Source: Bacteroidales bacterium
GTDB lineage: Bacteria > Bacteroidota > Bacteroidia > Bacteroidales > WCHB1-69
Direction of reading: 5' to 3'
Length of the DNA stretch: 64,000 bases
NCBI GenBank assembly: GCA_023229985.1
Contig: JALNYF010000001.1
Span: forward strand, 410 to 64,409
Positions within the stretch are counted from its first letter, which is position 1, and every line of letters starts with the position of its first letter. Below are positions 1 through 64,000 of the stretch, in pieces. Below the pieces are notes generated by a model. That model was not told the origin of the DNA and made no database searches. It saw only the letters and a list, made by a program, of their open reading frames with translations. The translations under genes were made by a program, and so were the position numbers.

Positions 1-1
1 A

Positions 2-2173
2 AGTGATCCGACTGACTTTACTAATGTGCTGATGCCATTAACACAAGTTGATTATACGACTATGACAGAAATTGATCCTATTGATTTGTCTGCTTACTCC
101 GGAGATGTTTACATTGCTATCCATATTCCTGCAGGTGGTCTCGACGGTTGGTATATTTATTTCGACAATTTTATTGTAGAAGACATTCCTACTTGTTTGA
201 AACCAACCGATGTAGACACGAACTTGGTTATGCCAACGTATGCTGAAATTGGATGGACTGCTAACTCCGGCGAAACTTCTTGGCTTGTAAAAGTAAATGG
301 TGTGGATACGTTGGTTACTGATAATCCGGCTACTCTATTGAATTTAACCGCCAATACCGATTATACGGTACAAGTACAGGCAATTTGTAGCGAAACCGAC
401 AGCAGCCAGTGGAGCAATCCAATTTCTTTTTATACCGGATTTTGTATTCCTGCTCCTACTTCTATAGATGGAGATGGTATTACCAATGTAACTTTCGGAC
501 AAACGCAAATAGTGAATAACAACACTCACCCGACCGCTGCACCTTATTATGGTGATTATACTGCTCAAGTGGGTGACGGACAACAAGGTACGCCTGTTAC
601 CGTAAATATTACGTATGCAACAGGTCAGACTTATGGAACACCTATTTGGGTTAATTGGAATAATGACTGCGAATTTACTGATGATGAGCTAGTTTATTGG
701 GGTACTTCTACTGATGTCGAGCCAACTACTTTAACAGCAAGCTTTACTATTCCTTTAGGTACACCCCTTGGAAACTACAGCATGCGTATTGGTGGTTCAG
801 ATTACCAATTCGATAATGCTGACAATTTGGATCCTTGTTTGAGTACATCTTGGACCATTTATGAAGATTATACTTTGCAAGTGGTAGAAGCTCCTGCTTG
901 CTTACCGGTAGTGGATGTAGAGATAAATAATATTACTGCTCACGAAGCAGAAGTATCTTGGACAGAGCAAGGTTCTGCCGTAAATTGGATTATCTTGTTG
1001 AACGACAGCTCAATCGTCGTTACTGAGAATCCTTATTTATTGGAAAATATTTCTGCCGATACCTATTATACCGTATCTGTTCAAGCTATTTGTTCGGAAA
1101 CCGATACTAGCGCGTTGAGTATCCCTACTTCATTTACGACCTTCTGTGAAATTATAACTGTAACAGATAATACTCCTTTTGAAGAAGGCTTTGAAAACGA
1201 CTTTGGTTGTTGGTCACAAGTATATGATGTGGCAACCCAAGATTGGATTATTACTAATTCAACTACACAAATTCAACCATACGAAGGAAGCTCATTTGCT
1301 GCATTTGGTGCGGAATCTTTTGGCGGTGAAGCAACGAAATTGATTTCTCCGCTTCTGGATATTACCGGCGTTACCAATCCTTATGTTAAATTTGCACACA
1401 CTCAACCCGCTTGGGATAGTGACCAAAATCAATTGGTAGTTTATTATAGAGCCTCTCAAACCGATCCATGGACGGAATTAGTATCATATACCAATAACAT
1501 TACTGCTTGGACATTGGATTCAGTTCAGCTTCCTAATGCCTCTGCCACGTATCAAGTTGCGTTCAAAGGTGTTGATTTTTATGGATATGAAGTTTCTCTA
1601 GATGCTGTTTTCGTTGGAAATATTATAATCCCTGAACCCGCTTGTGAAACACCTACCAACGTTACCGTTGTTCCGGATAGTAATTCTGCGGTTGTTTCTT
1701 GGACAGCTACAGATGAAACTTCTTGGAACATTGAGTATGGTCCTGCCGGTTTCACACAAGGTGCCGGTACCATGATCAACGATGTGACCACCAATCCTTA
1801 CACCATTACCAACCTGACTCCGGAAACACCTTACGATGTTTACGTACAAGCTATTTGTAGCGAAGATTCCATTACCGATTGGTCAGCAGTTCAAAGTTTC
1901 ACTACCACGACGGTGGGCATCGCAGAGTATGAAGGTTTGAACGTATCCTTGTACCCGAATCCTGCCAATAGCGAAATCAATGTTCAACTCTCAGCTAGTT
2001 TGCATAACGGTCAAATCGCTATCTACGATGTTTATGGTAAATTATTAAAACAAGTTGCCGTTGAAGGGAACTTAACTACCATTAATATCCAAAATATGGC
2101 TTCCGGTGTTTATTTCGTTCGTATTTTAGACGGAAATAATATCCTTCAAACTATGAAAGTGGTGAAGAAATAA
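2..2173 (+). CDS. T9SS type-A-sorted multidomain surface protein, 5'-truncated by the window edge (choice-of-anchor-J/MAM-like, FN3-like and GEVED-like modules)
   Basis: The frame is open from nt 2, with no stop upstream of the listed GTG at 26. FN3-like modules end in 'Y.V.VQAICSE.D.S'. Also present: a 'TIYEDYTLQVV' GEVED-like motif, a 'FEEGFENDFGCW' MAM/choice-of-anchor-J-like module, and a C-terminal 'LYPNPANSEINVQ...GVYFVRI' Por/T9SS type A sorting domain. Confidence 0.8.
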   Translation, partial: SDPTDFTNVLMPLTQVDYTTMTEIDPIDLSAYSGDVYIAIHIPAGGLDGWYIYFDNFIVEDIPTCLKPTDVDTNLVMPTYAEIGWTANSGETSWLVKVNGVDTLVTDNPATLLNLTANTDYTVQVQAICSETDSSQWSNPISFYTGFCIPAPTSIDGDGITNVTFGQTQIVNNNTHPTAAPYYGDYTAQVGDGQQGTPVTVNITYATGQTYGTPIWVNWNNDCEFTDDELVYWGTSTDVEPTTLTASFTIPLGTPLGNYSMRIGGSDYQFDNADNLDPCLSTSWTIYEDYTLQVVEAPACLPVVDVEINNITAHEAEVSWTEQGSAVNWIILLNDSSIVVTENPYLLENISADTYYTVSVQAICSETDTSALSIPTSFTTFCEIITVTDNTPFEEGFENDFGCWSQVYDVATQDWIITNSTTQIQPYEGSSFAAFGAESFGGEATKLISPLLDITGVTNPYVKFAHTQPAWDSDQNQLVVYYRASQTDPWTELVSYTNNITAWTLDSVQLPNASATYQVAFKGVDFYGYEVSLDAVFVGNIIIPEPACETPTNVTVVPDSNSAVVSWTATDETSWNIEYGPAGFTQGAGTMINDVTTNPYTITNLTPETPYDVYVQAICSEDSITDWSAVQSFTTTTVGIAEYEGLNVSLYPNPANSEINVQLSASLHNGQIAIYDVYGKLLKQVAVEGNLTTINIQNMASGVYFVRILDGNNILQTMKVVKK

Positions 2174-2191
2174 TTGCCGTATTTTACCATC

Positions 2192-2225
2192 AAGGGGCTG
2201 TGCGAAAGTACAGCCCCTTTTTTTT
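2192..2225 (+). terminator. Rho-independent terminator after the first T9SS gene
   Basis: Stem ggggctgt (2194-2201) pairs with acagcccc (2210-2217), extendable by G-T and C-G pairs around a GAAA loop. It is followed by a T-run at 2218-2225. Confidence 0.8.
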
Positions 2226-2262
2226 GTTGTAACAATACTAATGTTATGTTATTATTTGCGGC

Positions 2263-2308
2263 GAGATTTTTCCCAATGAACAATATTTCATTGGGGCCGG
2301 AAAATCTC
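2263..2308. repeat. Two-tier hairpin in the long intergenic region
   Basis: Inner stem cccaatgaa (2272-2280) pairs with ttcattggg (2287-2295) around the loop caatat. Outer stem gagatttt (2263-2270) pairs with aaaatctc (2301-2308). TTTT follows. Confidence 0.6.
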
Positions 2309-2575
2309 TTTTAACACTGCCGGATATTGTTATTGAACATCGTTATATGATGTCGAATTATAACAATATTATATTTTTTTATTGCTATCCGGTAAATAAT
2401 AAATATTTTTGATTAATCTATTAGTATTGAGTAAATTACAGCGGTTCATATTTTGTCGGGCTTACATTTTCGAAGAATGTATAATGCATAAGAAATCCGA
2501 AGGATTACTTCGGGTTAAAACAGATGTTTCTCATTTTTTCTCATGTCTAATTCCCTTGAAACGTTTATATTTGTT

Positions 2576-2779
2576 GCGTACCTACGGCAAGCCATTTTCG
2601 TGCGGGCAATTCGTTTTCTACCAAGCGTTTGTCCCTACGGGACATGGTTATACGCAATTGCATTATGTTTTAATTTTTTAATTTATGATTTCAATTTTCT
2701 CTCTCCTTATTTCGTCCCGTAGGGACGGTCGTTTGGTAAAATAACCGCAGAACATAATATGAGCGTGCCGTAGGTACGC
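2576..2779. repeat. Nested REP-like inverted-repeat element (about 204 bp, imperfect long hairpin)
   Basis: gcgtacctacggca (2576-2589) is the exact reverse complement of tgccgtaggtacgc (2766-2779). gtccctacgggac (2631-2643) is the exact reverse complement of gtcccgtagggac (2714-2726), extendable to about 24/28 matches (2616-2643 vs 2714-2741). The centre is AT-rich, about 70 nt. Confidence 0.75.
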
Positions 2780-2903
2780 CCCATTCCATGTTTACAAAAC
2801 ATACATTACAAACATACGAATCCTACGGGGTCGGACGCCACTGCATTACAATATTTATTGAACAGCAAAAGATTTTTTTAAAATAAATTTGAATTATATA
2901 AAT

Positions 2904-2911
2904 TATTTTTG
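2904..2911 (+). promoter_or_regulatory. Bacteroidetes-type -7 promoter box (TAnnTTTG)
   Basis: TATTTTTG lies 69 nt upstream of the ATG at 2980. Confidence 0.45.
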
Positions 2912-2979
2912 TATTTTTACGCCTTAATTTTTAAAATGTATATTAACTTCGTGCAATAGTTTTTTAGTTCATTTTCAAT

Positions 2980-5900
2980 ATGATAAGAAAATATTTTTTA
3001 TTATTGTTTTTTCTTGTTGTGGTTCAATTACCCGATTTATGGTCTCAATGTACGGTAAGTGTTGAAGCAAGTTCCAGTTCGATTTGTCGTGGAGCAAGCG
3101 TCAATTTATCAGCCTCGGTGGGTGGCAGTAATATTAATAATTGCGGGCAAACGGTGAATATGAGCAATACCACCACGATTGTCAATTGCGGTACAGGGGT
3201 TTGTTTTTATGATGCCGGCGGTCAGTATGGAAGTTATGCCAATAGTACCTCTTATACTCAAACCTTTACTTCAAATAATGGCAGTGCGATTACCATCTAT
3301 TTTGTGTCCGCTTCCTTGGAAAGCTCTTTTGACGAATTATACATTTATGAAGGTCCCAATACTTCCGGGAATTTGCTCAATTCGGGGAACCTATATGGTG
3401 GTTTGTCGGGTATGACCTATACAAGCAATAGCAGTAGTATTACCGTGCAGTTTACTCCTGACGGGAGCGTTACATACGATGGGTGGGCTGCTGTTATTTC
3501 GTGTAATGCGTGCAGCAATTATACCTATGCGTGGAGTAACGGAAGTACGGGAAGTAATATCAGTGTGTCCCCTAATACTACCACAACATACACAGTTACA
3601 GTGACTTCTGCCAATTGTTGTACCGCTACTGCTTCTACTACCGTTACGGTTGCCAACTGTGAAAACGGGACAGCTTGCCCCAGTGTTAATATTTTAAACA
3701 ATATTAATAATAATGAATATATTATTCCGGTGACCTGCAATAACTCGTGTGTAACACTTTCGGCAGATATTACGGCCACAGCTCCCTATTCAGACCACTA
3801 TACAGTTAGTTCCATTCCTTATAATCCACCGTTTGGCTTTACCAGTGGGACGCGCATTTTTGCAAATGCCAGCGATGATACGTGGGGTGCCGCTTTGTCT
3901 CTTCCTTTCGGCTTCTGCTATTACGGAACCACTTATCATGCCATCACTCCCGGCTCAAACTCCGTGGCAACATTTAGTAATGTTTCCGAAGGGAGCTCCT
4001 GTACGTGGTCATACAGTGCCTCCATTCCCAGCTCGAGCTTGATAACCAATGCAATCTTTGCGGCTTATCGCGATATCTTGCCTACCTCCACTTATTATAA
4101 TTCCGTTACCGGTGACTGCGCTATCTATCAGGGTATTATTGGTAATTATCCATGCCGAAGTTATGTGCTGAGCTATTACAACGTGCCGTTGTATTCCTGT
4201 ACATCCACACGCTCTTTTACTACCATGATAGTGCTTTACGAAGGTACAAATGTTATTGATATCTATATCCGAAATGCACCCGTTTGCTCTTCATGGAACA
4301 GTGGTTATGGATTAATCGGTATTCAAAATGCTTCCGGAACGGAAGGCGTTACACCACCAGGAAGAAATACCGGAGCTTGGAGTGCGTCTAATGAAGCTTG
4401 GCGTTTTACCCCTATCGGCGACCCAATCTATAACTTGACTTGGTACGAAGGAGACGGAATCAATGGAACTGTTTTAGGAACCGACAATACCTTGGAAGTA
4501 TGTCCCACCGTTGATACGTATTATACCCTCCGTATGCAATATACCGCCTGCAACGGCGAGCAATTTGACATCACCAGCACAGTACAAGTAGTCTTGGATA
4601 ATGCTATCGGGGAATTAAATATTACTGCGACCGAAATGACCCTTTGCAACGGACAGTCTTCCACACTTACTCTGAATAGCAATGCAAACATTACTTCCTA
4701 TTTGTGGAGTACAGGTGCAACTACCCCCACAATTACTGTAACGCCAACTCAAACAACAACTTACACCTGCACAATAACTACCGGTCAGAACTGCACCGGA
4801 TCGGCTTCTATTGTAATTACCGTTGATCCCATAGCACAAATTTCCATTATTGCTACCGACTCTTCCCTCTGCTTGGGAGAATCTGCCGTATTGTCCACTA
4901 CCGCTGCCGGCGGTGCACAATTTTTGTGGAGTACGGGGGAAAGCTCTGCTTCCATTACCGTAACTCCAACTGCCAATACAACTTATTCATGCACCGTTAC
5001 CAATTCGTCGGGTTGTATGGCTTCTGCATCCCTTTTGATTACGACCACTCCTTTACCTTTTGTTACCCTGACCGCTTCGCCCCAACAACTCTGTTTGGGT
5101 GAGTCTTCCACACTTACTGCCTCCGCCCCACAAGCCAACACTTATTTATGGAACACCGGCGCAAATACCGCTTCTATTACGATAACTCCATCAATAACAA
5201 CAACTTATAGCTGTACTATTACCAATACTAACGGCTGTAACGGACATAATACGATTACCGTTACGGTCAATTCGGCTCCTCAATTAGCTGTATCCGCTCA
5301 GCCTGATACCATTTGTGCCAATGCAACATCCACCATCACTGCGTCCGGTGCTGACACTTATGTTTGGAGCAACGGACAAACTTCCTCTTCCATTACGGTT
5401 GGTGCCGGAACGTATAGTGTGACCGGAACGCGAACCAATTGCGTAGCCGATACAACTCTCACCATCTTTGAATATCCGCCATTTCAAATCTCCTTAAATC
5501 CGATTTCTTCTACGTGCGAACATGCCAATGGGTCAATAATACCCACAACTAATGGTACATATCCGCCTTTTACCTATTTGTGGAGCAATGGGGCTACAGA
5601 CGATACACTTCGCGATGTCTTGGCGGGAACCTATTCTGTAACAGCTACTGACAGAGTGGGTTGCACGAGCACTGCTACTGCCATCATCAACGATATGACT
5701 CCGGTCGTTTCCATTGAGGAACAAACTCAATCTCATTGCGAACAAAGCGATGCCATGGCATCCATTCTGGTTACCGGCGGCACCGGAAATTACACCTACG
5801 ATTGGCATTTAACCCCTAACGTGACTACGTCCGCTGTGAGCGGATTAGCTGCCGGTTCATACATGGTTACCATTGACGATGGGAATTGCACGATTGACTT

Positions 5901-6453
5901 TCCCGTTATCATAACAGAAGCACCCGCACCAACCGCTTGTTTTAGATTAAGTCCTTCCATTGCTATGGCGGGTACAACCGTGGTGCACTATATTAATTGC
6001 TCCACAAATGGTACATTTTGGTTTTGGACTTTTGGCGATGGCGATGAATCAACGATGTCATCACCCACTCACGTCTATTCCACCCCCGGCTTTTATGATG
6101 TCGTTCTGGTAGTTACAGATGAATTTAATTGCACTGCAAACACGCACTTGGAAATAGAGGTGGTGGACGGAACTACTTTCTATATGCCTAACGCCTTTAC
6201 TCCTGACGGAGACGGACTCAATGAAACCATCAAACCTGTTTTAACCAACTGTATGTCGGATAGTTATGAGTTTATTATTTTTGACCGATGGGGGAAAATG
6301 GTTTTCCGTACCACCGAAATTAACCATGGATGGGACGGGATTTATAACGGAAAAATGGTTTCTATGATGACCACTTTTGTCTATACCATTCATTATAGCG
6401 ATATTATGGGAACGCCGCACCAGAAAGTGGGCTCTTTTACGCTGTTGCCGTAA
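2980..6453 (+). CDS. Large T9SS type-B-sorted adhesin-like protein (CUB-like, Ig-like repeats, SprB-type repeats, PKD, gliding-motility-associated C-terminal domain)
   Basis: Signal peptide 'MIRKYFLLLFFLVVVQLPDLWSQC'. CUB-like 'FDELYIYEGPNTSG'. About 7 repeats of 'Y.WS.G.T...ITV.P..TTTY.C.'. SprB-like 'GGTGNYTYDW...GLAAGSYMVTIDDGNC'. PKD 'WTFGDGDES..HVYSTPGFYDVVLVVTDEFNC'. Type B CTD 'FYMPNAFTPDGDGLNE...FIIFDRWGKMVF...GWDG'. Confidence 0.85.
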   Translation: MIRKYFLLLFFLVVVQLPDLWSQCTVSVEASSSSICRGASVNLSASVGGSNINNCGQTVNMSNTTTIVNCGTGVCFYDAGGQYGSYANSTSYTQTFTSNNGSAITIYFVSASLESSFDELYIYEGPNTSGNLLNSGNLYGGLSGMTYTSNSSSITVQFTPDGSVTYDGWAAVISCNACSNYTYAWSNGSTGSNISVSPNTTTTYTVTVTSANCCTATASTTVTVANCENGTACPSVNILNNINNNEYIIPVTCNNSCVTLSADITATAPYSDHYTVSSIPYNPPFGFTSGTRIFANASDDTWGAALSLPFGFCYYGTTYHAITPGSNSVATFSNVSEGSSCTWSYSASIPSSSLITNAIFAAYRDILPTSTYYNSVTGDCAIYQGIIGNYPCRSYVLSYYNVPLYSCTSTRSFTTMIVLYEGTNVIDIYIRNAPVCSSWNSGYGLIGIQNASGTEGVTPPGRNTGAWSASNEAWRFTPIGDPIYNLTWYEGDGINGTVLGTDNTLEVCPTVDTYYTLRMQYTACNGEQFDITSTVQVVLDNAIGELNITATEMTLCNGQSSTLTLNSNANITSYLWSTGATTPTITVTPTQTTTYTCTITTGQNCTGSASIVITVDPIAQISIIATDSSLCLGESAVLSTTAAGGAQFLWSTGESSASITVTPTANTTYSCTVTNSSGCMASASLLITTTPLPFVTLTASPQQLCLGESSTLTASAPQANTYLWNTGANTASITITPSITTTYSCTITNTNGCNGHNTITVTVNSAPQLAVSAQPDTICANATSTITASGADTYVWSNGQTSSSITVGAGTYSVTGTRTNCVADTTLTIFEYPPFQISLNPISSTCEHANGSIIPTTNGTYPPFTYLWSNGATDDTLRDVLAGTYSVTATDRVGCTSTATAIINDMTPVVSIEEQTQSHCEQSDAMASILVTGGTGNYTYDWHLTPNVTTSAVSGLAAGSYMVTIDDGNCTIDFPVIITEAPAPTACFRLSPSIAMAGTTVVHYINCSTNGTFWFWTFGDGDESTMSSPTHVYSTPGFYDVVLVVTDEFNCTANTHLEIEVVDGTTFYMPNAFTPDGDGLNETIKPVLTNCMSDSYEFIIFDRWGKMVFRTTEINHGWDGIYNGKMVSMMTTFVYTIHYSDIMGTPHQKVGSFTLLP

Positions 6454-6454
6454 C

Positions 6455-7429
6455 TTATTCTATATCGTCTGTGAAGAATTCCACTTTATTATAATATTGT
6501 AAAAGTTCTTTTTTATTGCGGGCTTCGTAGCCGATGGCAGCGTTGAGTTGCTCGTGCGGAACGGCTATCGCAATTTCGGAACAGTCACTTGGCTGTAAAA
6601 AAGGAAGAAATCGCCGATGCCATTGTTCTGTCATCACTAATTCTTTAAAAGAAACATGAAATGGTCCGGCTACTAATTGTGTCCCGTTGATTAATCCTTC
6701 CGACGGGTGCAAACCCACTCGCAAAACAGTGACCTGTCCGGCTTCAAATATTTCCATTGCCGCTATCGAATAATCAATCGCTTGTTCGATGGTAAGTGGT
6801 TGATAATGACCATTTTTATACAATTTCTCTAAAAAGGTATCCTTGATAACCAAAGTCGGATAAATGCGCGTGCATTTTGCTCCGAAGTCAACAATTTGCC
6901 GTGCCGTTTTTTTAGTTTTTTCAATGGTGTCGAAAGGCAATCCGACCATCATCTGTAAACCTAATGTAAATCCGTAAGAATTAATGAGTTGAGATGCTTT
7001 TTCTACATCTTTCACGGTGTGCCCGCGCCCCGAAAATTGCAACACTTCTTCATCTAACGATTGCGCTCCTAATTCAATTATGCGAACCCCATGTTTTTTT
7101 AGATTTTCTAATATGGGTTCATTGATATAATCGGGGCGGGTGGAGAGCTGAATGCTCTCGATTTTACCACTTTGCAAGTATGGCTGTACGGCATCTAAAT
7201 AGTAGTTTTGTTCTTCTAAAGACATGCCGGTAAATGTACCGCCGAAAAAAGCAATTCGCTTCATTCCGTCTTGTGGAAATGTTCGCAAATATTGTTGAAT
7301 AGTACTGTTAATTTCTTCTAAATCAATGATTTGATGATGATTGGTGATATTGTATTGATTGCAATAGATGCAGCGAAAAGGGCACGCTTTTTCTGGAATA
7401 AAGATGGGAATGGTATAATGTGTTTTCAC
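6455..7429 (-). CDS. Radical SAM protein (ELP3-like radical SAM domain without acetyltransferase domain)
   Basis: 'CPFRCIYC' CX3CX2C cluster near the N-terminus, plus 'GGTFT' and 'IELGAQS' motifs. GTG start at 7429. Confidence 0.75.
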   Translation of the reverse strand: MKTHYTIPIFIPEKACPFRCIYCNQYNITNHHQIIDLEEINSTIQQYLRTFPQDGMKRIAFFGGTFTGMSLEEQNYYLDAVQPYLQSGKIESIQLSTRPDYINEPILENLKKHGVRIIELGAQSLDEEVLQFSGRGHTVKDVEKASQLINSYGFTLGLQMMVGLPFDTIEKTKKTARQIVDFGAKCTRIYPTLVIKDTFLEKLYKNGHYQPLTIEQAIDYSIAAMEIFEAGQVTVLRVGLHPSEGLINGTQLVAGPFHVSFKELVMTEQWHRRFLPFLQPSDCSEIAIAVPHEQLNAAIGYEARNKKELLQYYNKVEFFTDDIE

Positions 7430-7440
7430 TTTCTATTCTC

Positions 7441-9159
7441 TTAGAATTGGAAATAGATGAATGGCTGTAAGTCGGCAGTAATGAATTGATACAATAAGAA
7501 AACGACCACAACTACAATAATGAGCATCAACCACATGGGTAACATGGCGAAATTTATTCTATACCAACGTTTCCATTTGTCTGGTAGCCAATGAATTAAC
7601 ATGCCAACGGCGAACATGATAAAAACGTAAAGGTAGGTATTCAATATTTCCGGTATTTGTGGCAAGTTCCATGTACCTCCAATTTGAGCCACCATTAATT
7701 TTGCTGTATTCCACGCTGTTTCATTGGCAATGGCAGGGTCTAAATTGGAACCGGAACGGAAGAAAAGTCTTGTGAATGAAATAAATACGAATGTAAGAAA
7801 GATATACCAACCTCTGTTCAACCAAGGTAGCGGTTTGTTTTTGAAAACCAAGGAATAGAGATTGTCGAGCAAAGTGCCGGCAAAAATCACGCCGGTCCAT
7901 ACGCAACCTATCATCATGGCAGGGTTCGGGAAGAAATGGTGAAGTACGATGAAAAGAGAAAAAAGGAGGAATGTCAAAATGGAGCGGAGATATTTTTTCA
8001 GGACTTTCCAAAGTTTATAAATGAGGATTCCGCAGCCGTTCAGACCGCCCCAAATCATAAAATTCCAGCTTGCGCCGTGCCAAAGACCACCCAACAACAT
8101 AGTAATCATTAAGTTGATTTGTGTCCGTACTTTCCCTTTCCGATTTCCGCCAAGGGGAATGTACAAATAATCTTTGAGCCACGTGGAAAGAGAGATGTGC
8201 CACCGTTTCCAGAAATTGCCGGGGTTAGTGGCTTTGTAAGGAGAATCGAAGTTTTGCGGCAAATAAAATCCCATCAACATCGCAACGCCGATGGCAATGT
8301 CCGTATAACCCGAAAAATCGGCATATACTTGCAAGGAATAGATGAATAATGCCGACAAGTTTTCAAATGCCGTAAAAAGGTTAGGATTGTCAAAAACGCG
8401 GTCCACAAAATTGACGGCAAGATAATCGCTTAAGATGATTTTTTTTATTAAACCGTTGAGAATCCAAAAGATAGCAATTCCGAATTGCCGTTTGGTGAGA
8501 AAAAATTTCTTATATAGTTGAGGTATAAACTGATTGGCGCGGATAATGGGACCTGCAACTAATCCAGGGAAAAAACTGACGTAAAAGCCGAAATTCAAAA
8601 TGTTGCTAATGGGGGCAACTTTTTTGCGATAGACATCTACCAAGTAGCTGATACTCTGAAAGACGTAAAAAGAAATCCCTACCGGCAGTAAAATTTTGGA
8701 GGCATCAAAGCGATTGGAGCCGATTAATTCGTTCGTCCATTGTGCAAAATGATTGACTACGGTCAGGTTGCTATGGAAAATGGAATTATAGACGTCGGTA
8801 AAAAAGTAGGCGTATTTAAAGTAACAAAGGACAAAAAGATTAATGAAGACACCTAAAAAGAGTAGGAATTTGCGCTTGAACGGTGTTTCGGCGCGGTTGA
8901 TGACTTTTCCGATGAAAAAGTCGTATAAAGTAGTGAATATCAATATAGTAATGAATAGACCGGAAGTTTTATAGTAAAAAATGAGGCTGACAAAAAACAA
9001 GAAGGCGTTGCGCAGGAGGCACCGATTTCGCAGCAAAGAAAAAAATGCAAAGACGATGGCGAAAAAAGCCCAAAAATAAAATTGGGTAAAGAGTAACGGA
9101 TATTTTTCGTCAAAAGAGAAAATATTAGTAAAAAAGATTCGGAGATTTTCGATATTCAT
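7441..9159 (-). CDS. MBOAT family O-acyltransferase (AlgI/DltB-like)
   Basis: Polytopic membrane protein with 'FWKRWHISLSTWLKDYLYIPLGGNR' and the conserved His motif 'GGLWHGASWNF'. Confidence 0.9.
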   Translation of the reverse strand: MNIENLRIFFTNIFSFDEKYPLLFTQFYFWAFFAIVFAFFSLLRNRCLLRNAFLFFVSLIFYYKTSGLFITILIFTTLYDFFIGKVINRAETPFKRKFLLFLGVFINLFVLCYFKYAYFFTDVYNSIFHSNLTVVNHFAQWTNELIGSNRFDASKILLPVGISFYVFQSISYLVDVYRKKVAPISNILNFGFYVSFFPGLVAGPIIRANQFIPQLYKKFFLTKRQFGIAIFWILNGLIKKIILSDYLAVNFVDRVFDNPNLFTAFENLSALFIYSLQVYADFSGYTDIAIGVAMLMGFYLPQNFDSPYKATNPGNFWKRWHISLSTWLKDYLYIPLGGNRKGKVRTQINLMITMLLGGLWHGASWNFMIWGGLNGCGILIYKLWKVLKKYLRSILTFLLFSLFIVLHHFFPNPAMMIGCVWTGVIFAGTLLDNLYSLVFKNKPLPWLNRGWYIFLTFVFISFTRLFFRSGSNLDPAIANETAWNTAKLMVAQIGGTWNLPQIPEILNTYLYVFIMFAVGMLIHWLPDKWKRWYRINFAMLPMWLMLIIVVVVVFLLYQFITADLQPFIYFQF

Positions 9160-9195
9160 TATTCAGATTGAAATGGAGTGCAATTAATAGGATGT

Positions 9196-10062
9196 TTAGT
9201 GTTTTTTCATTGCACTCGATTTACTGTATCGAGGTTTTCCCGTACCGAGGTTTGAGCGGTTTCTGCGCCGTTTGTATTTATCGTTGATTCCGTCATCTTC
9301 TAATGCTTTGTTGCCATTGGTGAAGCGCGGATTTCCCCCTGCGCGCGGGAAATCAAATTGATAACTAACGCCGATGATCGTGTTCCAAACGCCTTCAAAT
9401 CCTCTTTTTACGGATGGAAGCGCGTCTAAATAGTCGCTGCTGACCCACGTGGCACCCGTTTCAAAATAGACCCGCAACTCCGGCAATATGCGATAACTGC
9501 CACCAATGCCAAACGGTATGGCAAAGCAATAATGGTAGCCGGTCGCCTCTATTAATGAGTTGAAAGACGGATAAGCCCCTAATACTTCTCCCGTTGTCGT
9601 ACTCCACATCTTGCTCTGGAAACCGTAGATGCCAAAGCCTATTTTCGGATATACCGCCCAATCAGTTTCTACATTACATACCGATAAAATGTCTATCGTA
9701 TGAGAAATGACAATTTCATTATTCCAGCGGGAAAAAAATGCTAACTTGTCGTACTTGTCGTGTGCCGAAACGTGCGCTACTTTGAATTCCAACGCTGCCG
9801 TCCAAAATGGCGTCACTCTTTTGCCAAAATAACCCCCTAATACGAAGTTTCTGTCTTTATAAAATGATGATTGAAACGGTGTTGCGGGAAATATTTTGTT
9901 CGTATTGTCATTAATGTCACCGTAAAAAGAATTGACTCCTAAGTTTAAACTGCCCTCCCATTTTTCGAATCCATGATAAAAAAAATAGTTATCTGATTGT
10001 CCTTTAATAGAATAGAGAGACAGAAACAAGAGAAATGATAAGAATATTTTTGAGACTTTCAT
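9196..10062 (-). CDS. Putative outer-membrane beta-barrel protein with a basic C-terminal tail
   Basis: The likely start is the internal 'MKVSKIFLSFLLFLSLYSIKGQ' signal peptide; the listed start at 10164 would overlap the upstream gene. Alternating aromatic/Gly beta-strand pattern, and a Lys/Arg-rich tail. Confidence 0.55.
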   Translation of the reverse strand: MKVSKIFLSFLLFLSLYSIKGQSDNYFFYHGFEKWEGSLNLGVNSFYGDINDNTNKIFPATPFQSSFYKDRNFVLGGYFGKRVTPFWTAALEFKVAHVSAHDKYDKLAFFSRWNNEIVISHTIDILSVCNVETDWAVYPKIGFGIYGFQSKMWSTTTGEVLGAYPSFNSLIEATGYHYCFAIPFGIGGSYRILPELRVYFETGATWVSSDYLDALPSVKRGFEGVWNTIIGVSYQFDFPRAGGNPRFTNGNKALEDDGINDKYKRRRNRSNLGTGKPRYSKSSAMKKH

Positions 10063-10067
10063 TATTT

Positions 10068-11669
10068 TTAAAATCCATTTAGTGGTAAATAAATTGTCGG
10101 CAAAAGTAATAAAAATCCTACAATAATCAGGCATAGAATAAAAGGAAAAATAAATTTTGCCCATTTAGCGTAAGGGATGCGTGCAATTCCTAAGCAGCCG
10201 ATTAAAACTCCTGATGCAGGCGTTATCATATTAGTGAACCCGTCTCCGAATTGAAATGCTAACACATTGATTTGTCGCGAGATACCGACCAAGTCCGAAA
10301 ATTCTGCCATCATTGGGATCGTGAGTGCTGCTTTGGCAGAGCCAGACGGTATAATCAAATTCAAAAGGTTCTGAATCACGTACATGCCGCCTACCGCACC
10401 CTCCTTCCCGCTATCGGCAACCAATTGGGACGCTCCGTATAATATTGTGTCCACAATTTTCCCGTCTTGCAAAATGACAATAATTCCTCCCGCCATTCCT
10501 ACAATCAGTGCGGCATTCATGATGTCTTTACAACCTTCTAAAAAAAGTCGTATCATTTTGTCAAACTTGATACTGTAAGCAAATCCGGTGGCAATGCCCA
10601 TCGCCAAAAACAACGCCGCTATTTCGCCAACGTACCAGCCGTAACCCAAAACGCCGACTACCAACATGACGATGGTGAGTAAAAGCAGTGTCAGTATAAA
10701 TCCATGAACCGACTGACGCGCCGCGTAAAATCCTAATAATATATATATTCCCGCAATGATGGGAAATAAAACGGCGGTGTGAATGTTGTTCCCGATGGTA
10801 ATTTGTGTGATGGGAAATCGAATAGCCAAAAATATGAGCAAACCGGAAATTAATCCATAAACAAGCCAAGTGCTTGTGCGTGATTGAGTCGTTTCATCTT
10901 CTGTTTTTTCTAAGGCTCTGTCTCGCCAATAACTGTCCAATTCGTACATAAATGAGCGTTTCGGATTTTTTTTGACGCGGTTGGCATAGAAAAGCGTGAA
11001 CGCAATGGCGATGGTGGTAAGAATCAGCCAGCAAAAAAAGCGGTATTCTAAACCCGAAAAGGGTTGTAAATTGGATAAACCTTGTGCAATGCCGATCGTG
11101 AATGGGTTGAAGATGGCACCTGCGAATCCGACGTGCGCTGCTACGTAGCACATCAGTACGCCCACCACCGAATCATAACCCATAGAAATAGCTAACGGAA
11201 CAAAAATAACAATAAAAGCCAAGGTCTCTTCGCTCATTCCAAAAATGGCACCAAACAAACTGAAAAGTATCATAATCAGTGTGATAACAATATTATTCAC
11301 ACCGATTTTTTGAAAAAAACGTCTCTTTTGTAGTTTCTTTGTAAAATTTAAAAAGGAATAAATACCTTTGTCAATGGCTTTTGTGCTGTTCATTATCCAG
11401 AAAGCGCCGCCAATCATCAAGATAAAGACGATAATGTTGGAAGTATTTTTAAATCCGTTATAAAAAGCGGTGAACACTTGCCATGTTTGCGGTTCGTTTT
11501 CAACTTTGTGATAGGAATCGGCAATTACGACCTCCTTTTCTTCGCCATCTACCATCACGGTTTCGCGTTCAAATTCTCCCCCCGGAATTATCCATGTAAG
11601 TATGGCACAAACTATTACAATAAAAAAGACGATGGTAAAGGTGTGTGGAATCTTTATTTTGGAAGCCAT
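10068..11669 (-). CDS. YfcC/DcuC-type anaerobic C4-dicarboxylate/basic amino acid carrier family membrane protein
   Basis: N-terminus 'IPHTFTIVFFIVIVCAILTWIIPGGEFER' is typical of YfcC-family proteins. More than 10 TM segments. Confidence 0.7.
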   Translation of the reverse strand: MASKIKIPHTFTIVFFIVIVCAILTWIIPGGEFERETVMVDGEEKEVVIADSYHKVENEPQTWQVFTAFYNGFKNTSNIIVFILMIGGAFWIMNSTKAIDKGIYSFLNFTKKLQKRRFFQKIGVNNIVITLIMILFSLFGAIFGMSEETLAFIVIFVPLAISMGYDSVVGVLMCYVAAHVGFAGAIFNPFTIGIAQGLSNLQPFSGLEYRFFCWLILTTIAIAFTLFYANRVKKNPKRSFMYELDSYWRDRALEKTEDETTQSRTSTWLVYGLISGLLIFLAIRFPITQITIGNNIHTAVLFPIIAGIYILLGFYAARQSVHGFILTLLLLTIVMLVVGVLGYGWYVGEIAALFLAMGIATGFAYSIKFDKMIRLFLEGCKDIMNAALIVGMAGGIIVILQDGKIVDTILYGASQLVADSGKEGAVGGMYVIQNLLNLIIPSGSAKAALTIPMMAEFSDLVGISRQINVLAFQFGDGFTNMITPASGVLIGCLGIARIPYAKWAKFIFPFILCLIIVGFLLLLPTIYLPLNGF

Positions 11670-11674
11670 GTCTT

Positions 11675-13297
11675 TTATTTAATGGTTTTAAACATTTTAT
11701 TCCAACGAATTTTCCCTTCACCCCAATCTTTGAACTTGTCTAATGAAAGCCAAACGAGAACCGGTTTTCCGACAATATGGTTTTCCGGCACAAAGCCCCA
11801 GAAACGGGAATCGGCGGAGTTGTGACGGTTGTCGCCCATCATAAAATAGTAGTCCATTTTAAATGTGTAACTGGTTGCTTCTTTTCCGTTAATATAGATT
11901 TTTCCGTTTTTGCGTTCAAGGGTGTTCAATTCATAATTGCGGATAATTTGTTCGTACAGAACAATCGTTGAGTCATTAATCGTTACGGTTTGTCCTTTTT
12001 GGGGAATCATGAGAGGTCCAAAGTTATCTTTATTCCACGGATAGCGGGCATCGTGCGGGAAGATGGATGCATTGTATTCGCCGGCTTTTTCAAACAAGGG
12101 GGTCACGATTTTTCCCATTTTTTCAATTTTTTCTCTTTGTGATTGATGTAAGTGATAAATGGCAACACTCGGAGCTATTTCCTGTCGGTCTTCTTCATTG
12201 ATATTTAGTTCTTTTCTTTTTTTAACCGAAATACCGCCTTCAACTTTGTAAGAGAACTGCATCTTTTCGGGATTCTTTGCTGCCACGCCGTTGATATACA
12301 GCTGTCCGTTAATAATTTGAAGTTTGTCGCCGGCAATCGCTACGCAACGTTTTACATAATTTTCCCTTTTGTCATTAGGACGGCTAATTACGTGGTATTC
12401 ATTCCAAACTGCTGCCCGTCCCATACCTTGATGATAAGTGGAATTGCCATATTGTAGTTGCATGGCACTGATGAATTCGGGACCGTATTTATTTTCCACC
12501 ATGCTCTTCTCGGCAGGGGTGGCGTTGGGATTTAAGATTGCCTCGAACTCACGCACGATGGCGTAGTAGCTTTCACTTTGTCGCTCTAAAGCGACCGTGT
12601 CTCCATCAGGATAATTAAAAACAATGGGACTGTTATTCTGAATTTTTTGCAATGCCGGAAAACGCATGTAGGGTAATTGTAACCATTCCACGTATGAGCG
12701 GGTTGTTTGCGTGAAAAGCAGGGTATGGTGCATAAAAGGAACTGCCAAAACGGTTTCCGGAATGCGGGCACCATAGTGAAATTTACTGACTGCCAAATAA
12801 TCGCCTACCATCATCGAACTTTCCATAGATGAAGTGGGAATGGCGTAGAATTCTAACAAAAAAGTTCGAAAAATAAATGCAGCAGCAACGGCGAAAATAA
12901 TAGCATCACCCCATTCACGCGTTTTACTCTTTTTGAATTTCGGTAAATCTTTAAATCGAATGTATTTTTCTTTTTTTGAAAATCCTAAATAGGGTAGATA
13001 AATAAAGTAAAAAAATGTTCCGAATATCAATGGAAGATAACTCGTTTTCCTATATAGTCGGATGGTCTTCCATATCATCATGTATGTCATGAAAATGCCG
13101 ATAAATGGGAAAATTATCAGCAACATCCACCACCAGGGGCGGGAAAGTATTTGAAGCCAAACCCACATACGGTAAACAGGAATCAGTGATTTCCAGCCTT
13201 TTTCACCCGCTTTTTCAAAAATTTTCCACAAACCGATTTGGTAGCCAATGAGTGCAATGAAAGAAATAATCACAACGACTGTATAGGAGATTTCCAT
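11675..13297 (-). CDS. lepB: Signal peptidase I (long Bacteroidetes form with N-terminal membrane domain)
   Basis: Ser box 'IPTSSMESSMMVGDY', Lys box 'YVKRCVAIAGD', and 'GDNRHNSADSRFWGFVPENHIVGKP'. Confidence 0.9.
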   Translation of the reverse strand: MEISYTVVVIISFIALIGYQIGLWKIFEKAGEKGWKSLIPVYRMWVWLQILSRPWWWMLLIIFPFIGIFMTYMMIWKTIRLYRKTSYLPLIFGTFFYFIYLPYLGFSKKEKYIRFKDLPKFKKSKTREWGDAIIFAVAAAFIFRTFLLEFYAIPTSSMESSMMVGDYLAVSKFHYGARIPETVLAVPFMHHTLLFTQTTRSYVEWLQLPYMRFPALQKIQNNSPIVFNYPDGDTVALERQSESYYAIVREFEAILNPNATPAEKSMVENKYGPEFISAMQLQYGNSTYHQGMGRAAVWNEYHVISRPNDKRENYVKRCVAIAGDKLQIINGQLYINGVAAKNPEKMQFSYKVEGGISVKKRKELNINEEDRQEIAPSVAIYHLHQSQREKIEKMGKIVTPLFEKAGEYNASIFPHDARYPWNKDNFGPLMIPQKGQTVTINDSTIVLYEQIIRNYELNTLERKNGKIYINGKEATSYTFKMDYYFMMGDNRHNSADSRFWGFVPENHIVGKPVLVWLSLDKFKDWGEGKIRWNKMFKTIK

Positions 13298-13351
13298 AAT
13301 GTTATAATATTATTGTATAAAGGTATTAAACGTTTCTATTAATCAAATATT

Positions 13352-14188
13352 TTAGCGGACAATCTTTTCTTCTTTAACCGCTTTTTGATAGAGTCCGTCA
13401 ATCTTGCGATCAATAAAGTCTTTTTTCTTCTTTTGAATCAGCATAGTACGAACACTTTCAAAATAATCGTGTGATTCTTCTCCGGTTTGTTGGGTCTTAT
13501 AATCAAGAACGACAATAAGATAGCAATTATCTTCGTCGATTTTTTCAAAATATTCAGGTTGTAGTTTGAGGTTTGTTTTATCTTCTATCTCAATAGGAAT
13601 TTCGAATTGAATGTCTTCCCAATAGAGCCATCGGTCGTCTTCGATAAAATACTCGATAGAATCGCCGCATAACTCTGCAATCTTGACTTTTTCAGTCATT
13701 CGTCTGGATTCATCAAACAAAATTTCTTTCAATTCATTGCGCACTGCGGAGTTCTTATTTAATTTGACGTAGTTTATTCTTACAATTTCTTTGGTAGAAA
13801 TCAGGTTCACTTTAGTAGCGCGGATGGTCTTGAGAACTTCTTCGTCCGAAACTTGAAATGCCGACGTGTCTGAAGTTATTTTTTCAAAATATTTATTTCT
13901 CAAAAGAGACTTCCGGTATTCTGTCATTTCTTCGTCGAAAATTTTTTCTGATACAGAGAGCTCATTTTCAGCTTCATGCAGAATAATCTGTTCGGTTATC
14001 CAATTATTGATTACTTGATTAGCGAAAGCAATGCTGTCATCTTTGTTGAGCCCTTCGGGCAAAAGGGAAGCAACCTCTGAATAGTAAAGTTTATTGTTAT
14101 AAACCTCTGCTAACACCCGGTCATCTGTTGAATTACAGCCGACAATGATGAGTGCAATAAACGGAAAAAAGAAGAAAAGATGTTTCAC
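13352..14188 (-). CDS. Hypothetical lipoprotein (possibly a SurA-N-like chaperone partner of the adjacent PPIase)
   Basis: Lipobox 'LIIVGCNS' after a GTG start. Co-directional with and 2 nt from the PPIase gene. No catalytic motif recognised. Confidence 0.5.
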   Translation of the reverse strand: MKHLFFFFPFIALIIVGCNSTDDRVLAEVYNNKLYYSEVASLLPEGLNKDDSIAFANQVINNWITEQIILHEAENELSVSEKIFDEEMTEYRKSLLRNKYFEKITSDTSAFQVSDEEVLKTIRATKVNLISTKEIVRINYVKLNKNSAVRNELKEILFDESRRMTEKVKIAELCGDSIEYFIEDDRWLYWEDIQFEIPIEIEDKTNLKLQPEYFEKIDEDNCYLIVVLDYKTQQTGEESHDYFESVRTMLIQKKKKDFIDRKIDGLYQKAVKEEKIVR

Positions 14189-14190
14189 TT

Positions 14191-15939
14191 TTAATTTTTT
14201 AATAATGTTGAAAAGAGCGCTTCGTTGATGCGAGGATTATATTTTTTGCGGAGTTCGGCAAGCCATTTCTGGTCTAAATATTCTTGATAATCAGTGATAA
14301 CAATGGCTTTAATATCATTTAATTTACTGATTTCTAATGTGGTAGGATCTGTATATTTGGATAGATTTGATTGGTAGAATTGTTCTAATCCGACAGTATC
14401 GGAGACGGCTTTTCCCCACACATTTTGGGTGTTGATTTCGTACAATACCATTCCGTCGTGGAACTCTTTGACAAGTTCGCGCAGCTCGGGATATTTTTCC
14501 AAAATATGGTCATTTTCATAGCGCATCATATTGTCTTGTACGTACATGTCAAATCTTTCATTTATAAAGCTTTCAATTTCTTCTTTTTTTAGTTGCATAC
14601 CTTTGAAGCGATTGATGTATTTGGCGAAATCAATTGCTGTGATTGTTTGGTCGGCATAAGTTGCCATTGGTTGTAATTTTTCAATGCCTTTTAGTTCGTC
14701 TAATTTCACGGTTTTAGATTGGAAAAATTCCTCCGGCATGTTTTTGAGGATGAACTTGATGGCTTTTGTTTTTCCGGCTTCGTTGTAGTTATATTCTTTT
14801 TTTATTTTGGTAATAAAAGAAGATTTGCTCTTGAAGGAGCGTGAATCGCGTGAAATTCGGTTACGGAGAGAGTATTCCATGTCATCATCTATATTCACGT
14901 AGGATACGGCAATAAGTTGGACAATGTGCCAGCCATAGTTGGTGGCAATCGGCTCAGACACTTTGCCGGCGGGTAGGGTAAGGACAGCCTTAACAAAATC
15001 TCCCGTTCGGCGATTGGGGGCAAATGGCTCTACCTGACCGCCTTTATCTTTCGATACCGCATCATCAGAATATCTGGCAGCTACTGTTTCAAAAGGAGTG
15101 CCCGCTTTTAATTCGGCCTGAATAAGCGATAATTTAATACGGGAAGAATCGCTCATTTGATGGTCCGCCGCTAAAGTATCGGAAACGAAAATTTGTCCGA
15201 TACTGATACTTTTGATGGCCTGAATGATGTCGGTTACATAAACCAAGTGATAGCCGAATTGGCTGCGAATCGGCATGGAGATTTGTCCGATTGGGGTGTT
15301 GTAAGCTGCTGTTTCAAAGGGATATATTAAATCTAATACGGTAAAATAACCTAAGTCCCCTTGGTTGCCCGGGTGTACGCGTCCGTTTTGCGGGTTCGTC
15401 ATGTCGCGAGCTGACGGGTCTTCAGAAAATTTTACCGCTGCGTCGGCAAATGTATAAAGACTCGAAAGAATCTCTTCGCGAATGGTAAGGGCTTTCTTAT
15501 AAGCTGCCATCGTGTCTTTTGGGGAGGCATTTTCCGGACAATTAATCAAAATATGAGAGGCTCTCACGTGGTATTTTGCTCTTGCTTTTGCTTCGTTCAT
15601 CAACTGTTCCGTCACCTCTTTATCTATCAAATATTGTTGTGAAGATTGTTTCTGATACGAAAGTAACTCTGTCTTAAATTGTTTGAGCGTATCTAATTGT
15701 AAAGCTTCGCCCTCTTTTACTTTCATTTTAAAATTGATAAATAACTCTAAGTACTCGCGCAGGTCTTTTTCGGTTGCGGTCGTGAGATTGTTATTTTTGG
15801 AGTATGTCTTCAAAAATTCATCTTTTGTAACGGACTCATTTCCAATCGTTACCAACACATTTTTTTCTTCTTGTGCAAAAGATGTGTATGCGGCTGACCA
15901 TAATAGTAAAGTACAGATAAAAGCAATTTTTAATTTCAT
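14191..15939 (-). CDS. Parvulin-type peptidyl-prolyl cis-trans isomerase (SurA/PpiD-like)
   Basis: Signal peptide. Parvulin motifs 'RASHILI', 'GDLGYF', 'FGYHLVYV' and a second 'YGWHIVQL'. Confidence 0.85.
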   Translation of the reverse strand: MKLKIAFICTLLLWSAAYTSFAQEEKNVLVTIGNESVTKDEFLKTYSKNNNLTTATEKDLREYLELFINFKMKVKEGEALQLDTLKQFKTELLSYQKQSSQQYLIDKEVTEQLMNEAKARAKYHVRASHILINCPENASPKDTMAAYKKALTIREEILSSLYTFADAAVKFSEDPSARDMTNPQNGRVHPGNQGDLGYFTVLDLIYPFETAAYNTPIGQISMPIRSQFGYHLVYVTDIIQAIKSISIGQIFVSDTLAADHQMSDSSRIKLSLIQAELKAGTPFETVAARYSDDAVSKDKGGQVEPFAPNRRTGDFVKAVLTLPAGKVSEPIATNYGWHIVQLIAVSYVNIDDDMEYSLRNRISRDSRSFKSKSSFITKIKKEYNYNEAGKTKAIKFILKNMPEEFFQSKTVKLDELKGIEKLQPMATYADQTITAIDFAKYINRFKGMQLKKEEIESFINERFDMYVQDNMMRYENDHILEKYPELRELVKEFHDGMVLYEINTQNVWGKAVSDTVGLEQFYQSNLSKYTDPTTLEISKLNDIKAIVITDYQEYLDQKWLAELRKKYNPRINEALFSTLLKN

Positions 15940-15963
15940 CTTGTTTCGATTTAATATGTTGAT

Positions 15964-16449
15964 TTATATAATGTTATCATCATTTGTGAGCTTGGTATAG
16001 ACGAAAGTTTCGGAAATATTAAGGATGTGGTGGTCTAATTTGTTGAGTAAGGCGTATAGTCTGCTGTAGAAAATTCCTTTGGATAAGTATAAAAACGGTT
16101 GATGATGTGCTACATCCAAATCCCCGATGGCATTTGACAATTTTAATAGCCGCGCATTTGCAAAACTGGCGACCATTACGGTCGTAGCCGATGATGATGG
16201 CACGGCTGCCGTTAAGGATGTTCCGGTAAAAACTACCTTCATAGGATGGGAGGTAAGACGTGCAGAATCATTACGAAATCTTTGATTTGTAATATATTGC
16301 AAGTTTTCGCTCATATATTTTATCCCCAACAAAAATAGTAATAGCGAACCCATCAAGTGTACGCATAACAGAATGATTGAAGTACTATCCATGTGGTAGA
16401 AAATTTGCTGCAAAAATAAGAAATTTCCCTTATAAATTGATACAATCAT
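15964..16449 (-). pseudogene. Internally deleted remnant of a Na+/Pi cotransporter (NptA family)
   Basis: 'GSLLLFLLGIKYMSENLQ...LTSHPMKVVFTGTSLTAAVPSSSATTVMVASFANA' matches the conserved N-terminal repeat of Na/Pi cotransporters. The C-terminal 'LNKLDHHILNISE' resembles the PhoU-like end. The ORF is only 161 aa, whereas family members are several hundred aa. Confidence 0.6.
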
Positions 16450-16484
16450 TCTACAATTATTGTAGAATCTTGATAAAATTAATT

Positions 16485-18920
16485 TTACAGCACAGTTACG
16501 ATTCCGTGGTATTTTTCTTTTTTATGAATATCTACGGGTTCTGCAAAAATGACGTAAGTATAGGTTTGATTTTGGAATATTTTGCCGTTTACGGAGCCGT
16601 CCCATTTGAAATGCGGATCTTCCGAATGGTAAACCAACATTCCCCAACGGTTGTAAATAAAAATCTCAAATTCTCCGACTTTTGTTCCTTCCGGCAGCGC
16701 GAAATAGTCGTTGATGCCGTTGCAGTCGGTAGGAGTAATGGCATTGGGAAGATAAATATTGAACGGACATCTTTCAATAAGAATTGACGCAACTCCCTTA
16801 CAGTCACCATCTTGTGCGGTAACATAGTATGTTCCGGCGAACAGAGCGGTAATCTGGGGCGTTGTTTCGCCGGTACTCCATAAAATAGAGGGGGCGTTTG
16901 TTTGTGCTACCAAGATGGCTTGGTGATTTTCACAGAAATCCTCTGTCTGATTCTCAATGCTGATGTCAATATCGGTATTCAGTGTCACTTCAATATCATC
17001 GTTGGCTTCACACCCATTGCTGTTGGCAACGATTACGGAATATATTCCGGGTTGTGAAACGGAAATGGAGGGTGTGGTCGCGCCGTTACTCCACAAATAG
17101 GTGTCGAAGCCGGTTCCTGCGTTGAGTATGACGGGAAATTGATAATCGTAACAAATCGAAATATCGTTGCCTAATGAAACAGAGGGGCGAGGGGCGTATG
17201 TCAGGTTTAATTCCAAAATACTGTCGCACATTCCGGAGAGGTCTATTGTATCGCGATAAGTGCCGGGCTGTGTAACTGTCAGTCCGTTAAAAAGATAACT
17301 CTCACCCGGACAAATGGTGACGTTGGTTACAATCGGGTCAATCGGCGCAATGTGTACAAGGGCAGTGATGGTATCGAAGAAATCATTAAAACAGTTGGAG
17401 GTAACGCGCTCAATGATAACGGTAACGATATAGGTGCCGGGAATTGGATATTGGTGTACCACGATTTCTCCGTCACCGGTTTGCCCATCGCCAAAATCCC
17501 AATGGATGGCCGTATAATCGTAATCTACCTCTGCTTCAAAAGTGATGGGATTGAACTGACATTCACTAGCACCATTCAATAAAGCGGATACCGGAATGTC
17601 ATTAATGAGTACTTGGCGGTTCAGGTTGACGGCACTTGCACCTACCGAATAAGAATAACTTTCACAGTTTCCCAATCCATAAACGTGCGCAATGAACCCG
17701 TCTTGGCTGTTTCGCAGGGTGTGTGATCCGTAGGCAAGCGTTATTTTGGCGTATGAATACAAGGGATTACCGCTCACCGGACTAAATTGTGCTGCAATGT
17801 TGCTGCCATCTAATGTCATGCCTGCCACATCATCTGTTTCAGTAACGATATTGACGAAATGGTATTGCGTAACATCAACGGTAAATGTTCCAAATGTTAT
17901 CTCATTGATTTTTTGTTCAATAGGATTAATGACCACCATGGATGGGTCGCCATTGGTACCGCCGTAGTCATATCCTGTGAAGTAAAGGAAAACGGATGCA
18001 GGTTCGGATGTTTCAAGAAATGCGGAGGCTTCAGAACTTTGCATCTCAAATTCGAAAGTAGCACCGGCATTGATAACTGAAAGCAATGAACCGTTCTTGG
18101 TAATTCTACAATTATCGTTGAGTGCTGTCACGCGAATGATGTCATTCGAGCGCATACTGGAAGTGGTAAGCACGAATTTCTTTCCCCAATAAGCTACGGG
18201 AATCGATTGTTCCACGATATGGTCGCAGCAGCAGTTGCTTGAACGAACATTGACGCATATATTTCCACTTAAAACGGCAATTTTCTTGCAATCTCGCGCA
18301 ACAATTCGCGTGCCGGAAAAGTCCCCTAAATTCGAGGCTACCTGATAACACTGTCCGCGATTAAGGGTTACCGAAAAAGTTGTATTGGCAGGACGCCCAT
18401 TCTCCGTTGAGTTGGTCGGCGTTATATCTACAACCGTATTGTTTTCATCCGCTATTATCGCAAAAACACAGCTGCGGACCGTGACAGGATAGGTTTGAAT
18501 CATGTATTCTTCCATCAAGGTCGGTTGAGGCAGCACGTTGGTGATGTCAAATGATGCGCTGGTAAGATTGGAAGAATAGACCGAAACCGTATCGGTAGCC
18601 GTAACAAAAAGTCCCGTATTTGTAACGGATTCACTATTAATAGTATAAGCTTGGGCTTGCGGAATGACTATTTCTGTTACCAAACCTTGCGTAACGGTGA
18701 ACGGCATATTCCACCCCGTATTCGGATTGTTAATATTTCCACTGCAACTGCGCGAACCGGTAATAATCAATTTTAATTCTAATGAATACCCTTCATCAAT
18801 ATTTTCCAAGAATGTAACCCAAAACTGTTTGCCTAAAGTGGAGTTGCTTTGCGCAAAACTTCCCACAACAGAGGTAACGAATAACAGTGCAACGAAAAAA
18901 GCTTTTATGATTCCTTTCAT
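16485..18920 (-). CDS. T9SS type-B-sorted adhesin-like protein (IgGFc-binding-N-like domain, PKD, type B CTD), paralogue 2
   Basis: Signal peptide. 'GKQFWVTFLEN' N-terminal domain. PKD 'WDFGDGQTGDG..HQYPIPGTYIVTVII'. 'YLWSNGATTPSISV'. CTD 'IYLPNAITPTDCNGINDYF...FIYNRWGMLVYHS...KWDGSVNG'. Confidence 0.85.
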   Translation of the reverse strand: MKGIIKAFFVALLFVTSVVGSFAQSNSTLGKQFWVTFLENIDEGYSLELKLIITGSRSCSGNINNPNTGWNMPFTVTQGLVTEIVIPQAQAYTINSESVTNTGLFVTATDTVSVYSSNLTSASFDITNVLPQPTLMEEYMIQTYPVTVRSCVFAIIADENNTVVDITPTNSTENGRPANTTFSVTLNRGQCYQVASNLGDFSGTRIVARDCKKIAVLSGNICVNVRSSNCCCDHIVEQSIPVAYWGKKFVLTTSSMRSNDIIRVTALNDNCRITKNGSLLSVINAGATFEFEMQSSEASAFLETSEPASVFLYFTGYDYGGTNGDPSMVVINPIEQKINEITFGTFTVDVTQYHFVNIVTETDDVAGMTLDGSNIAAQFSPVSGNPLYSYAKITLAYGSHTLRNSQDGFIAHVYGLGNCESYSYSVGASAVNLNRQVLINDIPVSALLNGASECQFNPITFEAEVDYDYTAIHWDFGDGQTGDGEIVVHQYPIPGTYIVTVIIERVTSNCFNDFFDTITALVHIAPIDPIVTNVTICPGESYLFNGLTVTQPGTYRDTIDLSGMCDSILELNLTYAPRPSVSLGNDISICYDYQFPVILNAGTGFDTYLWSNGATTPSISVSQPGIYSVIVANSNGCEANDDIEVTLNTDIDISIENQTEDFCENHQAILVAQTNAPSILWSTGETTPQITALFAGTYYVTAQDGDCKGVASILIERCPFNIYLPNAITPTDCNGINDYFALPEGTKVGEFEIFIYNRWGMLVYHSEDPHFKWDGSVNGKIFQNQTYTYVIFAEPVDIHKKEKYHGIVTVL

Positions 18921-18933
18921 AATGGTAAATTTT

Positions 18934-21543
18934 TCATATAACGAAAATACTTCCGCTATACATGTGTTTTTTTAATTCGTAAACGGGCTTGATAATAATC
19001 TTATAGGTAAATACATTATTATTGGCAATTTTACCATTTACCGTTCCATCCCAGCTAAAGTGCGGGTCTGTAGAATGATAGACAATTTCTCCCCAGCGGT
19101 TGTAAATAAAAATCTCAAATTCATCAATAATTTTGGTAGTCGTCATGCAGAAAACATCATTCATCCCGTCCATAAAAGTCGGGGTAATGCAGTTCGGTAA
19201 ATAGATGTCAAGAGGGCAAGTCGGGATTTCGATGATGGCGGTGGCATCGCATTTTCCGTCGTAAGCGCGAACCGAATAGCGTCCGAAGTGATGAATTTCA
19301 ATGGTTTCCGTTGTTTCGCCGGTGTTCCATAAAATGTTAGGGGCATTGGTTACGGCGGTTAGCAATCCGCTGCCGGTTTCGCAGAGTTCTTCCGTTTGGT
19401 TCATAATTTCAACATCAATATTGCTTTGAAGGGTAATAGTGACTTCGGCATCGCCTTGGCAGCCGGAATTATTATATACCAAAACGGAGTAAGTGCCGGG
19501 GCTGTTGACTTGAATAGAGGAAGTTGTTTCGCCCGTGTTCCATTGGTAGCCGGCGTAGTTTCCGCCGGGACTCAAAATGACGGGAAATTCCGAATCGGAG
19601 CAAAGCGTCAGGTCATTCCCTAAGGAAACTGTCGGTATTGCTGCATAGCTGATCGTCAATTCCACAATGCTGTCGCAGCCGGCAGATGTGGCAATAGTGT
19701 CGCGATAAACGCCGGGTGTTGAAAGTGTTATACCATTAAAAAGATAACTCTCGCCGGGGCAAAGCACTACTTGAATGGGAATAGGGTTACTTGGAATAAC
19801 CGATAACGTTAATTCCAGAACGCTATCACATTCCGAGTCAGTACTCAAAGTGTCCAAATATACACCGGGGGCGGTTAAAATTGTGCCGTTGAAATCATAA
19901 CTTCCTCCCGGACAAATAGTTGCAGAAATCGGAATCGGGTCAGGCGGCGGAATATTAACGATTGTATATAACGTGTCTTGCATCGCATTCATGCAGTTGT
20001 TGACCACTCGGTCAATGACCACCATGACATTATAACTACCGGGTTGTAAGTAGTTATGGGTAACAACATCGCCGATTGCGGTGGAATCATCACCAAAATA
20101 CCAAGTAATAAAATTATAATTATAGCCGACATCAATGCTAAAATCGATAGGCATATTAAAGCAATACTGTTGATTATCTGGAATATTGGCGGTATTTACA
20201 TCGTTCACGAAGACCTGATTGGTGAAATTAATGGCGTTAGAACCTACGGAATAAGCGTAAGAGGTAACATTGAGCAATCCATAGACATGGGCAATAAACC
20301 CGCTGTCACTTTCTAAGGTATGGGTGGCATGCGCAATCGGCAGACGAGCGAACGAAAAAGTATTGTTGCCGTTCAACGGCATAAATTGTGGTCCAATATT
20401 GGTGCCGTCTAACCTGAGCGAATTCACATTAGATGTAGGCGTTACGATATTTACGTAGTGATTGATTACATCACTGTATTCGTAAGTACCGAAAGTTATT
20501 CTTTTGATACGTTGTTCAATGGGGTTAATAATCACCATAGCGGGGTCGCCGTTGGTGCCGGCGCAACTTTGCCCTACCAGATACAAATAGGTAATGGCGG
20601 GACCGGAGGTTTCAATGAAGCAAGAACCCTCGGTCGATAATAGTTCAAATTCGTATGTACCGCCCGCGTTGAGGGTACTCACCACACTACCGTTCTTTGA
20701 TACGGTCGTATTGTTATTATAGGCAGTAACCCTGACTCTGTCACGTGAGCGGTCTCGGGAAGTGGTCACTGCAAATTTTGTTCCCCAATAGGCGGTGGGG
20801 AGCATCGGTTCATAAATATGGTCGCAATAAGTACATGATATCGGGACATTGGTGCATTTGTGACCGGCAAAAACGACAATTTTTTTGCAGTCACGGGCGA
20901 TGACCCTAGAACCGGAAAAATCGCCGTTCGCAGATGTTGTTACAAGTTGATAGCAATTTCCCTGATTGAGGGTGACGCTGAACGTACTGCCGGCGGGATT
21001 ACCTCCGGTAGTGGCTGCCGTTGGAGTAATATCAACGGTAGTGTTGTTTTCCGTCGCCACTATCAAAATCGAGCTGCCGTTTAAATTGGGATTATAAGTC
21101 TGAATCAGATATTCGTCAAGAAGTGCGTGCGTTGGCAAAAGATTGGCACCGTCAAAGGATCCGTAGCGGTAGTTCATGGAATAGGCCGAAATGGTGTCGG
21201 TAGCCACGATATGCAAGCCCATATAGGAAATTCCAGATTCTGTCGTAACATATCCTTGAGCTTGTGGAATCACTACATCTACTCGTCCGTTATTGGTAAG
21301 TGTAAAATTGGTACTCCAGCCGGTTGAGGGGTTTGAAATGGTTCCCGTGCAAGCCCGTTCAGCGGAAAGAATTACGCATATTTCTTCAGGTGTACTGGCA
21401 GCCTGCATGAAAGCGAACCAAAAATCACGCCCTTGTGTTGAGGGAACTTGCGCCCGGATTGGGGAATAAATAAAAAATGTTACAATACAAAGTATTGATA
21501 ATAAGTAATTTTTGTTTGAAAATTTATACAAGTAAGCCTTCAT
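18934..21543 (-). CDS. T9SS type-B-sorted adhesin-like protein (IgGFc-binding-N-like domain, PKD, type B CTD), paralogue 1
   Basis: Same architecture as 16485-18920: 'GRDFWFAFMQA', 'WYFGDDSTAIGD..HNYLQPGSYNVMVVI', and CTD 'IYLPNCITPTFMDGMNDVF...FIYNRWGEIVYHS..SWDGTVNG'. It carries one extra Cys-bracketed repeat. Confidence 0.85.
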   Translation of the reverse strand: MKAYLYKFSNKNYLLSILCIVTFFIYSPIRAQVPSTQGRDFWFAFMQAASTPEEICVILSAERACTGTISNPSTGWSTNFTLTNNGRVDVVIPQAQGYVTTESGISYMGLHIVATDTISAYSMNYRYGSFDGANLLPTHALLDEYLIQTYNPNLNGSSILIVATENNTTVDITPTAATTGGNPAGSTFSVTLNQGNCYQLVTTSANGDFSGSRVIARDCKKIVVFAGHKCTNVPISCTYCDHIYEPMLPTAYWGTKFAVTTSRDRSRDRVRVTAYNNNTTVSKNGSVVSTLNAGGTYEFELLSTEGSCFIETSGPAITYLYLVGQSCAGTNGDPAMVIINPIEQRIKRITFGTYEYSDVINHYVNIVTPTSNVNSLRLDGTNIGPQFMPLNGNNTFSFARLPIAHATHTLESDSGFIAHVYGLLNVTSYAYSVGSNAINFTNQVFVNDVNTANIPDNQQYCFNMPIDFSIDVGYNYNFITWYFGDDSTAIGDVVTHNYLQPGSYNVMVVIDRVVNNCMNAMQDTLYTIVNIPPPDPIPISATICPGGSYDFNGTILTAPGVYLDTLSTDSECDSVLELTLSVIPSNPIPIQVVLCPGESYLFNGITLSTPGVYRDTIATSAGCDSIVELTISYAAIPTVSLGNDLTLCSDSEFPVILSPGGNYAGYQWNTGETTSSIQVNSPGTYSVLVYNNSGCQGDAEVTITLQSNIDVEIMNQTEELCETGSGLLTAVTNAPNILWNTGETTETIEIHHFGRYSVRAYDGKCDATAIIEIPTCPLDIYLPNCITPTFMDGMNDVFCMTTTKIIDEFEIFIYNRWGEIVYHSTDPHFSWDGTVNGKIANNNVFTYKIIIKPVYELKKHMYSGSIFVI

Positions 21544-21576
21544 TTAGCAAATTAATTCTTTAACATTAATATGACG

Positions 21577-21584
21577 CAAAGATA
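21577..21584 (-). promoter_or_regulatory. Bacteroidetes-type -7 box (TATCTTTG on the minus strand)
   Basis: caaagata on the + strand, 34 nt upstream of the ATG at 21543. Confidence 0.5.
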
Positions 21585-21620
21585 AAAAAAATGTTGCCTC
21601 ACTTCCACTTTTTTTAAAAA

Positions 21621-21660
21621 ATAAAAAAAAAAACGGAAAGATGTGAATCTTTCCGTTTTT
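21621..21660. terminator. Bidirectional rho-independent terminator
   Basis: Stem cggaaaga (21634-21641) pairs with tctttccg (21648-21655) around a 6-nt loop. It is flanked by an A-run (21623-21633) and a T-run (21656-21660). It lies about 20 nt past the stop of the minus-strand gene 21678-22040. Confidence 0.75.
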
Positions 21661-21677
21661 GACAATGAAAAAAAAGA

Positions 21678-22040
21678 TTATCTACCACCTTTTTTTACAT
21701 TAGTTCCTTCTTTTTTTACTTCTGTTTGAGTGGCATTAACAGTTTTGTCAACTGCTTTTTCAACAGTTTTTTGTACAGTTGTGTTTTCTTTTTGAGTCGT
21801 TGTTGCTGGTTTGGTAGCTTTGTCTGTCGGTGTAGCTGCGGTTTCGTTAGCTGCTAATTCAGCTGCAATAGCATCAGCAATAGCTGCAGAATCAGCTTGA
21901 GCTTTAGCGATAGAATCTAATCTTGCTTGTTCTGCTACTTGATTCAAAGAATCTTGATTAACGGTAACTTCTTTTTCAGTTTTGGTTCCGCAAGCAACGA
22001 ATAAACCGGCTGCTAATAATACAAAAAATAATTTTTTCAT
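21678..22040 (-). CDS. Small Ala/Thr/Lys-rich lipoprotein
   Basis: Lipobox 'LFVACG', followed by low-complexity 'AQADSAAIADAIAAELAANETAATP'. Confidence 0.65.
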   Translation of the reverse strand: MKKLFFVLLAAGLFVACGTKTEKEVTVNQDSLNQVAEQARLDSIAKAQADSAAIADAIAAELAANETAATPTDKATKPATTTQKENTTVQKTVEKAVDKTVNATQTEVKKEGTNVKKGGR

Positions 22041-22084
22041 TTTTTTCTAATTTTAAATTGGTTGATATATTTAAGGTCTAATGA

Positions 22085-22633
22085 TTATTTTGCAGGAACG
22101 TATGTTAAAGTGAAGGTGTAAGTTCCGGGAGCTTTTGTAGTTTCTTCGACTTCAGTAAAAGTATAGTTTACTTTTAAAACATCTTCCGTTAATTCAACGA
22201 CTTTTACACTTTCAACAGCGGCATCATAGAAGAAAGGGATTTGCATATCCATGGTCATTGCATCTTCATTCAAACTGTAACTTCCTATTGAAGATTCGTC
22301 TGCGGCTTGGTTATCGCAAACATCGTCACCCGGGTTCATATATTCGAAACCATCTTCTTTGAATGTGATAATGTCGTCTTTTTCGCAATCGAAAACATAT
22401 CCGTCAAATAAGTTGCCAATTTGGCCACCTCCATTCAAGTTGTATGCAGGTGATGACGTTGCTGTACTTAAAGTCCAACCTTTTTTGATTTGTAACATTT
22501 CAGTCATTGTTTTTTCTTTTGTACAAGAAGAGAAAGCAGTTTGTATGCTTGCTTTCTCTTCTTTTGTACAAGAAGAGAAAGCAAGCATACAAACTGCTGC
22601 TACTACGATAATACTTAAAGTGCTCTTTTTCAT
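22085..22633 (-). CDS. Lipoprotein (lipocalin-like?) with a duplicated lipobox segment
   Basis: The likely start is 'MKKSTLSIIVVAAVCMLAFSSC' (ATG at 22633). The lipobox 'AFSSCTKE' occurs twice, 15 codons apart. Confidence 0.65.
   Translation of the reverse strand: MKKSTLSIIVVAAVCMLAFSSCTKEEKASIQTAFSSCTKEKTMTEMLQIKKGWTLSTATSSPAYNLNGGGQIGNLFDGYVFDCEKDDIITFKEDGFEYMNPGDDVCDNQAADESSIGSYSLNEDAMTMDMQIPFFYDAAVESVKVVELTEDVLKVNYTFTEVEETTKAPGTYTFTLTYVPAK
22536..22597. repeat. Perfect 28-bp inverted repeat with a 6-nt spacer inside the lipoprotein coding sequence
   Basis: 22536-22563 (gcagtttgtatgcttgctttctcttctt) is the exact reverse complement of 22570-22597. A 25-nt direct repeat is also present at 22514-22538 and 22559-22583. 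Confidence 0.9.
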
Positions 22634-22768
22634 AACTTTATAAATTTTAATTGATAATAGATTTGTTAGAGCAATATTACTATTATTTTTAATATGATTA
22701 CTCATTTTTCATTTTTTTTAACTTTTTTTATATTTTATTGATATTCAAAATGTTGTATATCATACTTG

Positions 22769-23920
22769 TTATTTTTTGTTAGTGAGAGAGATATAGGTAT
22801 AAATCGGATAATGGTCAGAGGTCGGAATGGAAGTTTCAACATGATGGCCGAAAGCGTTATATTGTTTGGAGTGAAGGATATTATCGATTCGGTAGTGTGG
22901 CATATTGTTTCCGTGGTAGGTGTGCCCGAGACCTTCGCCACTTTCGCGGAATGAATCGCGCAGGTTATCGGCAATTTTATTGTAGCAATAGGAGGCGGGT
23001 GGGTCATTAAAATCACCGCAAACAATGACCGGATAGGGTGAGTTCTGTATGTGTTCAGCTATTATCTTGGCTTGATTCTCCCTTCTTTTGGCAGATTCGG
23101 TTAATTTCCGATACAATTTTTTCGCATTCTTTTCAAATGCAGGGTCTGACATGTTGTTTTGGGTGATCTGCTGGCTCACTGAGTAGTCGTTTTTATTAAG
23201 ATGCAATGAGGTGAGATGAATATCATACACGCGAATGGTGTCGCCACGATACTTAATGTCCACATAGACCGCCGAATTGGAGGAACTATCTGTGATGATG
23301 GGTTCCGCATTTACGATTTTGTATTTGCTGAAAACTGCCAATCCAAAGAATTGTTGTTGTTTGATATTATCAGGAAAGTATTGGTAATAAGTTGTTTCGT
23401 TATTATCCAATCCCAATATGGACAAAATGGAATCAGTGGTGTGAAAATTTAGCGTTTCGCTCTTATCCCAAAAAAATTCTTGAAAGCAAACGATGTCGGG
23501 GTTTCTTTCGCGTAAAAATGAAAATATCATTTTTTTCCCTTTGTTGTCGGCATCATTGTTCTCATTATAATAGCCGAACAGTTGTACATTGTAACTCATT
23601 ACTTGAATCGTGTTGGGGCAATTTTCCGGCAGAGCTTTCTCTTTCAATTGGAAATGTTTATCAATGGTACTGACATTTAATAGTATGAGTAAAAGAGAAA
23701 TAAGGCAGTATTTGTAAGAAATAATCAGCCACGCAATCACAAAGGCGAGGTTAATATAAAGGATGAACGGGAAAACAATCCCGCAGCTGACAATGATTCC
23801 GGAAAAAGAAGGTGGAACATATTGTGCCAAGAAGGTTAAAAGTAGCCCTGTAGCTGCTATTATGTTCAGTGGCAGCAATATCCAAAAGAAAAACCGTTTA
23901 ATTCCTATTTTCTTATCCAT
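22769..23920 (-). CDS. Membrane-anchored endonuclease/exonuclease/phosphatase (EEP) family protein
   Basis: N-terminal TM segments, then the EEP motifs 'VMSYNVQ', 'VCFQEF', 'CGDFND' and 'SDHYPI'. Confidence 0.8.
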   Translation of the reverse strand: MDKKIGIKRFFFWILLPLNIIAATGLLLTFLAQYVPPSFSGIIVSCGIVFPFILYINLAFVIAWLIISYKYCLISLLLILLNVSTIDKHFQLKEKALPENCPNTIQVMSYNVQLFGYYNENNDADNKGKKMIFSFLRERNPDIVCFQEFFWDKSETLNFHTTDSILSILGLDNNETTYYQYFPDNIKQQQFFGLAVFSKYKIVNAEPIITDSSSNSAVYVDIKYRGDTIRVYDIHLTSLHLNKNDYSVSQQITQNNMSDPAFEKNAKKLYRKLTESAKRRENQAKIIAEHIQNSPYPVIVCGDFNDPPASYCYNKIADNLRDSFRESGEGLGHTYHGNNMPHYRIDNILHSKQYNAFGHHVETSIPTSDHYPIYTYISLTNKK

Positions 23921-23922
23921 TT

Positions 23923-24840
23923 TTATTTTTTGCGATAAAAGAACAGAAAATCTTTTTCTTCTTTCGACAACGAAGCGTAGCCGTCGCGGGCGACTTTATC
24001 CAAGATGATGTCCAATTTTTCTTCTTGTTGTCGTTTTTGGGCGTTATAGTCGGCGTCTGACATCGGTCTTGCTTGGTTTGGACGGGAAGAGTAGAATTTG
24101 GTTTTTACCTTTTTAGGTTTTGACTTTTGCGCCTGGAGAAGGAGCAGACAGAGTGCCATCAATGAGCCGTAGATTGCGCCGCCAAGGTGTGCAATATGCC
24201 CGCCGGCATTATTCGAAGTAATACTTACTAAATCAATGACAATGAATATTAAAGCAATCCATTTCAGTTTTATGCTGCCGATTAGAATGAGGTTGATGGA
24301 GTGGTTGGGGCGGTAAATGGCAATGGCAAAAAGAACCGCCATAATGGCACCGGACGCCCCCATAACAATGGCTTGCGGCATGATACTCACAAAAACAGGA
24401 AAAATATTGTAGGCAAACATATATAGCAAATTTCCACAAACTCCGCCAACAAAATAGGTAATCCATAATTGCTTGTTAGTTAAGTACTGCAAAAATATCT
24501 TCCCCGCCACATAAAGCATCAGCATATTAAAAAAGATGTGTCCGAGAGAGGCATGGGAAAAAATGCTCGTAATGATGGTCCACGGATGGTACAAAAAACT
24601 CGTTACATCTGCCGGAAAAGAGATGAAAAGAATCAGTATTTCGGCAAAATTAGTATCGTTCAGAAATAAATAACCGACCAAATAGAAGATAAATCGGAGA
24701 ACTACAAAGAGTAGATAGATGGAGATATTGATCAGTATCAGACGATTTAGAGCCGAATTATCGCGCAAAAAATCGATAAAACGTTCTTTGAGTGAGCGTC
24801 GTGGACGAAATAAGCTGGAAAAACCGTTTCTTGAAAACAT
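23923..24840 (-). CDS. Rhomboid family intramembrane serine protease
   Basis: 'HASLGHIFFNM', catalytic 'GASGAIMAV' and 'AHLGGAIYG'. Confidence 0.85.
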   Translation of the reverse strand: MFSRNGFSSLFRPRRSLKERFIDFLRDNSALNRLILINISIYLLFVVLRFIFYLVGYLFLNDTNFAEILILFISFPADVTSFLYHPWTIITSIFSHASLGHIFFNMLMLYVAGKIFLQYLTNKQLWITYFVGGVCGNLLYMFAYNIFPVFVSIMPQAIVMGASGAIMAVLFAIAIYRPNHSINLILIGSIKLKWIALIFIVIDLVSITSNNAGGHIAHLGGAIYGSLMALCLLLLQAQKSKPKKVKTKFYSSRPNQARPMSDADYNAQKRQQEEKLDIILDKVARDGYASLSKEEKDFLFFYRKK

Positions 24841-24849
24841 TGTACAATA

Positions 24850-25731
24850 TTAATAATAGTATTCTTGATTTCGATTCTGCCGGTTTCGTTCTTGTTTTCG
24901 CCAAATCAGAATCAGAATGAAGCCAAAGAGCATGCCTCCCAAGTGCGCAAAGTGTCCCACGCCGTCTTGTGTACCGGTAACACCGTAAAACAATTCCAAC
25001 GCGCCGTATGCAATCACGAACCATTTTGCTTTGATGGGAATCAGGAAGTATAAGTAAATCCGTGAGTTAGGAAACGACATACCGAAAGCCAACAACAACC
25101 CAAATACAGATCCGGAAGCTCCGATAATATTCGGTAAATTCAAAAAGTAACTCCTATATTCTGATAAAAAAACCGTTGCGTCATTGAGCAATAATGTCTC
25201 ATTTTCGTTAGGAAATTGTTGGTAATGATCAAGTGAACTTTTAAATGTTATGAAATCGGAATATATTCTACCGGAATATTCGCTGATTTGAAAAGTGTGA
25301 TTCTTAATCACCGAACTTAGATTTTCCATCGTCGGAGCGTCCAAGAAAGTATTAATCACAGATAATTCGGGGAGCATTTGGAAACTGAGAATGAGATAAT
25401 GAGCGAGACCCGCGCCGATGCCCGTGATGAAATAAAAAATTAGAAATTTCTTGGTTCCCCACATATTCTCTATCGGTGCACCGAACATCCACAACGCAAA
25501 CATATTGAAAAACAGATGCCCGAAATCGTTGTGCATGAACATATAGGTCAGCGGCTGCCAAACATGAAAATCGGTCGCCCCAAAATAGTGCAATCCAAGG
25601 AGTGCGTCCAAATCAATATTGATTTTCCACAGTACTATTTTTAGTAAAAAAAACAAGGCATTGAGAATGAGCAAATTTTTGACCACAGGGGGTAAAATCC
25701 TGAAACTTCCTATCCGAATATTATCACTCAT
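24850..25731 (-). CDS. Rhomboid family intramembrane serine protease
   Basis: 'HNDFGHLFFNM', catalytic 'GASGSVFGL' and 'AHLGGMLFG'. Confidence 0.85.
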   Translation of the reverse strand: MSDNIRIGSFRILPPVVKNLLILNALFFLLKIVLWKINIDLDALLGLHYFGATDFHVWQPLTYMFMHNDFGHLFFNMFALWMFGAPIENMWGTKKFLIFYFITGIGAGLAHYLILSFQMLPELSVINTFLDAPTMENLSSVIKNHTFQISEYSGRIYSDFITFKSSLDHYQQFPNENETLLLNDATVFLSEYRSYFLNLPNIIGASGSVFGLLLAFGMSFPNSRIYLYFLIPIKAKWFVIAYGALELFYGVTGTQDGVGHFAHLGGMLFGFILILIWRKQERNRQNRNQEYYY

Positions 25732-25772
25732 GAAACCTTCTATTTATGATTCTTACTTAGTTTTTGGGGCTG

Positions 25773-25780
25773 CAAAAATA
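25773..25780 (-). promoter_or_regulatory. Bacteroidetes-type -7 box (TATTTTTG on the minus strand)
   Basis: caaaaata on the + strand, 42 nt upstream of the ATG at 25731. Confidence 0.45.
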
Positions 25781-25802
25781 ACGATTTTTCTTGACATTTT
25801 GT

Positions 25803-27116
25803 TTATTGGGGGAGTTGCTTTCGCTCATATTCAACTGTCTGATACAGAATAACATCAAAGGGTTTTTGTTTCTGCTGCGATTCTTTTAATAATGTTGAAT
25901 ACCAATTTTTGTCGCTTAAAATCATGTTTAAAGTCGTTATTTCGGTCTCTTCCTTGTACGTGTTGTCTAACGCCTGAAGTGCTTCTTCAATGAAATTCCA
26001 CCCGAAATTGTAAAGGTTCGCATCCGTTATCATCAATAAAATCAAATCTTGATTTTGAATCAATTCTTTGAGAGAAGATTTGTCGGCATACTGAATGTTG
26101 GGGTCGAAAATATGCGGATACACGGCTTTGTTATAATACCAGAAAATATTGTCTTTAAATAAGTTATAAGAAATTCCGCTATTGTATATGCTCCAATAGT
26201 AGCTATCGCCAACGGTCAAAGTGCGGGGTTGGGTGTGTCGGGAAGTATCATTTTGAAAAGAATAAATCGGAAAATACATTTTTTCATGGGGCAGTTCACA
26301 AAGTAAATTCATGGGCGGTTCCATGTCAAAATCCAAATCTTTGTTCATCGTGGAACTGCTGTCGCCTACTTGTGTAAAATCGGGCAAATCTATATCGCAT
26401 TTATTTTCAATAAATTGTGCGAGTTGCTCCGTGGCAACCCACAGCCCATAGCTGCTCCAATGCACTCCATATTTCGAATACAATAGATGAGGAGAATTCT
26501 GCTTTTTTTTCAAAAAATAGTCGTTTAAGTCCAAATAATCTACCTTTTCTTGGTTGCAAAAACGGACAAATTGCTCATAATTACTCACATCCTTGATTTC
26601 GGGGTGGTATCGGTCGGGAATTTCAGCCGGACTGAAGTGCGCTTTCCCCGGTTCAAAGACCAATAACATCGTTACGCCATATTTGTCTTTCAAAAGACGT
26701 TGCAGCCGTTTTAAAAGGATTACTTTTTTCTGAATGTAACGGTCCCCAATATAATTACGTCCCAAATACTCGGTAATGTACATTTCTTCATAAAAATTAT
26801 CGTGCTTCCCTAAAACCAATTTTTCAGCATTTGTGTATCTAAACAATCTGAAATTCAATTCGTTATTAAATCGAATCCAATGATTGGAGAACCCGATATT
26901 TTGCTTAATGATTCTTTCAATTTCAGTTTGGAATCCACCTTCCCAATAGTGATTCCACGAAATACTGTCTTTGATGATATTTTTGTTTTCAGCACTGACA
27001 CCGTACAATTCACGTCCCCTCATGGAGGGAATAAAACTTACAATCATTGGCAAAAACATCAAAAGAATGATAAAAACGAAGAATATTTGTGACAGACTAA
27101 TTCTCTTTTGAGCCAT
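25803..27116 (-). CDS. Membrane-anchored hypothetical protein, possibly an AlgJ/AlgX-like SGNH-type O-acyltransferase partner
   Basis: A single N-terminal TM segment. 'KYGVHWSSYG' resembles the D/G-x-H-W motif of AlgJ/AlgX-type proteins. The functional assignment is weak. Confidence 0.35.
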   Translation of the reverse strand: MAQKRISLSQIFFVFIILLMFLPMIVSFIPSMRGRELYGVSAENKNIIKDSISWNHYWEGGFQTEIERIIKQNIGFSNHWIRFNNELNFRLFRYTNAEKLVLGKHDNFYEEMYITEYLGRNYIGDRYIQKKVILLKRLQRLLKDKYGVTMLLVFEPGKAHFSPAEIPDRYHPEIKDVSNYEQFVRFCNQEKVDYLDLNDYFLKKKQNSPHLLYSKYGVHWSSYGLWVATEQLAQFIENKCDIDLPDFTQVGDSSSTMNKDLDFDMEPPMNLLCELPHEKMYFPIYSFQNDTSRHTQPRTLTVGDSYYWSIYNSGISYNLFKDNIFWYYNKAVYPHIFDPNIQYADKSSLKELIQNQDLILLMITDANLYNFGWNFIEEALQALDNTYKEETEITTLNMILSDKNWYSTLLKESQQKQKPFDVILYQTVEYERKQLPQ

Positions 27117-27227
27117 TTTGAGATTGATTTTTTAAAACATAAAAGTTTCATAATGAACGAGATTAATATTAAAATATTATTCTAAAAATTTTTTTTTTCA
27201 AATCGATATTAGTAATAAAAAAAAGTG

Positions 27228-27235
27228 TATTTTTG
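27228..27235 (+). promoter_or_regulatory. Bacteroidetes-type -7 box for tRNA-Phe
   Basis: TATTTTTG lies 22 nt upstream of the mature tRNA 5' end. Confidence 0.55.
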
Positions 27236-27256
27236 CAGCCTCAAACACAATCGAGC

Positions 27257-27329
<73 letters not shown>

Positions 27330-27334
27330 CTCCG

Positions 27335-27365
27335 AAAAGCTGCTTTTTTAGGCAGCTTTTTTTTG
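27335..27365 (+). terminator. Rho-independent terminator after tRNA-Phe
   Basis: Stem aaaagctgc pairs with gcagctttt around the loop ttttttag, followed by a T-run. Confidence 0.75.
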
Positions 27366-27469
27366 TTTTCTGTCATGATAGTTCCGCAATTTTGCGATTG
27401 TAGGCGCTGATAAGAGATGCAAAGTAACTTTTTTACAAAAATCGGGGTCGTAAATGAAAAACTTCATGT

Positions 27470-27477
27470 ATTTTTGC
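27470..27477 (+). promoter_or_regulatory. Bacteroidetes-type -7 box
   Basis: TATTTTTG lies about 75 nt upstream of the Sir2 ATG at 27553. Confidence 0.45.
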
Positions 27478-27552
27478 CGTTGGGTTGAAGAGATGGAGTT
27501 CATTATCCTGTAGTTGAAGTGTAAATTTTAATAATCGCATAATAAGTTGAAT

Positions 27553-28230
27553 ATGAAAAAGTTGGTTGTTTTGTCGGGCGCCGGTGTGAGTGCAGAAAGC
27601 GGAATTAAAACTTTTCGGGATAGCGACGGATTATGGGAAAATTACAACGTTGAAGAAGTCGCTTCGATTGATGGCTGGTACCGAAATCCGGAATTAATGG
27701 TGCAGTTTTACAACGAACGGCGCAGACAGTTGGCAACAACAGAACCGAATGAAGCTCATCAAATAATAGGCGAATTAGAACAATATTATGAAGTCGTTGT
27801 AGTGACGCAAAATGTTGATAATCTGCACGAAAGAGCCGGCTCATCACACGTTATTCATCTCCATGGCGAGCTGACGAAAGTGTGTAGTGAAAATGGGAAA
27901 AAATGTGTCGAAGAGATCGGCTATCGCGATTTGCGCTATGGCGAAAAGGCCGCTGACGGTCACTTTTTGCGACCTTTTATCGTTTGGTTTGGGGAAGATG
28001 TTCCCCTGCTTTCGCGCGCTGCCAAGGAGATTGAATCCGCCGACATTCTAATCATCATTGGTACTTCACTGAATGTCTATCCCGCTGCTTCGCTCATTTA
28101 CAGTGCTCCCGTACATTGCTCCATTTATTTGGTGGATCCGAATGAAGTACAACCCGTTGCACGTCAGGTAGAGTTTATCAAAGAACCCGCTACTGTAGGA
28201 ATGAGAATACTAAAAGATAAGTTAACTTAA
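27553..28230 (+). CDS. cobB: NAD-dependent protein deacylase (Sir2/CobB family)
   Basis: 'GAGVSAESGIKTFR', 'TQNVDNLHERAG', 'HLHGEL', 'GTSLNVYPAA'. I prefer the ATG at 27553 over the listed TTG at 27547. Confidence 0.85.
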   Translation: MKKLVVLSGAGVSAESGIKTFRDSDGLWENYNVEEVASIDGWYRNPELMVQFYNERRRQLATTEPNEAHQIIGELEQYYEVVVVTQNVDNLHERAGSSHVIHLHGELTKVCSENGKKCVEEIGYRDLRYGEKAADGHFLRPFIVWFGEDVPLLSRAAKEIESADILIIIGTSLNVYPAASLIYSAPVHCSIYLVDPNEVQPVARQVEFIKEPATVGMRILKDKLT

Positions 28231-28991
28231 TGAAAATAACGATGTTAGGAACCGGAACCTCGCAAGGTGTTCCGATAATTGGCTGCCAATGCCCCACTTG
28301 CATGTCTGTTGACCCGCGCGATAAACGTCTGCGTACCTCCGCCTTGGTCGAAATTGATGGAACTCATATCTTGATAGATGCCGGTCCCGATTTGCGACAA
28401 CAACTCCTCCGATGTCATACCTCTCAGTTGGATGCGGTTTTGTTCACCCATGAACATAAAGATCATACCGCAGGTTTGGACGACGTGCGCCCGATTAACT
28501 TTTTAATGCACTGTACATTAAATATTTACGGACTGCAGCGCGTCATGAATGTCATCAAACGCGATTACGATTATGCTTTTAAAACCTGCAAATACCCGGG
28601 CGTTCCTGAACTAAAAATCAATACCATTACTACCGAGCCCTTTTTTATTAATCAAATAGAAATAATCCCCATTTCGGTTAAACATTTAACCCTTCCCATC
28701 TTGGGCTATAGGATCGAAAATTTCGCATACGTCACTGACGCAAGTTTTATTACTGAAAAAGAAAAACAGAAATTGATGGGATTAGATGTGTTAATAATCA
28801 ATGCGTTGCGTGTAAAAGAACACTATTCTCATTTTAACTTGGCACAGGCGTTGGCAGTGATTGAAGAGGTGAAACCCAAAGCTGCCTACCTCACCCATAT
28901 CAGTGACCAATTGGGGAAACACAGCGAAGTAGCTCCCACGCTCCCGGAAAACGTTTTCTTGGGAATAGACGGCTTAACCATTACCCTTTAA
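28230..28991 (+). CDS. MBL-fold metallo-hydrolase (PhnP-like)
   Basis: 'LGTGTSQGVP', a Cys-rich 'GCQCPTC' motif, and the HxHxDH motif 'THEHKDH'. The ATG overlaps the Sir2 stop by 1 nt (TAATG). Confidence 0.8.
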   Translation: MKITMLGTGTSQGVPIIGCQCPTCMSVDPRDKRLRTSALVEIDGTHILIDAGPDLRQQLLRCHTSQLDAVLFTHEHKDHTAGLDDVRPINFLMHCTLNIYGLQRVMNVIKRDYDYAFKTCKYPGVPELKINTITTEPFFINQIEIIPISVKHLTLPILGYRIENFAYVTDASFITEKEKQKLMGLDVLIINALRVKEHYSHFNLAQALAVIEEVKPKAAYLTHISDQLGKHSEVAPTLPENVFLGIDGLTITL

Positions 28992-29002
28992 AAATATTAT
29001 TC

Positions 29003-30154
29003 ATGAAGCAATACGAATTATACCCGTCACCTTGTTATGTGATGTTTGAAGAATCCTTGGAAGCCAATCTGCAACTGTTGGATTTGGTGCAGCAAAGTGC
29101 CGGCGTTTCCATTATTTGTGCGCTGAAAGGTTTCTCTTTTTGGCACTCTTTCCCCTTAATTAAACACTATTTGCGAGGCGCAACAGCAAGTTCCTTGAAC
29201 GAGGCGCGCCTGATTTCGGAAGAGATGGGCTGCGATGCCCATACCTACGCCCCGATTTATATTGACGAAGAGTGGGAGGATATCATGCTGTATAGCAGCC
29301 ATATAACCTTTAACTCGATGAGTCAATGGCAACGCTTTCACGAAAGTGTCAAAAAATTCCCTAAGAAAATTAGCCTCGGTTTGCGCGTGAATCCGCAATA
29401 TTCGGAAATAAAAACCGACCTTTATAATCCGGCTATCGCGGGTTCCAGATTGGGAATCATAGCCGACAATATGCCCGAACATCTTCCGGAAGATATTGAA
29501 GGTCTGCACTTTCACGCACTTTGCGAAAACGACAGCCACGCACTTGAAAATTGTCTGAAGTCGTTCGAAACCCGTTTTGGACATCTTATCAAAGAGTGCA
29601 AGTGGGTAAACATGGGCGGCGGTCATTGGATTACTGAAAAAAATTATGATATTCCGCATTTAATAGAAATTTTAAAAGATTTTAAAAATCGCTACCCAAA
29701 TTTGGAAGAGGTGATTTTGGAACCCGGGGAGGCAGTGGGCTGGCAAACCGGAGTATTGGTTTCTACTGTGGAGGATATTGTTGAAAATCAGGGTGTTAAA
29801 ATTGCCATGTTAAACATTTCGTTTTCGTGTCATTTGCCCGATTGCTTGGAAATGCCCTACAAACCTACTGTTCTGGGGGCAAGTGAACCTGATGCCAACA
29901 GCAAATTTGTCTATCGGCTGGGGGGCTGTTCCTGTTTAGCCGGCGACAATATCGGTATGGGTGACTTCGCCTTTTCGGAGCCCCTGGAAATCGGCGACCG
30001 CATTGTCTTTGACGATATGATTCATTATACCATGGTAAAAACCACTTTCTTCAATGGCGTTCGTCACCCCGCCATCGGCGTAGTCAAACATGACGGTGAG
30101 TTTATTTTGCTCTCGCAACCCGACTACGAAGCGTACAAAGCCAAGTTGAGTTAG
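29003..30154 (+). CDS. nspC: Carboxynorspermidine/carboxyspermidine decarboxylase
   Basis: N-terminus 'PSPCYVMFEESLEANLQLL..ALKGFSFW...GATASSLNEARL', with the length (383 aa) typical of NspC. Confidence 0.8.
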   Translation: MKQYELYPSPCYVMFEESLEANLQLLDLVQQSAGVSIICALKGFSFWHSFPLIKHYLRGATASSLNEARLISEEMGCDAHTYAPIYIDEEWEDIMLYSSHITFNSMSQWQRFHESVKKFPKKISLGLRVNPQYSEIKTDLYNPAIAGSRLGIIADNMPEHLPEDIEGLHFHALCENDSHALENCLKSFETRFGHLIKECKWVNMGGGHWITEKNYDIPHLIEILKDFKNRYPNLEEVILEPGEAVGWQTGVLVSTVEDIVENQGVKIAMLNISFSCHLPDCLEMPYKPTVLGASEPDANSKFVYRLGGCSCLAGDNIGMGDFAFSEPLEIGDRIVFDDMIHYTMVKTTFFNGVRHPAIGVVKHDGEFILLSQPDYEAYKAKLS

Positions 30155-30256
30155 TGGCAAACTCAATAGAAAAAAATTGCAGAAAACAAATAAAATGTTC
30201 CAACTGTTTTTGATGATAATTATTCTCTGATTTTTTCATAGTAACAAAAAAATCAC

Positions 30257-30264
30257 TATCTTTG
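30257..30264 (+). promoter_or_regulatory. Bacteroidetes-type -7 box
   Basis: TATCTTTG lies 78 nt upstream of the pruA ATG. Confidence 0.5.
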
Positions 30265-30341
30265 CACGCAAATTTTTCACAAAATAAACGATGTAGATAA
30301 GAATCTAAAACATTTATAAACATTAAATTAATCAATTTATC

Positions 30342-31967
30342 ATGAACAACTCAAATTTCATTTTCAGAGAACCCAAGAATGAACCGATTTACGCTTATGC
30401 ACCCGGGTCACCGGAACGCAAGCTATTACAAGAAGAATTGGAACGTCAGTATAATCAGACGATTGAGATTCCGATTATCATTGGAGGCAAAGAAGTAAAA
30501 ACCGGAAATATGGGCAAAGTAACCATGCCTACAGAACATGGACATGTTTTGGCTACTTACCATAAAGTTGGCGAAAAAGAGGTGAAAATGGCAATAGAAG
30601 CCGCCATGTCTGCAAAAAAACAATGGGAAAATATGCCATGGATTGAACGTTGCTCCCTGATGATGCGCGTTGCCGAACTCCTTTCGAAGAAATATCGCAA
30701 TTTGTTGAATGCCGCTACGATGCTCGGACAAGGCAAAAATCCGTTCCAAGCTGAAATTGACTCTGCGTGTGAAGCTATTGACTTCTTGCGTTTTAACTCA
30801 TATTTTGCCTCCAAAATTTATGCGGAACAACCTATTTCTGACAATAGCAATATCAACCGTATCGAATACAGACCGTTAGAAGGTTTTGTATATGCCATTA
30901 CCCCGTTTAATTTTACGGCTATTGCTTGTAACTTAAATATTTCACCGGTATTAATGGGCAATGTTACCCTTTGGAAACCGGCAACCACTGCCATTTTATC
31001 CAATTATTATTTGATGAAAGTTTTCAAAGAAGCCGGCATTCCTGACGGCGTTATTAACTTCTTGCCGGGCAGCGGCTCCGTCATCAGTGACGTTGTTTTT
31101 GCTTCTCCCGACTTTGCCGGCGTGCATTTTACCGGAAGTACTTCTACTTTCAACGCCTTCTGGCAAGCCATCGGCAAAAATATCAACAGTTACAAAACTT
31201 ATCCAAAAATCGTGGGCGAAACCGGCGGTAAAGATTTCATCTTTGCACATAAAAGTGCCGATTACAAACAGTTGGCAGTAGCGATCCTCCGTGGTGCTTT
31301 TGAGTATCAAGGACAAAAATGCTCCGCCGCTTCCCGCGCTTATGTTCCCAAATCATTATGGAATGATACATTTGCCTATATCAAAGAGATGATGCAAACC
31401 GTTAAAATGGGCGATGTTCGCACATTCTCCAACTTTATTAACGCTGTTATTGACGAAAAATCTTTCGACAATATTGCCGGCTACTTGGAAAGAGCCAAAA
31501 AATCCCCGGATGCTGAAATCGTCATGGGCGGAAATTGCGATAAATCGGTTGGCTACTTCGTTGAACCTACCATTATCATAGCCAAAGCTCCCAAATACGA
31601 ATCTATCGCTGAAGAAATCTTCGGACCCGTGATCACGGTTTATGTTTACGAAGATGACAAATACACCGAAACATTGCACTTATGCGACGAAACTTCACCC
31701 TACGCATTAACCGGTTCTATCTTAGGGACAGACCGTTACGCTTTGAATGAAGCTTTCGATATTTTAAGATATGCCGCCGGTAATTTCTATATCAATGATA
31801 AACCAACCGGTGCAGTAGTCGGCAACCAACCTTTCGGTGGCGCACGTGCTTCCGGTACCAACGACAAAGCCGGCAGCTCCTTGAACCTCTACCGCTGGAT
31901 CAGCCCACGAGTTATCAAAGAAACACTGCTTGCTCCCACTGAATACGGTTATCCGTTTTTAGGATAA
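30342..31967 (+). CDS. pruA: L-glutamate gamma-semialdehyde (1-pyrroline-5-carboxylate) dehydrogenase
   Basis: Aldehyde dehydrogenase motifs 'VGETGGKD', 'YQGQKCSAASR' and 'FGGARASGTNDKAG'. The N-terminus 'FREPKNEP' and the 541-aa length are typical of PruA. Confidence 0.85.
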   Translation: MNNSNFIFREPKNEPIYAYAPGSPERKLLQEELERQYNQTIEIPIIIGGKEVKTGNMGKVTMPTEHGHVLATYHKVGEKEVKMAIEAAMSAKKQWENMPWIERCSLMMRVAELLSKKYRNLLNAATMLGQGKNPFQAEIDSACEAIDFLRFNSYFASKIYAEQPISDNSNINRIEYRPLEGFVYAITPFNFTAIACNLNISPVLMGNVTLWKPATTAILSNYYLMKVFKEAGIPDGVINFLPGSGSVISDVVFASPDFAGVHFTGSTSTFNAFWQAIGKNINSYKTYPKIVGETGGKDFIFAHKSADYKQLAVAILRGAFEYQGQKCSAASRAYVPKSLWNDTFAYIKEMMQTVKMGDVRTFSNFINAVIDEKSFDNIAGYLERAKKSPDAEIVMGGNCDKSVGYFVEPTIIIAKAPKYESIAEEIFGPVITVYVYEDDKYTETLHLCDETSPYALTGSILGTDRYALNEAFDILRYAAGNFYINDKPTGAVVGNQPFGGARASGTNDKAGSSLNLYRWISPRVIKETLLAPTEYGYPFLG

Positions 31968-31990
31968 TATTGCACTTTTAACAAACAAAA

Positions 31991-32023
31991 GTCGAGTAGT
32001 AGCAAACTGCTCGACTTTTTTTT
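31991..32023 (+). terminator. Rho-independent terminator after pruA
   Basis: Stem gtcgagtag (31991-31999) pairs with ctgctcgac (32007-32015), followed by a T-run at 32016-32023. Confidence 0.8.
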
Positions 32024-32145
32024 GTTAAATAATATAATGAATGATTGTTATTAATTTTTAATCGCCTATTAATGAAATGAATAGAAATTATTTAAAAATC
32101 TTTATAAAAAACGGCAGATAGTATCTGTGGAATAAAAAAAAATCT

Positions 32146-32153
32146 TATTTTTG
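32146..32153 (+). promoter_or_regulatory. Bacteroidetes-type -7 box
   Basis: TATTTTTG lies 100 nt upstream of the ATG at 32253. Confidence 0.45.
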
Positions 32154-32252
32154 CCACTTCAAATGATGATAATTAAGACGTTCTTCAAACACTTCCAACA
32201 CAAGAAAAGCGAGATGCAGTTTGATTCTTAGCAAATAATAAAGTATTGGAGT

Positions 32253-34742
32253 ATGAAAAAGTGTGTGTTTGTACTATTTCTATTGGTAACGATAAATGGA
32301 TTTTCGCAACACAATCCGCCCGGTCAGCCGCATCGTTCTTTGTCGGCAACGACCTCAGGCACTATTAACACCGATTGTATGGGGCAGGGTTGCTTTTACG
32401 ATGGACCTACTATTCTTATCAATGAGGTGATGTTGTCACCGTCAACGGGTGATGGTTCGATTTATGACAGTGACAATACCCGCAGGGGCGAATGGATAGA
32501 GTTGTACAATCCGCATAAGTGTGAGTCGGCAGATATATCTTGCTATTTTTTAGGGAATAATGCACCGGAAGGCTCCAATTATGGGGGTGGTTTTTCAATT
32601 CCGCCGGGGACGGTTGTTCCGCCGCAAGGTTTTGCACTTGTGCGGGGGATGAACGCACCTGCCGTACCCGCCAATTTGTTGGTGCAAAATGGTGGAAATG
32701 TAGTGGAAATCATAGTAAATGGCAGGTTGTGCATGGAAGGAAACACCCGATTGTGGTTCCCTAACGCCGGCGGCTGGTTTGCCTTCTACGATGCCAATGG
32801 AGTTCCGCAAGATGCTATTTCCTGGGCAAGCCAGAGTAACTCATGTATGTCGTGTTCCCCTTGTACTCCAATCAATTCCGATTGCGGTTATAGCGGTGTT
32901 TTAGCCGCTTACAACAGTATTCCGGCTGCACGTAAAAATATAATTAGCAGCTCTGTCCCAACATCAAATCGCACTTTTAGCCGAATTCCAGACGGTGGTG
33001 CATGGTCATACAATTCGCCTACTATTGCAACGTATGCCGATTGCAATTCCAACTGCGTGGATCCACCCGTCATCACTTGCAACGGCACAGCTACCGTAAC
33101 TGTAACCGGCGGCGTTCCCCCATACTCTTATCAATGGAATGATGCCATGTTCCAAACCACGCCAACTGCCCTGGGCTTGTGCGAAGGTACCTATTCTGTT
33201 ACCGTGACCGACGCCATGATGGATACCGTGACCGCAACGTACACCGTCACCAATTTCGTGCCCACCGTTTCGCACCCCAGTTCCATCTACTGCATGAGCG
33301 ATTCTTTTGCCGTGGTTCAGGGCGGAACCCCATTAGGCGGCATTTATGAATGTGAATACCTGGAAGACAGCGTCATCTTTTTTGACGATAACATCGCCCA
33401 TTATGACCTTACTTATACCTATACCGATACCAACGGTTGCAGTGCTTCCGCCCCTTTTACTATAACTGTTAATCCCGTTTATCATACCGTAATTTACGAC
33501 ACCATCTGCCAATATGACGGCTATTATTTATACGGATTCACCATTTCATCGCAAGAAACCGAAATCCCTGGCGACTTTACAGAAATACAATTAGCCCAAA
33601 CCATCAACCATTGCGACAGTATCATTACGCTGCATTTAACCGTTCATCCCAGCGAAACCTTTGTCTTTGATGATTCAATCTGCCATAATCAAGCATTTAG
33701 CAACTACGGATTTAATTTCCCTGCCGATTCTTTACCTTTAGGAAATCAACAATTTACCCGTATTTTTCAAAATCAGTTTCAGTGCGATAGTACCGTCATC
33801 TTAAACCTGACCGTTTTGCCGGTTTATGATTTGTATGAGGAAGTAAGTATTTGTAAAAATATGACATATCAACAAAACGGATTCAACATTTCTGCCGATA
33901 CACTCGAAGTAGGCACCTACGAATGGCGACATCAAACAGTGACCGCTGTTGGCTGCGATAGCTCATTTACTCTCACTTTGCATATATTCCCCACTCATTT
34001 AGAGACTTATACCGACACCATCTGCCAAGGAGAAACTTACGATTTGCATGGCTTTCACCTGACTTCTAACGAAACCGGTTTCACCGGCGACTTTGTTCAT
34101 ACGCAAAATCTGTCCAATATTTATGGCTGCGACAGCATTATTATTCTGAATCTGTTGATAACATCAAGTCCCGACGTGGATTTTCTTCCCTCGCCCGAGC
34201 GACTGATTCTGTCGGAAGGCGGGCTCGTCGATTTTATCAATTTGACCGATATTTCGCAAATCACCGCGGGCGAAATCTATTCTTGGCTTTGGGATTTCGG
34301 AGATGGAAATAGCGAAACGACAGACAATTATAATCTCCAACACACTTATGAATCATGGGGAGAATACTTGGTAACGCTGACCTTGACAACCTCTTTCGGC
34401 TGCTCAAAACAGATATCTCACTATGTGTTCGTGGAGGCTGACTTAGAATTTCCCAACATCATTACGCCCAATGGGGACAATTTTAATGACGTTTTTGCCG
34501 TTATTAATCTCAACCCTTCTACGCCCAATTTATTTTCAGTTTACGATCGGTGGGGAAAGAAGGTTTATGAAAAAGAAAATTATCAAACATATATTAAAGA
34601 TGACATTCTATACAACGCCGAACAGGGATTTAATGCTGAAAACTTATCCGATGGCGTTTATTACTATGTGTTTCATTATGAAGGATATACAAAAAATATC
34701 GAATATCAAAGCTCTTTAACGATACTACGCGATGTCAAATAA
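32253..34742 (+). CDS. T9SS type-B-sorted protein with lamin-tail domain, SprB-like repeat, four Cys-bracketed repeats and PKD domain
   Basis: Signal peptide. LTD 'ILINEVMLSP...GEWIELYNP'. 'GGVPPYSYQWND..GLCEGTYSVTVTD'. Four repeats of 'IC..(..)Y...GF......G.F......CDS...L.L.'. PKD 'WDFGDGNSE..HTYESWGEYLVTLTL'. CTD 'EFPNIITPNGDNFNDVF...VYDRWGKKVYE'. Confidence 0.85.
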   Translation: MKKCVFVLFLLVTINGFSQHNPPGQPHRSLSATTSGTINTDCMGQGCFYDGPTILINEVMLSPSTGDGSIYDSDNTRRGEWIELYNPHKCESADISCYFLGNNAPEGSNYGGGFSIPPGTVVPPQGFALVRGMNAPAVPANLLVQNGGNVVEIIVNGRLCMEGNTRLWFPNAGGWFAFYDANGVPQDAISWASQSNSCMSCSPCTPINSDCGYSGVLAAYNSIPAARKNIISSSVPTSNRTFSRIPDGGAWSYNSPTIATYADCNSNCVDPPVITCNGTATVTVTGGVPPYSYQWNDAMFQTTPTALGLCEGTYSVTVTDAMMDTVTATYTVTNFVPTVSHPSSIYCMSDSFAVVQGGTPLGGIYECEYLEDSVIFFDDNIAHYDLTYTYTDTNGCSASAPFTITVNPVYHTVIYDTICQYDGYYLYGFTISSQETEIPGDFTEIQLAQTINHCDSIITLHLTVHPSETFVFDDSICHNQAFSNYGFNFPADSLPLGNQQFTRIFQNQFQCDSTVILNLTVLPVYDLYEEVSICKNMTYQQNGFNISADTLEVGTYEWRHQTVTAVGCDSSFTLTLHIFPTHLETYTDTICQGETYDLHGFHLTSNETGFTGDFVHTQNLSNIYGCDSIIILNLLITSSPDVDFLPSPERLILSEGGLVDFINLTDISQITAGEIYSWLWDFGDGNSETTDNYNLQHTYESWGEYLVTLTLTTSFGCSKQISHYVFVEADLEFPNIITPNGDNFNDVFAVINLNPSTPNLFSVYDRWGKKVYEKENYQTYIKDDILYNAEQGFNAENLSDGVYYYVFHYEGYTKNIEYQSSLTILRDVK

Positions 34743-35511
34743 TGCGATTGAGATTTGTAACCTGACATTTGGTTACACACAAAAAGAAGTTTTTCAACAA
34801 TTATCGCTTTCGTTTGCGGAAGGCGATTTTTGTGCGATGATTGGTCCTAATGGTTCGGGCAAGACCACGTTGCTCAAAGCCATCGCCGGCATATTATCGC
34901 CCAAGGTTGAAAGTAATGTATTGATCTATAATAAATTAATTAAAAATTACTCTCGAAATGCGCTGGCGCAAAAGTTAGCTTTCGTGGCTCAGCGGCAAGA
35001 AGTGGTTTTCGATTTTTCGGTCTTTGATACGGTCATGATGGGGCGAAATCCATATCAAAAACGCTGGGATAGTGGCAGTAAGAATGATGAAGATATTGTA
35101 ACCAATGTTTTGCAACAGACCCGTCTTTGGCATTTACGGGAGAGGATGTTGGCACATTTGAGCGGCGGCGAGATGCAGCGGGTGATGATTGCGCGCGCAA
35201 TGGCACAGCAAACTCCCATTTTACTCTTAGATGAACCGCTAGCCAATTTGGATATCGCCCATAAATTTGAAATAATGGACATTTTGAAAGAGCTCAATCA
35301 AACCAATCATACCACTATTCTTATTATTTTACACGATTTTTCATTTGCCAAACAATATACTGACAAAACCTTGCTATTAAACGAAGGAAAAGTAGAACTA
35401 TTCGCGGAAAGTTCCTCCGTGATTACCACTTCCCATATTCAGCAAGTCTTTAATCTTTCTACTGAATATCAAGTAGATGAATGGGGAAATATTAGGCGAG
35501 AGGGAAGATAA
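34732..35511 (+). CDS. ABC transporter ATP-binding protein (FecE/BtuD-like), no permease adjacent
   Basis: Walker A 'GPNGSGKTT', signature 'LSGGEMQRV', Walker B 'ILLLDEP'. It overlaps the upstream gene by 11 nt. Confidence 0.85.
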   Translation: MSNNAIEICNLTFGYTQKEVFQQLSLSFAEGDFCAMIGPNGSGKTTLLKAIAGILSPKVESNVLIYNKLIKNYSRNALAQKLAFVAQRQEVVFDFSVFDTVMMGRNPYQKRWDSGSKNDEDIVTNVLQQTRLWHLRERMLAHLSGGEMQRVMIARAMAQQTPILLLDEPLANLDIAHKFEIMDILKELNQTNHTTILIILHDFSFAKQYTDKTLLLNEGKVELFAESSSVITTSHIQQVFNLSTEYQVDEWGNIRREGR

Positions 35512-35541
35512 TACAATGCGAACCTCTTATATTAAATAGCC

Positions 35542-36156
35542 TTATTTGACTTGAAGAGTTTGTCTGATTTTAGACGTGAGAATATCAATCCCTTTTTCAT
35601 TATGACCGCCAATCGGAATAATAATGTCGGCTAAGCGTTTTGTGGGTTCGATAAAAGATTCGTGCATCGGTTTCACGAACATTTGATAGTGGCGGATTGA
35701 TTTATCCAGGCCGCGACCTCTTTCGTGGACATCTCTTTTGATGATGCGTATCAGTCGTTCGTCTGCGCCGGTATCCACAAATACTTTTAAATCAAGGATA
35801 TCTGCTAATTGTGGGTCTGTAAAGATTAAGATTCCTTCCACGATGAGAACCTCGCTTGGGTAAATGGAAACGGTTTCTGCGCCGCGCCGACAGGTCACGT
35901 ATGAATAGGTTGGCATTTGTACGGTTTTTCCTGCTTTTAACGCCTCAATATGCTCCACCAACAATCCAAACTCAATTGCCGACGGGTGGTCAAAGTTAAT
36001 TTTTTCCCGTTCTTCCTGGGTTAAGTCGCCCAAGTCTTTATAGTACGCATCTTGCGACAAAACACTAACTTTACCTCGCGGAATTGATCTAATAATTTTA
36101 TGAACTACCGATGTTTTGCCGGAACCTGACCCGCCGGCTATACCAATAACCAACAT
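35542..36156 (-). CDS. udk: Uridine kinase
   Basis: 'IGIAGGSGSGKTS' P-loop, 'FDHPSAIE', 'VEGILIF', 'RIIKRDVHERGR'. Confidence 0.9.
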   Translation of the reverse strand: MLVIGIAGGSGSGKTSVVHKIIRSIPRGKVSVLSQDAYYKDLGDLTQEEREKINFDHPSAIEFGLLVEHIEALKAGKTVQMPTYSYVTCRRGAETVSIYPSEVLIVEGILIFTDPQLADILDLKVFVDTGADERLIRIIKRDVHERGRGLDKSIRHYQMFVKPMHESFIEPTKRLADIIIPIGGHNEKGIDILTSKIRQTLQVK

Positions 36157-36276
36157 ATTTTTTTATTTTTTACAACGATTCTTTCAACAAAATATTGCTT
36201 GATTTGATGCAAAACAAGCATGCAAAATTTTTTCAAGCAATAAAACAGAAATATCAGCGTTAAAAAACGATGTTCT

Positions 36277-36284
36277 TACTTTTG
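36277..36284 (+). promoter_or_regulatory. Bacteroidetes-type -7 box
   Basis: TACTTTTG lies 27 nt upstream of the ATG at 36311. Confidence 0.5.
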
Positions 36285-36310
36285 CAACGCACTATCAATA
36301 AGAAATTTCA

Positions 36311-37813
36311 ATGAATTTATATACGCATAAAAAAAGATGGAAATGGTTGCTGTTTTTTTCGGCATGCATTGCTTTTATTGTGATTATTTATTATTCAAAC
36401 CTTCTGCTGAAAGAAATTGCACATGAAGAACGAAAGAAGGTGAATTTATGGGCGGATGCCATCACCCATAAAGCACAATTGGTAAACTACACAACGCATT
36501 TTTTTGAAAGTATTAAAAATGAAGAAGGGAAACGTGCCTCGCTATTAGCCAAGACTTTACAAAAAGTTTATGATGCTCCGATGGACGAAGACGTCACTTT
36601 TTATTTGGAAATAATTCAAAATAATACCACGATTCCGACTATTTTAACACAAGAAGACGGAACTATCGATAATAGTATTAATGTAACGGAAGAGGTGAGC
36701 CGAATGAAAAATATTTCGGAGTTAGGCACACAACTCAAGGAGTATGATAATATTAAATTAGAATATGATAAGGGACAATACGTTTACGTTTATTTCAAAT
36801 TATCGCAAATTTATGCCGATTTACGTTCTTTTTTAGAAAATTTACAGCAATCTTTCTTTGAAGAAGTGGTGATCAACACGGCTTCTATTCCGGTCATCAT
36901 CACCGACAGCACCGAACGAAACGTGATACTTGCCGGTAATATTGATTCTTCAGGCTTTCACTCGCCTCGTGCTTTAGCGAATACCATCGCGAAAATGAAA
37001 TCGGAAAATAATCCCATCCGTATTGACCTTCCCGAAAGGGGCACTTGCTACGTTTTTTATGAAGAATCATCGGTACTAACGCGACTGCGTTACTTCCCGT
37101 ACATTCAATTCTCCATCATTCTTGTATTTGCGATCACTGCCTATTTATTATTTAGTTTTGCACGACGGTCGGAGCAGAATCGCGTATGGGTGGGAATGTC
37201 CAAAGAAACGGCACATCAATTGGGAACGCCCATTTCCTCGCTGATGGCATGGAACGAACTCCTGAAAGAAACCGATGTGGACCCCGCCATTTTGGGCGAA
37301 ATGGATAAAGATGTCAAACGCTTGGAAACCATTGCTCAGCGTTTTTCCAAAATTGGCTCTGTCCCCGAATTACACAACGAAGAAATTGTCCCTATCATCG
37401 AAAATTTCGTTTCATATCTGCAAACCCGAATCTCTACCCAGACGAAAATTTGTTTTAATTCGCAAGTAAATCATGATTTACAAATTCCCATCAACCGGTA
37501 TTTATTTGAATGGGTCATTGAGAATCTGTGCAAAAATTCGGTGGATGCCATGGAAGGCGCAGGAAGCATCACTTTAGTTTTGAGTGAAGATGAAAAGCAT
37601 CTGTATCTGGACATTACCGACACGGGTAAAGGCATTTCACCCAAAAAACAAAAAACCATTTTTAAACCGGGCTATACTTCGAAAAATCGCGGCTGGGGAT
37701 TAGGACTCACGTTAGCGCAACGAATCATCAAGGATTATCATAAGGGAAAATTATTCGTTAAAAACTCGGTCTTAGGAAAAGGAACCACTATGCGGATTGT
37801 ACTTTCAAAATAG
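36311..37813 (+). CDS. Sensor histidine kinase (no response regulator adjacent)
   Basis: Two TM segments flank a periplasmic-sized region. H-box 'ETAHQLGTPISSLMAW', N-box 'ENLCKNSVDAM', G-boxes 'DTGKGI' and 'GWGLGL'. Confidence 0.85.
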   Translation: MNLYTHKKRWKWLLFFSACIAFIVIIYYSNLLLKEIAHEERKKVNLWADAITHKAQLVNYTTHFFESIKNEEGKRASLLAKTLQKVYDAPMDEDVTFYLEIIQNNTTIPTILTQEDGTIDNSINVTEEVSRMKNISELGTQLKEYDNIKLEYDKGQYVYVYFKLSQIYADLRSFLENLQQSFFEEVVINTASIPVIITDSTERNVILAGNIDSSGFHSPRALANTIAKMKSENNPIRIDLPERGTCYVFYEESSVLTRLRYFPYIQFSIILVFAITAYLLFSFARRSEQNRVWVGMSKETAHQLGTPISSLMAWNELLKETDVDPAILGEMDKDVKRLETIAQRFSKIGSVPELHNEEIVPIIENFVSYLQTRISTQTKICFNSQVNHDLQIPINRYLFEWVIENLCKNSVDAMEGAGSITLVLSEDEKHLYLDITDTGKGISPKKQKTIFKPGYTSKNRGWGLGLTLAQRIIKDYHKGKLFVKNSVLGKGTTMRIVLSK

Positions 37814-37823
37814 ATCAAAATAT

Positions 37824-38354
37824 ATGATAAAACGATTTGCACTTTTTGTAATTATATCATTTTCAATTTATTATGGATTCTCTCAAGAAGTACAATGGGA
37901 GATGGACACGGTCAAAAAATATGAAGTCCCCGTTGGATTATGCAGTTGGGAAGAGTTAAAAGGACACGAGTTTTATAATGAAATGAGTGAGCAATATGCC
38001 CAATACCTACCTAATCCAAAGGTAATGGAAGAATTATCGAAGCAGTTATTTGCAACTTCGCTGCATGTGGATATTTATTTTGGCGCGTGGTGCGGCGATT
38101 CGCGTGAACATGTTCCCCATTTTATGAAAATTCACGATGATTTGCTAAATAATTTCGGTATTCTTCTTGATTATCAAATTATTGGATGTAATCGAGAAAA
38201 AGAGTGTGGCGCGACGAATGATGAAATAATTGAATATGTACCCACATTGATCATTTATAAAGTAGATGATTCCGGAAATTATCCAATTGGGAAGATTATT
38301 GAGACCCCGGAAATAACGTTAGAAGAGGATTTATTGAAAATTCTCCATCCATAG
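37824..38354 (+). CDS. Thioredoxin-fold family protein (secreted)
   Basis: I prefer the ATG at 37824 ('MIKRFALFVIISFSIYYG' signal) over the listed TTG at 37797. 'FGAWCGDSREHVP' is a thioredoxin-like motif with a single Cys. Confidence 0.6.
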   Translation: MIKRFALFVIISFSIYYGFSQEVQWEMDTVKKYEVPVGLCSWEELKGHEFYNEMSEQYAQYLPNPKVMEELSKQLFATSLHVDIYFGAWCGDSREHVPHFMKIHDDLLNNFGILLDYQIIGCNREKECGATNDEIIEYVPTLIIYKVDDSGNYPIGKIIETPEITLEEDLLKILHP

Positions 38355-38371
38355 CGTTGAAGTTCCGTTTC

Positions 38372-38914
38372 TTAAGGCTGAGGTAAGGAGTGATAATCTT
38401 CTTTTTTGATTTGATAAAGGGCTTCCCGCACCCATTCTCCCATCACGATTTTTTCAAAATATCTCACAAATTGCATGCCGGTTTTTTGCGCCACACGCAT
38501 GGAAGGAAGGTTCTTACAATGCATGTAACTTATTATTAAACTGTAATTTAAAGTATTAAAGGCATCATCCAAACAAGCTCGAGCAGCTTCCGTGGCGTAG
38601 CCGTTTCCGCAAAAGTCGGGTCGAATATGATAGCCAATTTCCGGTAGCAGGGTTCCTTCAATATTTTGCATCGTAATTCCGCAATCGCCAAGAAAAGTGT
38701 TATCCTCTTTGCGAATGACTGCCCACAAACCATGTTGATATTGTTGATAATTGGCGATATTCCACGCAATCCATTCTTTTACTTTTTCCACCGAAAATGG
38801 CGCAGGATAATATCTCATGGAATCGACATTTCCCAATACTTTCATCAATTCCGGTTGGTCGTCCGGAATCATTTCCCTCAGCACTAATCTTTGGCTTTCC
38901 AAGATCAATTTCAT
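38372..38914 (-). CDS. GNAT family N-acetyltransferase (RimJ/RimL-like)
   Basis: 'ESQRLVLREM' N-terminus and 'GNGYATEAARA' acetyl-CoA-binding-type motif. Confidence 0.8.
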   Translation of the reverse strand: MKLILESQRLVLREMIPDDQPELMKVLGNVDSMRYYPAPFSVEKVKEWIAWNIANYQQYQHGLWAVIRKEDNTFLGDCGITMQNIEGTLLPEIGYHIRPDFCGNGYATEAARACLDDAFNTLNYSLIISYMHCKNLPSMRVAQKTGMQFVRYFEKIVMGEWVREALYQIKKEDYHSLPQP

Positions 38915-38928
38915 GGAGTCAATATCTT

Positions 38929-40062
38929 TTACAAATAAATATTTTCCTTATTGATAACCGGTTGGGCATAAATGAGCAGAAAAATATCGCGCAATTCATC
39001 GTAATCGCCTATTAATGAATGTAATCCATTGTCCATATATTCAATAAAAGCACTCTTTTCACTTTCCGAATAGAAATCGTGGTATTTATAAGATTTTGCC
39101 CACAAGTCGTGAGCGATATAATTGGTTTTCCATAATTGATAATTGGCATAAACGCGATTATCAATGATTTGTGCCAATTTTTGATATTTGTTGTTTTTTC
39201 CCAATTGATCACAAAACAGTAATTCCTCATTGGTAATGCTGTCGGCAGCAACCAAATGAATGTGTCCTTTGGGTTGTCGGATGCCCTGCAGGATGCTGTT
39301 TAAATCTTCACCGGGAGCTTTTTCGTATTTTTGATATTTAGTGACGAATAGTTCTTGAGTTTTCAAAAAGTCGCAGGGTTCATATTCGTATGAAATTACC
39401 AATGGGGTGATATTGAGTTCTGCAAGATTATCCACAAAAGGTTTTTCGCTGCTGATAGCGAACATTTTAAGCACTGCCATTTCGGTTTTGTCATTTCCGT
39501 CCTTGGTTCTGCCATTGCGTTGAGCTATCCAAACAGATTGTTTTTTTTGGGTGATGGCGTAGCGCATATACGAAGACACTTCGATAGAATTTTTGTAGAA
39601 ATCGCGAATGTTTCCGCCACGCACAATACGGAACATCTTGTTCATTTTCCCAATGTCAATCACAATTTCGCCCTTCATTAAATTACTGCCGAAAGTGATT
39701 TCGGAAGTATCCAAATCAAATTGGAACAACACAATTTGAAGGATGGCAGCGTCCAACAGAATATCGCGATGATTTCCGATAAACATTCCTTTTTTATTGT
39801 TGGACAATTTCTCGAAGCCCTGTGTTGACAAACCGTCGGAGGTCATATTAACGATGGAATGAATGGCTTTTTGCATCACTTGCTTCTGAAATTGCTCAAC
39901 AGTTTGAATTTGCAGGAATTGTTTTTTATAATCTTCAAAATCAACTGAGGGAAAAAGATAAGCAATAATCTGAGAAAAAGCTGGATTATCGGCGACTCTG
40001 CGCACGGCAGCGGGTATTTCGGCATCGATGTAAGGGCGGGTTTTCTCAAAAATATTTTTCAT
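38929..40062 (-). CDS. PlsC-family (glycerolipid/lysophospholipid) acyltransferase-like protein
   Basis: 'FIGNHRDILLDAA' resembles the acyltransferase His-Asp box. Also 'RNGRTKDG'. 377 aa. Confidence 0.5.
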   Translation of the reverse strand: MKNIFEKTRPYIDAEIPAAVRRVADNPAFSQIIAYLFPSVDFEDYKKQFLQIQTVEQFQKQVMQKAIHSIVNMTSDGLSTQGFEKLSNNKKGMFIGNHRDILLDAAILQIVLFQFDLDTSEITFGSNLMKGEIVIDIGKMNKMFRIVRGGNIRDFYKNSIEVSSYMRYAITQKKQSVWIAQRNGRTKDGNDKTEMAVLKMFAISSEKPFVDNLAELNITPLVISYEYEPCDFLKTQELFVTKYQKYEKAPGEDLNSILQGIRQPKGHIHLVAADSITNEELLFCDQLGKNNKYQKLAQIIDNRVYANYQLWKTNYIAHDLWAKSYKYHDFYSESEKSAFIEYMDNGLHSLIGDYDELRDIFLLIYAQPVINKENIYL

Positions 40063-40099
40063 AAAAGATATGTTGTCTAAGTAGCTGTTTTTAAAAGAA

Positions 40100-41152
40100 T
40101 TAACATGATTTCTTTTGTAAAAGCATTGTATTTTTACAAGATTTAATAAGTTTTTCGAGTTCCATAAATAAATTATGTTCCATTTGTTGAAGGGTAAATA
40201 GAGTGTCGGACAATTCCATCAAAATTTCTTGAGTAATGACGGTTCCTTCGCGGGAGTATCTTCCGGTGATGAGCGAAACGGTGCGCCATGTATCTGCGAT
40301 TTTAACCATTTGTTGAGAAAGGGTGAGGAATGATTCGTTATTAAAAATAGTGGCAGTTTCTTTAAGGAAATCGGCGTAGATATAACGATAGCCGGAGCCG
40401 CCGGAGCCAATTTCCAGCATTCTGAAAAACCAAAGAAATTGGGTTCGCATCTTTGTCGGCTTAAAATGTGCCGCGCGTTTGCGTAAATATTTTGCCAAGA
40501 CACCGATTCCATGCGTCCCGTTCAAAGGAATGGGAGAACGAAGCATACTACTACAAGTTTTTTCGATGCCTTTAATGATTGCTTCTTGGATAGGAGGCGG
40601 CGTGGAGGGCATTTCACTGACATAATACAACTGACCGGAGATACAGGGCAGCGACATATTAAACCTTGCATTTTGCAAGTCATCGGGGGAGATGGTTTTT
40701 AACTCGCCTGTTTTCCCCAAATTATCAACAACTTTGTAAAGCCCATTTTCCTTTTTAACGACCAAAACGCTATGTCCGTTAAATCCAAATCTTTCATATT
40801 GAGATAGATACATTAAATCCTTCACAGATGTCAGCACACCTACGGGAATATTCTGACTGAGCAGCCGGTCTAATTCCCGCATTGATTTTTTCTGCTGAAA
40901 ATATGCAAAATATTTATATGTATAGGGGATTTTCATTCTTTTGAAGAAATTTCGGCAAATACTTCCATGCGGAGGTCTGGCAACCAAAACGTGAGACCCC
41001 TGATATTTGATGATAGAGACGTAGGCGAACATAATGCCGGAACCTATACCCAAAATCATTGGCTCGCTAATTTCGTAGCCGTGATAATGTAGAATATTCC
41101 GAACAGTTCCTGTTTCGCAATGAACAGGCTCTAAAATATCAAATTCTTCCAT
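40100..41152 (-). CDS. BtrH-N-terminal-domain-like protein (papain-like fold, ACP-dependent acyltransferase family)
   Basis: N-terminus 'HCETGTVRNILHYHGYEISEPMILGIGSG' is typical of the BtrH_N family. 350 aa. Confidence 0.5.
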   Translation of the reverse strand: MEEFDILEPVHCETGTVRNILHYHGYEISEPMILGIGSGIMFAYVSIIKYQGSHVLVARPPHGSICRNFFKRMKIPYTYKYFAYFQQKKSMRELDRLLSQNIPVGVLTSVKDLMYLSQYERFGFNGHSVLVVKKENGLYKVVDNLGKTGELKTISPDDLQNARFNMSLPCISGQLYYVSEMPSTPPPIQEAIIKGIEKTCSSMLRSPIPLNGTHGIGVLAKYLRKRAAHFKPTKMRTQFLWFFRMLEIGSGGSGYRYIYADFLKETATIFNNESFLTLSQQMVKIADTWRTVSLITGRYSREGTVITQEILMELSDTLFTLQQMEHNLFMELEKLIKSCKNTMLLQKKSC

Positions 41153-41255
41153 TAATGGTATGATTTGTAAATCATTTATAATCAGTGTTTATCAAAAAAA
41201 CGACTTTTGTAATTCAAGACGGCACTTCTTCAAACTGCTTGTACAAAAGTAGCGG

Positions 41256-41263
41256 CAAAAATA
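41256..41263 (-). promoter_or_regulatory. Bacteroidetes-type -7 box (TATTTTTG on the minus strand)
   Basis: caaaaata on the + strand, 104 nt upstream of the ATG at 41152, in the only sizeable gap (216 nt) downstream of the PKS operon. Confidence 0.45.
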
Positions 41264-41368
41264 CACAATTCTTCCGAATTATGGGAGGACTTATGTTTGT
41301 TCATAAAATTTATTGTATGAATAATAATCAGAGAATTGAGTCGATGATTAGTCAGTTCTTTAACATCC

Positions 41369-42697
41369 TTAATCCTTGATTTTTCTTTTATCAATAAATT
41401 TAATGGGTTTGCGTTTTATTTCGGGCATTTGTATTTTTCTGATGGTATCTATATCATCGAAAATGATATCTGGTGCGACACGCAGTTTGGCGCGAAACCT
41501 GTCTTTTAAATCTTTGACCATTTCTTCATCGTTAGGGAGGCGACTTCCGATTTTGACGGTAACTTGATCGGTGCCGATTTCGTTTGAACAAACTTCGACG
41601 ATGTAATTTTCCACATAATCCACATTATCCAACACATCGAAAATGGTAGCGGGATATAGTGTTGTTCCTTTCAGTTTAATCATTTGGTTTTTGCGACCGA
41701 TGATCGGGCTGATGCGCATTGAGGTTCGTCCGCAGCTGCACGGTTCGTAGTGGAATTTTGCGATGTCGCCGGTTTTAAAACGCAACAACGGCATTCCTTC
41801 GACGCCTAATGTAGTGATGGTTAGTTCACCGATTTCGCCTTCCGCGACAACGTGGTTTTTTTCGTCCAATAGTTCGCAAATAATCAGTTCGGGGTGATGA
41901 TGTCCGCCCATTCCGGCTTTGCACTCGCCAAAAGTGGTGCTCATTTCGGTAGATGCGTAGGTGGAATAGAGGTCAATATCCCATTTTTCCTTAATGTTTT
42001 TTCCTAACAGGTTTAATGAAAAATCTTGTTCGCGCAGATTTTCGCCGATGCAAATGGCTTTTCTAATAGACGAATTGCGATAGTCGATGCCGTGTTCTTC
42101 GGCGTAATTGATTATTTTTAAGATAAAAGAGGGGACGCAAACGATAGCGTTGGGCTTAATGCGATTGATGGTGTCCCATTGCAGTTCGGGGATTCCGTTG
42201 CCCACTCGAATGACACTTGCCCCCATTTTGCGAATGCCGAGGAAATAGGCTAAGCCAGCCATAAACCGTTTGTCGATGGTGGTCATCAGTTGATAGATTT
42301 CGCCTGGGTAGCCCGAAGCACACGTAAAAGAGATGGCTTCGTTGTATGCCAATCGTTCCAAGTCGTGGTCTGTCATGGCAAAAGTGGTCGGGTCGCTCAA
42401 TGTGCCGGAAGTAGTGATATAATCTACAATTTTTGATTTATCTACGCAATAGAAATCTTCGTTGTGTAGCTGCAAGTCCTCTTTTTGCGTAGTCGGAATT
42501 TGCTGTAGATCTTCCAATGTTTTTATTTTGGAAACATCAATTTTGTGTTGCTGAAACAATCGTTGATAAAAACGCGAATGGGCATTGAGATAGTCCAATG
42601 TTTCTTGCATTTTCTTCTCTTGAAAAGATTTAATTACTTCGCGGGGTTGATATTCAATATCAGGAGTAAACGCAGTGAATCGAGGCATCTTTATCAT
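41369..42697 (-). CDS. PaaK/coenzyme-F390-synthetase-like adenylate-forming ligase
   Basis: ANL-superfamily motifs 'ITTSGTLSDPTTF', 'STYASTEMS' and 'RFKTGDIA'. 442 aa, the short PaaK-type size. Confidence 0.75.
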   Translation of the reverse strand: MIKMPRFTAFTPDIEYQPREVIKSFQEKKMQETLDYLNAHSRFYQRLFQQHKIDVSKIKTLEDLQQIPTTQKEDLQLHNEDFYCVDKSKIVDYITTSGTLSDPTTFAMTDHDLERLAYNEAISFTCASGYPGEIYQLMTTIDKRFMAGLAYFLGIRKMGASVIRVGNGIPELQWDTINRIKPNAIVCVPSFILKIINYAEEHGIDYRNSSIRKAICIGENLREQDFSLNLLGKNIKEKWDIDLYSTYASTEMSTTFGECKAGMGGHHHPELIICELLDEKNHVVAEGEIGELTITTLGVEGMPLLRFKTGDIAKFHYEPCSCGRTSMRISPIIGRKNQMIKLKGTTLYPATIFDVLDNVDYVENYIVEVCSNEIGTDQVTVKIGSRLPNDEEMVKDLKDRFRAKLRVAPDIIFDDIDTIRKIQMPEIKRKPIKFIDKRKIKD

Positions 42698-42700
42698 TAT

Positions 42701-43567
42701 TTATTTCATTTTAAAAATTTCATTTACCCATTTCAGGAAAATCCATTTCCATTTTGCGGTATCGCCGGCAATTTCTTCGCTCATTCCATAGCCGTGACCG
42801 CCGGTTTCATACAGTTGGAAAACGTGTTTTATCTTCTTTTCTGTCAATGCTTTATCTAAATTTACACTATTCTGATACATCACAACGGGGTCATCTTTGG
42901 CGGTGACCAAAAAAGCGGGCGGCATATCGTCCGGAATTTGCAATTCCATCGAGAATTTATCTTGTTGTTCCTTGGTGAAGTTGTTGGTTAGTAGGTTTTT
43001 GCGGGAGCGTTGGTGGGCGATACTGTCCTGCATGGATACAACAGGATAGACCGGCACCACAAAGTCGGGGCGCAGGCTCACCGATGAATGAATGCCGAGG
43101 GGAGCCAAATAATTGTCGTTGGCAAATGCGCCGGACATGGTCACCAAATGACCGCCGGCGGAGAATCCCATTGTCCCTACTTGATATGAGTTAATCTGCC
43201 ACTTATCGGCATTTTCGCGTACGTATTGAATCGCGCGTTGCATATCTTCAATCATGGCGGGATGGTGATGTCCGTTCATTCCCACGCGATAGCGCAATAC
43301 AAAAGCGGTAATACCTTGGCTATTCAGCCATTCTGCCACTTCATATCCTTCCGTCTTAATTCCCATCAGGTGACTATAACTTCCACCCGGGCAAACAATT
43401 ACGGCAATTCTGTTGCGATTGGAATCAGGTGCGGGATAGACGTATAACTTGCTACCATAGCGTTTCATGTTGGGCACATCTTTCCACAGCAAGACGGTTT
43501 GGGACTGTCCGAACATGGCGAGGCTGGTTACAACAAGTAAAAGTGTGATAGTCAATTTCTTAAACAT
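42701..43567 (-). CDS. Alpha/beta hydrolase (esterase) with signal peptide
   Basis: Signal 'MFKKLTITLLLVVTSLAMFGQS', oxyanion 'VCPGGSY', nucleophile elbow 'GFSAGGHL', 'DDPVV', 'GGHGYG'. Confidence 0.8.
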   Translation of the reverse strand: MFKKLTITLLLVVTSLAMFGQSQTVLLWKDVPNMKRYGSKLYVYPAPDSNRNRIAVIVCPGGSYSHLMGIKTEGYEVAEWLNSQGITAFVLRYRVGMNGHHHPAMIEDMQRAIQYVRENADKWQINSYQVGTMGFSAGGHLVTMSGAFANDNYLAPLGIHSSVSLRPDFVVPVYPVVSMQDSIAHQRSRKNLLTNNFTKEQQDKFSMELQIPDDMPPAFLVTAKDDPVVMYQNSVNLDKALTEKKIKHVFQLYETGGHGYGMSEEIAGDTAKWKWIFLKWVNEIFKMK

Positions 43568-43584
43568 TATTCATGAATTAATCC

Positions 43585-43962
43585 TTATGCAGGAAAATAG
43601 GTTTTTATTTCATCTTCCGACAAAGTTTGGTAGCGCAGGTTGATAAAATCTCCGTTGGCATCTACCTCAAAGAAAACGCGGAACATCTCTTCGCCATAGA
43701 ATGACAATTTAGAGTTGGTATTGGGATTACATTCAATATAAATAAGTTGTCGGGGATCGATATTTTTTGCTTTACAGATCTGTTTTATAAGCGAGCCGGC
43801 GGCATAAGTGACGGAAGTTCCGGGGTTATCGTGGTATAATTCCGTTACCAATACGACGGTTTGGTTTTGATAAGATACAATTTTTAATCCACATTTTGAA
43901 GGCATTTCCCATTGTCCTTCAAAATCAAAAATTTCATCATAATATTTATCACAAACTTTCAT
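43585..43962 (-). CDS. Hypothetical 125-aa protein
   Basis: An ORF tightly packed in the operon (17-nt and 7-nt gaps). No motif recognised. Confidence 0.5.
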   Translation of the reverse strand: MKVCDKYYDEIFDFEGQWEMPSKCGLKIVSYQNQTVVLVTELYHDNPGTSVTYAAGSLIKQICKAKNIDPRQLIYIECNPNTNSKLSFYGEEMFRVFFEVDANGDFINLRYQTLSEDEIKTYFPA

Positions 43963-43969
43963 AATAGAA

Positions 43970-45253
43970 TTACAATTTTTTAATATTTCTAACTACATCT
44001 TTTCCGAAAGATTTATTTGCCAAATTTCTGTCGCGGGGTATGAAAGTACCGTCTTCCATTTCGCGAAGCATGACTTGCGCAAATAATTTGAACATTTTTT
44101 CTTCTTGAGATTCGTCTTGATAGAAAGATTTCCAAGCATACTCATACAATTCCTGTAATCTTTCGGGGGACATATTTTTCGGTTTGTAAACCACTTGACC
44201 GGCGTTATAATGATTCCAGTCGTGGTCGAAGATTCTGCCTTGTCGCATCAGGTCGTCGTAGGCTTTGGTATGCGGGAATGGTGCGAGGACGGTAAATTCT
44301 GCCAAGTCGAGGTCAATTTTGAGCAAGAAATCAATCAGGCGGAGGATGTCGTCTTCGGTTTGGTTGTCTAATCCGAGGAGAATGGTTCCTTCCACGCCGA
44401 TTCCGTAGTCGTGGTAACGTTTCACGCGTTCTTTGATATAATCGGAGGTGTCATAAACGGCTTGATAGACGTACCATGCGCCGGCTTGTGCGGCGAGGTC
44501 GAGTACTTCCGGTTTATCTTCTATGGTGTGGCTTATCCATTTTTTCTTGAGCGGAATCATTTCCTTAAAGAGTTGCATTTCCCATTCTGTGCTTTGTGCC
44601 AATGAGTTATCAACAATAAAGAGGCGGTTGTTGTCGATGGTTTCCAATTCTTCGATGGCTTTTTCGATGGGGCGTGGGCGGAAGCAGCGACCGCCGAGGT
44701 AGGAGACGGCGCAGGGGTAGCAGCTGAACTTGCAACCGCGGGAAGCATGGAACAGGTCCACCATTTGTACGCCTTTGTGATTGTATAATTCGCGTTTGTA
44801 CAAATCGCGGCGGGCAGGTCCCACCATCTCAATCGGGGGGTGTTTGCCCATAAAGTTATACACTTTTTTCAGTTTGTCGTTACGAAAATCTTCCAAAACA
44901 GCTTCCATTCTGCCTTCGGCTTCGCCCAAAAAAACAGAATCGGCATGCAGTAAGGTCTCTTCCGCATGCAACATCGTTGAAATACCTCCAAATATTACTT
45001 TTTTTCCTTTGGCGCGGAATTGGTCGGCAATTTCCCATCCTCTTTTAACTTGAGTAGATAGCATCATTGAGATGCCCACTATGTCGCAATCTACGTCAAA
45101 ATCAATGGTATCCACATTTTCATCTACAAAAGCCACCTCAACGTCTTCGGGCAGACAAGCCGCAAAAACTACCGGACCGTGAGGAGGAAGATTAAACGTA
45201 GTTTGTCCGGGGAGCTTGTTCCATTTAGGGTAAATTAATTGAAATTTCATCAT
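43970..45253 (-). CDS. B12-binding-domain radical SAM protein (class B)
   Basis: N-terminal cobalamin-binding-type segment ('IVGISMM...KKVIFGG'), then 'ASRGCKFSCYPC' CX3CX2C. The ATG at 45253 overlaps the upstream stop (TGATG). Confidence 0.8.
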   Translation of the reverse strand: MMKFQLIYPKWNKLPGQTTFNLPPHGPVVFAACLPEDVEVAFVDENVDTIDFDVDCDIVGISMMLSTQVKRGWEIADQFRAKGKKVIFGGISTMLHAEETLLHADSVFLGEAEGRMEAVLEDFRNDKLKKVYNFMGKHPPIEMVGPARRDLYKRELYNHKGVQMVDLFHASRGCKFSCYPCAVSYLGGRCFRPRPIEKAIEELETIDNNRLFIVDNSLAQSTEWEMQLFKEMIPLKKKWISHTIEDKPEVLDLAAQAGAWYVYQAVYDTSDYIKERVKRYHDYGIGVEGTILLGLDNQTEDDILRLIDFLLKIDLDLAEFTVLAPFPHTKAYDDLMRQGRIFDHDWNHYNAGQVVYKPKNMSPERLQELYEYAWKSFYQDESQEEKMFKLFAQVMLREMEDGTFIPRDRNLANKSFGKDVVRNIKKL

Positions 45254-48200
45254 CAAATTTTTTTATTTTTATTTTCTATTATACAATCATAAATTTTGTC
45301 ATCGGGCACATGTTGTTCATATACCAGATTCTTGGGTACGGACGTGCAAAATTGGGCGATAGAGAGCAATTCTTCGTCTTCATCAACCGCCGTAATGTGT
45401 AAGTCCTTTTTTATCAATGCCGCCAATAAGGTACGTTCCCCTTGTCCGCAATGTTTGATTAGCACATTTCCCCTGTTAGGCAACGAAGCGACAAATTGTT
45501 CGTTCCCTTTTCTATTCTTCAACACAGAACGTGCTTTTTGTGCCACTTCTCTTCCTTTATAGATGTAATTATGCCAAACCAAATCTTGATAATAGGCAAC
45601 ATTTTCAACGGTTTGTGACAATTTTTCGTATTCTTCTTTGAACAATTTTCTAAACAAACGAGCCATTTCCAAGGGTTGAATATTCTTTCTAAAATGAATA
45701 TCTTCAGAGTTTATTCTTTTTAAGATAGAAACAGTGACACCCCCTTTTCGTAACATAAATTCTGTTTTAGGCAGAACATAGCCGGTACCATGAATGACAA
45801 TGGGCAGTATATCCAGCTGTAGTTGCTGTGCCAACCGAAATGCGCCCTGATGAAATCGCAAAATGGAAAAATCTTCGGAGCGAGTGCCTTCGGGGAAAAT
45901 CAGAATGGAATACCCTTTTTCAACCATCTTTTTCAATTTCGAGTAATTTTCTTCCACCCCATCCCCCACAGGAAGGAAATCGGCGTACCGAACAATCATA
46001 CGATAGAACGGCATATTCCACGCCCAACGATTGGTGACAACGATGATTTTGGGCGAGAGCAGCAACGTGTAAAGTAAATCCAAGTGCGATTGGTGATTGC
46101 AAATAATGACGGAGGGTTGATGGAAGCGTTCGTTGTGCGGGTTAATCAGTTTAAACTTAACCTGCAACATCATTTTAGATAGAATGCGGAGTGTTGCGCA
46201 TAATAATATATGGTAGAAATTCTTGAGTTTTTCATTTTTATAACCGATGATGTAGAAAAAAGAGGTAAGAATTGTCAATAATACTGATGAAATGGCAAAA
46301 ACGATAAAAGACACAATGGTTTTGAGCAGGTTGAGCAAAGTAATCGGCATCAAACGCAATTTATCTTTTTTGCGGGTCAGCCATCTGAAAATGAGTGGAG
46401 GAATAATGTATGCCATCATTACAACGGAAATCATTCCCACAATCGTAACCTCAGCCAATGAGCGCATGGCGGGGTGCTTGGCAAAAATCAGCGTGCCAAT
46501 TCCAATAAACATGATCAAAGAAGAGAGAATAATGCTGTTTTTGAACTGTGCCAGCATTTTTTTTCCGGTGCGATATTCATACATTACCCCTTCCGTAACA
46601 AAAATGGTGTAATCGTCTCCCTGTCCGAAAATGAATGTTGCCAAGATAATATTCACAATATTAAACTTAACATCAAAAATTCCCATCAATCCGAGAATCC
46701 ATATCCACGCCAAGGTAAGGGGAATGAACGACATCAGCGCGATCTCGATTCTGCCGAAAGAGAATAAGAGAAATACCAAAACGATCAATCCGCAAAAGAA
46801 GAGAACATAGTTAAAATCGCCGGACAGAGCCTCCACCATTCGTGAAACGATCGAAGAATCTGTAAAGGCAAAGACATGTTCATTTTGCTGATTCAGTCTG
46901 TTCTCAATGTCAGCCTTTCGAGATTTATCAACAGATAAAACATTATAAATCATAGATTTATCATTATCTGTCATGACATAGCTTTCAGCTAAGTTTTGCA
47001 AAATAGGTTGAAAATATTCCGGTGGTTGCGGGGAGTACTCTTTTTCAATTATTGCTTTGCAAGGGGAAAAAGCTTCCGCTGTAAAACCGGCATTTTGGGC
47101 AGCGACCTTCAAATCATCCCAAAATTTTGCGTCTCGCCCCTTCCAAAATTCATTCCATTGTTGCAACCGGCGTTTCTGCATCTCGACAGAAGGCAAGAAG
47201 TCCCCGATGCCACTGCACTTTTTGATAGTGCTATCTGCCAATAATTGAGCAAGTTGTGGCTGTATTGATTCATTATTCTGTAAGGCTTCATTAAAAGTAT
47301 TTCCCTCTGCAACACAATAAATGGTTTGAACCGTGGTATCGGATTCCGCCAATATTTCATCAAAAGCGGCTTTTTGATCAGGTGTCATGTAGTTGATTTT
47401 GTGCATATTCGTTTCAAATGAAGTTTGAAAACTGAAGACAAAAAATACACACGTCAGCAGCAAAATAATGATCACAAACCATGGATGTTTTTCGGGGGAT
47501 AAATTGGCAATTTTTCCGAAGGATAATTTGTACGTTTTTTGCACAGATGCAACTCTCTTTTTCCCTAAAAAATGGGGAAGAAAAATGAGTACAAAAATGA
47601 TGGTGCCTATGAGTAATAAGGCGGCAAAGAGTCCCAAATCGCGCATGGCATCGGAACTAATGAAAAGAAGACTCAAAAATGCCCCGACCGTGGTGAGATT
47701 CCCAATCAATAAAGGGTTGACGATATCTTTGATAATCTGTTCTTTATTATCTGTTTTTTTAAAATGGGAAAGAAAATGAATGGGATAATTGACGGCAATA
47801 CCGAAAATGATGGAGGCGGCACCCACAGCAATGATTGAAATGGGATTTTTGAAAAGTACGATGATGCCTAAGGCTATAACTCCGCCAAAAAGAATGGAAC
47901 AGCCTATCAATAAGATACTTCTGAAACTTCTATAGTAGAAAATTAGCAATCCGATGATCAGGACAAGTGCCAACAATACGGCAATGAAACTGTCTTTTTT
48001 TATTTGTTGCGAATTGGTCAGCGATACCAATGATGCCCCGAAAGGGCTCATGTCCACTTTCCCGTTCATTGTTTTTTCAGCAGTAGCAATCGCTTTCTCT
48101 ATATGGTCAATCAGTATGGCATTATTAGATGTTTCGCTTACAGGATATTGAGAAGTCACCACTACGATGGCTTCATCACCCGTTTTATTAAAGATATAGC

Positions 48201-48813
48201 CATTTTCTTCATGATATTGGTCGTTGAGTTGAAAATTGCTCAAATTTTTCAAAATATCGGAAGAAAAGAAAAGCGGGTCGGAGAGAATGACGGTTTGCAT
48301 GCTGCCGATAGGGGAAGCCAGAATACTTTTATCAATTTCAAGTTGTCGGGCAATATGCTCTTTTGTCAACAGTGTGTCCATACGCCGGTAATCTTGTTCA
48401 GTCAGGAAATAGGGCATATTTTGCACGATAAAATTGGTAATTTCTCCAATTTGTTGTTCATTTACTTCGTAAAGAATATCTTTGATAAGATGTGCAGTAT
48501 CGTTGGTATTGAGTTGTGTGACCAAGCTATCGACTGCATTTGTAAGTAATTCGTAATCAACTTCTTGAGCGGTATTGTCTGGCGTATTTTCTTTAATATT
48601 AATGACGATACGGTTAGAAGCTCCAATATGTTGATAGGCGTAGCTAACTCGTTTATTATCATCATTTTGAGGGAAGAAGCTGCTAATATCTTCCACGAAA
48701 TCGAGTTTTGTAATTCCCCAAGCTCCGCTTCCAACCAGCAACAGTAAAAAGAGCCATAGGAGGAGTGGCTTTTTTTCGAAGAAATGGTAAATGGAAACGA
48801 AGAAATGACGCAT
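45253..48813 (-). CDS. Fusion protein: MMPL/RND-like exporter + lysophospholipid acyltransferase + C-terminal methyltransferase-like domain
   Basis: About 12 TM segments in two bundles. The acyltransferase box 'CNHQSHLDLL' with 'FPEGTRS'. A C-terminal 'VLIKHCGQGERTLLAALIKKDLHITAVDED' resembles SAM motifs I/II. Confidence 0.75.
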   Translation of the reverse strand: MRHFFVSIYHFFEKKPLLLWLFLLLLVGSGAWGITKLDFVEDISSFFPQNDDNKRVSYAYQHIGASNRIVINIKENTPDNTAQEVDYELLTNAVDSLVTQLNTNDTAHLIKDILYEVNEQQIGEITNFIVQNMPYFLTEQDYRRMDTLLTKEHIARQLEIDKSILASPIGSMQTVILSDPLFFSSDILKNLSNFQLNDQYHEENGYIFNKTGDEAIVVVTSQYPVSETSNNAILIDHIEKAIATAEKTMNGKVDMSPFGASLVSLTNSQQIKKDSFIAVLLALVLIIGLLIFYYRSFRSILLIGCSILFGGVIALGIIVLFKNPISIIAVGAASIIFGIAVNYPIHFLSHFKKTDNKEQIIKDIVNPLLIGNLTTVGAFLSLLFISSDAMRDLGLFAALLLIGTIIFVLIFLPHFLGKKRVASVQKTYKLSFGKIANLSPEKHPWFVIIILLLTCVFFVFSFQTSFETNMHKINYMTPDQKAAFDEILAESDTTVQTIYCVAEGNTFNEALQNNESIQPQLAQLLADSTIKKCSGIGDFLPSVEMQKRRLQQWNEFWKGRDAKFWDDLKVAAQNAGFTAEAFSPCKAIIEKEYSPQPPEYFQPILQNLAESYVMTDNDKSMIYNVLSVDKSRKADIENRLNQQNEHVFAFTDSSIVSRMVEALSGDFNYVLFFCGLIVLVFLLFSFGRIEIALMSFIPLTLAWIWILGLMGIFDVKFNIVNIILATFIFGQGDDYTIFVTEGVMYEYRTGKKMLAQFKNSIILSSLIMFIGIGTLIFAKHPAMRSLAEVTIVGMISVVMMAYIIPPLIFRWLTRKKDKLRLMPITLLNLLKTIVSFIVFAISSVLLTILTSFFYIIGYKNEKLKNFYHILLCATLRILSKMMLQVKFKLINPHNERFHQPSVIICNHQSHLDLLYTLLLSPKIIVVTNRWAWNMPFYRMIVRYADFLPVGDGVEENYSKLKKMVEKGYSILIFPEGTRSEDFSILRFHQGAFRLAQQLQLDILPIVIHGTGYVLPKTEFMLRKGGVTVSILKRINSEDIHFRKNIQPLEMARLFRKLFKEEYEKLSQTVENVAYYQDLVWHNYIYKGREVAQKARSVLKNRKGNEQFVASLPNRGNVLIKHCGQGERTLLAALIKKDLHITAVDEDEELLSIAQFCTSVPKNLVYEQHVPDDKIYDCIIENKNKKI

Positions 48814-49581
48814 TTATGAATTGATTTTAAATAATTTACGAAAAATCATAGATGGATAGCCATAAAAAATGGCGATGAGGCAGAGGATTGTATTCAACAG
48901 AGAGATGCGGAAGAAGTCGGCTCCGGGTCTGAAATGGGAGACACGTTCGGACAATGGCGGGTAGTAAACGTTGATGGGAACGGGCAGGATTTTGATATTT
49001 CGCCAAGCGCAGCGAACCAATATTTCCAATTCCGTTTCGTAGCGGTTGGTAAGAAAGTTCATATTTCCCATTTTTTTCAAAGGATAAACTCTGAATCCGG
49101 ATTGTGTATCGGGTAGAAAGTGTGCAGTTTGCAGCGCAAACCAAAAATTGGAAAAGCGGTTGGCAAAAGTATTTTTTTGTGGCATATTTTCGTGTTTCAT
49201 TCCGCGGCTGCCCACCAATAAGGAATGGGGCTGTTTTTCAATTGCCGTTACAAAGTTCTCAATGTCGGCAGCTTGATGTTGTCCGTCGGAATCCATGGTG
49301 ATGGCGTAATCAAAACCTTGTTGGATGGCTTCGCGGAACGCCATTTTCAAAGCATAACCTTTGCCACGATTCGGATAATATTTGATGGCTGTAATACGGG
49401 AACCGAATTCATTCAGAATGATGGCGGAAGTATCGGTAGACCCATCATCTACCACTATCAGATGGTCGGTAACGGACAGTACGGAATCAATGACCTCTTT
49501 CAACGAGCGGGAGTTGTTGTAGGTTGGAATGACAACGCAGATTCGCAATTCGTGCATAATTTGTAAAAAATCATTACTCAT
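48814..49581 (-). CDS. Family 2 glycosyltransferase (ArnC/GtrB/DPM1-like, C-terminal TM)
   Basis: 'VVIPTYNN', 'VVDDGSTD', 'MDSDGQH', and a C-terminal hydrophobic 'LLNTILCLIAIFYGYP'. The start is ambiguous (ATG at 49593, 49581 or 49557). Confidence 0.8.
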   Translation of the reverse strand: MSNDFLQIMHELRICVVIPTYNNSRSLKEVIDSVLSVTDHLIVVDDGSTDTSAIILNEFGSRITAIKYYPNRGKGYALKMAFREAIQQGFDYAITMDSDGQHQAADIENFVTAIEKQPHSLLVGSRGMKHENMPQKNTFANRFSNFWFALQTAHFLPDTQSGFRVYPLKKMGNMNFLTNRYETELEILVRCAWRNIKILPVPINVYYPPLSERVSHFRPGADFFRISLLNTILCLIAIFYGYPSMIFRKLFKINS

Positions 49582-49951
49582 TTCCAATATCATTTAGTTC
49601 CAGATTCATTTTGCAAAATTGCACATCTTCGCAGAAAATGGTTGATTTGACCAATAAAAGCCCATTTGATGCTTCAAAAGAGAGTTGACAATCAACGATA
49701 GGATATTCATGGGGTTTCAGGAGTTTGGTAAATTTAATATTTTTAGCTTTGGTGATTCGGAGTGGGCGTTCATAAAATGTTTCCGACAATTCACAGCAGA
49801 GTTGTACCAAACATACTCCGGGTGTAATCGGATTGGAGGGGAAATGACCTTCATAAATAGCAAAATCGGGGTTGAGTTTTACCTTAAATGTTACAACGTC
49901 CGCTGCGGGAGTATCGCATGAAAGAATAGAAAATAGACGATTAATCAGCAT
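49574..49951 (-). CDS. Hotdog-fold 3-hydroxyacyl-ACP dehydratase (APE-cluster type)
   Basis: 'EGHFPSNPITPGVCLVQ' FabA/FabZ-type active-site motif. 125 aa. Confidence 0.7.
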   Translation of the reverse strand: MLINRLFSILSCDTPAADVVTFKVKLNPDFAIYEGHFPSNPITPGVCLVQLCCELSETFYERPLRITKAKNIKFTKLLKPHEYPIVDCQLSFEASNGLLLVKSTIFCEDVQFCKMNLELNDIGNE

Positions 49952-49956
49952 TTTGA

Positions 49957-50319
49957 CTATTTTAAAACAATAAGAATTGCTCCGACAATAGCGAAGATAA
50001 TCCCTATCCAGCGTGTAATCGGAATTACTTCATGAAGTAGAAACTGAGCCGCAAACATTCCGATGATGTATCCGAAGAAAACAAGTGAATAGGCGAGGCT
50101 GAAGTCATTGTTTCTCAGAATATACATCCACAATATCCACGCGGAAAAAGCCAATATCCCCGAAGCGGCAAATTGCCATGTGGTCAGTACATTTTTAAAA
50201 TAATCTATTGACCAGGAAAATTTTCCAAATAAGATAACGGATTTTTGTAGAAGCAATTGAGCTCCTACCAGGAATAAAGATTGTAATAAAACCAAAGGTA
50301 TTAGGACAGGTAATTTCAT
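49957..50319 (-). CDS. Small 4-TM DMT/EamA-half (ArnE/ArnF-like) membrane protein
   Basis: 120 aa with four hydrophobic helices. ATGA overlap with the upstream gene. Confidence 0.55.
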   Translation of the reverse strand: MKLPVLIPLVLLQSLFLVGAQLLLQKSVILFGKFSWSIDYFKNVLTTWQFAASGILAFSAWILWMYILRNNDFSLAYSLVFFGYIIGMFAAQFLLHEVIPITRWIGIIFAIVGAILIVLK

Positions 50320-51377
50320 ATTTTTGATAATAACATTAATGAATGATCTTTATTTTGGAAATGGTTATACACCAAAACGTGGCTTATGTTTGTGGAGCGG
50401 GCAACGGAGTTATAGAGCAGGTGTGGTGGAATAAGATTGTTTTTCAGGCACATGGAGGCGGTGTAGGCTCCGAAAGAGGAGGCACTATACGATTCTCCAA
50501 AGACATGTTTATACCAAACGACCGGAATATTGGGGAAACAATTTTGCGAAATTTGATGATAAACCGCATCATTCTCAATATCTCCGTTCAATCCCATCAC
50601 TACCGCATCGATTTCGCCGAGTGCTATCCCGTTTTTTATTAGCATGTTTTCCATTCTTGACCGAATTTCGGTGATGGATGGTGCATACATCAATTCAATA
50701 TCATTCAGTTGGCACAAAGCATCTTGATTCGGAGAATCTGTTAGTAGTAATGCTAATGAGCAACTTCCTGAGATAGAACCAATGGTGTCAGCTTTTTTTA
50801 AAGAATCAATCGTAAATGGATCTTTTTTCCAATAGCCGAGTTTCCCCAGCATGTTAAAATAGTCGGGTGTCATTTCGTCGTGGCCGCCTACTAATGCGGA
50901 ATGAATATCGCCTACTTTCATTTGCACAAAGGCGTCTAACAAACTGCTTTCGAAGGAGGTTCCTCTGTGGGAGTAGGTGCTGTTGTAGCCGTGACATTTC
51001 AGGTAAAGGGCTATTTGTGAGCTGATAGTATTATGGGTGGACTGCATAAAGGCAGTAGGGGGCAGGCAATCTTCGTTATTATCAATAATGGCGTGGAGGA
51101 ATTTTTCTGTATTGTCGATACACCCCAGACCGGTTCCCGAAATGATGGCATCTACATTTTCGAAGTGACTCCTATGAAGAACATCTAAGGAGGTGGTGAT
51201 GGCGCGTTTCATTAATTTGCCCATTCTTCTGGCTTCCATTGGTGAAAGAAAACGTTTGTAATCAGGTTCGATAGATTCGTTGAAAATATTTTGTGGAACA
51301 TGCGGGTTGCTAAACCATTGGTCTGACAACGGTTCTTGGAGTGAGATTTGAGAAATAGCCTGAATGAATGTTTTCAT
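50316..51377 (-). CDS. Ketosynthase-like protein lacking the His-His pair (chain-length-factor-like)
   Basis: Thiolase-like sequence. By-eye alignment puts 'GLNGDIEND' where KS has 'AHGTGT..ND', and 'FGESYSASS' where KS has 'GH..GAAG'. Confidence 0.6.
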   Translation of the reverse strand: MKTFIQAISQISLQEPLSDQWFSNPHVPQNIFNESIEPDYKRFLSPMEARRMGKLMKRAITTSLDVLHRSHFENVDAIISGTGLGCIDNTEKFLHAIIDNNEDCLPPTAFMQSTHNTISSQIALYLKCHGYNSTYSHRGTSFESSLLDAFVQMKVGDIHSALVGGHDEMTPDYFNMLGKLGYWKKDPFTIDSLKKADTIGSISGSCSLALLLTDSPNQDALCQLNDIELMYAPSITEIRSRMENMLIKNGIALGEIDAVVMGLNGDIENDAVYHQISQNCFPNIPVVWYKHVFGESYSASSFGAYTASMCLKNNLIPPHLLYNSVARSTNISHVLVYNHFQNKDHSLMLLSKI

Positions 51378-51381
51378 AGTA

Positions 51382-52584
51382 TTATATTTTTGAAAAGATG
51401 CATGAAGAATCGTTACCGCCGAAACCGAAAGAGTTGGTTAAGATATGGTCAAGGGTAACGTTAGTGACGACATTTTTCACCGGTTCAAAGGAGAGAGATG
51501 GGATTTTTTCGCTAAAATTCAAGTTTGCAGGAATAAAATTTTTCACCATTGCGAGGATTGAGATGACACATTCCAAGCTTCCGGAGGCGCTGGTGGTGTG
51601 ACCGGTATAAGATTTGGTAGAAGATATGGGAGGAATGTTATTCCCGAAGACGCGCATGATGGCATTTCCTTCGCTTTCGTCATTACTTTCCGTGCCCGTG
51701 CCGTGTGCATTGATGTAGTCGATATCAGATGGTTGCAGTTGTGCCGATTTCAAGGCGTCGGTCATGGATAAATAGGCACCTTCCCCGTCCGGAGATGAAG
51801 CGGTTTGGTGGTAAGCATCGCAGCAGTTGGCGTAGCCCGACAGCCGGCAGATCGGTTTGACGTGTCGTTCGGTCGCTGATGTTTCTGTTTCCAGCACCAA
51901 AAAGGCGGCTCCTTCCCCAAGATTAAGACCTTGCCGGTTTTTATCAAATGGCTTGCACAACTCTGGATCAAGAATCATCAGTGAATGGAATCCGTCGAGG
52001 TGAAATTTGCTCAGGCACTCGCTACCGCCCACGATGGCGGCATCTACGCAACCGGACTTAATCAGATTTGCCCCCAAGATGACAGAATTGACGGCTGACG
52101 AACAGGCAGTGGAAATAGTGGTCATCATATCAAATTTTCCCGTATATTCCATTGCCATCATTTCGCAACAAGCTCCGCAGTCGTGCAGGGCGATGTACTC
52201 GGTTTTATAATCTGAATGGATATCTAAAAAATCAATATAATATTGTTCGCTTTTTTCCATGCCCCCTACTGTTGTGCCGGCGATAAACGCGATTCGTTTT
52301 GGACGATTTTGCAAAATATCGGCACTACGTAGAGCTTCATGAAGCGCGGCGCGCCCCAATAGGGAAGTCCGTGTAATCGACAAATTCTTATCGACATGAA
52401 GTAATTCCCGCAACTCATCATCGCTATATGGAACTTCGCCGACGGGTAAATCTGTAAACTTTGTGTTCAAATATTTCATTTTGCCCACAAACGTTTTCCC
52501 CTTCAACAGTGCCTGTTCCGTTTTTTCGACGCCCCAGCCCAGTGCGGAAATGACCCCCAATCCTGTAACGACAATTTTATTCAT
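51382..52584 (-). CDS. Beta-ketoacyl-ACP synthase (KS, Cys-His-His)
   Basis: 'STACSSAV', 'NAHGTGTESND', 'KSYTGHTTSASG', 'NSFGFGGNDS'. Confidence 0.85.
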   Translation of the reverse strand: MNKIVVTGLGVISALGWGVEKTEQALLKGKTFVGKMKYLNTKFTDLPVGEVPYSDDELRELLHVDKNLSITRTSLLGRAALHEALRSADILQNRPKRIAFIAGTTVGGMEKSEQYYIDFLDIHSDYKTEYIALHDCGACCEMMAMEYTGKFDMMTTISTACSSAVNSVILGANLIKSGCVDAAIVGGSECLSKFHLDGFHSLMILDPELCKPFDKNRQGLNLGEGAAFLVLETETSATERHVKPICRLSGYANCCDAYHQTASSPDGEGAYLSMTDALKSAQLQPSDIDYINAHGTGTESNDESEGNAIMRVFGNNIPPISSTKSYTGHTTSASGSLECVISILAMVKNFIPANLNFSEKIPSLSFEPVKNVVTNVTLDHILTNSFGFGGNDSSCIFSKI

Positions 52585-52842
52585 TTATTTGGTTCTGTGT
52601 GCTTGGATATACTCTGCCATAATGCGAACCGATTTAAAAATCTCTCTTCCCTCGGACGCATTTGCCAACTTAATACCGTAGTTTTTTTCCATCATAACGA
52701 TAAGTTCTAAAGCATCAATTGAATCCAACCCTAATCCTTCTCCAAACAAAGGAGCATTTTCATCAATATCCTCAGGTTTCATACCTTCTAAATTGAGGAC
52801 TTCAATAATTTGTTTCTTTAATTCTTCAATTAATTGTTCCAT
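52585..52842 (-). CDS. Acyl carrier protein
   Basis: 85 aa with 'LGLDSIDALELIV' phosphopantetheine site. Confidence 0.9.
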   Translation of the reverse strand: MEQLIEELKKQIIEVLNLEGMKPEDIDENAPLFGEGLGLDSIDALELIVMMEKNYGIKLANASEGREIFKSVRIMAEYIQAHRTK

Positions 52843-52845
52843 AGT

Positions 52846-53475
52846 TTAATAATATATTTGATTAATATTTGTTTCATTCAATTCTATAATACTTTTGTCG
52901 GGGTGGGTGGTAATTACCATCATCATCACATCGCAATTCTCTTCATAATAATCTATCCAACCACATAAAGCATATTCAATTTGCGGATTTACCTCAAAAG
53001 TTTTAATAACATTTGTTATAAAAGATGGTGTGTTAAATAGTTGCTCAATATAAAAAGATGTTTCTCCCTGAATCTTATATTTAATTGCCAATTCTCCAAT
53101 TACAATATTTGGCAGAGTATAGACAAAAACCGAAGGGCTGGGGAAATAATTATTCTCGTTTTGTATCGTGGCTTGATACTCGGTATCGTCATCTAACGAA
53201 GATACGCTGTTCATTCCGATAATTGCCCAGTTGGTTTTAATTTCATCGGGCTTGACCATAAAATTCTGCATGATCGGTTCGGCAGCCAAAATGCCCGATT
53301 TACACAATTTGTCCATTTTGAAAAACTTGGGATAGTTCATATTCAATGCTCTATAAATGTCGTGTAACCATAGATCCTGACTTTCCGGATTGCGCAACAG
53401 CATCTTGTCTCCGTTGACGCAGAACTCGGTTGGGGTTATTTTTGAATAAGAAGCTATATGATAAGTTTTCATCAT
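52846..53475 (-). CDS. Hypothetical 209-aa protein embedded between ACP and KS (possible thiolase-like fragment or docking protein)
   Basis: An ORF 3 nt from the ACP gene and 9 nt from the KS gene. No catalytic motif recognised. Confidence 0.45.
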   Translation of the reverse strand: MMKTYHIASYSKITPTEFCVNGDKMLLRNPESQDLWLHDIYRALNMNYPKFFKMDKLCKSGILAAEPIMQNFMVKPDEIKTNWAIIGMNSVSSLDDDTEYQATIQNENNYFPSPSVFVYTLPNIVIGELAIKYKIQGETSFYIEQLFNTPSFITNVIKTFEVNPQIEYALCGWIDYYEENCDVMMMVITTHPDKSIIELNETNINQIYY

Positions 53476-53484
53476 TGGATTTTC

Positions 53485-54678
53485 TTAATGTCTCATTGTA
53501 ATTGCTATGGCTGCATTTCCGCCGCCGAAGCCGGAAATCATCTTCAAAAAGGCATCTTTTTTGGAACAGTCTTCTTTTCCGTCTGCCACATGAATTTTTT
53601 GCGCGGTTCCCGGAACATCACAGCCTAACGTTTTGATAATATGATGATTTTGAAGAGCCAGCGTGGAAATAATCACCTCTAAAACACCGGCAGCTCCCAG
53701 GGTATGCCCGAAATAGGATTTTAAACTATTGACGGGGAGGTGTGACAGCGCGGCGCGGTGAAGGGCAATAGATTCCATATCGTCGTTGTAAAGGGTTGCC
53801 GTGCCGTGCGCATTGACGAAGGCAAGTCGTTCGAGATTTAGATTTTTCGTTGCTTGCATGATGGCGCGATATTGTCCTTCGGCAGTACGTGAAGGACCTG
53901 AAATGTGGTTGGCATCATTGCAGATAGCACCTGCATGAAAGCTAATGACGTCAGAAGGAGCAGATGTATTCGAAGTATAGGTTGATTCATAAATGATGGT
54001 GGCAGCCGCTTCCCCCAGATTCAATCCGCAACGTTCCGCGTCGAAAGGCTTACATCTTTCCGGCGACAATGCTTTGAAAGATTGAAATCCCGAAATGATG
54101 AATTTGGAAAGTACTTCCGCTCCAACGACTACGACATAATGATAAGTGCGATGACCATCTGATTTCTCGGCTATCGTTTCACCACTGGGATGATACAAAA
54201 AACGCTCGGCTGCAATTTGAGCGGCACAGCCCGAAATACAGGCATTGCTGACTACCAAAGGTTCATTGGGATTATTAAAAAAACGACTTATTAGTTGTGC
54301 AGAACGCCACAAATAGAGTCGTTCTTTTTCAAAACCGCGGAGGTCTTCCAATAAATCGACATTTCCTTTCGTAGTGGAAAGGATGAACAATACGTCCGGT
54401 GAGGCAAGGTCAATAGAGGTTTGGGCAACTGCTCCTTGAACGGAGAGAATTGCCATTTTTTCGAATCGCGTATAGATCGTTGTGTCTGTATGTGGCAAAG
54501 CAGAAAAATAATCCTCTATTTTTTCATCGTTCATTAAGGACGCACAGAATGGGCCCGGCAGTCCGAACTTTGATGAATAGATTGTCAAGTCCGACTTCCC
54601 GGCACAGACCGCCTGATAGTTTTCGGAGGAAGAAAAGCCAAGGGGAGAAACAATATTATGTGATAACATATTCATCAT
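53485..54678 (-). CDS. Beta-ketoacyl-ACP synthase (KS, Cys-His-His)
   Basis: 'SNACISGCAA', 'NAHGTATLYND', 'KSYFGHTLGAAG', 'SGFGGGNAA'. The start 'MMNMLSHNIVSPLG' (ATG at 54678) overlaps the thioesterase stop (ATGA). Confidence 0.85.
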   Translation of the reverse strand: MMNMLSHNIVSPLGFSSSENYQAVCAGKSDLTIYSSKFGLPGPFCASLMNDEKIEDYFSALPHTDTTIYTRFEKMAILSVQGAVAQTSIDLASPDVLFILSTTKGNVDLLEDLRGFEKERLYLWRSAQLISRFFNNPNEPLVVSNACISGCAAQIAAERFLYHPSGETIAEKSDGHRTYHYVVVVGAEVLSKFIISGFQSFKALSPERCKPFDAERCGLNLGEAAATIIYESTYTSNTSAPSDVISFHAGAICNDANHISGPSRTAEGQYRAIMQATKNLNLERLAFVNAHGTATLYNDDMESIALHRAALSHLPVNSLKSYFGHTLGAAGVLEVIISTLALQNHHIIKTLGCDVPGTAQKIHVADGKEDCSKKDAFLKMISGFGGGNAAIAITMRH

Positions 54679-55106
54679 AGCAATCCTTTTTCTTTTTTCC
54701 AATTTTGATAAAAAGTGGGGCAGTTCCATACCAACTGATAATCTTTGTCCAAGAAAACCTGAACACTATAGCCTTTTACCATCAATGTATGGGTGTTTAG
54801 ATTGACGATTTCATAATCGAAGATGATTTTGGCGGCATCCGTATTTCGGTAGGTAATGGTAATTTCTACATTATCTTGATAACGGATGGGTTGTTTATAG
54901 TTCAGATGGAGTTCCACCAATGGGGCATAGAAGCCGTTTTCGTATATAAAGAGGTATTCTAAACCATATTTTTTTCCAAACAATTCGCGGGCATCTTCAA
55001 AATAAAGAGCGTAATTACCATGCCATACAATATTCATGGAATCTACTTCACTGAAGCGGACATCAAAATTTTTTGTGGCAGTTAATTTCAGATTTGGGTT
55101 ATTCAT
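54675..55106 (-). CDS. 4HBT/YbgC-type hotdog acyl thioesterase
   Basis: 'FDVRFSEVDSMNIVWHGNYALYFEDARE'. 143 aa. Confidence 0.8.
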   Translation of the reverse strand: MNNPNLKLTATKNFDVRFSEVDSMNIVWHGNYALYFEDARELFGKKYGLEYLFIYENGFYAPLVELHLNYKQPIRYQDNVEITITYRNTDAAKIIFDYEIVNLNTHTLMVKGYSVQVFLDKDYQLVWNCPTFYQNWKKEKGLL

Positions 55107-55521
55107 TCTCTTTATTGGTTTTAAAAACTTTCATTTTGCATGAGGCGATTAGCGTTTCTTCGCAGTAAACCTTGGCAGTTACCAAAACGGCTTGGTCAAG
55201 ATTCAGTTCCTCAGTCATTTCGGTATGAATAATGGTTCCGCATGGGGGTATTTCAAAAAGCTCAAAATCGTTGATTGCGCCAATTACTCCGATAGCTACC
55301 GGTTGATCTTGATTCATGTAACCGATTTGGGCAGCAGATGTTTGTGCAATATTTTCCATAATACCTGCGACCGACAGCTGATGATTTTCTACCAAGATGC
55401 ACGCTTCTTTAATCTCAAAATCGGTTACAATCATACTATTATTACATTGAATAATATTATCAATCATAACCATTGGAGGTTTTTGAGGAATAAAAGCGGA
55501 AGCGTTGGCGGGTAAACTCAT
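55099..55521 (-). CDS. Hotdog-fold dehydratase (second APE-type DH)
   Basis: 'IPQKPPMVMID' N-terminus, 140 aa, hotdog-size. It overlaps the downstream gene by 8 nt. Confidence 0.6.
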   Translation of the reverse strand: MSLPANASAFIPQKPPMVMIDNIIQCNNSMIVTDFEIKEACILVENHQLSVAGIMENIAQTSAAQIGYMNQDQPVAIGVIGAINDFELFEIPPCGTIIHTEMTEELNLDQAVLVTAKVYCEETLIASCKMKVFKTNKENE

Positions 55522-55533
55522 AGCAAAATCAGG

Positions 55534-56622
55534 TTAGAATTTTAAACTGCACTGCATAATACTGTGTGCAAGTCCGACACTGTCATAGATTTCATCAATT
55601 TGCAGACCGGAATTGGTGATACATTTTGCCATATCTTCGGAATAGTACATTTTGCTGTTTCCGTTTGCCATGGCAGTAAAATAGAGACTAATTTGGGCGA
55701 GGCAGTAGGAGGCGGTTTCAAATCTTTGTCTGTCCCAGAAAGTTTCCATAATGTACAATTTTGTATTGGGGGACATTGATTGAGCGGCACGGGACAAGAT
55801 GGAGCAAACTTGTTCTTCCGAGAAACAGTCCAAGAATTGGCTCATCCAGATAACGTCATAACCTTTTGGGAAAACGGTGGCATGATCTAAGAGATTGGCT
55901 TTGTAGCCGTCAATCCTATCGGCACCGGCGATGGAAGCGGTTTGTTTTTTCATCATTTCCAATTGTTGGGGTAGATCCATAATGGTAACTTTTACGTCCG
56001 GGCTGAATTTAACGCATTGCAATGCCCAGCGTCCGGTATTGCCGCCCACGTCCAGCAAAGTGCGCGGGTTGTCGTTAAAGACAATTTCGAGTGCTTGTTC
56101 AAAAGAGTTGTCGGAATAATAATGGTCAAAAGCGAACCAGCTTTTTTTGGCTACTTCGGGCAGTTGCGACAATCCTTCATAGATAGTGGACCAATTACCC
56201 AACACTTTGAGCCCTTCCGGTTTCCCGTTCAAGATGGCTTCTTCCAGATGGAAAAGTCCCAAGTAATTGACATCGTGATTAAAATCCATGTTAACACGTG
56301 CCATGTCATCATGAAGTAAAAACCAACCGGCTTTTGCCAAGAAGAAACGTTCTGCTTTAACATAAATAGTGCCAATGGTCAGCGAGGATTCCAATAAAGT
56401 CTGTACACCATACTTGGAAATATTTGATTTCTCAGTAATTTCTTCTAAGGTAAGACCTTCATTATGTTCGTTGAGCATTTGGAAAATACCCCATTTAACC
56501 ATCAAACGTGACACTTGAAAAACAATCGGTCCGAAGGCTATTTCTTGTGCCAACCGTTGAGCTTGCAGGGCGGAAAAACGTTCTTTTTCGTAAATTTCTT
56601 TTTGTGGTGATAACAATTTCAT
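55534..56622 (-). CDS. Class I SAM-dependent methyltransferase (O-methyltransferase family 2-like with N-terminal winged-helix/dimerisation domain)
   Basis: SAM motif I 'LLDVGGNTGRWA', then 'IMDLPQ' and 'YDVIWMSQFLDCF'. Confidence 0.8.
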   Translation of the reverse strand: MKLLSPQKEIYEKERFSALQAQRLAQEIAFGPIVFQVSRLMVKWGIFQMLNEHNEGLTLEEITEKSNISKYGVQTLLESSLTIGTIYVKAERFFLAKAGWFLLHDDMARVNMDFNHDVNYLGLFHLEEAILNGKPEGLKVLGNWSTIYEGLSQLPEVAKKSWFAFDHYYSDNSFEQALEIVFNDNPRTLLDVGGNTGRWALQCVKFSPDVKVTIMDLPQQLEMMKKQTASIAGADRIDGYKANLLDHATVFPKGYDVIWMSQFLDCFSEEQVCSILSRAAQSMSPNTKLYIMETFWDRQRFETASYCLAQISLYFTAMANGNSKMYYSEDMAKCITNSGLQIDEIYDSVGLAHSIMQCSLKF

Positions 56623-56650
56623 ATAATATTGATATTTATTAACTTCATTA

Positions 56651-57550
56651 TTAATTATTTACGTGCCAAAAATCATAATAATTGAACCATTGTTCGGGAT
56701 ATTGACGTAAGATTTTATCCATCGCTTTGCCATATTCGTTTGCCAGATATTTGCTTTTTTCCCTTATATTGAGTGGATTTTTGGGGAGATTAAGTTGAGT
56801 AAGATAGCCCGAATAGTGCAAGGATTTTTCTTTCATGACAGCAACAAAGATGGCTTGCACTTCCAATTGCGCTGCCATAATAAAAGGTCCTAACGGGAGA
56901 GATGCCTGTTTCCCCATAAAATTCACGGGAATTTGTTTATTGCTGCCCCAAACACGGTCGCACAAAATGATGATAATACCTCCGTTATCCAAGGCTTTCT
57001 TAATTTCAAAAATATGCGACATATCTTCTTGTATAGGAATAAGATGAATATTGTTTTTCCGAAGCGATTCATCTCTTTTGTTCTGTAAGGCAGCACCCTC
57101 ACCGCCGTAAATGAGGCAATGAACCTGCTTTCGGTTTTGACGAAGGCAATGACCGATAATTTCAAAATTCCCGATATGCGCCGCCATCAAAATGAAACCT
57201 TCGGGTTGCGATAGCAATGTTTCAAATTGACTCACATTGTCGATGTCAATTGAAAACTGACCGGTATTCCCGGCGAGTACGGCAAACTTATCTAATACGA
57301 CACGTCCAAATACCATGTGATTTCGAATAGTTTTTCGGAAAGATTTCCATTTTGAATAATGATGTATTTCTCTAAAATAACGATAAATACTTCTAAAATC
57401 TTTTGCTCTGAAAAGACAATAAAACGGAACAACACAAAACAGAATGGAATAAAATAGGTTAACCTTGATGGATTTTAAAACCAAAAACAAAAATTTCTGT
57501 CCGAAATTTCCACCTCCTGTTTTCCCCGTCCACTGTTTTTGCTGAGTCAT
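56651..57550 (-). CDS. LpxL/HtrB-like lysophospholipid acyltransferase (LPLAT)
   Basis: N-terminal TM segment, 'AAHIGNFEI' His box, 299 aa. The position next to an ACP matches APE/flexirubin loci. Confidence 0.7.
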   Translation of the reverse strand: MTQQKQWTGKTGGGNFGQKFLFLVLKSIKVNLFYSILFCVVPFYCLFRAKDFRSIYRYFREIHHYSKWKSFRKTIRNHMVFGRVVLDKFAVLAGNTGQFSIDIDNVSQFETLLSQPEGFILMAAHIGNFEIIGHCLRQNRKQVHCLIYGGEGAALQNKRDESLRKNNIHLIPIQEDMSHIFEIKKALDNGGIIIILCDRVWGSNKQIPVNFMGKQASLPLGPFIMAAQLEVQAIFVAVMKEKSLHYSGYLTQLNLPKNPLNIREKSKYLANEYGKAMDKILRQYPEQWFNYYDFWHVNN

Positions 57551-57554
57551 TATT

Positions 57555-57797
57555 CTATTGAATTTTGGCTACTACATAATCGTAAAATTGTGATAATGTT
57601 TTCACATCTTTCATCTCTTCGGGCTTGATTTTAATACCGAAAGTTTTTTCAACTTCTGCAGCGATGTCCACAAAATCGAGACTGTCAATGTGTAAATCTT
57701 CTTTTAGTAAAGCATCGGCATTCAATAAGGCTTCTTCAACTTCTAATTCATTGATTAAGAAATTATTAATCGTTTTTTCGATGGTTTCTCTATTCAT
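57555..57797 (-). CDS. Acyl carrier protein
   Basis: 80 aa with 'LHIDSLDFVDI' phosphopantetheine site. Confidence 0.9.
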   Translation of the reverse strand: MNRETIEKTINNFLINELEVEEALLNADALLKEDLHIDSLDFVDIAAEVEKTFGIKIKPEEMKDVKTLSQFYDYVVAKIQ

Positions 57798-57799
57798 AA

Positions 57800-59023
57800 T
57801 TATTTTTTTATTTTTTTAATCACTAAAGCACTGTTGGTTCCTCCGAATCCAAAAGAATTGGATAACACCACATCAATATTTTTTTCTAACGTATGAGGAA
57901 CGATATTGAGATTGACGGCGCAGTCGTCGGGTTGTTCAAAATTGATATTGGGGGCGATAAATGAGCTTAGCATCATGAGGTTTGAGTAAACGATTTCGCT
58001 GGCACCCGCCATCCAACATTCGTGTCCAGTCATGGATTTGGTAGAAGAAATGGGAGTTTTATGCGGAGCAAAAAGTTTATTCAACGCCACGGCTTCGTGG
58101 GCGTCTCCTTGTTGAGTGGAGGTAGCGTGGGCATTGATATAATCAACTTCAGCGGCTGTAATTTGAGCATCTATCAGGGCGCGTTCCATGGCAATGAGGG
58201 AACCGGAATCGCTGGCTTGTGAAATATTGGCACCATTGGAAGAGAAACCGTAGCCGGCAACTTCCCCCAAAATGGTGGCACCGCGTTTCACGGCATGTTC
58301 GTATTCTTCCAAAATGACGGTGGCAGCACCGCCGCTGGGTACCAACCCATCACGGTTTTTATCAAACGGGCGGGAGGCGCGCGTTGGCTCATCGATGCGG
58401 GTCGAAAAGGCACTAATACCGTCAAAACTGCCCATCGACAAGTAGTTGGTCTCTTGAGCACCCCCGCAAATTATCAAGTCTTGTAAACCATGGCGAATCA
58501 AAGTCATTCCTAAACCTATGGAATGTGAACCACTTGCACATGCCGCACTGATGGTCATATTGATACCTTTCAGTCTGAAGATGGTGGACAAATTCATGGT
58601 GACGGTTGAGTTCATGGATTGGAAGATGGGACCCGAGCCCTGTATCGTTGTGTCTTTGGTTTGCAAAGTTAAGGTATGAGCGTCAATGACGGCTTTTGCC
58701 GATGAATCGTTGCCATACAAAATGCCAACTTCATTTTGGTTCAAATAATCTAAGTCAATATGGGCATTTTGTAGTGCCTCGACAGTTGCCATGTAAGCAT
58801 ATTCACCTTCTTCTGCCAAGCAGATTCGGGAGCGGCGGTCTAAAAGCGGTTTTAAATAGGGACGTTTCAAAATTCCCGTCAACGGTGAGCGATAACCATA
58901 TTCAATTCTTGCAGGGTCAATGCCGATGCCCGACTTCCCCATATACAATGACTGTCTGACTTCTTCCAGATTTTTCCCTAAACAAGAGTAAATTCCTATG
59001 CCTGTAATTACAACGCGTCTCAT
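57800..59023 (-). CDS. Beta-ketoacyl-ACP synthase (KS, FabB/F-like, Cys-His-His)
   Basis: 'SAACASGSHS', 'NAHATSTQQGD', 'KSMTGHECWMAGA', 'NSFGFGGTNS'. Confidence 0.85.
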   Translation of the reverse strand: MRRVVITGIGIYSCLGKNLEEVRQSLYMGKSGIGIDPARIEYGYRSPLTGILKRPYLKPLLDRRSRICLAEEGEYAYMATVEALQNAHIDLDYLNQNEVGILYGNDSSAKAVIDAHTLTLQTKDTTIQGSGPIFQSMNSTVTMNLSTIFRLKGINMTISAACASGSHSIGLGMTLIRHGLQDLIICGGAQETNYLSMGSFDGISAFSTRIDEPTRASRPFDKNRDGLVPSGGAATVILEEYEHAVKRGATILGEVAGYGFSSNGANISQASDSGSLIAMERALIDAQITAAEVDYINAHATSTQQGDAHEAVALNKLFAPHKTPISSTKSMTGHECWMAGASEIVYSNLMMLSSFIAPNINFEQPDDCAVNLNIVPHTLEKNIDVVLSNSFGFGGTNSALVIKKIKK

Positions 59024-59042
59024 ATAAGTGTTTATGAATTAA

Positions 59043-59771
59043 TTAAGTATAAAGTCCTCCATTAATGGAAATTACCTCACCCGTAATGTAAGCGGCTTGG
59101 TCGGAGGCAAGAAATCCAACTAAATCAGCCACTTCCTCAGGTTCGCCAAATCTTCCGGTAGGAATCATTTTTTTGAGAGTGACTTCATCTAAATCTTTGG
59201 TCATGTCGGTTGCAATAAAACCGGGGGCAACGGCATTCACGGTTACTTTGCGCGGGGCTACTTCCTGTGCCAATGCCTTGGTAGCACCAATCAGTGCAGC
59301 TTTTGCCGCCGAATAATTGACTTGCCCGGGCAACCCTTTTATTCCGGACAAAGAGACAATATTGATGATCCGTCCGTAGCGATGAGTTAGCATATTTTTT
59401 AGCAATCGGCGGGTAACGTAAAAAAATCCGTTCAAGGAGGTATCTAAAACGTTGTGCCATTGTTCATCTTGCATAAATATCAGCATAGTATCTTGGCGCA
59501 CACCCGCGTTATTGACTAATACTTCAATGTAATCATTGGGGTGGTTGTTTTGCCACTGTTCCAATGCTTCTTCAATAGCGGCAGGGCTAGATACGTCGAA
59601 AGGAAGAAGCTCTGCAACCCCATTTTGATTTTCTGTCATTTGTTTTGTTACCAAGGCTGCGGATTCATTTCGGGCGTAATTAATAATTACGGCATAACCC
59701 ATCTTACTTAATTGTAAACAAACAGCCCTTCCAATGCCTCGGGAGCCACCGGTTACCAACGCATATTTCAT
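59043..59771 (-). CDS. fabG: 3-oxoacyl-ACP reductase (SDR, FabG-like)
   Basis: 'TGGSRGIGRA', 'NNAG', 'YSAAKAA', 'INGG'. Confidence 0.85.
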   Translation of the reverse strand: MKYALVTGGSRGIGRAVCLQLSKMGYAVIINYARNESAALVTKQMTENQNGVAELLPFDVSSPAAIEEALEQWQNNHPNDYIEVLVNNAGVRQDTMLIFMQDEQWHNVLDTSLNGFFYVTRRLLKNMLTHRYGRIINIVSLSGIKGLPGQVNYSAAKAALIGATKALAQEVAPRKVTVNAVAPGFIATDMTKDLDEVTLKKMIPTGRFGEPEEVADLVGFLASDQAAYITGEVISINGGLYT

Positions 59772-59772
59772 C

Positions 59773-61281
59773 TTACAAATCCAAGTTTTTATTTTTTAAA
59801 TAATCTATTATATGCTGAATGTCCTCATATTTGGGAGTATCTTCAACAAAAGCGGGAACAATGTTCCGGACTTCCTTATAGAACTCGCGACTGACATTTG
59901 CCAATTTGTTTTCAATTTTCAAACAATCAACCGCCTGAACCAATGAGATATAATAAACAGCCATTACCTGATATGCGTTGTCGATAACCCGTTTGGCAAG
60001 AATGGCAGAATTGGTTCCCATACTTACAACATCTTGATTATCATTATTATTAGGAATACTATGCACGTACATAGAGTTCGATAATGTTTGGCATTCGGCA
60101 GTGGTAGAAGTAGCTGTAAATTGCATGGCTTGCACGCCATAATTGAGTCCTAATTTACCAAGATTCAAGAAAGGAGGCAATATTTCGTTAATTTTGTCGT
60201 GACACAGATAATTCAGTTGTCGTTCCATCAGCATCGTCAATTTGGTTATGGCAATTTTCAGTTTGTCCATTTCAAAAGAAACATAATCTCCGTGGAAGTT
60301 TCCGCCGTGATAAACGGTTTGAGTATCAATATCCACGATGGGATTATCATCTACAGCGTTGAGTTCTTCGGTGAGAATTTGTTCGGTATATAAAAGAGTA
60401 TCCCAGATGGGACCCAAGATTTGTGGGGTACAGCGCAATGAGTAGTAGGGTTGTACTTTATGTTTAAAGATGTGTTCTTGGTGAGGGTGGTACATTTCCA
60501 CTTCGCGTTTGAGCAGACATTGGCTTCCTTGGGTTAGTTTAACCATTTGGCGAGCCACTTCCGATTGCCCATAGTGCCCTTTCACATCATTGAGTTCGGG
60601 GGCGAGAAAATCGTCGTAAGACGCAGCAATTTCGTTAATCATCACCGATGCCGACAATGCTAATTTTAGTAATTTTTTTGCGTAGAACAGATTCACTATT
60701 CCGACGCCGGTCATCATGGCGGTTCCGTTAGTCAGTGCCAAACCTTCGCGTAAATGCGGGTGTATGGGTTTCAGGTTGAGTTGTTGCAGAACGTCTGCGG
60801 TTTTTTGTTTTTTGCCTTGGTAAAAAACGTAGCCTTCGCCGATTAAGGTGAGAGCCAAGTGGGCTAATTGCACCAAGTCACCGCTGGCACCAACGCTGCC
60901 GTGTTGTGGAATGAACGGGAAAATACTATGATTGATAAAAGCAGCCAAGAGTTCCATCACGTCGATATGAACGCCGGATTTGCCATTGGCAAAAGTTTGG
61001 AATCGAGCCAACATGGCGGCTTTTACGTATATTGGAGCAAAAGGTTCGCCGGCACCGCACGAGTGACTGCGGATGATATTATATTGCAAAGACAATAAAT
61101 CGTTATCGTCAATTCGGTATTGTGCCATGGGTCCGAATCCGGTATTGATGCCATAGATGATTTTATCTTTTGCAAAATCTGACAGGAAAGTGTAGCTTGC
61201 CTCAATTCTTTTTCTTGTTTCCGAATCCAACACCAAAGGTTCTTCTGAAAACAATATTTTCTCAACTTCTTTTATTTTCAT
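59773..61281 (-). CDS. Aromatic amino acid ammonia-lyase (HAL/PAL family; tyrosine ammonia-lyase-like, flexirubin-type)
   Basis: MIO-forming 'GSVGASGDLVQLAH', and 'YGINTGFGPMAQYRI'. I prefer the ATG at 61281 over the listed GTG at 61287. The context is PKS genes, not hut genes. Confidence 0.8.
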   Translation of the reverse strand: MKIKEVEKILFSEEPLVLDSETRKRIEASYTFLSDFAKDKIIYGINTGFGPMAQYRIDDNDLLSLQYNIIRSHSCGAGEPFAPIYVKAAMLARFQTFANGKSGVHIDVMELLAAFINHSIFPFIPQHGSVGASGDLVQLAHLALTLIGEGYVFYQGKKQKTADVLQQLNLKPIHPHLREGLALTNGTAMMTGVGIVNLFYAKKLLKLALSASVMINEIAASYDDFLAPELNDVKGHYGQSEVARQMVKLTQGSQCLLKREVEMYHPHQEHIFKHKVQPYYSLRCTPQILGPIWDTLLYTEQILTEELNAVDDNPIVDIDTQTVYHGGNFHGDYVSFEMDKLKIAITKLTMLMERQLNYLCHDKINEILPPFLNLGKLGLNYGVQAMQFTATSTTAECQTLSNSMYVHSIPNNNDNQDVVSMGTNSAILAKRVIDNAYQVMAVYYISLVQAVDCLKIENKLANVSREFYKEVRNIVPAFVEDTPKYEDIQHIIDYLKNKNLDL

Positions 61282-61366
61282 TTGCACATTAATTTACGCT
61301 TTCATTTTTAAATTTCTTGAAATAGGGCATGTTACACTATTTCATTTCTGTCAAAAAATGAGGTGG

Positions 61367-61374
61367 CAAAGATA
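61367..61374 (-). promoter_or_regulatory. Bacteroidetes-type -7 box (TATCTTTG on the minus strand), candidate promoter of the PKS operon
   Basis: caaagata on the + strand, 86 nt upstream of the ATG at 61281. It is the only such box I see between 41.4 and 61.4 kb in intergenic sequence. Confidence 0.5.
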
Positions 61375-61390
61375 CAACATTTTTTGATTA

Positions 61391-63154
61391 TCAGCTAAAT
61401 AATTTTATTATTTTATCGGCGAATTTGGTAGCGATAAAGTTTCGTCTTAATTTCAGGGTAGGAGTTAGTTCGCCGGTAGCCACGCTCCATTCGTAATCTA
61501 TTAATTCATAGCGAATTATCTTTTCTGTATCTCCAAATGAGGCGTTATATTTAGCTACAATTTTCTTAAATTTTCGGATTACATCCGGGTGGTTAATCAT
61601 TTCTTCATTGGTAGTGTAGGCAATTCCCTTTCTGTCGCACCATGAGCGTAAATCGTTAAAATTGGGGACGATAAGAGCGGCGGCAAATTGCTTGTTTTCG
61701 CCGAGCACCATGATATTGTCGATAAGGGATTCTTCGTTGAATTTATTTTCAATGATGGTAGGGACGATGTATTTTCCGAAAGCGGTTTTAAACATCTCTT
61801 TTTTTCTGCCGGTGATTCGGAGTTGTCCTTTCGGTTCAAAGTGTCCGATGTCGCCGGTATGGAACCAGCCGTCGGGATCGATCGCCTCTTTGGTCAGGTC
61901 TTCTGCCTTATAGTATCCCTGTGTAACGCAATGTCCGCGGGTAAGTATTTCGCCGTCTTCTGCAATTTTGACTTCAATTCCGGGCAGCGGCTGACCGACG
62001 GTTCCGAACATAAGTCCATTTTCAAAGAAGTCGCTTACAGCAATTACGGGGGAGGTTTCGGTCAAGCCATAGCCTTCCAATACGGGCATTTCGGCTGCCC
62101 AAAACAATCTGCTCAGGCGGGGTTGTATGGCGGCTCCTCCGGATACAATGACATCAATTTTCCCGCCTAATGCGGCTTTCCATTTAGAGAGTACCAATTT
62201 TCGGGCAATTTTGAGTTTTAAACGATAGAGTTTGGATACGTTTTCCAATTCGAAGCTCGTTGCTATGCTATCTGCCCAAAAGAAGATGCGTTTTTTAATA
62301 CCTTTTTGTTTACGTCCGGTTGCGATGATTTTGTCATAAAACTTTTCCAATAATCGCGGAACGGTCGTAAAGATGGTGGGCTTTATTTCCCGCATGTTGT
62401 CGGCAATGGTTGGTAAACTTTCGGCATAATAGATGGGAATCCCCAGAAATTGCCATGCATAGTTCATCATTCTTTCGTAGATATGGCAAAGCGGAAGATA
62501 GCTCAATACGCGATTATGAGATTGTATCGGCACGATGGGTACAATAGCCTTGAAATTATTGATAATGTTTCGGTGCGTCAGTATCACGCCTTTCATGTTT
62601 CCGGTTGTGCCGGAAGTATAAATCAATGTCATGATATCATCGGGCGAGATGCGTTCTTTGATTTCGTCCAAGTATTGTGGACTGGGGTTTGCCATTCCTA
62701 ACTCAATCACTTCGTTCAGGTGACGATAGCCGCGTAAGTTCCTGAAAGTGTATACATTATCTTTTATTTCCGGTATTTCGGAAATGATATTCTCGATTTT
62801 GCGGAGGATGTCCCAGCCGGAAACAAAAACCATTTTTACCTCTGCGTGGTGCAGAATATATTTGTAGTCGTTTTCGCTGATAGTGGGATAAATAGCGACG
62901 TGGATAGCACCTAATTGCAGAATTGCCATATCCAAGAAATTCCATTCCGGACGACCGGAACTGATGGTGGCGATTTTGTCTCCTTTTTTGATCCCCAATT
63001 GCATTAAACCGTAACTGATATTATTTACGGTTTCAATATATTGATTAATGCTATAGTGTCGCCAAACACCGTTTTGTTTTCCACAAAGCGCGTCATTTCT
63101 TTGAAAATGAAGAGCATAATGTGGTAAGATGTCAAATACGCGTGTTACCTCCAT
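61391..63154 (-). CDS. Long-chain-fatty-acid--CoA ligase-like AMP-dependent synthetase
   Basis: 'YTSGTTGNMKGV', 'GYGLTETSP', 'WFHTGDIG', 'GRKKEMFK'. 587 aa. Confidence 0.8.
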   Translation of the reverse strand: MEVTRVFDILPHYALHFQRNDALCGKQNGVWRHYSINQYIETVNNISYGLMQLGIKKGDKIATISSGRPEWNFLDMAILQLGAIHVAIYPTISENDYKYILHHAEVKMVFVSGWDILRKIENIISEIPEIKDNVYTFRNLRGYRHLNEVIELGMANPSPQYLDEIKERISPDDIMTLIYTSGTTGNMKGVILTHRNIINNFKAIVPIVPIQSHNRVLSYLPLCHIYERMMNYAWQFLGIPIYYAESLPTIADNMREIKPTIFTTVPRLLEKFYDKIIATGRKQKGIKKRIFFWADSIATSFELENVSKLYRLKLKIARKLVLSKWKAALGGKIDVIVSGGAAIQPRLSRLFWAAEMPVLEGYGLTETSPVIAVSDFFENGLMFGTVGQPLPGIEVKIAEDGEILTRGHCVTQGYYKAEDLTKEAIDPDGWFHTGDIGHFEPKGQLRITGRKKEMFKTAFGKYIVPTIIENKFNEESLIDNIMVLGENKQFAAALIVPNFNDLRSWCDRKGIAYTTNEEMINHPDVIRKFKKIVAKYNASFGDTEKIIRYELIDYEWSVATGELTPTLKLRRNFIATKFADKIIKLFS

Positions 63155-63166
63155 ATCATGTCGTTG

Positions 63167-63901
63167 TTATTTAACGACTAATTTCTTCGTTGATACGATT
63201 TTATTATCAACTTCTAAAGAGTAGAAATAGATTTCCGAAACCAAATTGGAAATGTCTAAAACGGATTTTCCTTTGGCTGCCGAAACCGGAACAGACATGA
63301 TTTTGCTTCCGATTAAATTGGTTAGTACGATATTTGATTTCGCTCCGAAGCGATAATTTGACAAGTCATATTGAACAGTAACCTCACTGTTTGCCGGATT
63401 TGGGTAAGCAGTAAAGCTATTGACGCGAATGGGCATTTCGGAAATGCCAACTCCTTCTGACGAAAATTTGACAAAAACGGAATCAGCAAGAACATTTTCT
63501 ACAAAAAACATATATTTCACAATACTTACTCCCACGTTGCCGCGTGCATTATACAGAATGTGGAATTGTAAAAAATCGGATGTCTGACCGGCTCCCAATA
63601 CTAACATACGACGTGCCGTGTCCACATTTTCACCATAGCAAACATCTAAACAAAACGAATTATAGCTCCCAGGAAGAATAGAGATGTTTTTCTTCACAAT
63701 CAGAACGGATATTTCATCTTCCGTATTATTATTTACCCCAATGGTAAGTTCATAATCGTCTGCATTGGGTGCAGGGTCGATATTTGGTATTAACAACGTG
63801 TCTCCCAGCTCGTTACCTTGATAAAAAAGTTTCACGTCTTGCGCAAAACCGAGCGTGAGTGAGGCCGATAAAATCAGTAAAAGTATAGATAGTCTTTTCA
63901 T
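63167..63901 (-). CDS. T9SS type-A-sorted secreted protein of unknown function
   Basis: Signal peptide 'MKRLSILLLILSASLTLGFAQ'. C-terminal 'AYPNPANSEVTVQYDL...EIYFYSLEVDNK...KLVV' Por sorting domain. Confidence 0.75.
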   Translation of the reverse strand: MKRLSILLLILSASLTLGFAQDVKLFYQGNELGDTLLIPNIDPAPNADDYELTIGVNNNTEDEISVLIVKKNISILPGSYNSFCLDVCYGENVDTARRMLVLGAGQTSDFLQFHILYNARGNVGVSIVKYMFFVENVLADSVFVKFSSEGVGISEMPIRVNSFTAYPNPANSEVTVQYDLSNYRFGAKSNIVLTNLIGSKIMSVPVSAAKGKSVLDISNLVSEIYFYSLEVDNKIVSTKKLVVK

Positions 63902-63925
63902 AATATTTCATTTTAAATTCAACTG

Positions 63926-63933
63926 CAAAAATA
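63926..63933 (-). promoter_or_regulatory. Bacteroidetes-type -7 box (TATTTTTG on the minus strand)
   Basis: caaaaata on the + strand, 25 nt upstream of the ATG at 63901. Confidence 0.5.
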
Positions 63934-64000
63934 TCATTTTTATTTTAATTGCGACTGTTTTTTTAAAAAATAATATAAAATGTTTATTACCAATTACTTG

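Follow-up and report, generated by a model that had tools for sequence, protein, structure and literature searches.

The 64-kb window, the whole stretch of DNA that we analysed, comes from an uncultured Bacteroidales bacterium and very probably carries the Bacteroidales form of the biosynthetic cluster for flexirubin-type aryl-polyene (APE) lipids. The original prediction of a flexirubin/aryl-polyene operon, type II PKS-like and known as a class, holds: four products pass equivalog models, and the gene set maps onto both the flx and the ape clusters. The layout is ordinary, being common to hundreds of relatives from gut, rumen and digester.

The cluster begins with 21 consecutive, tightly packed minus-strand ORFs (g1 to g21, Table 1) that run from 61281/61287 down to 41369, as ORF listing and translation bear out. 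With the best start codons taken, spacings range from -8 to +28 nt, and the three stop/start junctions quoted earlier are all real: ATGA at 50316-50319 (g13/g14) and 54675-54678 (g8/g9), and TGATG at 45251-45255 (g17/g18). The GTG at 61287 is merely the mechanical ORF start of g1; the gene starts at ATG 61281, and the identical 502-aa product is recorded in many assemblies. For g16, ATG 49581 is the likely start. As predicted, a single intergenic minus-strand TAnnTTTG box is found within 41369-61374, namely TATCTTTG upstream of the first gene, 17 nt past the stop of a FadD-like gene and ~86 nt before the FlxA ATG. Seven further matches between 38.3 and 64 kb all lie inside coding sequence, and three more intergenic ones fall just outside 41369-61374 (41244-41251, 41256-41263 and 63926-63933). 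Two of these occupy the 216-nt gap after FlxY and may act as a promoter for the genes downstream of it. The predicted extent stands for the 61281-41369 run. Conserved cluster genes follow downstream, and the cluster probably continues past 41369, to 38929.

Table 1. Genes and promoter-like boxes of the cluster, in window coordinates
Feature	Position	Strand	Assignment	Basis
Box	61367..61374	-	Putative Bacteroidota-type -7 promoter-like box TATCTTTG (TAnnTTTG)	Read from sequence
g1	59773..61281	-	FlxA tyrosine ammonia-lyase, 502 aa	NF053541 FlxA_rubin_TAL; MIO motif GASGDL
g2	59043..59771	-	FlxB FabG-like ketoreductase, ApeQ counterpart	NF053542
g3	57800..59023	-	Ketosynthase, FlxC/ApeR-like, Cys-His-His	Pfam ketoacyl-synt and C-terminal domain
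g4	57555..57797	-	Acyl carrier protein, FlxD/ApeF-like, DSL motif	PP-binding 1e-9
g5	56651..57550	-	LpxL-like acyltransferase, FlxE, ~C-terminal half of ApeJ	Pfam Lip_A_acyltrans 2.6e-13
g6	55534..56622	-	FlxJ SAM methyltransferase, ApeB counterpart, putative aryl-ring methylation	NF053543
g7	55099..55521	-	Hotdog dehydratase subunit, FlxF/ApeP-like	Precomputed Pfam ApeP-like PF22817
g8	54675..55106	-	4HBT thioesterase, FlxH/ApeK-like	Pfam 4HBT_2 1.5e-14
g9	53485..54678	-	Ketosynthase, FlxI-like, Cys-His-His, divergent N-terminal half	Pfam
g10	52846..53475	-	Half-size ketosynthase-fold protein, FlxL-like	AF2 model and Foldseek
g11	52585..52842	-	Acyl carrier protein, FlxM/ApeE-like	PP-binding 1.2e-9
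g12	51382..52584	-	Ketosynthase, FlxN/ApeO-like, Cys-His-His	ApeO similarity
g13	50316..51377	-	CLF-like KS homologue, FlxO/ApeC-like	Pfam Ketoacyl-synt_2
g14	49957..50319	-	EamA/DMT-type membrane protein, 120 aa	Pfam EamA 1.3e-6
g15	49574..49951	-	ApeI-like hotdog dehydratase subunit, FlxS	Pfam ApeI-like
g16	48814..49593	-	GT2 glycosyltransferase, FlxT, ~N-terminal half of ApeJ	Pfam Glycos_transf_2 2.8e-23
g17	45253..48813	-	MMPL/RND exporter, PlsC-type acyltransferase and C-terminal domain, FlxU, 1186 aa	Pfam MMPL, Acyltransferase
g18	43970..45253	-	B12-binding-domain radical SAM enzyme, motif CKFSCYPC	Pfam/NCBIfam, all sub-threshold
g19	43585..43962	-	125-aa protein, usual downstream neighbour of g18	No family match
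g20	42701..43567	-	Secreted alpha/beta esterase, BD-FAE (feruloyl/acetyl-xylan esterase) family	Pfam BD-FAE 5.9e-26
g21	41369..42697	-	FlxY 4-coumarate-CoA ligase, PaaK/F390-synthetase type	NF053551
Boxes	41244..41263	-	Two TAnnTTTG boxes in the gap after FlxY	Sequence match
DarH-like gene	40100..41152	-	BtrH_N/DUF4872 acyltransferase, DarH-like	Pfam BtrH_N 9e-30, DUF4872 1.6e-34
AT377	38929..40062	-	377-aa protein, weak PlsC-type acyltransferase signature	Pfam Acyltransferase E 0.0027, sub-threshold

FlxA, FlxB, FlxJ and FlxY were judged by NCBIfam equivalog cut-offs, and all four passed: g1 scores 835.7 bits against NF053541 FlxA_rubin_TAL (cut-off 700), g2 408.5 against NF053542 FlxB_rubin_SDR (340), g6 617 against NF053543 FlxJ_fam_MTase (560) and g21 712 against NF053551 FlxY_rubin (520). 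The Chitinophaga FlxA and FlxY orthologue families have been characterised biochemically (PMC3992019). The predicted MIO triad is present in g1, which also matches Pfam Lyase_aromatic (1e-160); as a histidase the protein was rejected, with hutH reaching only 429.6 bits of the 539 required and the FlxA model passed. E. coli ApeQ is 44% identical to g2, and ApeB 49% identical to g6 over its full length. The thioesterase g8 shares 27% identity with ApeK (E 2e-17), and g15 just exceeds its Pfam threshold (28.6 versus 28.5 bits) and aligns with E. coli ApeI (E 3e-7, 27% identity). For g7 the Pfam scan run in this analysis returned no match and the pairwise match to E. coli ApeP is weak (E 4e-5), so that we regard it as a tentative ApeP counterpart. 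Domain scans of the ORFs found no enoyl reductase, in line with what had been predicted.

Three Cys-His-His ketosynthases (g3, g9 and g12, with triads intact in the alignment) and two ACPs (g4 and g11) are confirmed. ApeR is 34% identical to g3 (E 1e-68), ApeO 33% identical to g12 (E 3e-63), ApeF 37% identical to g4 and ApeE 53% identical to g11, while in g9 Pfam finds Ketoacyl-synt_C (1e-20) and, weakly, the N-terminal domain. None of the three ketosynthases reaches the housekeeping FabF/FabB cut-offs, g3 scoring under both. The PDB matches of g12 include ApeO (6qsp_A) and 7f28_B, and by raw similarity FabF structures are equally close. A single KS-like protein with both histidines substituted had also been described. 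This is g13, which has lost the cysteine too (C to G, H to G, H to E in the alignment), matches in the PDB only the CLF chains of KS:CLF heterodimers (9s5h_C, 6qsp_B, which is ApeC, and 7f28_A) and is 25% identical to ApeC; a second KS-fold partner, g10, had been overlooked. Neither Pfam nor NCBIfam matches g10. Its AF2 model (pLDDT 89) finds as top Foldseek PDB hits the ishigamide CLF 6kxd_B, AntE, FabF and the actinorhodin CLF (probability 1.0, TMq 0.55-0.66), although profile-profile comparison with the CLF family gives a probability of just 9.6%. On adjacency and predicted fold alone, we propose that g10 is a non-catalytic CLF-like partner of g9.

The two hotdog proteins, thioesterase, methyltransferase, LpxL-like acyltransferase, GT2 and MMPL-PlsC fusion are all as claimed. 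Relative to the E. coli cluster, ApeJ is split into g16 (31% identity to residues 8-230) and g5 (residues 258-551, E 1e-24 by BLASTP), and g17 combines ApeM and ApeD in one fusion protein, with BLASTP matches to both and further matches to HpnN/HAE3. The best NCBIfam matches of g16 are polyprenyl-phosphate sugar transferases, none at cut-off. The small membrane protein g14 weakly resembles ArnE/ArnF (ArnE 25.6 bits versus 92), lacks a counterpart in the Chitinophaga and Flavobacterium gene tables and by BLASTP matches nothing in the ape cluster of E. coli. The GT2 and small DMT pair had been singled out as special; it is not, the GT2 being the canonical FlxT/ApeJ N-terminal half and the EamA gene occurring in 41 of 46 related loci. 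LolA/LolB-like carriers (ApeL/N, FlxQ) are missing from the cluster, which counts against the flexirubin-type reading in that no such carrier is at hand for the route to the outer membrane.

Gene order follows the Chitinophaga flx table (A B C D E (J) F H I L M N O ... S T U ... Y), in which FlxY is the canonical last gene and not an extra. The cluster lacks FlxV, FlxW, LolA and the halogenase, and none of the scanned ORFs encodes a FlxW-type peptidase C45 protein. The absence of DarB from view, offered as a peculiarity, is real and not distinctive, the Chitinophaga flx cluster also lacking DarB nearby. Nor is the extra terminal module special, as had been suggested: it ends in the canonical FlxY, and the remainder recurs across Bacteroidales loci.

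A pathway can be proposed. FlxA would deaminate tyrosine to 4-coumarate and FlxY would activate it as the CoA thioester, activities known from the Chitinophaga orthologues. Malonyl units would then extend the starter on the ACPs g4 and g11, with condensation by the ApeR-like g3, the ApeO:ApeC-like KS:CLF pair g12:g13 and the second pair g9 and g10. In each round FlxB would reduce and the ApeP/ApeI-like pair g7/g15 dehydrate, and a conjugated polyene would build up because enoyl reduction does not follow. FlxJ would methylate the aryl ring and g8 edit or release the chain. By homology to the structure and assembly model of the Xenorhabdus APE-lipid (bioRxiv 10.1101/2020.12.19.423268), the chromophore would be attached to a membrane anchor by g16, g5 and the g17 PlsC domain, and the MMPL part of g17 would export it. 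Lineage-typical tailoring or assembly functions may come from the EamA protein g14, g18, g19, the esterase g20 and the two acyltransferases further downstream, one BtrH-like and one PlsC-like.

Could the cluster belong instead to the proteobacterial ape family proper, of the E. coli/Xenorhabdus type? BLASTP matches at least one E. coli CFT073 Ape protein to 13 of the 21 products, and the core set that defines ape clusters (apeO/R, E/F, C, I/P, Q, M; bioRxiv 10.1101/2020.12.19.423268) is represented. Initiation is however flexirubin-type, with FlxA and a PaaK-type FlxY above their equivalog cut-offs; BLASTP finds no counterparts of the ApeH-type ligase, ApeG, ApeL or ApeN; an additional KS and half-KS pair of FlxI/FlxL type is present; and the order of genes is that of flx, making an ape assignment very improbable. 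Housekeeping fatty-acid synthesis beside a histidine-utilisation lyase, or a decaying non-functional cluster, would account for ketosynthases, ketoreductase and ACPs that all match FabF/FabB/FabG/AcpP models and for the equal scores of g12 against FabF structures and ApeO. These readings are effectively refuted by the missed cut-offs (fabF 328, 135 and 278 versus 494; FabB 358 versus 630; hutH 430 versus 539), by the lack of enoyl reductase, FabD, FabH and hutU/hutI genes, by the CLF-type partners and by 21 intact ORFs with synteny kept across families. Between strain variants dN/dS is ~0.05-0.25 for most genes, a range by which these variants are under purifying selection. The arrangement is far beyond chance, its order being kept in dozens of species-level genomes.

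Within the flexirubin-type reading, the end product is on balance slightly more likely to be an APE-lipid-type conjugate than a classical dialkylresorcinol ester. The window contains the full set of ApeD/ApeJ/ApeM equivalents, which we counted, along with the missing DarA/DarB and FlxW-type protein, towards a non-resorcinol acceptor; reference flexirubin producers carry FlxE/T/U, so that their presence is no argument against a resorcinol ester. A classical flexirubin is quite possible, though not what we expect: an ester of the aryl-polyene acid with a 2,5-dialkylresorcinol, the resorcinol made by DarA/DarB from elsewhere in the genome and the DarH-like acyltransferase taking part in this branch. 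No DarA/DarB match occurs anywhere in the 64-kb window, yet in Chitinophaga pinensis flx (flxA to flxY) and darAB are separate loci (PMC3992019), so this absence proves little. A related Prevotella MAG (L084) has a genuine DarB inside its cluster (557 bits versus cut-off 550) together with two DarH genes, DarA/DarB also occur in or next to the corresponding cluster on four metagenome contigs, and in the metagenome loci L165 and L166 the radical SAM gene is followed by matches to the DarA-like and DarB proteins of L084 and to the window's DarH-like protein. Against this, only 1 of 80 genome loci has DarB less than 10 kb from its CLF gene, the window's own DarH-like protein stays below its cut-off (NF053550 DarH, 242 versus 300 bits) and there is no FlxW, the enzyme proposed to do the joining.

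The flexirubin-type cluster is widespread. In a species-representative genome collection, at least 588 tblastn-confirmed stretches encode a relative of the CLF; nearly all of the best 80 loci carry the label Bacteroidales or Bacteroidota, and genes in the longer loci are ordered as in the window. Bacteroidales MAGs repeatedly show this order, with both the small EamA protein and the tail of B12-radical-SAM, 125-aa protein, esterase and FlxY; two of them match the window's order from the EamA gene onward. Downstream, one locus (L115) carries FlxY, a DarH-like match and AT377 in identical order, and AT377, which has no PDB match, is conserved directly after FlxY in L009, L017, L057, L068 and many metagenome loci; both genes probably belong to the cluster.

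Genes g18 to g21 had been left unnamed in the earlier gene inventory. The esterase g20 has an N-terminal signal-like sequence in its translation, scores 192 bits as PaeX-like against a cut-off of 550 and adjoins FlxY in related loci. No other protein of the cluster is as conserved as the radical SAM enzyme g18 (76-87% identity in relatives), which is absent from the reference flx and ape clusters and is cluster-bound in reverse search. Its Pfam scores (B12-binding 31.1, Radical_SAM 24.2) lie slightly under threshold, and NCBIfam B12-radical-SAM families match to E 7e-17, none at cut-off. Its neighbour g19 follows it in 42 of 65 metagenome loci. It has no match in Pfam, NCBIfam or PDB and an AF2 model (pLDDT 83) with no PDB fold match; among 120 listed of its 607 homologues, the names given by the source all read 'hypothetical protein', each from a Bacteroidales MAG. 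The conserved vitamin-B12 radical-SAM tail module is the only unexplored part of the cluster, and its uncharacterised, cluster-bound g18/g19 pair is the one real lead here.

The ORF list and translations bear out the predicted operon, with 21 consecutive minus-strand ORFs (g1 to g21, numbered in order) between 61287 and 41369. They are tightly packed, with spacings of -8 to +28 nt and sensible start codons, and the overlaps quoted in the original prediction (ATGA at 50316-50319 and 54675-54678, TGATG at 45251-45255) are present. The first gene starts at the ATG at 61281, and its exact 502-aa product is on record in many assemblies, including the NCBI MAG GCA_028704675.1; the organism is uncultured and represented solely by metagenome assemblies. 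All cluster ORFs are intact. For most genes dN/dS lies between 0.05 and 0.25, most differences in strain variants from other metagenomes being synonymous.

We assigned the genes with Pfam and NCBIfam scans. FlxA, FlxB, FlxJ and FlxY score above their NCBIfam cut-offs and are accompanied by a type II FAS-like set of three Cys-His-His ketosynthases (KSs), two non-catalytic KS-fold proteins, two ACPs and two hotdog proteins, confirming the predicted flexirubin/aryl polyene (APE) class. No enoyl reductase domain was found in the Pfam and NCBIfam domain scans. As anticipated, the curated models do not make the lyase g1 a histidase (hutH 430 bits, below the cut-off of 539).

Features of the cluster and its flanks, with model scores (bits) and BLASTP matches to E. 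coli CFT073 Ape proteins (% identity)
Feature	Assignment	Coordinates	Strand	Supporting evidence	Ape match
FadD-like	Long-chain acyl-CoA ligase, 587 aa	61391-63154	minus	109 nt upstream of FlxA	
TATCTTTG	TAnnTTTG box	61374-61367	minus	17 nt past stop of preceding gene	
g1	FlxA tyrosine ammonia-lyase		minus	NF053541 835.7, cut-off 700; MIO motif GASGDL	
g2	FlxB reductase		minus	NF053542 408.5, cut-off 340	ApeQ, 44%
g3	Ketosynthase		minus		ApeR, 34%
g4	ACP		minus		ApeF, 37%
g5	LpxL-like acyltransferase		minus		ApeJ C-terminal acyltransferase half, 24%
g6	FlxJ methyltransferase		minus	NF053543 617.1, cut-off 560	ApeB, 49%
g7	Hotdog, ApeP-like		minus	Precomputed Pfam only	
g8	4HBT thioesterase		minus		ApeK, 27%
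g9	Ketosynthase		minus		
g10	No Pfam or NCBIfam family match		minus		
g11	ACP		minus		ApeE, 53%
g12	Ketosynthase		minus		ApeO, 33%
g13	Ketoacyl-synt_2 (chain-length factor)		minus		ApeC, 25%
g14	EamA protein, 120 aa		minus		
g15	ApeI-like dehydratase		minus		ApeI, 27%
g16	GT2 glycosyltransferase		minus		ApeJ N-terminal GT half, 31%
g17	MMPL + PlsC fusion, 1186 aa		minus		ApeM plus ApeD, partial
g18	B12-binding-domain radical SAM	43970-45253	minus	Motif CKFSCYPC	
g19	No Pfam or NCBIfam match, 125 aa		minus		
g20	BD-FAE-family esterase	42701-43567	minus	Signal-like N-terminus	
g21	FlxY 4-coumarate-CoA ligase, PaaK/F390-like	41369-42697	minus	NF053551 712.1, cut-off 520	
DarH-like	BtrH-like protein	40100-41152			
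377-aa protein	Acyltransferase	38929-40062			

When the four KS-like proteins are aligned, g3, g9 and g12 show Cys-His-His, and g13 has Gly, Gly and Glu at the corresponding positions. None of the KSs attains the FabF or FabB equivalog cut-off, in line with the expectation that they are not housekeeping enzymes. In the PDB, g12 finds both ApeO and FabF structures, and the matches of g13 are confined to partner (chain-length factor, CLF) chains in KS:CLF heterodimer structures, among them ApeC 6qsp_B and 7f28_A. Profile-profile matching of g10 to the CLF family gave a probability of only 9.6%. Its KS fold was established instead from the predicted structure (pLDDT 89), for which FabF and the CLFs of the ishigamide, AntE and actinorhodin systems are matches with probability 1.0. 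By position and size, g10 corresponds to the 'condensing enzyme-like' FlxL of Chitinophaga. The original prediction of one KS-like protein with substituted His residues is thus right for g13 but too low in its count, the structural model pointing to g10 as a second non-catalytic KS-fold protein. For the hotdog protein g7, nothing credible was found in the PDB sequence search.

The ape core has been defined as apeO/R, apeE/F, apeC, apeI/P, apeQ and apeM (bioRxiv 10.1101/2020.12.19.423268). By BLASTP it is all present in the window, with g12/g3 for O/R, g11/g4 for E/F, g13 for C, g15 for I, g2 for Q and g17 for M, and with g7 as a weak pairwise match to ApeP (E 4e-5). ApeH, ApeG and the Lol-like carriers ApeL and ApeN drew no BLASTP match from any window protein. 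The cluster has in common with the ape systems of E. coli and Xenorhabdus doucetiae the KS:CLF heterodimer, the dehydratase heterodimer, the lack of an enoyl reductase, ring methylation, a lipid anchor and an RND exporter. It departs from them in its starter, for which it uses a tyrosine ammonia-lyase (TAL) and a PaaK-type ligase where ape uses ApeH, in splitting ApeJ over two genes and fusing ApeM and ApeD in one, and in having an additional KS plus half-KS pair and an additional radical SAM, g19 and esterase tail.

The flxA-flxY cluster of Chitinophaga pinensis DSM 2588 (MIBiG BGC0000839; Schoner et al., 2014, PMC3992019) encodes TAL, SDR, KS, ACP, LpxL-like, DH, hypothetical, TE, KS and MT (A to J), then halogenase, condensing-like, ACP, KS, CLF, deacetylase, LolA, hypothetical and DH (K to S), and finally GT2, AT/exporter, retinol-reductase-like, peptidase C45, PPTase and CoA ligase (T to Y) (PMC3992019 supplement). 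Our comparison uses this published gene table together with NCBIfam models rather than direct alignment with the Cpin proteins. The window order reads A B C D E J F H I L M N O [EamA] S T U [radical SAM] [g19] [esterase] Y. Both clusters therefore open with the FlxA tyrosine ammonia-lyase and close with the FlxY 4-coumarate-CoA ligase, and between them the counterparts of FlxB, C, D, E, F, H, I, J, L, M, N, O, S, T and U follow nearly the same order, with FlxJ relocated between FlxE and FlxF. The 'extra terminal module' of the original prediction does not survive for FlxY, since the Chitinophaga table ends in FlxY as its canonical last gene. The window lacks FlxG, FlxK (halogenase), FlxP (polysaccharide deacetylase), FlxQ (LolA), FlxR, FlxV (CrtI-like oxidoreductase), FlxW (peptidase C45 type) and FlxX (PPTase), and adds a small EamA protein, the B12-radical-SAM protein, the 125-aa g19 and a BD-FAE esterase, with BtrH-like and PlsC-like acyltransferases further downstream.

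The flexirubin cluster of Flavobacterium johnsoniae UW101 (Fjoh_1075-1110, MIBiG BGC0000838) has many families in common with the window, namely TAL, PaaK-type ligase, KSs, CLF, ACPs, hotdogs, thioesterase, LpxL-like acyltransferase, GT2 and exporter-acyltransferase fusion. Its gene order differs, and it carries in addition darA/darB (twice), an ABC transporter, LolA, a deacetylase, outer-membrane beta-barrel proteins, FlxV and FlxW, but no radical SAM gene. The radical SAM, BD-FAE esterase and small EamA genes appear in neither the Chitinophaga nor the Flavobacterium gene table.

Within the Bacteroidales this architecture is ordinary. Scanning species-representative genomes with a CLF alignment gave at least 588 tblastn-confirmed stretches, the nearest representative (only 63% identity) being a Lentimicrobiaceae MAG. 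All but one of the best 80 are labelled as Bacteroidales or another Bacteroidota group; the source of these 80 is MAGs from rumen, gut and digesters, with Paludibacteraceae, Muribaculaceae, Prevotellaceae, Odoribacteraceae, Tannerella, Alistipes and Lentimicrobiaceae among them. The window gene order was seen throughout the related loci by tblastn mapping. Among the 46 loci reaching at least 9.5 kb past the CLF gene, the small EamA (DMT) gene, singled out for comparison at the outset, is present in 41, and a recurrent tail runs g17, [FlxV-like], radical SAM, g19, esterase, FlxY, [377-aa acyltransferase]. Two loci (L009 and L017) have the window order from the EamA gene onward, neither extending to g1-g6. 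With the EamA counts and the recurrent tail, they show that the layout proposed as special is the Bacteroidales norm.

Relatives vary around this scheme. In most, the exporter and radical SAM genes are separated by one or two FlxV-like CrtI-family genes, of which the window has none; some lack the radical SAM/g19 pair, and a few have DarA/DarB or an ABC transporter insertion. One such insertion, between the ACP (g11) and KS (g12) genes of L079 (3725-8693), comprises an ABC ATPase, an ABC-2 permease, two hotdog-like matches and two DarH-like genes; at the same position L015 has one hotdog-like match and two DarH-like genes, and L016 (559-8806) an unrelated 8-kb insert. The window belongs to the Bacteroidales 'arylpolyene' gene-cluster family known from genome mining. 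An arylpolyene cluster of Bacteroides xylanisolvens (pBGC-12) is syntenic with the Chitinophaga flexirubin cluster (PMC12940132), flexirubin-type clusters (268 in total) occur in five of six Bacteroidetes classes (PMC9248904), and the Prevotella aryl-polyene families (GCFs) have been described as poorly studied (PMC13455363).

The tail contains the cluster's most conserved protein, g18, which in family-level relatives has 76-87% identity where the CLF has 42-63%. Its sequence contains the motif C-KFS-C-YP-C (CxxxCxxC). Pfam Radical_SAM (24.2 bits, gathering score 29.5) and PF02310, the B12-binding domain (31.1 bits, gathering score 32.1), both fall short of threshold, several B12-radical-SAM NCBIfam models match down to E 7e-17, all below cut-off, and the best PDB sequence match is AprD4 (E 0.01). 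A reverse metagenome scan with g18 returned 80 loci (L088-L167), almost only in this cluster context, with a FlxV-like gene as upstream neighbour in 28 of 47 and g19 as downstream neighbour in 42 of 65. We therefore consider g18 cluster-bound and reject the idea of an unrelated housekeeping neighbour. We also rejected replacement of the oxygen-dependent FlxV by the radical SAM protein in anaerobes, because both genes occur together in most relatives. For g19, the PDB sequence search found nothing credible, and the protein has no recognisable fold; NCBI lists an identical g19 protein under a 'Bacteroidales bacterium' MAG. The esterase gene g20 adjoins FlxY even in relatives without the radical SAM gene (L012, L013, L057, L068). 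The radical SAM/g19 module, with the esterase and small EamA genes, is missing from all three reference clusters compared, and a literature search combining aryl polyene, flexirubin, Bacteroidales and radical SAM found no paper on it.

The lower boundary first placed at 41369 very probably has to be moved. In one metagenome locus (L115) the tail continues like that of the window, FlxY being followed by a DarH-like gene and then by the 377-aa protein; together with the reverse search, this indicates that the cluster very probably extends to 38929. The BtrH-like protein scores 242.1 bits against the DarH model NF053550, below the cut-off of 300 (two DarH proteins of L084, a Prevotella MAG locus, reach 338 and 359), and by this score it is DarH-related and not an equivalog. 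For the 377-aa protein, nothing credible was found in the PDB sequence search.

Whether the product is a flexirubin, a resorcinol ester, turns on the dialkylresorcinol enzymes DarA and DarB. Using the L084 DarB, validated by NF053539 (557 bits, cut-off 550), and its DarA-like neighbour as tblastn queries, we found neither within the 64-kb window, and a Pfam scan of the window ORFs found no FlxW-type peptidase C45, the Ntn-hydrolase proposed to join polyene and resorcinol. The predicted absence of DarB thus stands, but not as a special feature: in Chitinophaga darAB lies at a separate locus and none is found within the flx locus (PMC3992019), so the lack of DarB here is not anomalous. A classical flexirubin with darAB elsewhere in the genome accordingly retains an appreciable probability, although one well short of even. 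We lean slightly towards a product of the non-resorcinol APE-lipid type. A genuine DarB is found in-cluster in only one of the best 80 genome loci, L084, where FlxV, DarA-like, DarB and two DarH genes lie inside the cluster (14352-20595). In four metagenome loci a DarA-like gene follows g18, and in two long ones among them (L165, L166) the radical SAM gene is directly followed by matches to the L084 DarA-like and DarB proteins and then to the window's DarH-like protein. L084, L165 and L166 show that some Bacteroidales encode the dialkylresorcinol branch in-cluster.

More tentatively, and as the less probable case, anaerobic Bacteroidales of gut, rumen and digester may make a chemically distinct APE lipid, not a dialkylresorcinol ester, with a radical step by g18 together with g19 and starter supply by the esterase. 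In such a lipid, g18 would be a cobalamin-dependent, oxygen-independent tailoring enzyme, carrying out for example C-methylation or another radical change of the polyene or lipid anchor, and its partner would be its usual downstream neighbour g19. To our knowledge, no characterised APE or flexirubin pathway includes a radical tailoring step of this kind.

Chitinophaga orthologues of the FlxA- and FlxY-type initiation enzymes have been biochemically characterised (PMC3992019), and the curated models assign g1 and g21 to these types with high confidence at the sequence level. In the proposed pathway, g1 would convert tyrosine to 4-coumarate and g21 would form 4-coumaroyl-CoA. By homology to the Ape system, the chain would be elongated without enoyl reduction by the KS g3, the pair g12:g13 and the presumed pair g9:g10, with the ketoreductase g2 and the hotdog pair g7/g15 acting in each round; the same model predicts ring methylation by g6, of FlxJ/ApeB type, and a role for the ApeK-like thioesterase g8. 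For the Xenorhabdus APE lipid, ApeD acylates a lysophospholipid, ApeJ first attaches GalNAc and then itself transfers the chromophore, and ApeM serves export (bioRxiv 10.1101/2020.12.19.423268). Assembly and export would follow similar lines here, the ApeD, ApeJ and ApeM functions all being present in the window but split and fused differently. The esterase g20 could, judging from its sequence, be secreted and feed plant-derived hydroxycinnamates as starter units. The FadD-like ligase was rejected as the starter-activating enzyme, FlxY filling that role; outside its own species it has a tblastn match in one related locus only (L029), so it probably lies outside the cluster.

The box TATCTTTG is, as predicted, the sole intergenic minus-strand TAnnTTTG within the range covered by the original prediction; other intergenic boxes lie just outside that range at 41244-41263 and 63926-63933. 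The boxes before FlxA (61367-61378) and before the DarH-like gene (41256-41268) have a common extended motif, TTGT-TATCTTTGCC and TTGTGTATTTTTGCC, which could reflect a shared regulator or merely the Bacteroidota -7 consensus. Over 44.5-64 kb, scans showed no excess of sigma-70 promoters (55 vs 51 in shuffles), a consensus not applicable to Bacteroidota, or of intrinsic terminators (16 vs 19 in shuffles). An Rfam scan of the whole window found no riboswitch near the operon, for cobalamin or any other ligand, the sole RNA gene detected being tRNA-Phe (GAA) at about 27257-27330. Against two metagenome variants (L003, L006; 49957-61281), g1 and g2 have 100% nucleotide identity, divergence reaches about 5% in g3-g13, and g14, where there are also gaps, differs by about 10%, a strain mosaic that suggests recombination between strains inside the cluster. 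Genes near the cluster encode T9SS cargo proteins with Por_Secre_tail and CHU_C domains. Two are tandem paralogues of 811 and 869 aa (16485-21543), each with IgGFc_binding, PKD and CHU_C; further CHU_C/Por_Secre_tail proteins lie at 26-2173, 2980-6453, 32253-34742 and 63167-63901.

Aryl-polyene clusters are among the commonest biosynthetic gene clusters of host-associated Gram-negatives, and aryl polyenes are linked to oxidative-stress protection and biofilm formation. Our literature search found no description of a Bacteroidales aryl-polyene product. The cluster is an ordinary case of an already recognised family that is very widespread, and its architecture is the lineage norm; it offers nothing new at class level and shows the Bacteroidales layout in clean, intact form. 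What interest remains attaches to the structure of the Bacteroidales product and to the conserved tail: the comparison singles out the B12-radical-SAM protein and g19, with the esterase and small EamA protein, as a small module that is bound to the cluster and very strongly conserved, an obvious target for characterising Bacteroidales APE lipids.

Follow-up and report, generated by a model that had tools for sequence, protein, structure and literature searches.

A conserved radical SAM, 125-residue protein and esterase module near the end of a flexirubin-type pigment operon in an uncultured anaerobic Bacteroidales bacterium

The gene cluster analyzed here is to be compared with the flexirubin flx/dar system. 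In this system, FlxV and FlxW normally occupy the interval between FlxU and FlxY, and Chitinophaga pinensis adds FlxX. FlxY of C. pinensis is a 4-coumarate–CoA ligase in vitro and accepts several cinnamate-type acids (PMC3992019). The known APE (aryl-polyene) lipids bear GalNAc-phosphate-glycerol (bioRxiv 10.1101/2020.12.19.423268). The original prediction on this DNA had measured the cluster against the APE set of Escherichia coli, which proved the wrong comparison. Because FlxA (835.7 bits versus a cut-off of 700), FlxB (408.5 versus 340), FlxJ (617.1 versus 560) and FlxY each exceed their NCBIfam cut-offs, the cluster is flexirubin-type and the flx/dar system is the right reference, with neither DarA nor DarB found within the window, that is, the whole 64,000-nucleotide stretch that we analyzed. 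Our search of the literature found no paper describing the radical SAM/125-aa/esterase module reported below.

In the list of open reading frames, four consecutive genes lie on the minus strand at the positions first assigned to them: a radical SAM enzyme of 427–428 aa (43970..45253, or 45256), a 125-aa cytoplasmic protein (43585..43962), a 288-aa alpha/beta-hydrolase (42701..43567) and a 442-aa adenylating enzyme of the PaaK/F390-synthetase type (41369..42697), with intergenic spacings of 7, 17 and 3 nt. Directly upstream is a FlxU-like MMPL exporter fused to an acyltransferase (45253..48813, minus strand; Pfam MMPL + Acyltransferase), whose TGA overlaps the ATG of the radical SAM gene by 1 nt in a TGATG junction. 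The remaining operon (48814..63154, minus strand) encodes a FadD-like ligase, the tyrosine ammonia-lyase FlxA, the reductase FlxB, three ketosynthases, a chain-length-factor-like (CLF) protein, two acyl carrier proteins (52585–52842 and 57555–57797), an LpxL-like acyltransferase, the FlxJ methyltransferase, ApeP/ApeI-type dehydratases, a thioesterase, an ArnE/F-like small membrane protein and a GT2 of the polyprenyl-phosphate-sugar type. The class I methyltransferase expected at 55534–56622 is indeed a member of the FlxJ family. We conclude that the four genes are genuine, under purifying selection, and located close to the end of a pigment operon of the flexirubin type; the bacterium is an uncultured, anaerobic member of the Bacteroidales.

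The ligase matched the equivalog-level model NF053551 (FlxY_rubin) over its full length, with 712.1 bits against a cut-off of 520, which identifies it by family as the flexirubin-pathway 4-coumarate–CoA ligase FlxY, an enzyme already characterized elsewhere. The suggestion that it activates 4-coumarate, the tyrosine ammonia-lyase product, is borne out by this match and by the biochemistry of the C. pinensis enzyme, and its inclusion in an ‘uncharacterized’ module falls on the same grounds. The benzoate starter that had been offered as an alternative is unnecessary, since tyrosine ammonia-lyase and FlxY are both encoded. FlxY orthologues, 63–83% identical, lie downstream of the esterase gene in 38/61 loci.

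The four genes had also been described as the last of the operon, a terminal module, and this could not be upheld since three further genes continue on the same strand past a gap of 216 nt (41153..41368), the only sizeable one in the operon tail. The gap contains an AT-rich 9-bp hairpin (41250–41203) followed by T7 at 41200–41194, as well as a TACTTTTG motif. A consensus scan called no minus-strand terminator in it and its fold is no stabler than that of shuffles (z = −0.64); the gap may hold a weak terminator or an internal promoter. Beyond it lie a DarH-like BtrH_N/DUF4872 acyltransferase (40100..41152; Pfam BtrH_N + DUF4872; 242 bits for the DarH model NF053550, under the cut-off of 300), a 377-aa acyltransferase-like protein, p377 (38929..40062; weak Pfam Acyltransferase match, E 0.0027), and a GNAT acetyltransferase (38372..38914; Pfam Acetyltransf_3, 113 bits), which is the last same-strand gene. 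p377 has the invariant motifs NHRD..D and RNGRTKDG, and its orthologues (42–66% identity) occur in 43 of 80 species loci; where the downstream sequence was long enough (61 loci), 34 have one after FlxY, on the same strand and no more than 6 kb from the radical SAM gene. The order FlxY–DarH-like–p377 is repeated in loci L020 and L034, and with an inserted ABC transporter in L003, L051 and L052. The DarH-like and p377 genes are thus co-conserved with the module in related genomes and the GNAT gene is not: it had no match in any of 85 loci and probably lies outside the module.

The radical SAM enzyme has more than 6200 homologues, is encoded in at least 588 species genomes and is a member of a very highly conserved family. 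Across the 80 species loci that gave the best radical SAM matches of our scan, its identity is 80–88%, above that of every other cluster gene; in the same genomes the ketosynthase KS400 has a median identity of about 65% and FlxY one of 72%. This difference suggests that the enzyme is constrained by contacts with macromolecular partners. The 125-aa gene directly follows it in 59/77 species loci, and the 125-aa gene, esterase and FlxY follow in order in 37/61. Upstream, FlxU or FlxV was found in 39/57. In a test set beforehand, synteny with APE or flexirubin genes across Bacteroidota was confirmed, such genes lying within 10 kb in 31 of the 34 loci of at least 18 kb. The surroundings vary: the pair is accompanied by FlxY, FlxU, FlxV, DarH or tyrosine ammonia-lyase in at least six gene orders. 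Among the divergent loci, L088 and L090 read sulfotransferase–radical SAM–123-aa protein–FlxY, in L089 the pair precedes a thioesterase, two enoyl-CoA hydratases and a KASIII-like gene, and in L091 it adjoins LpxL-like and FlxU-like genes. A darB-darG-darH-ABC operon begins with the radical SAM gene in Tannerella forsythia. The radical SAM, 125-aa and esterase genes form a conserved module in hundreds of anaerobic species.

Our preferred reading, which is tentative and to which we give somewhat less than an even chance, is that this tail of the flexirubin-type operon combines radical tailoring by two proteins with a periplasmic esterase. The radical SAM enzyme has a class-B-like architecture as predicted, with an N-terminal B12-binding-like Rossmann domain, a radical SAM barrel and a CX3CX2C motif (CKFSCYPC; C175/C179/C182); its B12-binding score, however, is just under the Pfam gathering threshold (31.1 bits versus 32.1, E 2.3e-7), which tells against the preferred reading. 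The Pfam Radical_SAM match has an E-value of 4.3e-5. The protein fits no curated NCBIfam family, including the curated B12 radical SAM and methyltransferase families, and gave weak partial matches to TIGR04013, TIGR04072, HpnJ, BchE and HpnR, all far under their cut-offs. Its AlphaFold2 model is poor (pLDDT 66). The nearest solved relatives are AprD4 (6fd2), MgmA (9ccb), TsrM and CysS.

AprD4, a dehydratase that is not known to need cobalamin, is the closest of these both by sequence (E 0.01) and by fold (Foldseek E 1.7e-12). The radical SAM enzyme could therefore resemble AprD4 rather than be a methyltransferase, with a Rossmann domain free of cobalamin, and catalyze a radical dehydration, dehydrogenation or carbon–carbon rearrangement, for example on a glycerol or amino-sugar head group of an APE-lipid; the FAD enzyme FlxV would then serve as reductase where present. 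We consider this possible, if rather doubtful. The subthreshold B12-binding score agrees with it, but the match spans the full domain (positions 11–120 of 121), the NCBIfam AprD4 model gave 20 bits against a cut-off of 500, and the cobalamin methyltransferases MgmA, TsrM and CysS are structurally almost as close. The GT2 and ArnE/F-like protein of the cluster and the GalNAc-phosphate-glycerol of known APE-lipids also speak for it. FlxV itself is the gene directly preceding the radical SAM gene in 31/57 loci and shares a divergent sub-operon with the radical SAM/125-aa pair in Odoribacter, but it is missing from the window and from many radical-SAM-positive loci, and aerobic clusters lacking a radical SAM enzyme contain it.

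The second partner in the preferred two-protein reading, the 125-aa protein, has no recognizable motif, as had been noted: it matched nothing in Pfam, NCBIfam or PHROGs, its 607 homologues are all annotated ‘hypothetical’, and its predicted fold (AlphaFold2 pLDDT 83, pTM 0.80) has no match in PDB or BFVD. Twelve alignment columns are invariant among 64 radical-SAM-linked orthologues, and the signature reads G-x-W...CGL...ELY..NPG.S.T...P...SKLSF. The SKLSFY loop (residues 84–89) is the sole stretch of the model under pLDDT 50 and is highly conserved in those 64 members, in which S84 and L86 are invariant, F88 is kept in 98% and S87 and Y89 in 95%. An unlikely alternative is that the 125-aa protein is the substrate, the radical SAM enzyme modifying a residue in the exposed SKLSF loop post-translationally, in the manner of MgmA and Mmp10, related enzymes that act in this way on methyl-coenzyme M reductase; once modified, the 125-aa protein would have a role in the pigment pathway, for instance as a carrier or cofactor-bearing subunit. 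MgmA is the second-best solved relative, TIGR04014 (the MCR glutamine C-methyltransferase family) is among the weak matches, and the two genes remain direct neighbours with short spacing in widely differing contexts. The SKLSF motif is moreover lost from distant superfamily members that are not radical-SAM-linked and occur in mobile-element contexts. An invariant loop would nonetheless fit docking or active-site capping equally well, no precedent ties such a modification to polyketide pigments, and in 18/77 loci, T. forsythia included, the radical SAM gene has no adjoining 125-aa gene.

The hydrolase belongs to BD-FAE (Pfam, 91.7 bits versus a cut-off of 26.8), a family described as bifunctional feruloyl and acetyl-xylan esterases. 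Its PGGSY oxyanion and GFSAGG nucleophile motifs are invariant in 53 sequences. The predicted export is supported: the N-terminus, MFKKLTITLLLVVTSLAMFG followed by Q, resembles a Sec-type signal peptide, a signal-like N-terminus is present in 51/52 orthologues, and 42/52 carry [AGS]Q where cleavage is expected. It is conceivable, though improbable, that this enzyme leaves the pigment untouched and is a hydroxycinnamoyl/acetyl esterase that acts in the gut or rumen on the xylan of plant cell walls, releasing p-coumarate and ferulate as ready-made starters for FlxY, or, in a variant, that it acts on the sugar head group in place of the FlxP polysaccharide deacetylase of aerobic clusters. Among named families it comes closest to pectin and acetyl-xylan esterases (PaeX, 192 bits; AxeA1, 166 bits), but BD-FAE is large, its members differ in specificity, and every equivalog score falls far short of its cut-off. 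The gene lies 3 nt upstream of flxY, whose C. pinensis product takes several cinnamate-type acids; salvage of a starter would be needless, however, because the cluster encodes its own tyrosine ammonia-lyase. Most esterase-positive loci derive from rumen, horse-faeces and termite-gut genomes, with no adjoining esterase in oral Tannerella, and the operon and loci L001–L005 showed no deacetylase of the FlxP type. Against a link to FlxY, the esterase accompanies the radical SAM and 125-aa genes without FlxY in L032, L037, L039, L041 and L044. Its absence from several loci that keep those two genes and FlxY (L088, L090) tells against the preferred reading.

It is very improbable that the trio modifies the envelope or lipids independently, with a product other than the pigment, and simply tends to lie next to the flexirubin genes. 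In favour of this, L032 carries the trio alone amid housekeeping genes (DNA methylase, TonB receptor, EamA transporter, transketolase), L036 and L059 have an isolated radical SAM gene, and the wider 125-aa superfamily occurs in mobile-element-like gene arrays and as fusions to DUF6166. Against it stand the flexirubin/APE genes near nearly all large loci, the recurrent pigment-gene partners of the pair, and the wedging of the trio here between flxU, which it overlaps by 1 nt, and flxY, which begins 3 nt after it.

Returning to the preferred reading, our best guess at the chemistry is a cobalamin-dependent radical tailoring step carried out by two proteins, together with ester trimming in the periplasm. 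As family membership and published biochemistry show, FlxA makes 4-coumarate from tyrosine, and FlxY converts it to 4-coumaroyl-CoA, priming the type II polyketide synthase. Synteny suggests that the radical SAM enzyme and the 125-aa protein act as one unit, in which the latter would be an adaptor or substrate-presenting partner working through its conserved flexible SKLSF loop. With low confidence, we propose that this unit carries out an oxygen-independent radical tailoring of the carrier-bound aryl-polyene or its lipid anchor. The likeliest reaction may be cobalamin-dependent C-methylation of an unactivated carbon. Methylation of the ring, which is assigned to FlxJ, a class I enzyme, would be a separate step. 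Once the FlxU-like MMPL protein has exported the pigment-lipid, the Sec-exported BD-FAE esterase would cleave an ester on it, or on its sugar head group, in the periplasm. The DarH-like and p377 acyltransferases probably belong to the same functional tail. Compared with the described flx/dar clusters, in sum, the FlxU–FlxY interval here holds the radical SAM, 125-aa and esterase genes instead of FlxV and FlxW.

The module and its ligase neighbor are encoded by four open reading frames on the minus strand, as the original prediction had described them: the radical SAM protein (427/428 aa, 43970-45253/45256), the 125-aa protein (43585-43962), the 288-aa hydrolase (42701-43567) and the 442-aa adenylating enzyme (41369-42697), to which we refer as FlxY. 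The CKFSCYPC sequence singled out in the first of them is a canonical CX3CX2C motif. Gaps of only 7, 17 and 3 nt separate the four frames, and in the sequence TGATG the first ATG of the radical SAM frame shares bases with the stop codon TGA of the 1186-aa gene that precedes it. Because spacing and overlap are this tight, the arrangement suggests that the four genes would be co-transcribed with the polyketide synthase and export genes and that translation may be coupled to that of the 1186-aa gene. The four had also been taken for the last genes of the operon, and this part does not stand, as a 216-nt gap is followed by three further genes on the same strand before a convergent gene is reached. 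The first of these (40100-41152, minus strand) encodes a protein with both the BtrH_N and DUF4872 domains of Pfam, a DarH-like acyltransferase; at 242 bits against the DarH model NF053550 (cut-off 300) it falls below the equivalog cut-off, and we class it as a predicted DarH-related protein, not an equivalog. The second (38929-40062, minus strand) encodes a 377-aa acyltransferase-like protein of divergent GPAT type, orthologues of which (42-66% identity) were found in 43 of 80 related loci, mostly directly after FlxY. The third, a GNAT gene (38372-38914, minus strand), is the last same-strand gene before the convergent one. In annotation, the operon thus runs three genes past its earlier end, and the gene labelled PaaK-like becomes flxY, for a 4-coumarate-CoA ligase.

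Operon boundaries were drawn from spacing, because scans of the window for promoters and terminators returned no more sites than in shuffled sequences and the 216-nt gap (41153-41368) folded no better than its shuffles. In this gap, the sole long one of the operon tail, an AT-rich 9-bp inverted repeat followed by seven T's (41194-41251, minus strand) overlaps the motif TACTTTTG, which resembles the Bacteroides -7 promoter element, TAnnTTTG. No riboswitch, cobalamin riboswitches included, was detected in the window with Rfam. The operon is headed by a gene for a 587-aa FadD-type fatty-acyl-CoA ligase (61391-63154, minus strand), and the cluster therefore holds a second adenylating enzyme; just upstream lies a gene for a 244-aa protein with a T9SS type A sorting domain (63167-63901, minus strand). 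The C-terminus of the FlxU-like protein (45253-45700, minus strand, about 150 residues; VLIKHCGQGERTLLAALIKKDLHITAVDEDEE) resembles motif I of class I SAM-methyltransferases, and the FlxU of Chitinophaga pinensis reportedly bears such a methyltransferase-like domain. Pfam called no methyltransferase domain in this C-terminus at E < 0.01; the region may be a third methyltransferase-like domain of the cluster.

The cluster is of the flexirubin type, and its proper reference is the flx/dar system of C. pinensis and Flavobacterium johnsoniae. NCBIfam models identified the tyrosine ammonia-lyase FlxA (59773-61287, minus strand; 835.7 bits, cut-off 700), the reductase FlxB (408.5 bits, cut-off 340), the methyltransferase FlxJ (617.1 bits, cut-off 560) and the 442-aa ligase FlxY (712.1 bits, cut-off 520). 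Also encoded are ketosynthases, a chain-length-factor-like (CLF) protein, two acyl carrier proteins, ApeI/ApeP-type dehydratases, a thioesterase, an LpxL-like acyltransferase, a polyprenyl-phosphate-sugar-type GT2, an ArnE/F-like small membrane protein and an MMPL-acyltransferase fusion (FlxU-like). FlxY aligned over its full length with the family model NF053551 (residues 14-438 with positions 1-424 of 424) and is encoded on the same strand as FlxA, the ketosynthases and the acyl carrier proteins. The suggestion that this ligase activates the product of the tyrosine ammonia-lyase proved right, since it is a member of the FlxY family, a function already known from C. pinensis (PMC3992019). The purified C. 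pinensis FlxY (Cpin_1877) is a 4-coumarate-CoA ligase in vitro, with a kcat/KM 121-fold higher for 4-coumarate than for cinnamate (PMC3992019). There is good support for 4-coumaroyl-CoA, made by way of the tyrosine ammonia-lyase and FlxY, as the primer of the polyketide synthase.

The canonical C. pinensis-type arrangement was not found in the window, where every open reading frame between FlxU and FlxY was assigned otherwise than FlxW. A tblastn search of the 64 kb returned no homologue of FlxV or LolA, nor of DarB, DarG or the protein that occupies the DarA position in Tannerella. Because FlxV, LolA, DarB and the DarA-position protein have no homologues in the window, we conclude that its product is probably a flexirubin-like aryl-polyene (APE) lipid, which may be something other than a dialkylresorcinol ester unless dar genes lie elsewhere in the genome. 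FlxV and LolA adjoin FlxU in most related loci, and the cluster of the window, which lacks these two as well as DarB and DarG, is a reduced variant. What was already known is thus the cluster type and FlxY; what is new is the module of radical SAM enzyme, 125-aa protein and esterase, which brings an orphan enzyme family and an orphan fold. In the literature, of which our coverage was incomplete, we found no description of the radical SAM enzyme or the 125-aa protein in flexirubin-type clusters.

In a pattern scan with one genome per species, close relatives of the radical SAM enzyme were encoded by at least 588 genomes. The best 80 of these matches were fetched with 10-kb flanks, and all window proteins were mapped on them by tblastn. 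The 80 loci come from rumen, horse-faeces, termite-gut and digester Bacteroidales and include Lentimicrobiaceae, Paludibacteraceae, Rikenellaceae, Prevotellaceae, Marinifilaceae, Odoribacter and Tannerella, among them T. forsythia; sequences identical to the 125-aa and radical SAM proteins are also on record from Bacteroidales metagenome-assembled genomes. The 125-aa gene lies immediately 3' of the radical SAM gene in 59 of the 77 loci with downstream sequence. Downstream sequence of at least 4.5 kb was available for 61 loci; of these, 48 had the 125-aa gene, 43 the esterase, 38 FlxY and 34 the 377-aa protein, and 37 had the 125-aa gene, esterase and FlxY together. On the 5' side, FlxU or FlxV was found in 39 of 57 loci. 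The original prediction had attached these genes to the polyketide synthase operon, and the module is indeed co-conserved with the polyketide synthase genes: a flexirubin/APE gene lies within 10 kb in 31 of the 34 loci of at least 18 kb. The data give good support to the view that flexirubin-type clusters of anaerobes carry the module as a conserved accessory.

Of the cluster proteins, the radical SAM enzyme shows the highest conservation in the 80 loci examined. Its identity is 80-88% across several Bacteroidales families, a range somewhat inflated by the choice of the loci as best radical SAM matches, compared to medians in the same genomes of about 65% for KS400, one of the cluster ketosynthases, 72% for FlxY and 53% for FlxU. 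In the most divergent contexts found, identity was still 70-78%.

The module persists through rearrangements. In Odoribacter the order is FlxV, radical SAM enzyme, a 123-aa protein, a 185-aa secreted protein and esterase, and the module stands in a separate sub-operon that diverges from the genes for tyrosine ammonia-lyase, reductase and ketosynthases. Four more divergent loci (L088-L091) were reached via the 125-aa family. Two of them, L088 and L090, run from a DarH-like gene through acyl carrier protein and sulfotransferase genes to the radical SAM gene (71% identity), a 123-aa gene (36%) and a FlxY-like gene; the esterase is absent and a tyrosine ammonia-lyase gene lies 9 kb away. L089 has the radical SAM gene (72%) followed by genes for a 130-aa protein (41%), a thioesterase, two enoyl-CoA hydratases and a KASIII-like protein, and in L091, from a genome labelled Spirochaetes, the pair adjoins LpxL-like and FlxU-like genes. 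The core of the module is therefore the radical SAM/125-aa pair, whose adjacency is kept while the neighborhood changes. At one further locus (L032, 10004-12795) the radical SAM and 125-aa genes and the gene of a longer, 373-aa esterase stand by themselves as a unit of three among housekeeping genes, flanked by a DNA cytosine methylase/O-methyltransferase block on one side and by EamA and transketolase genes on the other; polyketide synthase genes were absent within 10 kb. In L036 and L059 the radical SAM gene is isolated.

A different arrangement is seen in T. forsythia (L069 10001-16818; NZ_RQYN01000001.1), where the radical SAM gene (81% identity) heads an operon that continues with a flavodoxin-like 306-aa protein in the DarA position, DarB (543 bits), DarG, DarH (398 bits, cut-off 300) and an ABC transporter. 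The same radical SAM-headed dar operon was found in L072 and L082, and in none of these three loci were 125-aa and esterase genes adjacent; in L074 the dar genes lie 5' of the radical SAM gene, and a 125-aa gene is nearby on the opposite strand. The T. forsythia operon ties the enzyme to both halves of flexirubin biosynthesis. A replacement of the DarA aromatase of anaerobes by the radical SAM enzyme was considered and rejected as a main explanation, because Tannerella keeps the flavodoxin-like DarA-position gene beside DarB in addition to the radical SAM gene, and replacement of FlxV was rejected because most related loci carry both. A second, unrelated B12-type radical SAM gene was noted in the Odoribacter sp. 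locus L005 (JAJDGW010000006.1; 3840-4805, minus strand), among ketosynthase and thioesterase genes, with 300 bits against TIGR04072 (cut-off 360). Since no FlxJ homologue was found in that cluster, this TIGR04072-like protein may be an alternative methylase.

The CX3CX2C motif of the radical SAM enzyme, C175-KFS-C179-YP-C182, is invariant in 19 homologues. The Pfam Radical_SAM model matched below its gathering threshold (E 4.3e-5; 24.2 bits, GA 29.5), as did the B12-binding model PF02310, over positions 11-120 of its 121 (E 2.3e-7; 31.1 bits, GA 32.1); homologues carry PF02310 in precomputed Pfam tables. No curated B12 radical SAM family (TIGR04072, TIGR04013, HpnJ, HpnR, BchE, PhpK, AprD4 or MgmA type) was matched above cut-off; all matches were partial, the best being TIGR04013 (61 bits, cut-off 251), and TIGR04072 scored 47 bits (cut-off 360) and AprD4 20 (cut-off 500). 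Among PDB sequences the top E-values were 0.01 (AprD4) and 0.016 (MgmA), and a PDB search with a profile of the radical SAM family found nothing beyond these two, at E >= 0.01. The alignment behind the AlphaFold2 model was shallow, its sequences being more than 80% identical, and the model had a pLDDT of 66 overall with a confident N-terminal Rossmann domain; because the pLDDT was only 66, the model was kept out of residue-level arguments about cobalamin. Foldseek placed AprD4 first (E 1.7e-12), followed by MgmA, TsrM, CysS, MiaB and RimO. We conclude that the architecture is class-B-like, with cobalamin binding and methyl transfer as putative properties.

Cobalamin-dependent C-methylation is the reaction that we favor, tentatively and at somewhat less than even odds. 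Its closest competitor, which we rate as rather unlikely, is non-methylating radical chemistry like that of AprD4, which heads the Foldseek list. The fold neighbors mix cobalamin-binding enzymes (TsrM, CysS and MgmA) with AprD4, which is not known to bind cobalamin.

The partner of this enzyme is a protein without a recognizable family or fold. Its 607 close homologues include none that is named and none with a Pfam domain; Pfam, NCBIfam and PHROGs gave no match, and scans of distant relatives yielded nothing but fusions to DUF6166. A profile search with the 125-aa family among 1.84 billion representative proteins returned 405 relatives, while the corresponding search of the PDB gave no E-value below 0.61. 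AlphaFold2 predicted a three-strand/helix/three-strand/helix fold (pLDDT 83, pTM 0.80), for which Foldseek found nothing better than E 0.015 (TM <0.4) in the PDB and E 0.011 in BFVD. In the 64 members linked to a radical SAM gene, G16, W18, C24-G25-L26, E41-L42-Y43, N46, G48, S50, P80, S84 and L86 are invariant, and F88 is 98% conserved. S84, L86 and F88 belong to a loop, SKLSFY, that is the sole part of the model with pLDDT <50, and the SKLSF motif is missing from distant relatives without radical SAM linkage. Examples without the loop are the proteins P0313, P0331 and P0381 and the product of L086 2235-2594; for two intermediate relatives, P0277 and P0253, the contigs were too short to be of use. 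Some distant relatives are fused to DUF6166, itself a family of no known function, and one is encoded in an array of small ORFs that contains ParB and RadC genes, typical of mobile elements. The fold thus also occurs more widely, in unrelated settings.

It is likely, in our judgment, that the radical SAM enzyme and the 125-aa protein are functionally coupled. We read the small protein as an obligate partner of the enzyme, which could act as an adaptor or substrate presenter. That it is instead the substrate, and is itself modified by the radical SAM enzyme, is improbable and ranks behind these roles. A Cys-ligated metal site in it appears unlikely from the alignment, because C63 and C78 vary.

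The hydrolase scored 91.7 bits against the BD-FAE family PF20434 (gathering score 26.8); its resemblance to pectin and acetyl-xylan esterases stayed under the cut-offs, with 192 bits for PaeX (cut-off 550) and 166 bits for AxeA1 (cut-off 700). In an alignment of 53 esterase sequences, conservation reaches at least 98% for SAGG (nucleophile motif GFSAGG) and for PGG (oxyanion motif PGGSY), and at least 90% for the F before SAGG. With a heuristic hydropathy test for an N-terminal positive region, a hydrophobic core and a small residue before the cleavage site, 51 of 52 esterase orthologues had a signal-like N-terminus, compared to 0 of 61 for the 125-aa protein and 0 of 47 for FlxY. Most of these esterases have the A|Q junction, a common signal-cleavage site in Bacteroidota, and [AGS]Q occurs at positions 15-34 in 42 of the 52 orthologues. 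Export of the esterase is therefore predicted to be a conserved property. The chances that it acts on the pigment-lipid in the periplasm, as had been supposed, seem about even; it could instead stand in for the missing FlxP deacetylase and act on the sugar head group, or cleave plant hydroxycinnamate esters, from which FlxY would be supplied. An extra protein of about 185 aa, with a signal peptide (...AQ|K) and no family assignment, is encoded between the 125-aa gene and the esterase in several loci (L005 11721-12278; also L006, L007, L014, L016-L019 and others). It was matched in 19 of 80 loci, and of the 61 that extend 4.5 kb or more downstream, 13 have it between the two genes. This protein is a predicted second exported component of the module.

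Taken together, the pair can be read as a previously overlooked two-component radical SAM system that is specific to anaerobic Bacteroidota. In this combined reading, which is speculative and which we rate as doubtful in its full extent, the 125-aa protein with its orphan fold would either present the substrate as an obligate subunit or be modified on its invariant SKLSF loop, and an O2-independent step carried out by the pair would define a structurally distinct "anaerobic flexirubin" class of membrane pigments in bacteria of gut, rumen and mouth, T. forsythia included. Few kinds of biosynthetic gene cluster are as widespread in bacteria as the aryl-polyene/flexirubin clusters, and to our knowledge their chemistry has been solved only in aerobes and enterobacteria. 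The module marks a variant of them that anaerobic Bacteroidota of rumen, gut, termites and mouth carry in at least 588 species-level genomes, with the periodontal pathogen T. forsythia among its carriers. The most conserved cluster protein of the 80 loci belongs to no characterized family, and its constant partner has no recognizable fold. Once identified, the reaction would add an activity to those known for radical SAM enzymes, would show how the pigments or lipids of these anaerobes are really built, and would give a handle on the role of the pigment, for example in oxidative-stress protection or host interaction. Broad distribution, very strong conservation and experimental tractability make the module one of moderate interest.

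Several known systems can be set beside it. The class B methyltransferases TsrM, CysS, MgmA and those of TokK type have the same N-terminal Rossmann (B12-binding-like) domain, CX3CX2C barrel and C-terminal helical region, with Foldseek E-values of 1e-10 to 1e-7. The likeness in sequence is marginal (E >= 0.01 in the PDB), and the window enzyme sits in no curated family; moreover, none of these enzymes is known to have a comparable obligate partner of 125 aa. The substrate of CysS, an aryl compound tethered to a carrier, offers a chemical analogy. AprD4 (PDB 6fd2) is the closest solved relative in both sequence and fold, with the same three-part architecture at 18% identity. It is a radical SAM 1,2-diol dehydratase of apramycin biosynthesis that acts on an aminoglycoside and works with a separate reductase, which recalls the frequent FlxV neighbor of radical SAM genes of the window type. 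The TIGR04072 family likewise consists of B12-type radical SAM enzymes from ketosynthase- and carrier-rich lipid or APE (APE/ladderane-type) clusters, but the window enzyme is only about 22% identical to the TIGR04072-like protein of Odoribacter and forms a separate family.

The esterase shares its alpha/beta-hydrolase domain, conserved Ser nucleophile and status as an exported Bacteroidales protein with the BD-FAE esterases and the acetyl esterases PaeX and AxeA1; it is encoded inside a pigment operon and not in a polysaccharide utilisation locus. FlxY has the PaaK/F390-synthetase-type architecture of the C. pinensis enzyme and the same placement in a tyrosine ammonia-lyase cluster, whereas in the window flxY is followed by the DarH-like and 377-aa acyltransferase genes, and the preference for 4-coumarate is that measured for the C. 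pinensis enzyme only. The flexirubin clusters studied are flxA-flxY of C. pinensis and Fjoh_1075-1110 of F. johnsoniae (Schoner et al. 2014, PMC3992019). Both have in common with the window FlxA, FlxB, type II ketosynthases, acyl carrier proteins, the LpxL-like acyltransferase, the FlxJ methyltransferase and GT2, together with the FlxU exporter/acyltransferase and the FlxY ligase at the 3' end. Neither contains a radical SAM enzyme. Between FlxU and FlxY they carry FlxV (FAD reductase) and FlxW (peptidase-C45 acyltransferase), and C. pinensis additionally FlxX (PPTase), whereas in the window the genes for the radical SAM enzyme, the 125-aa protein and the exported esterase fill this stretch instead.
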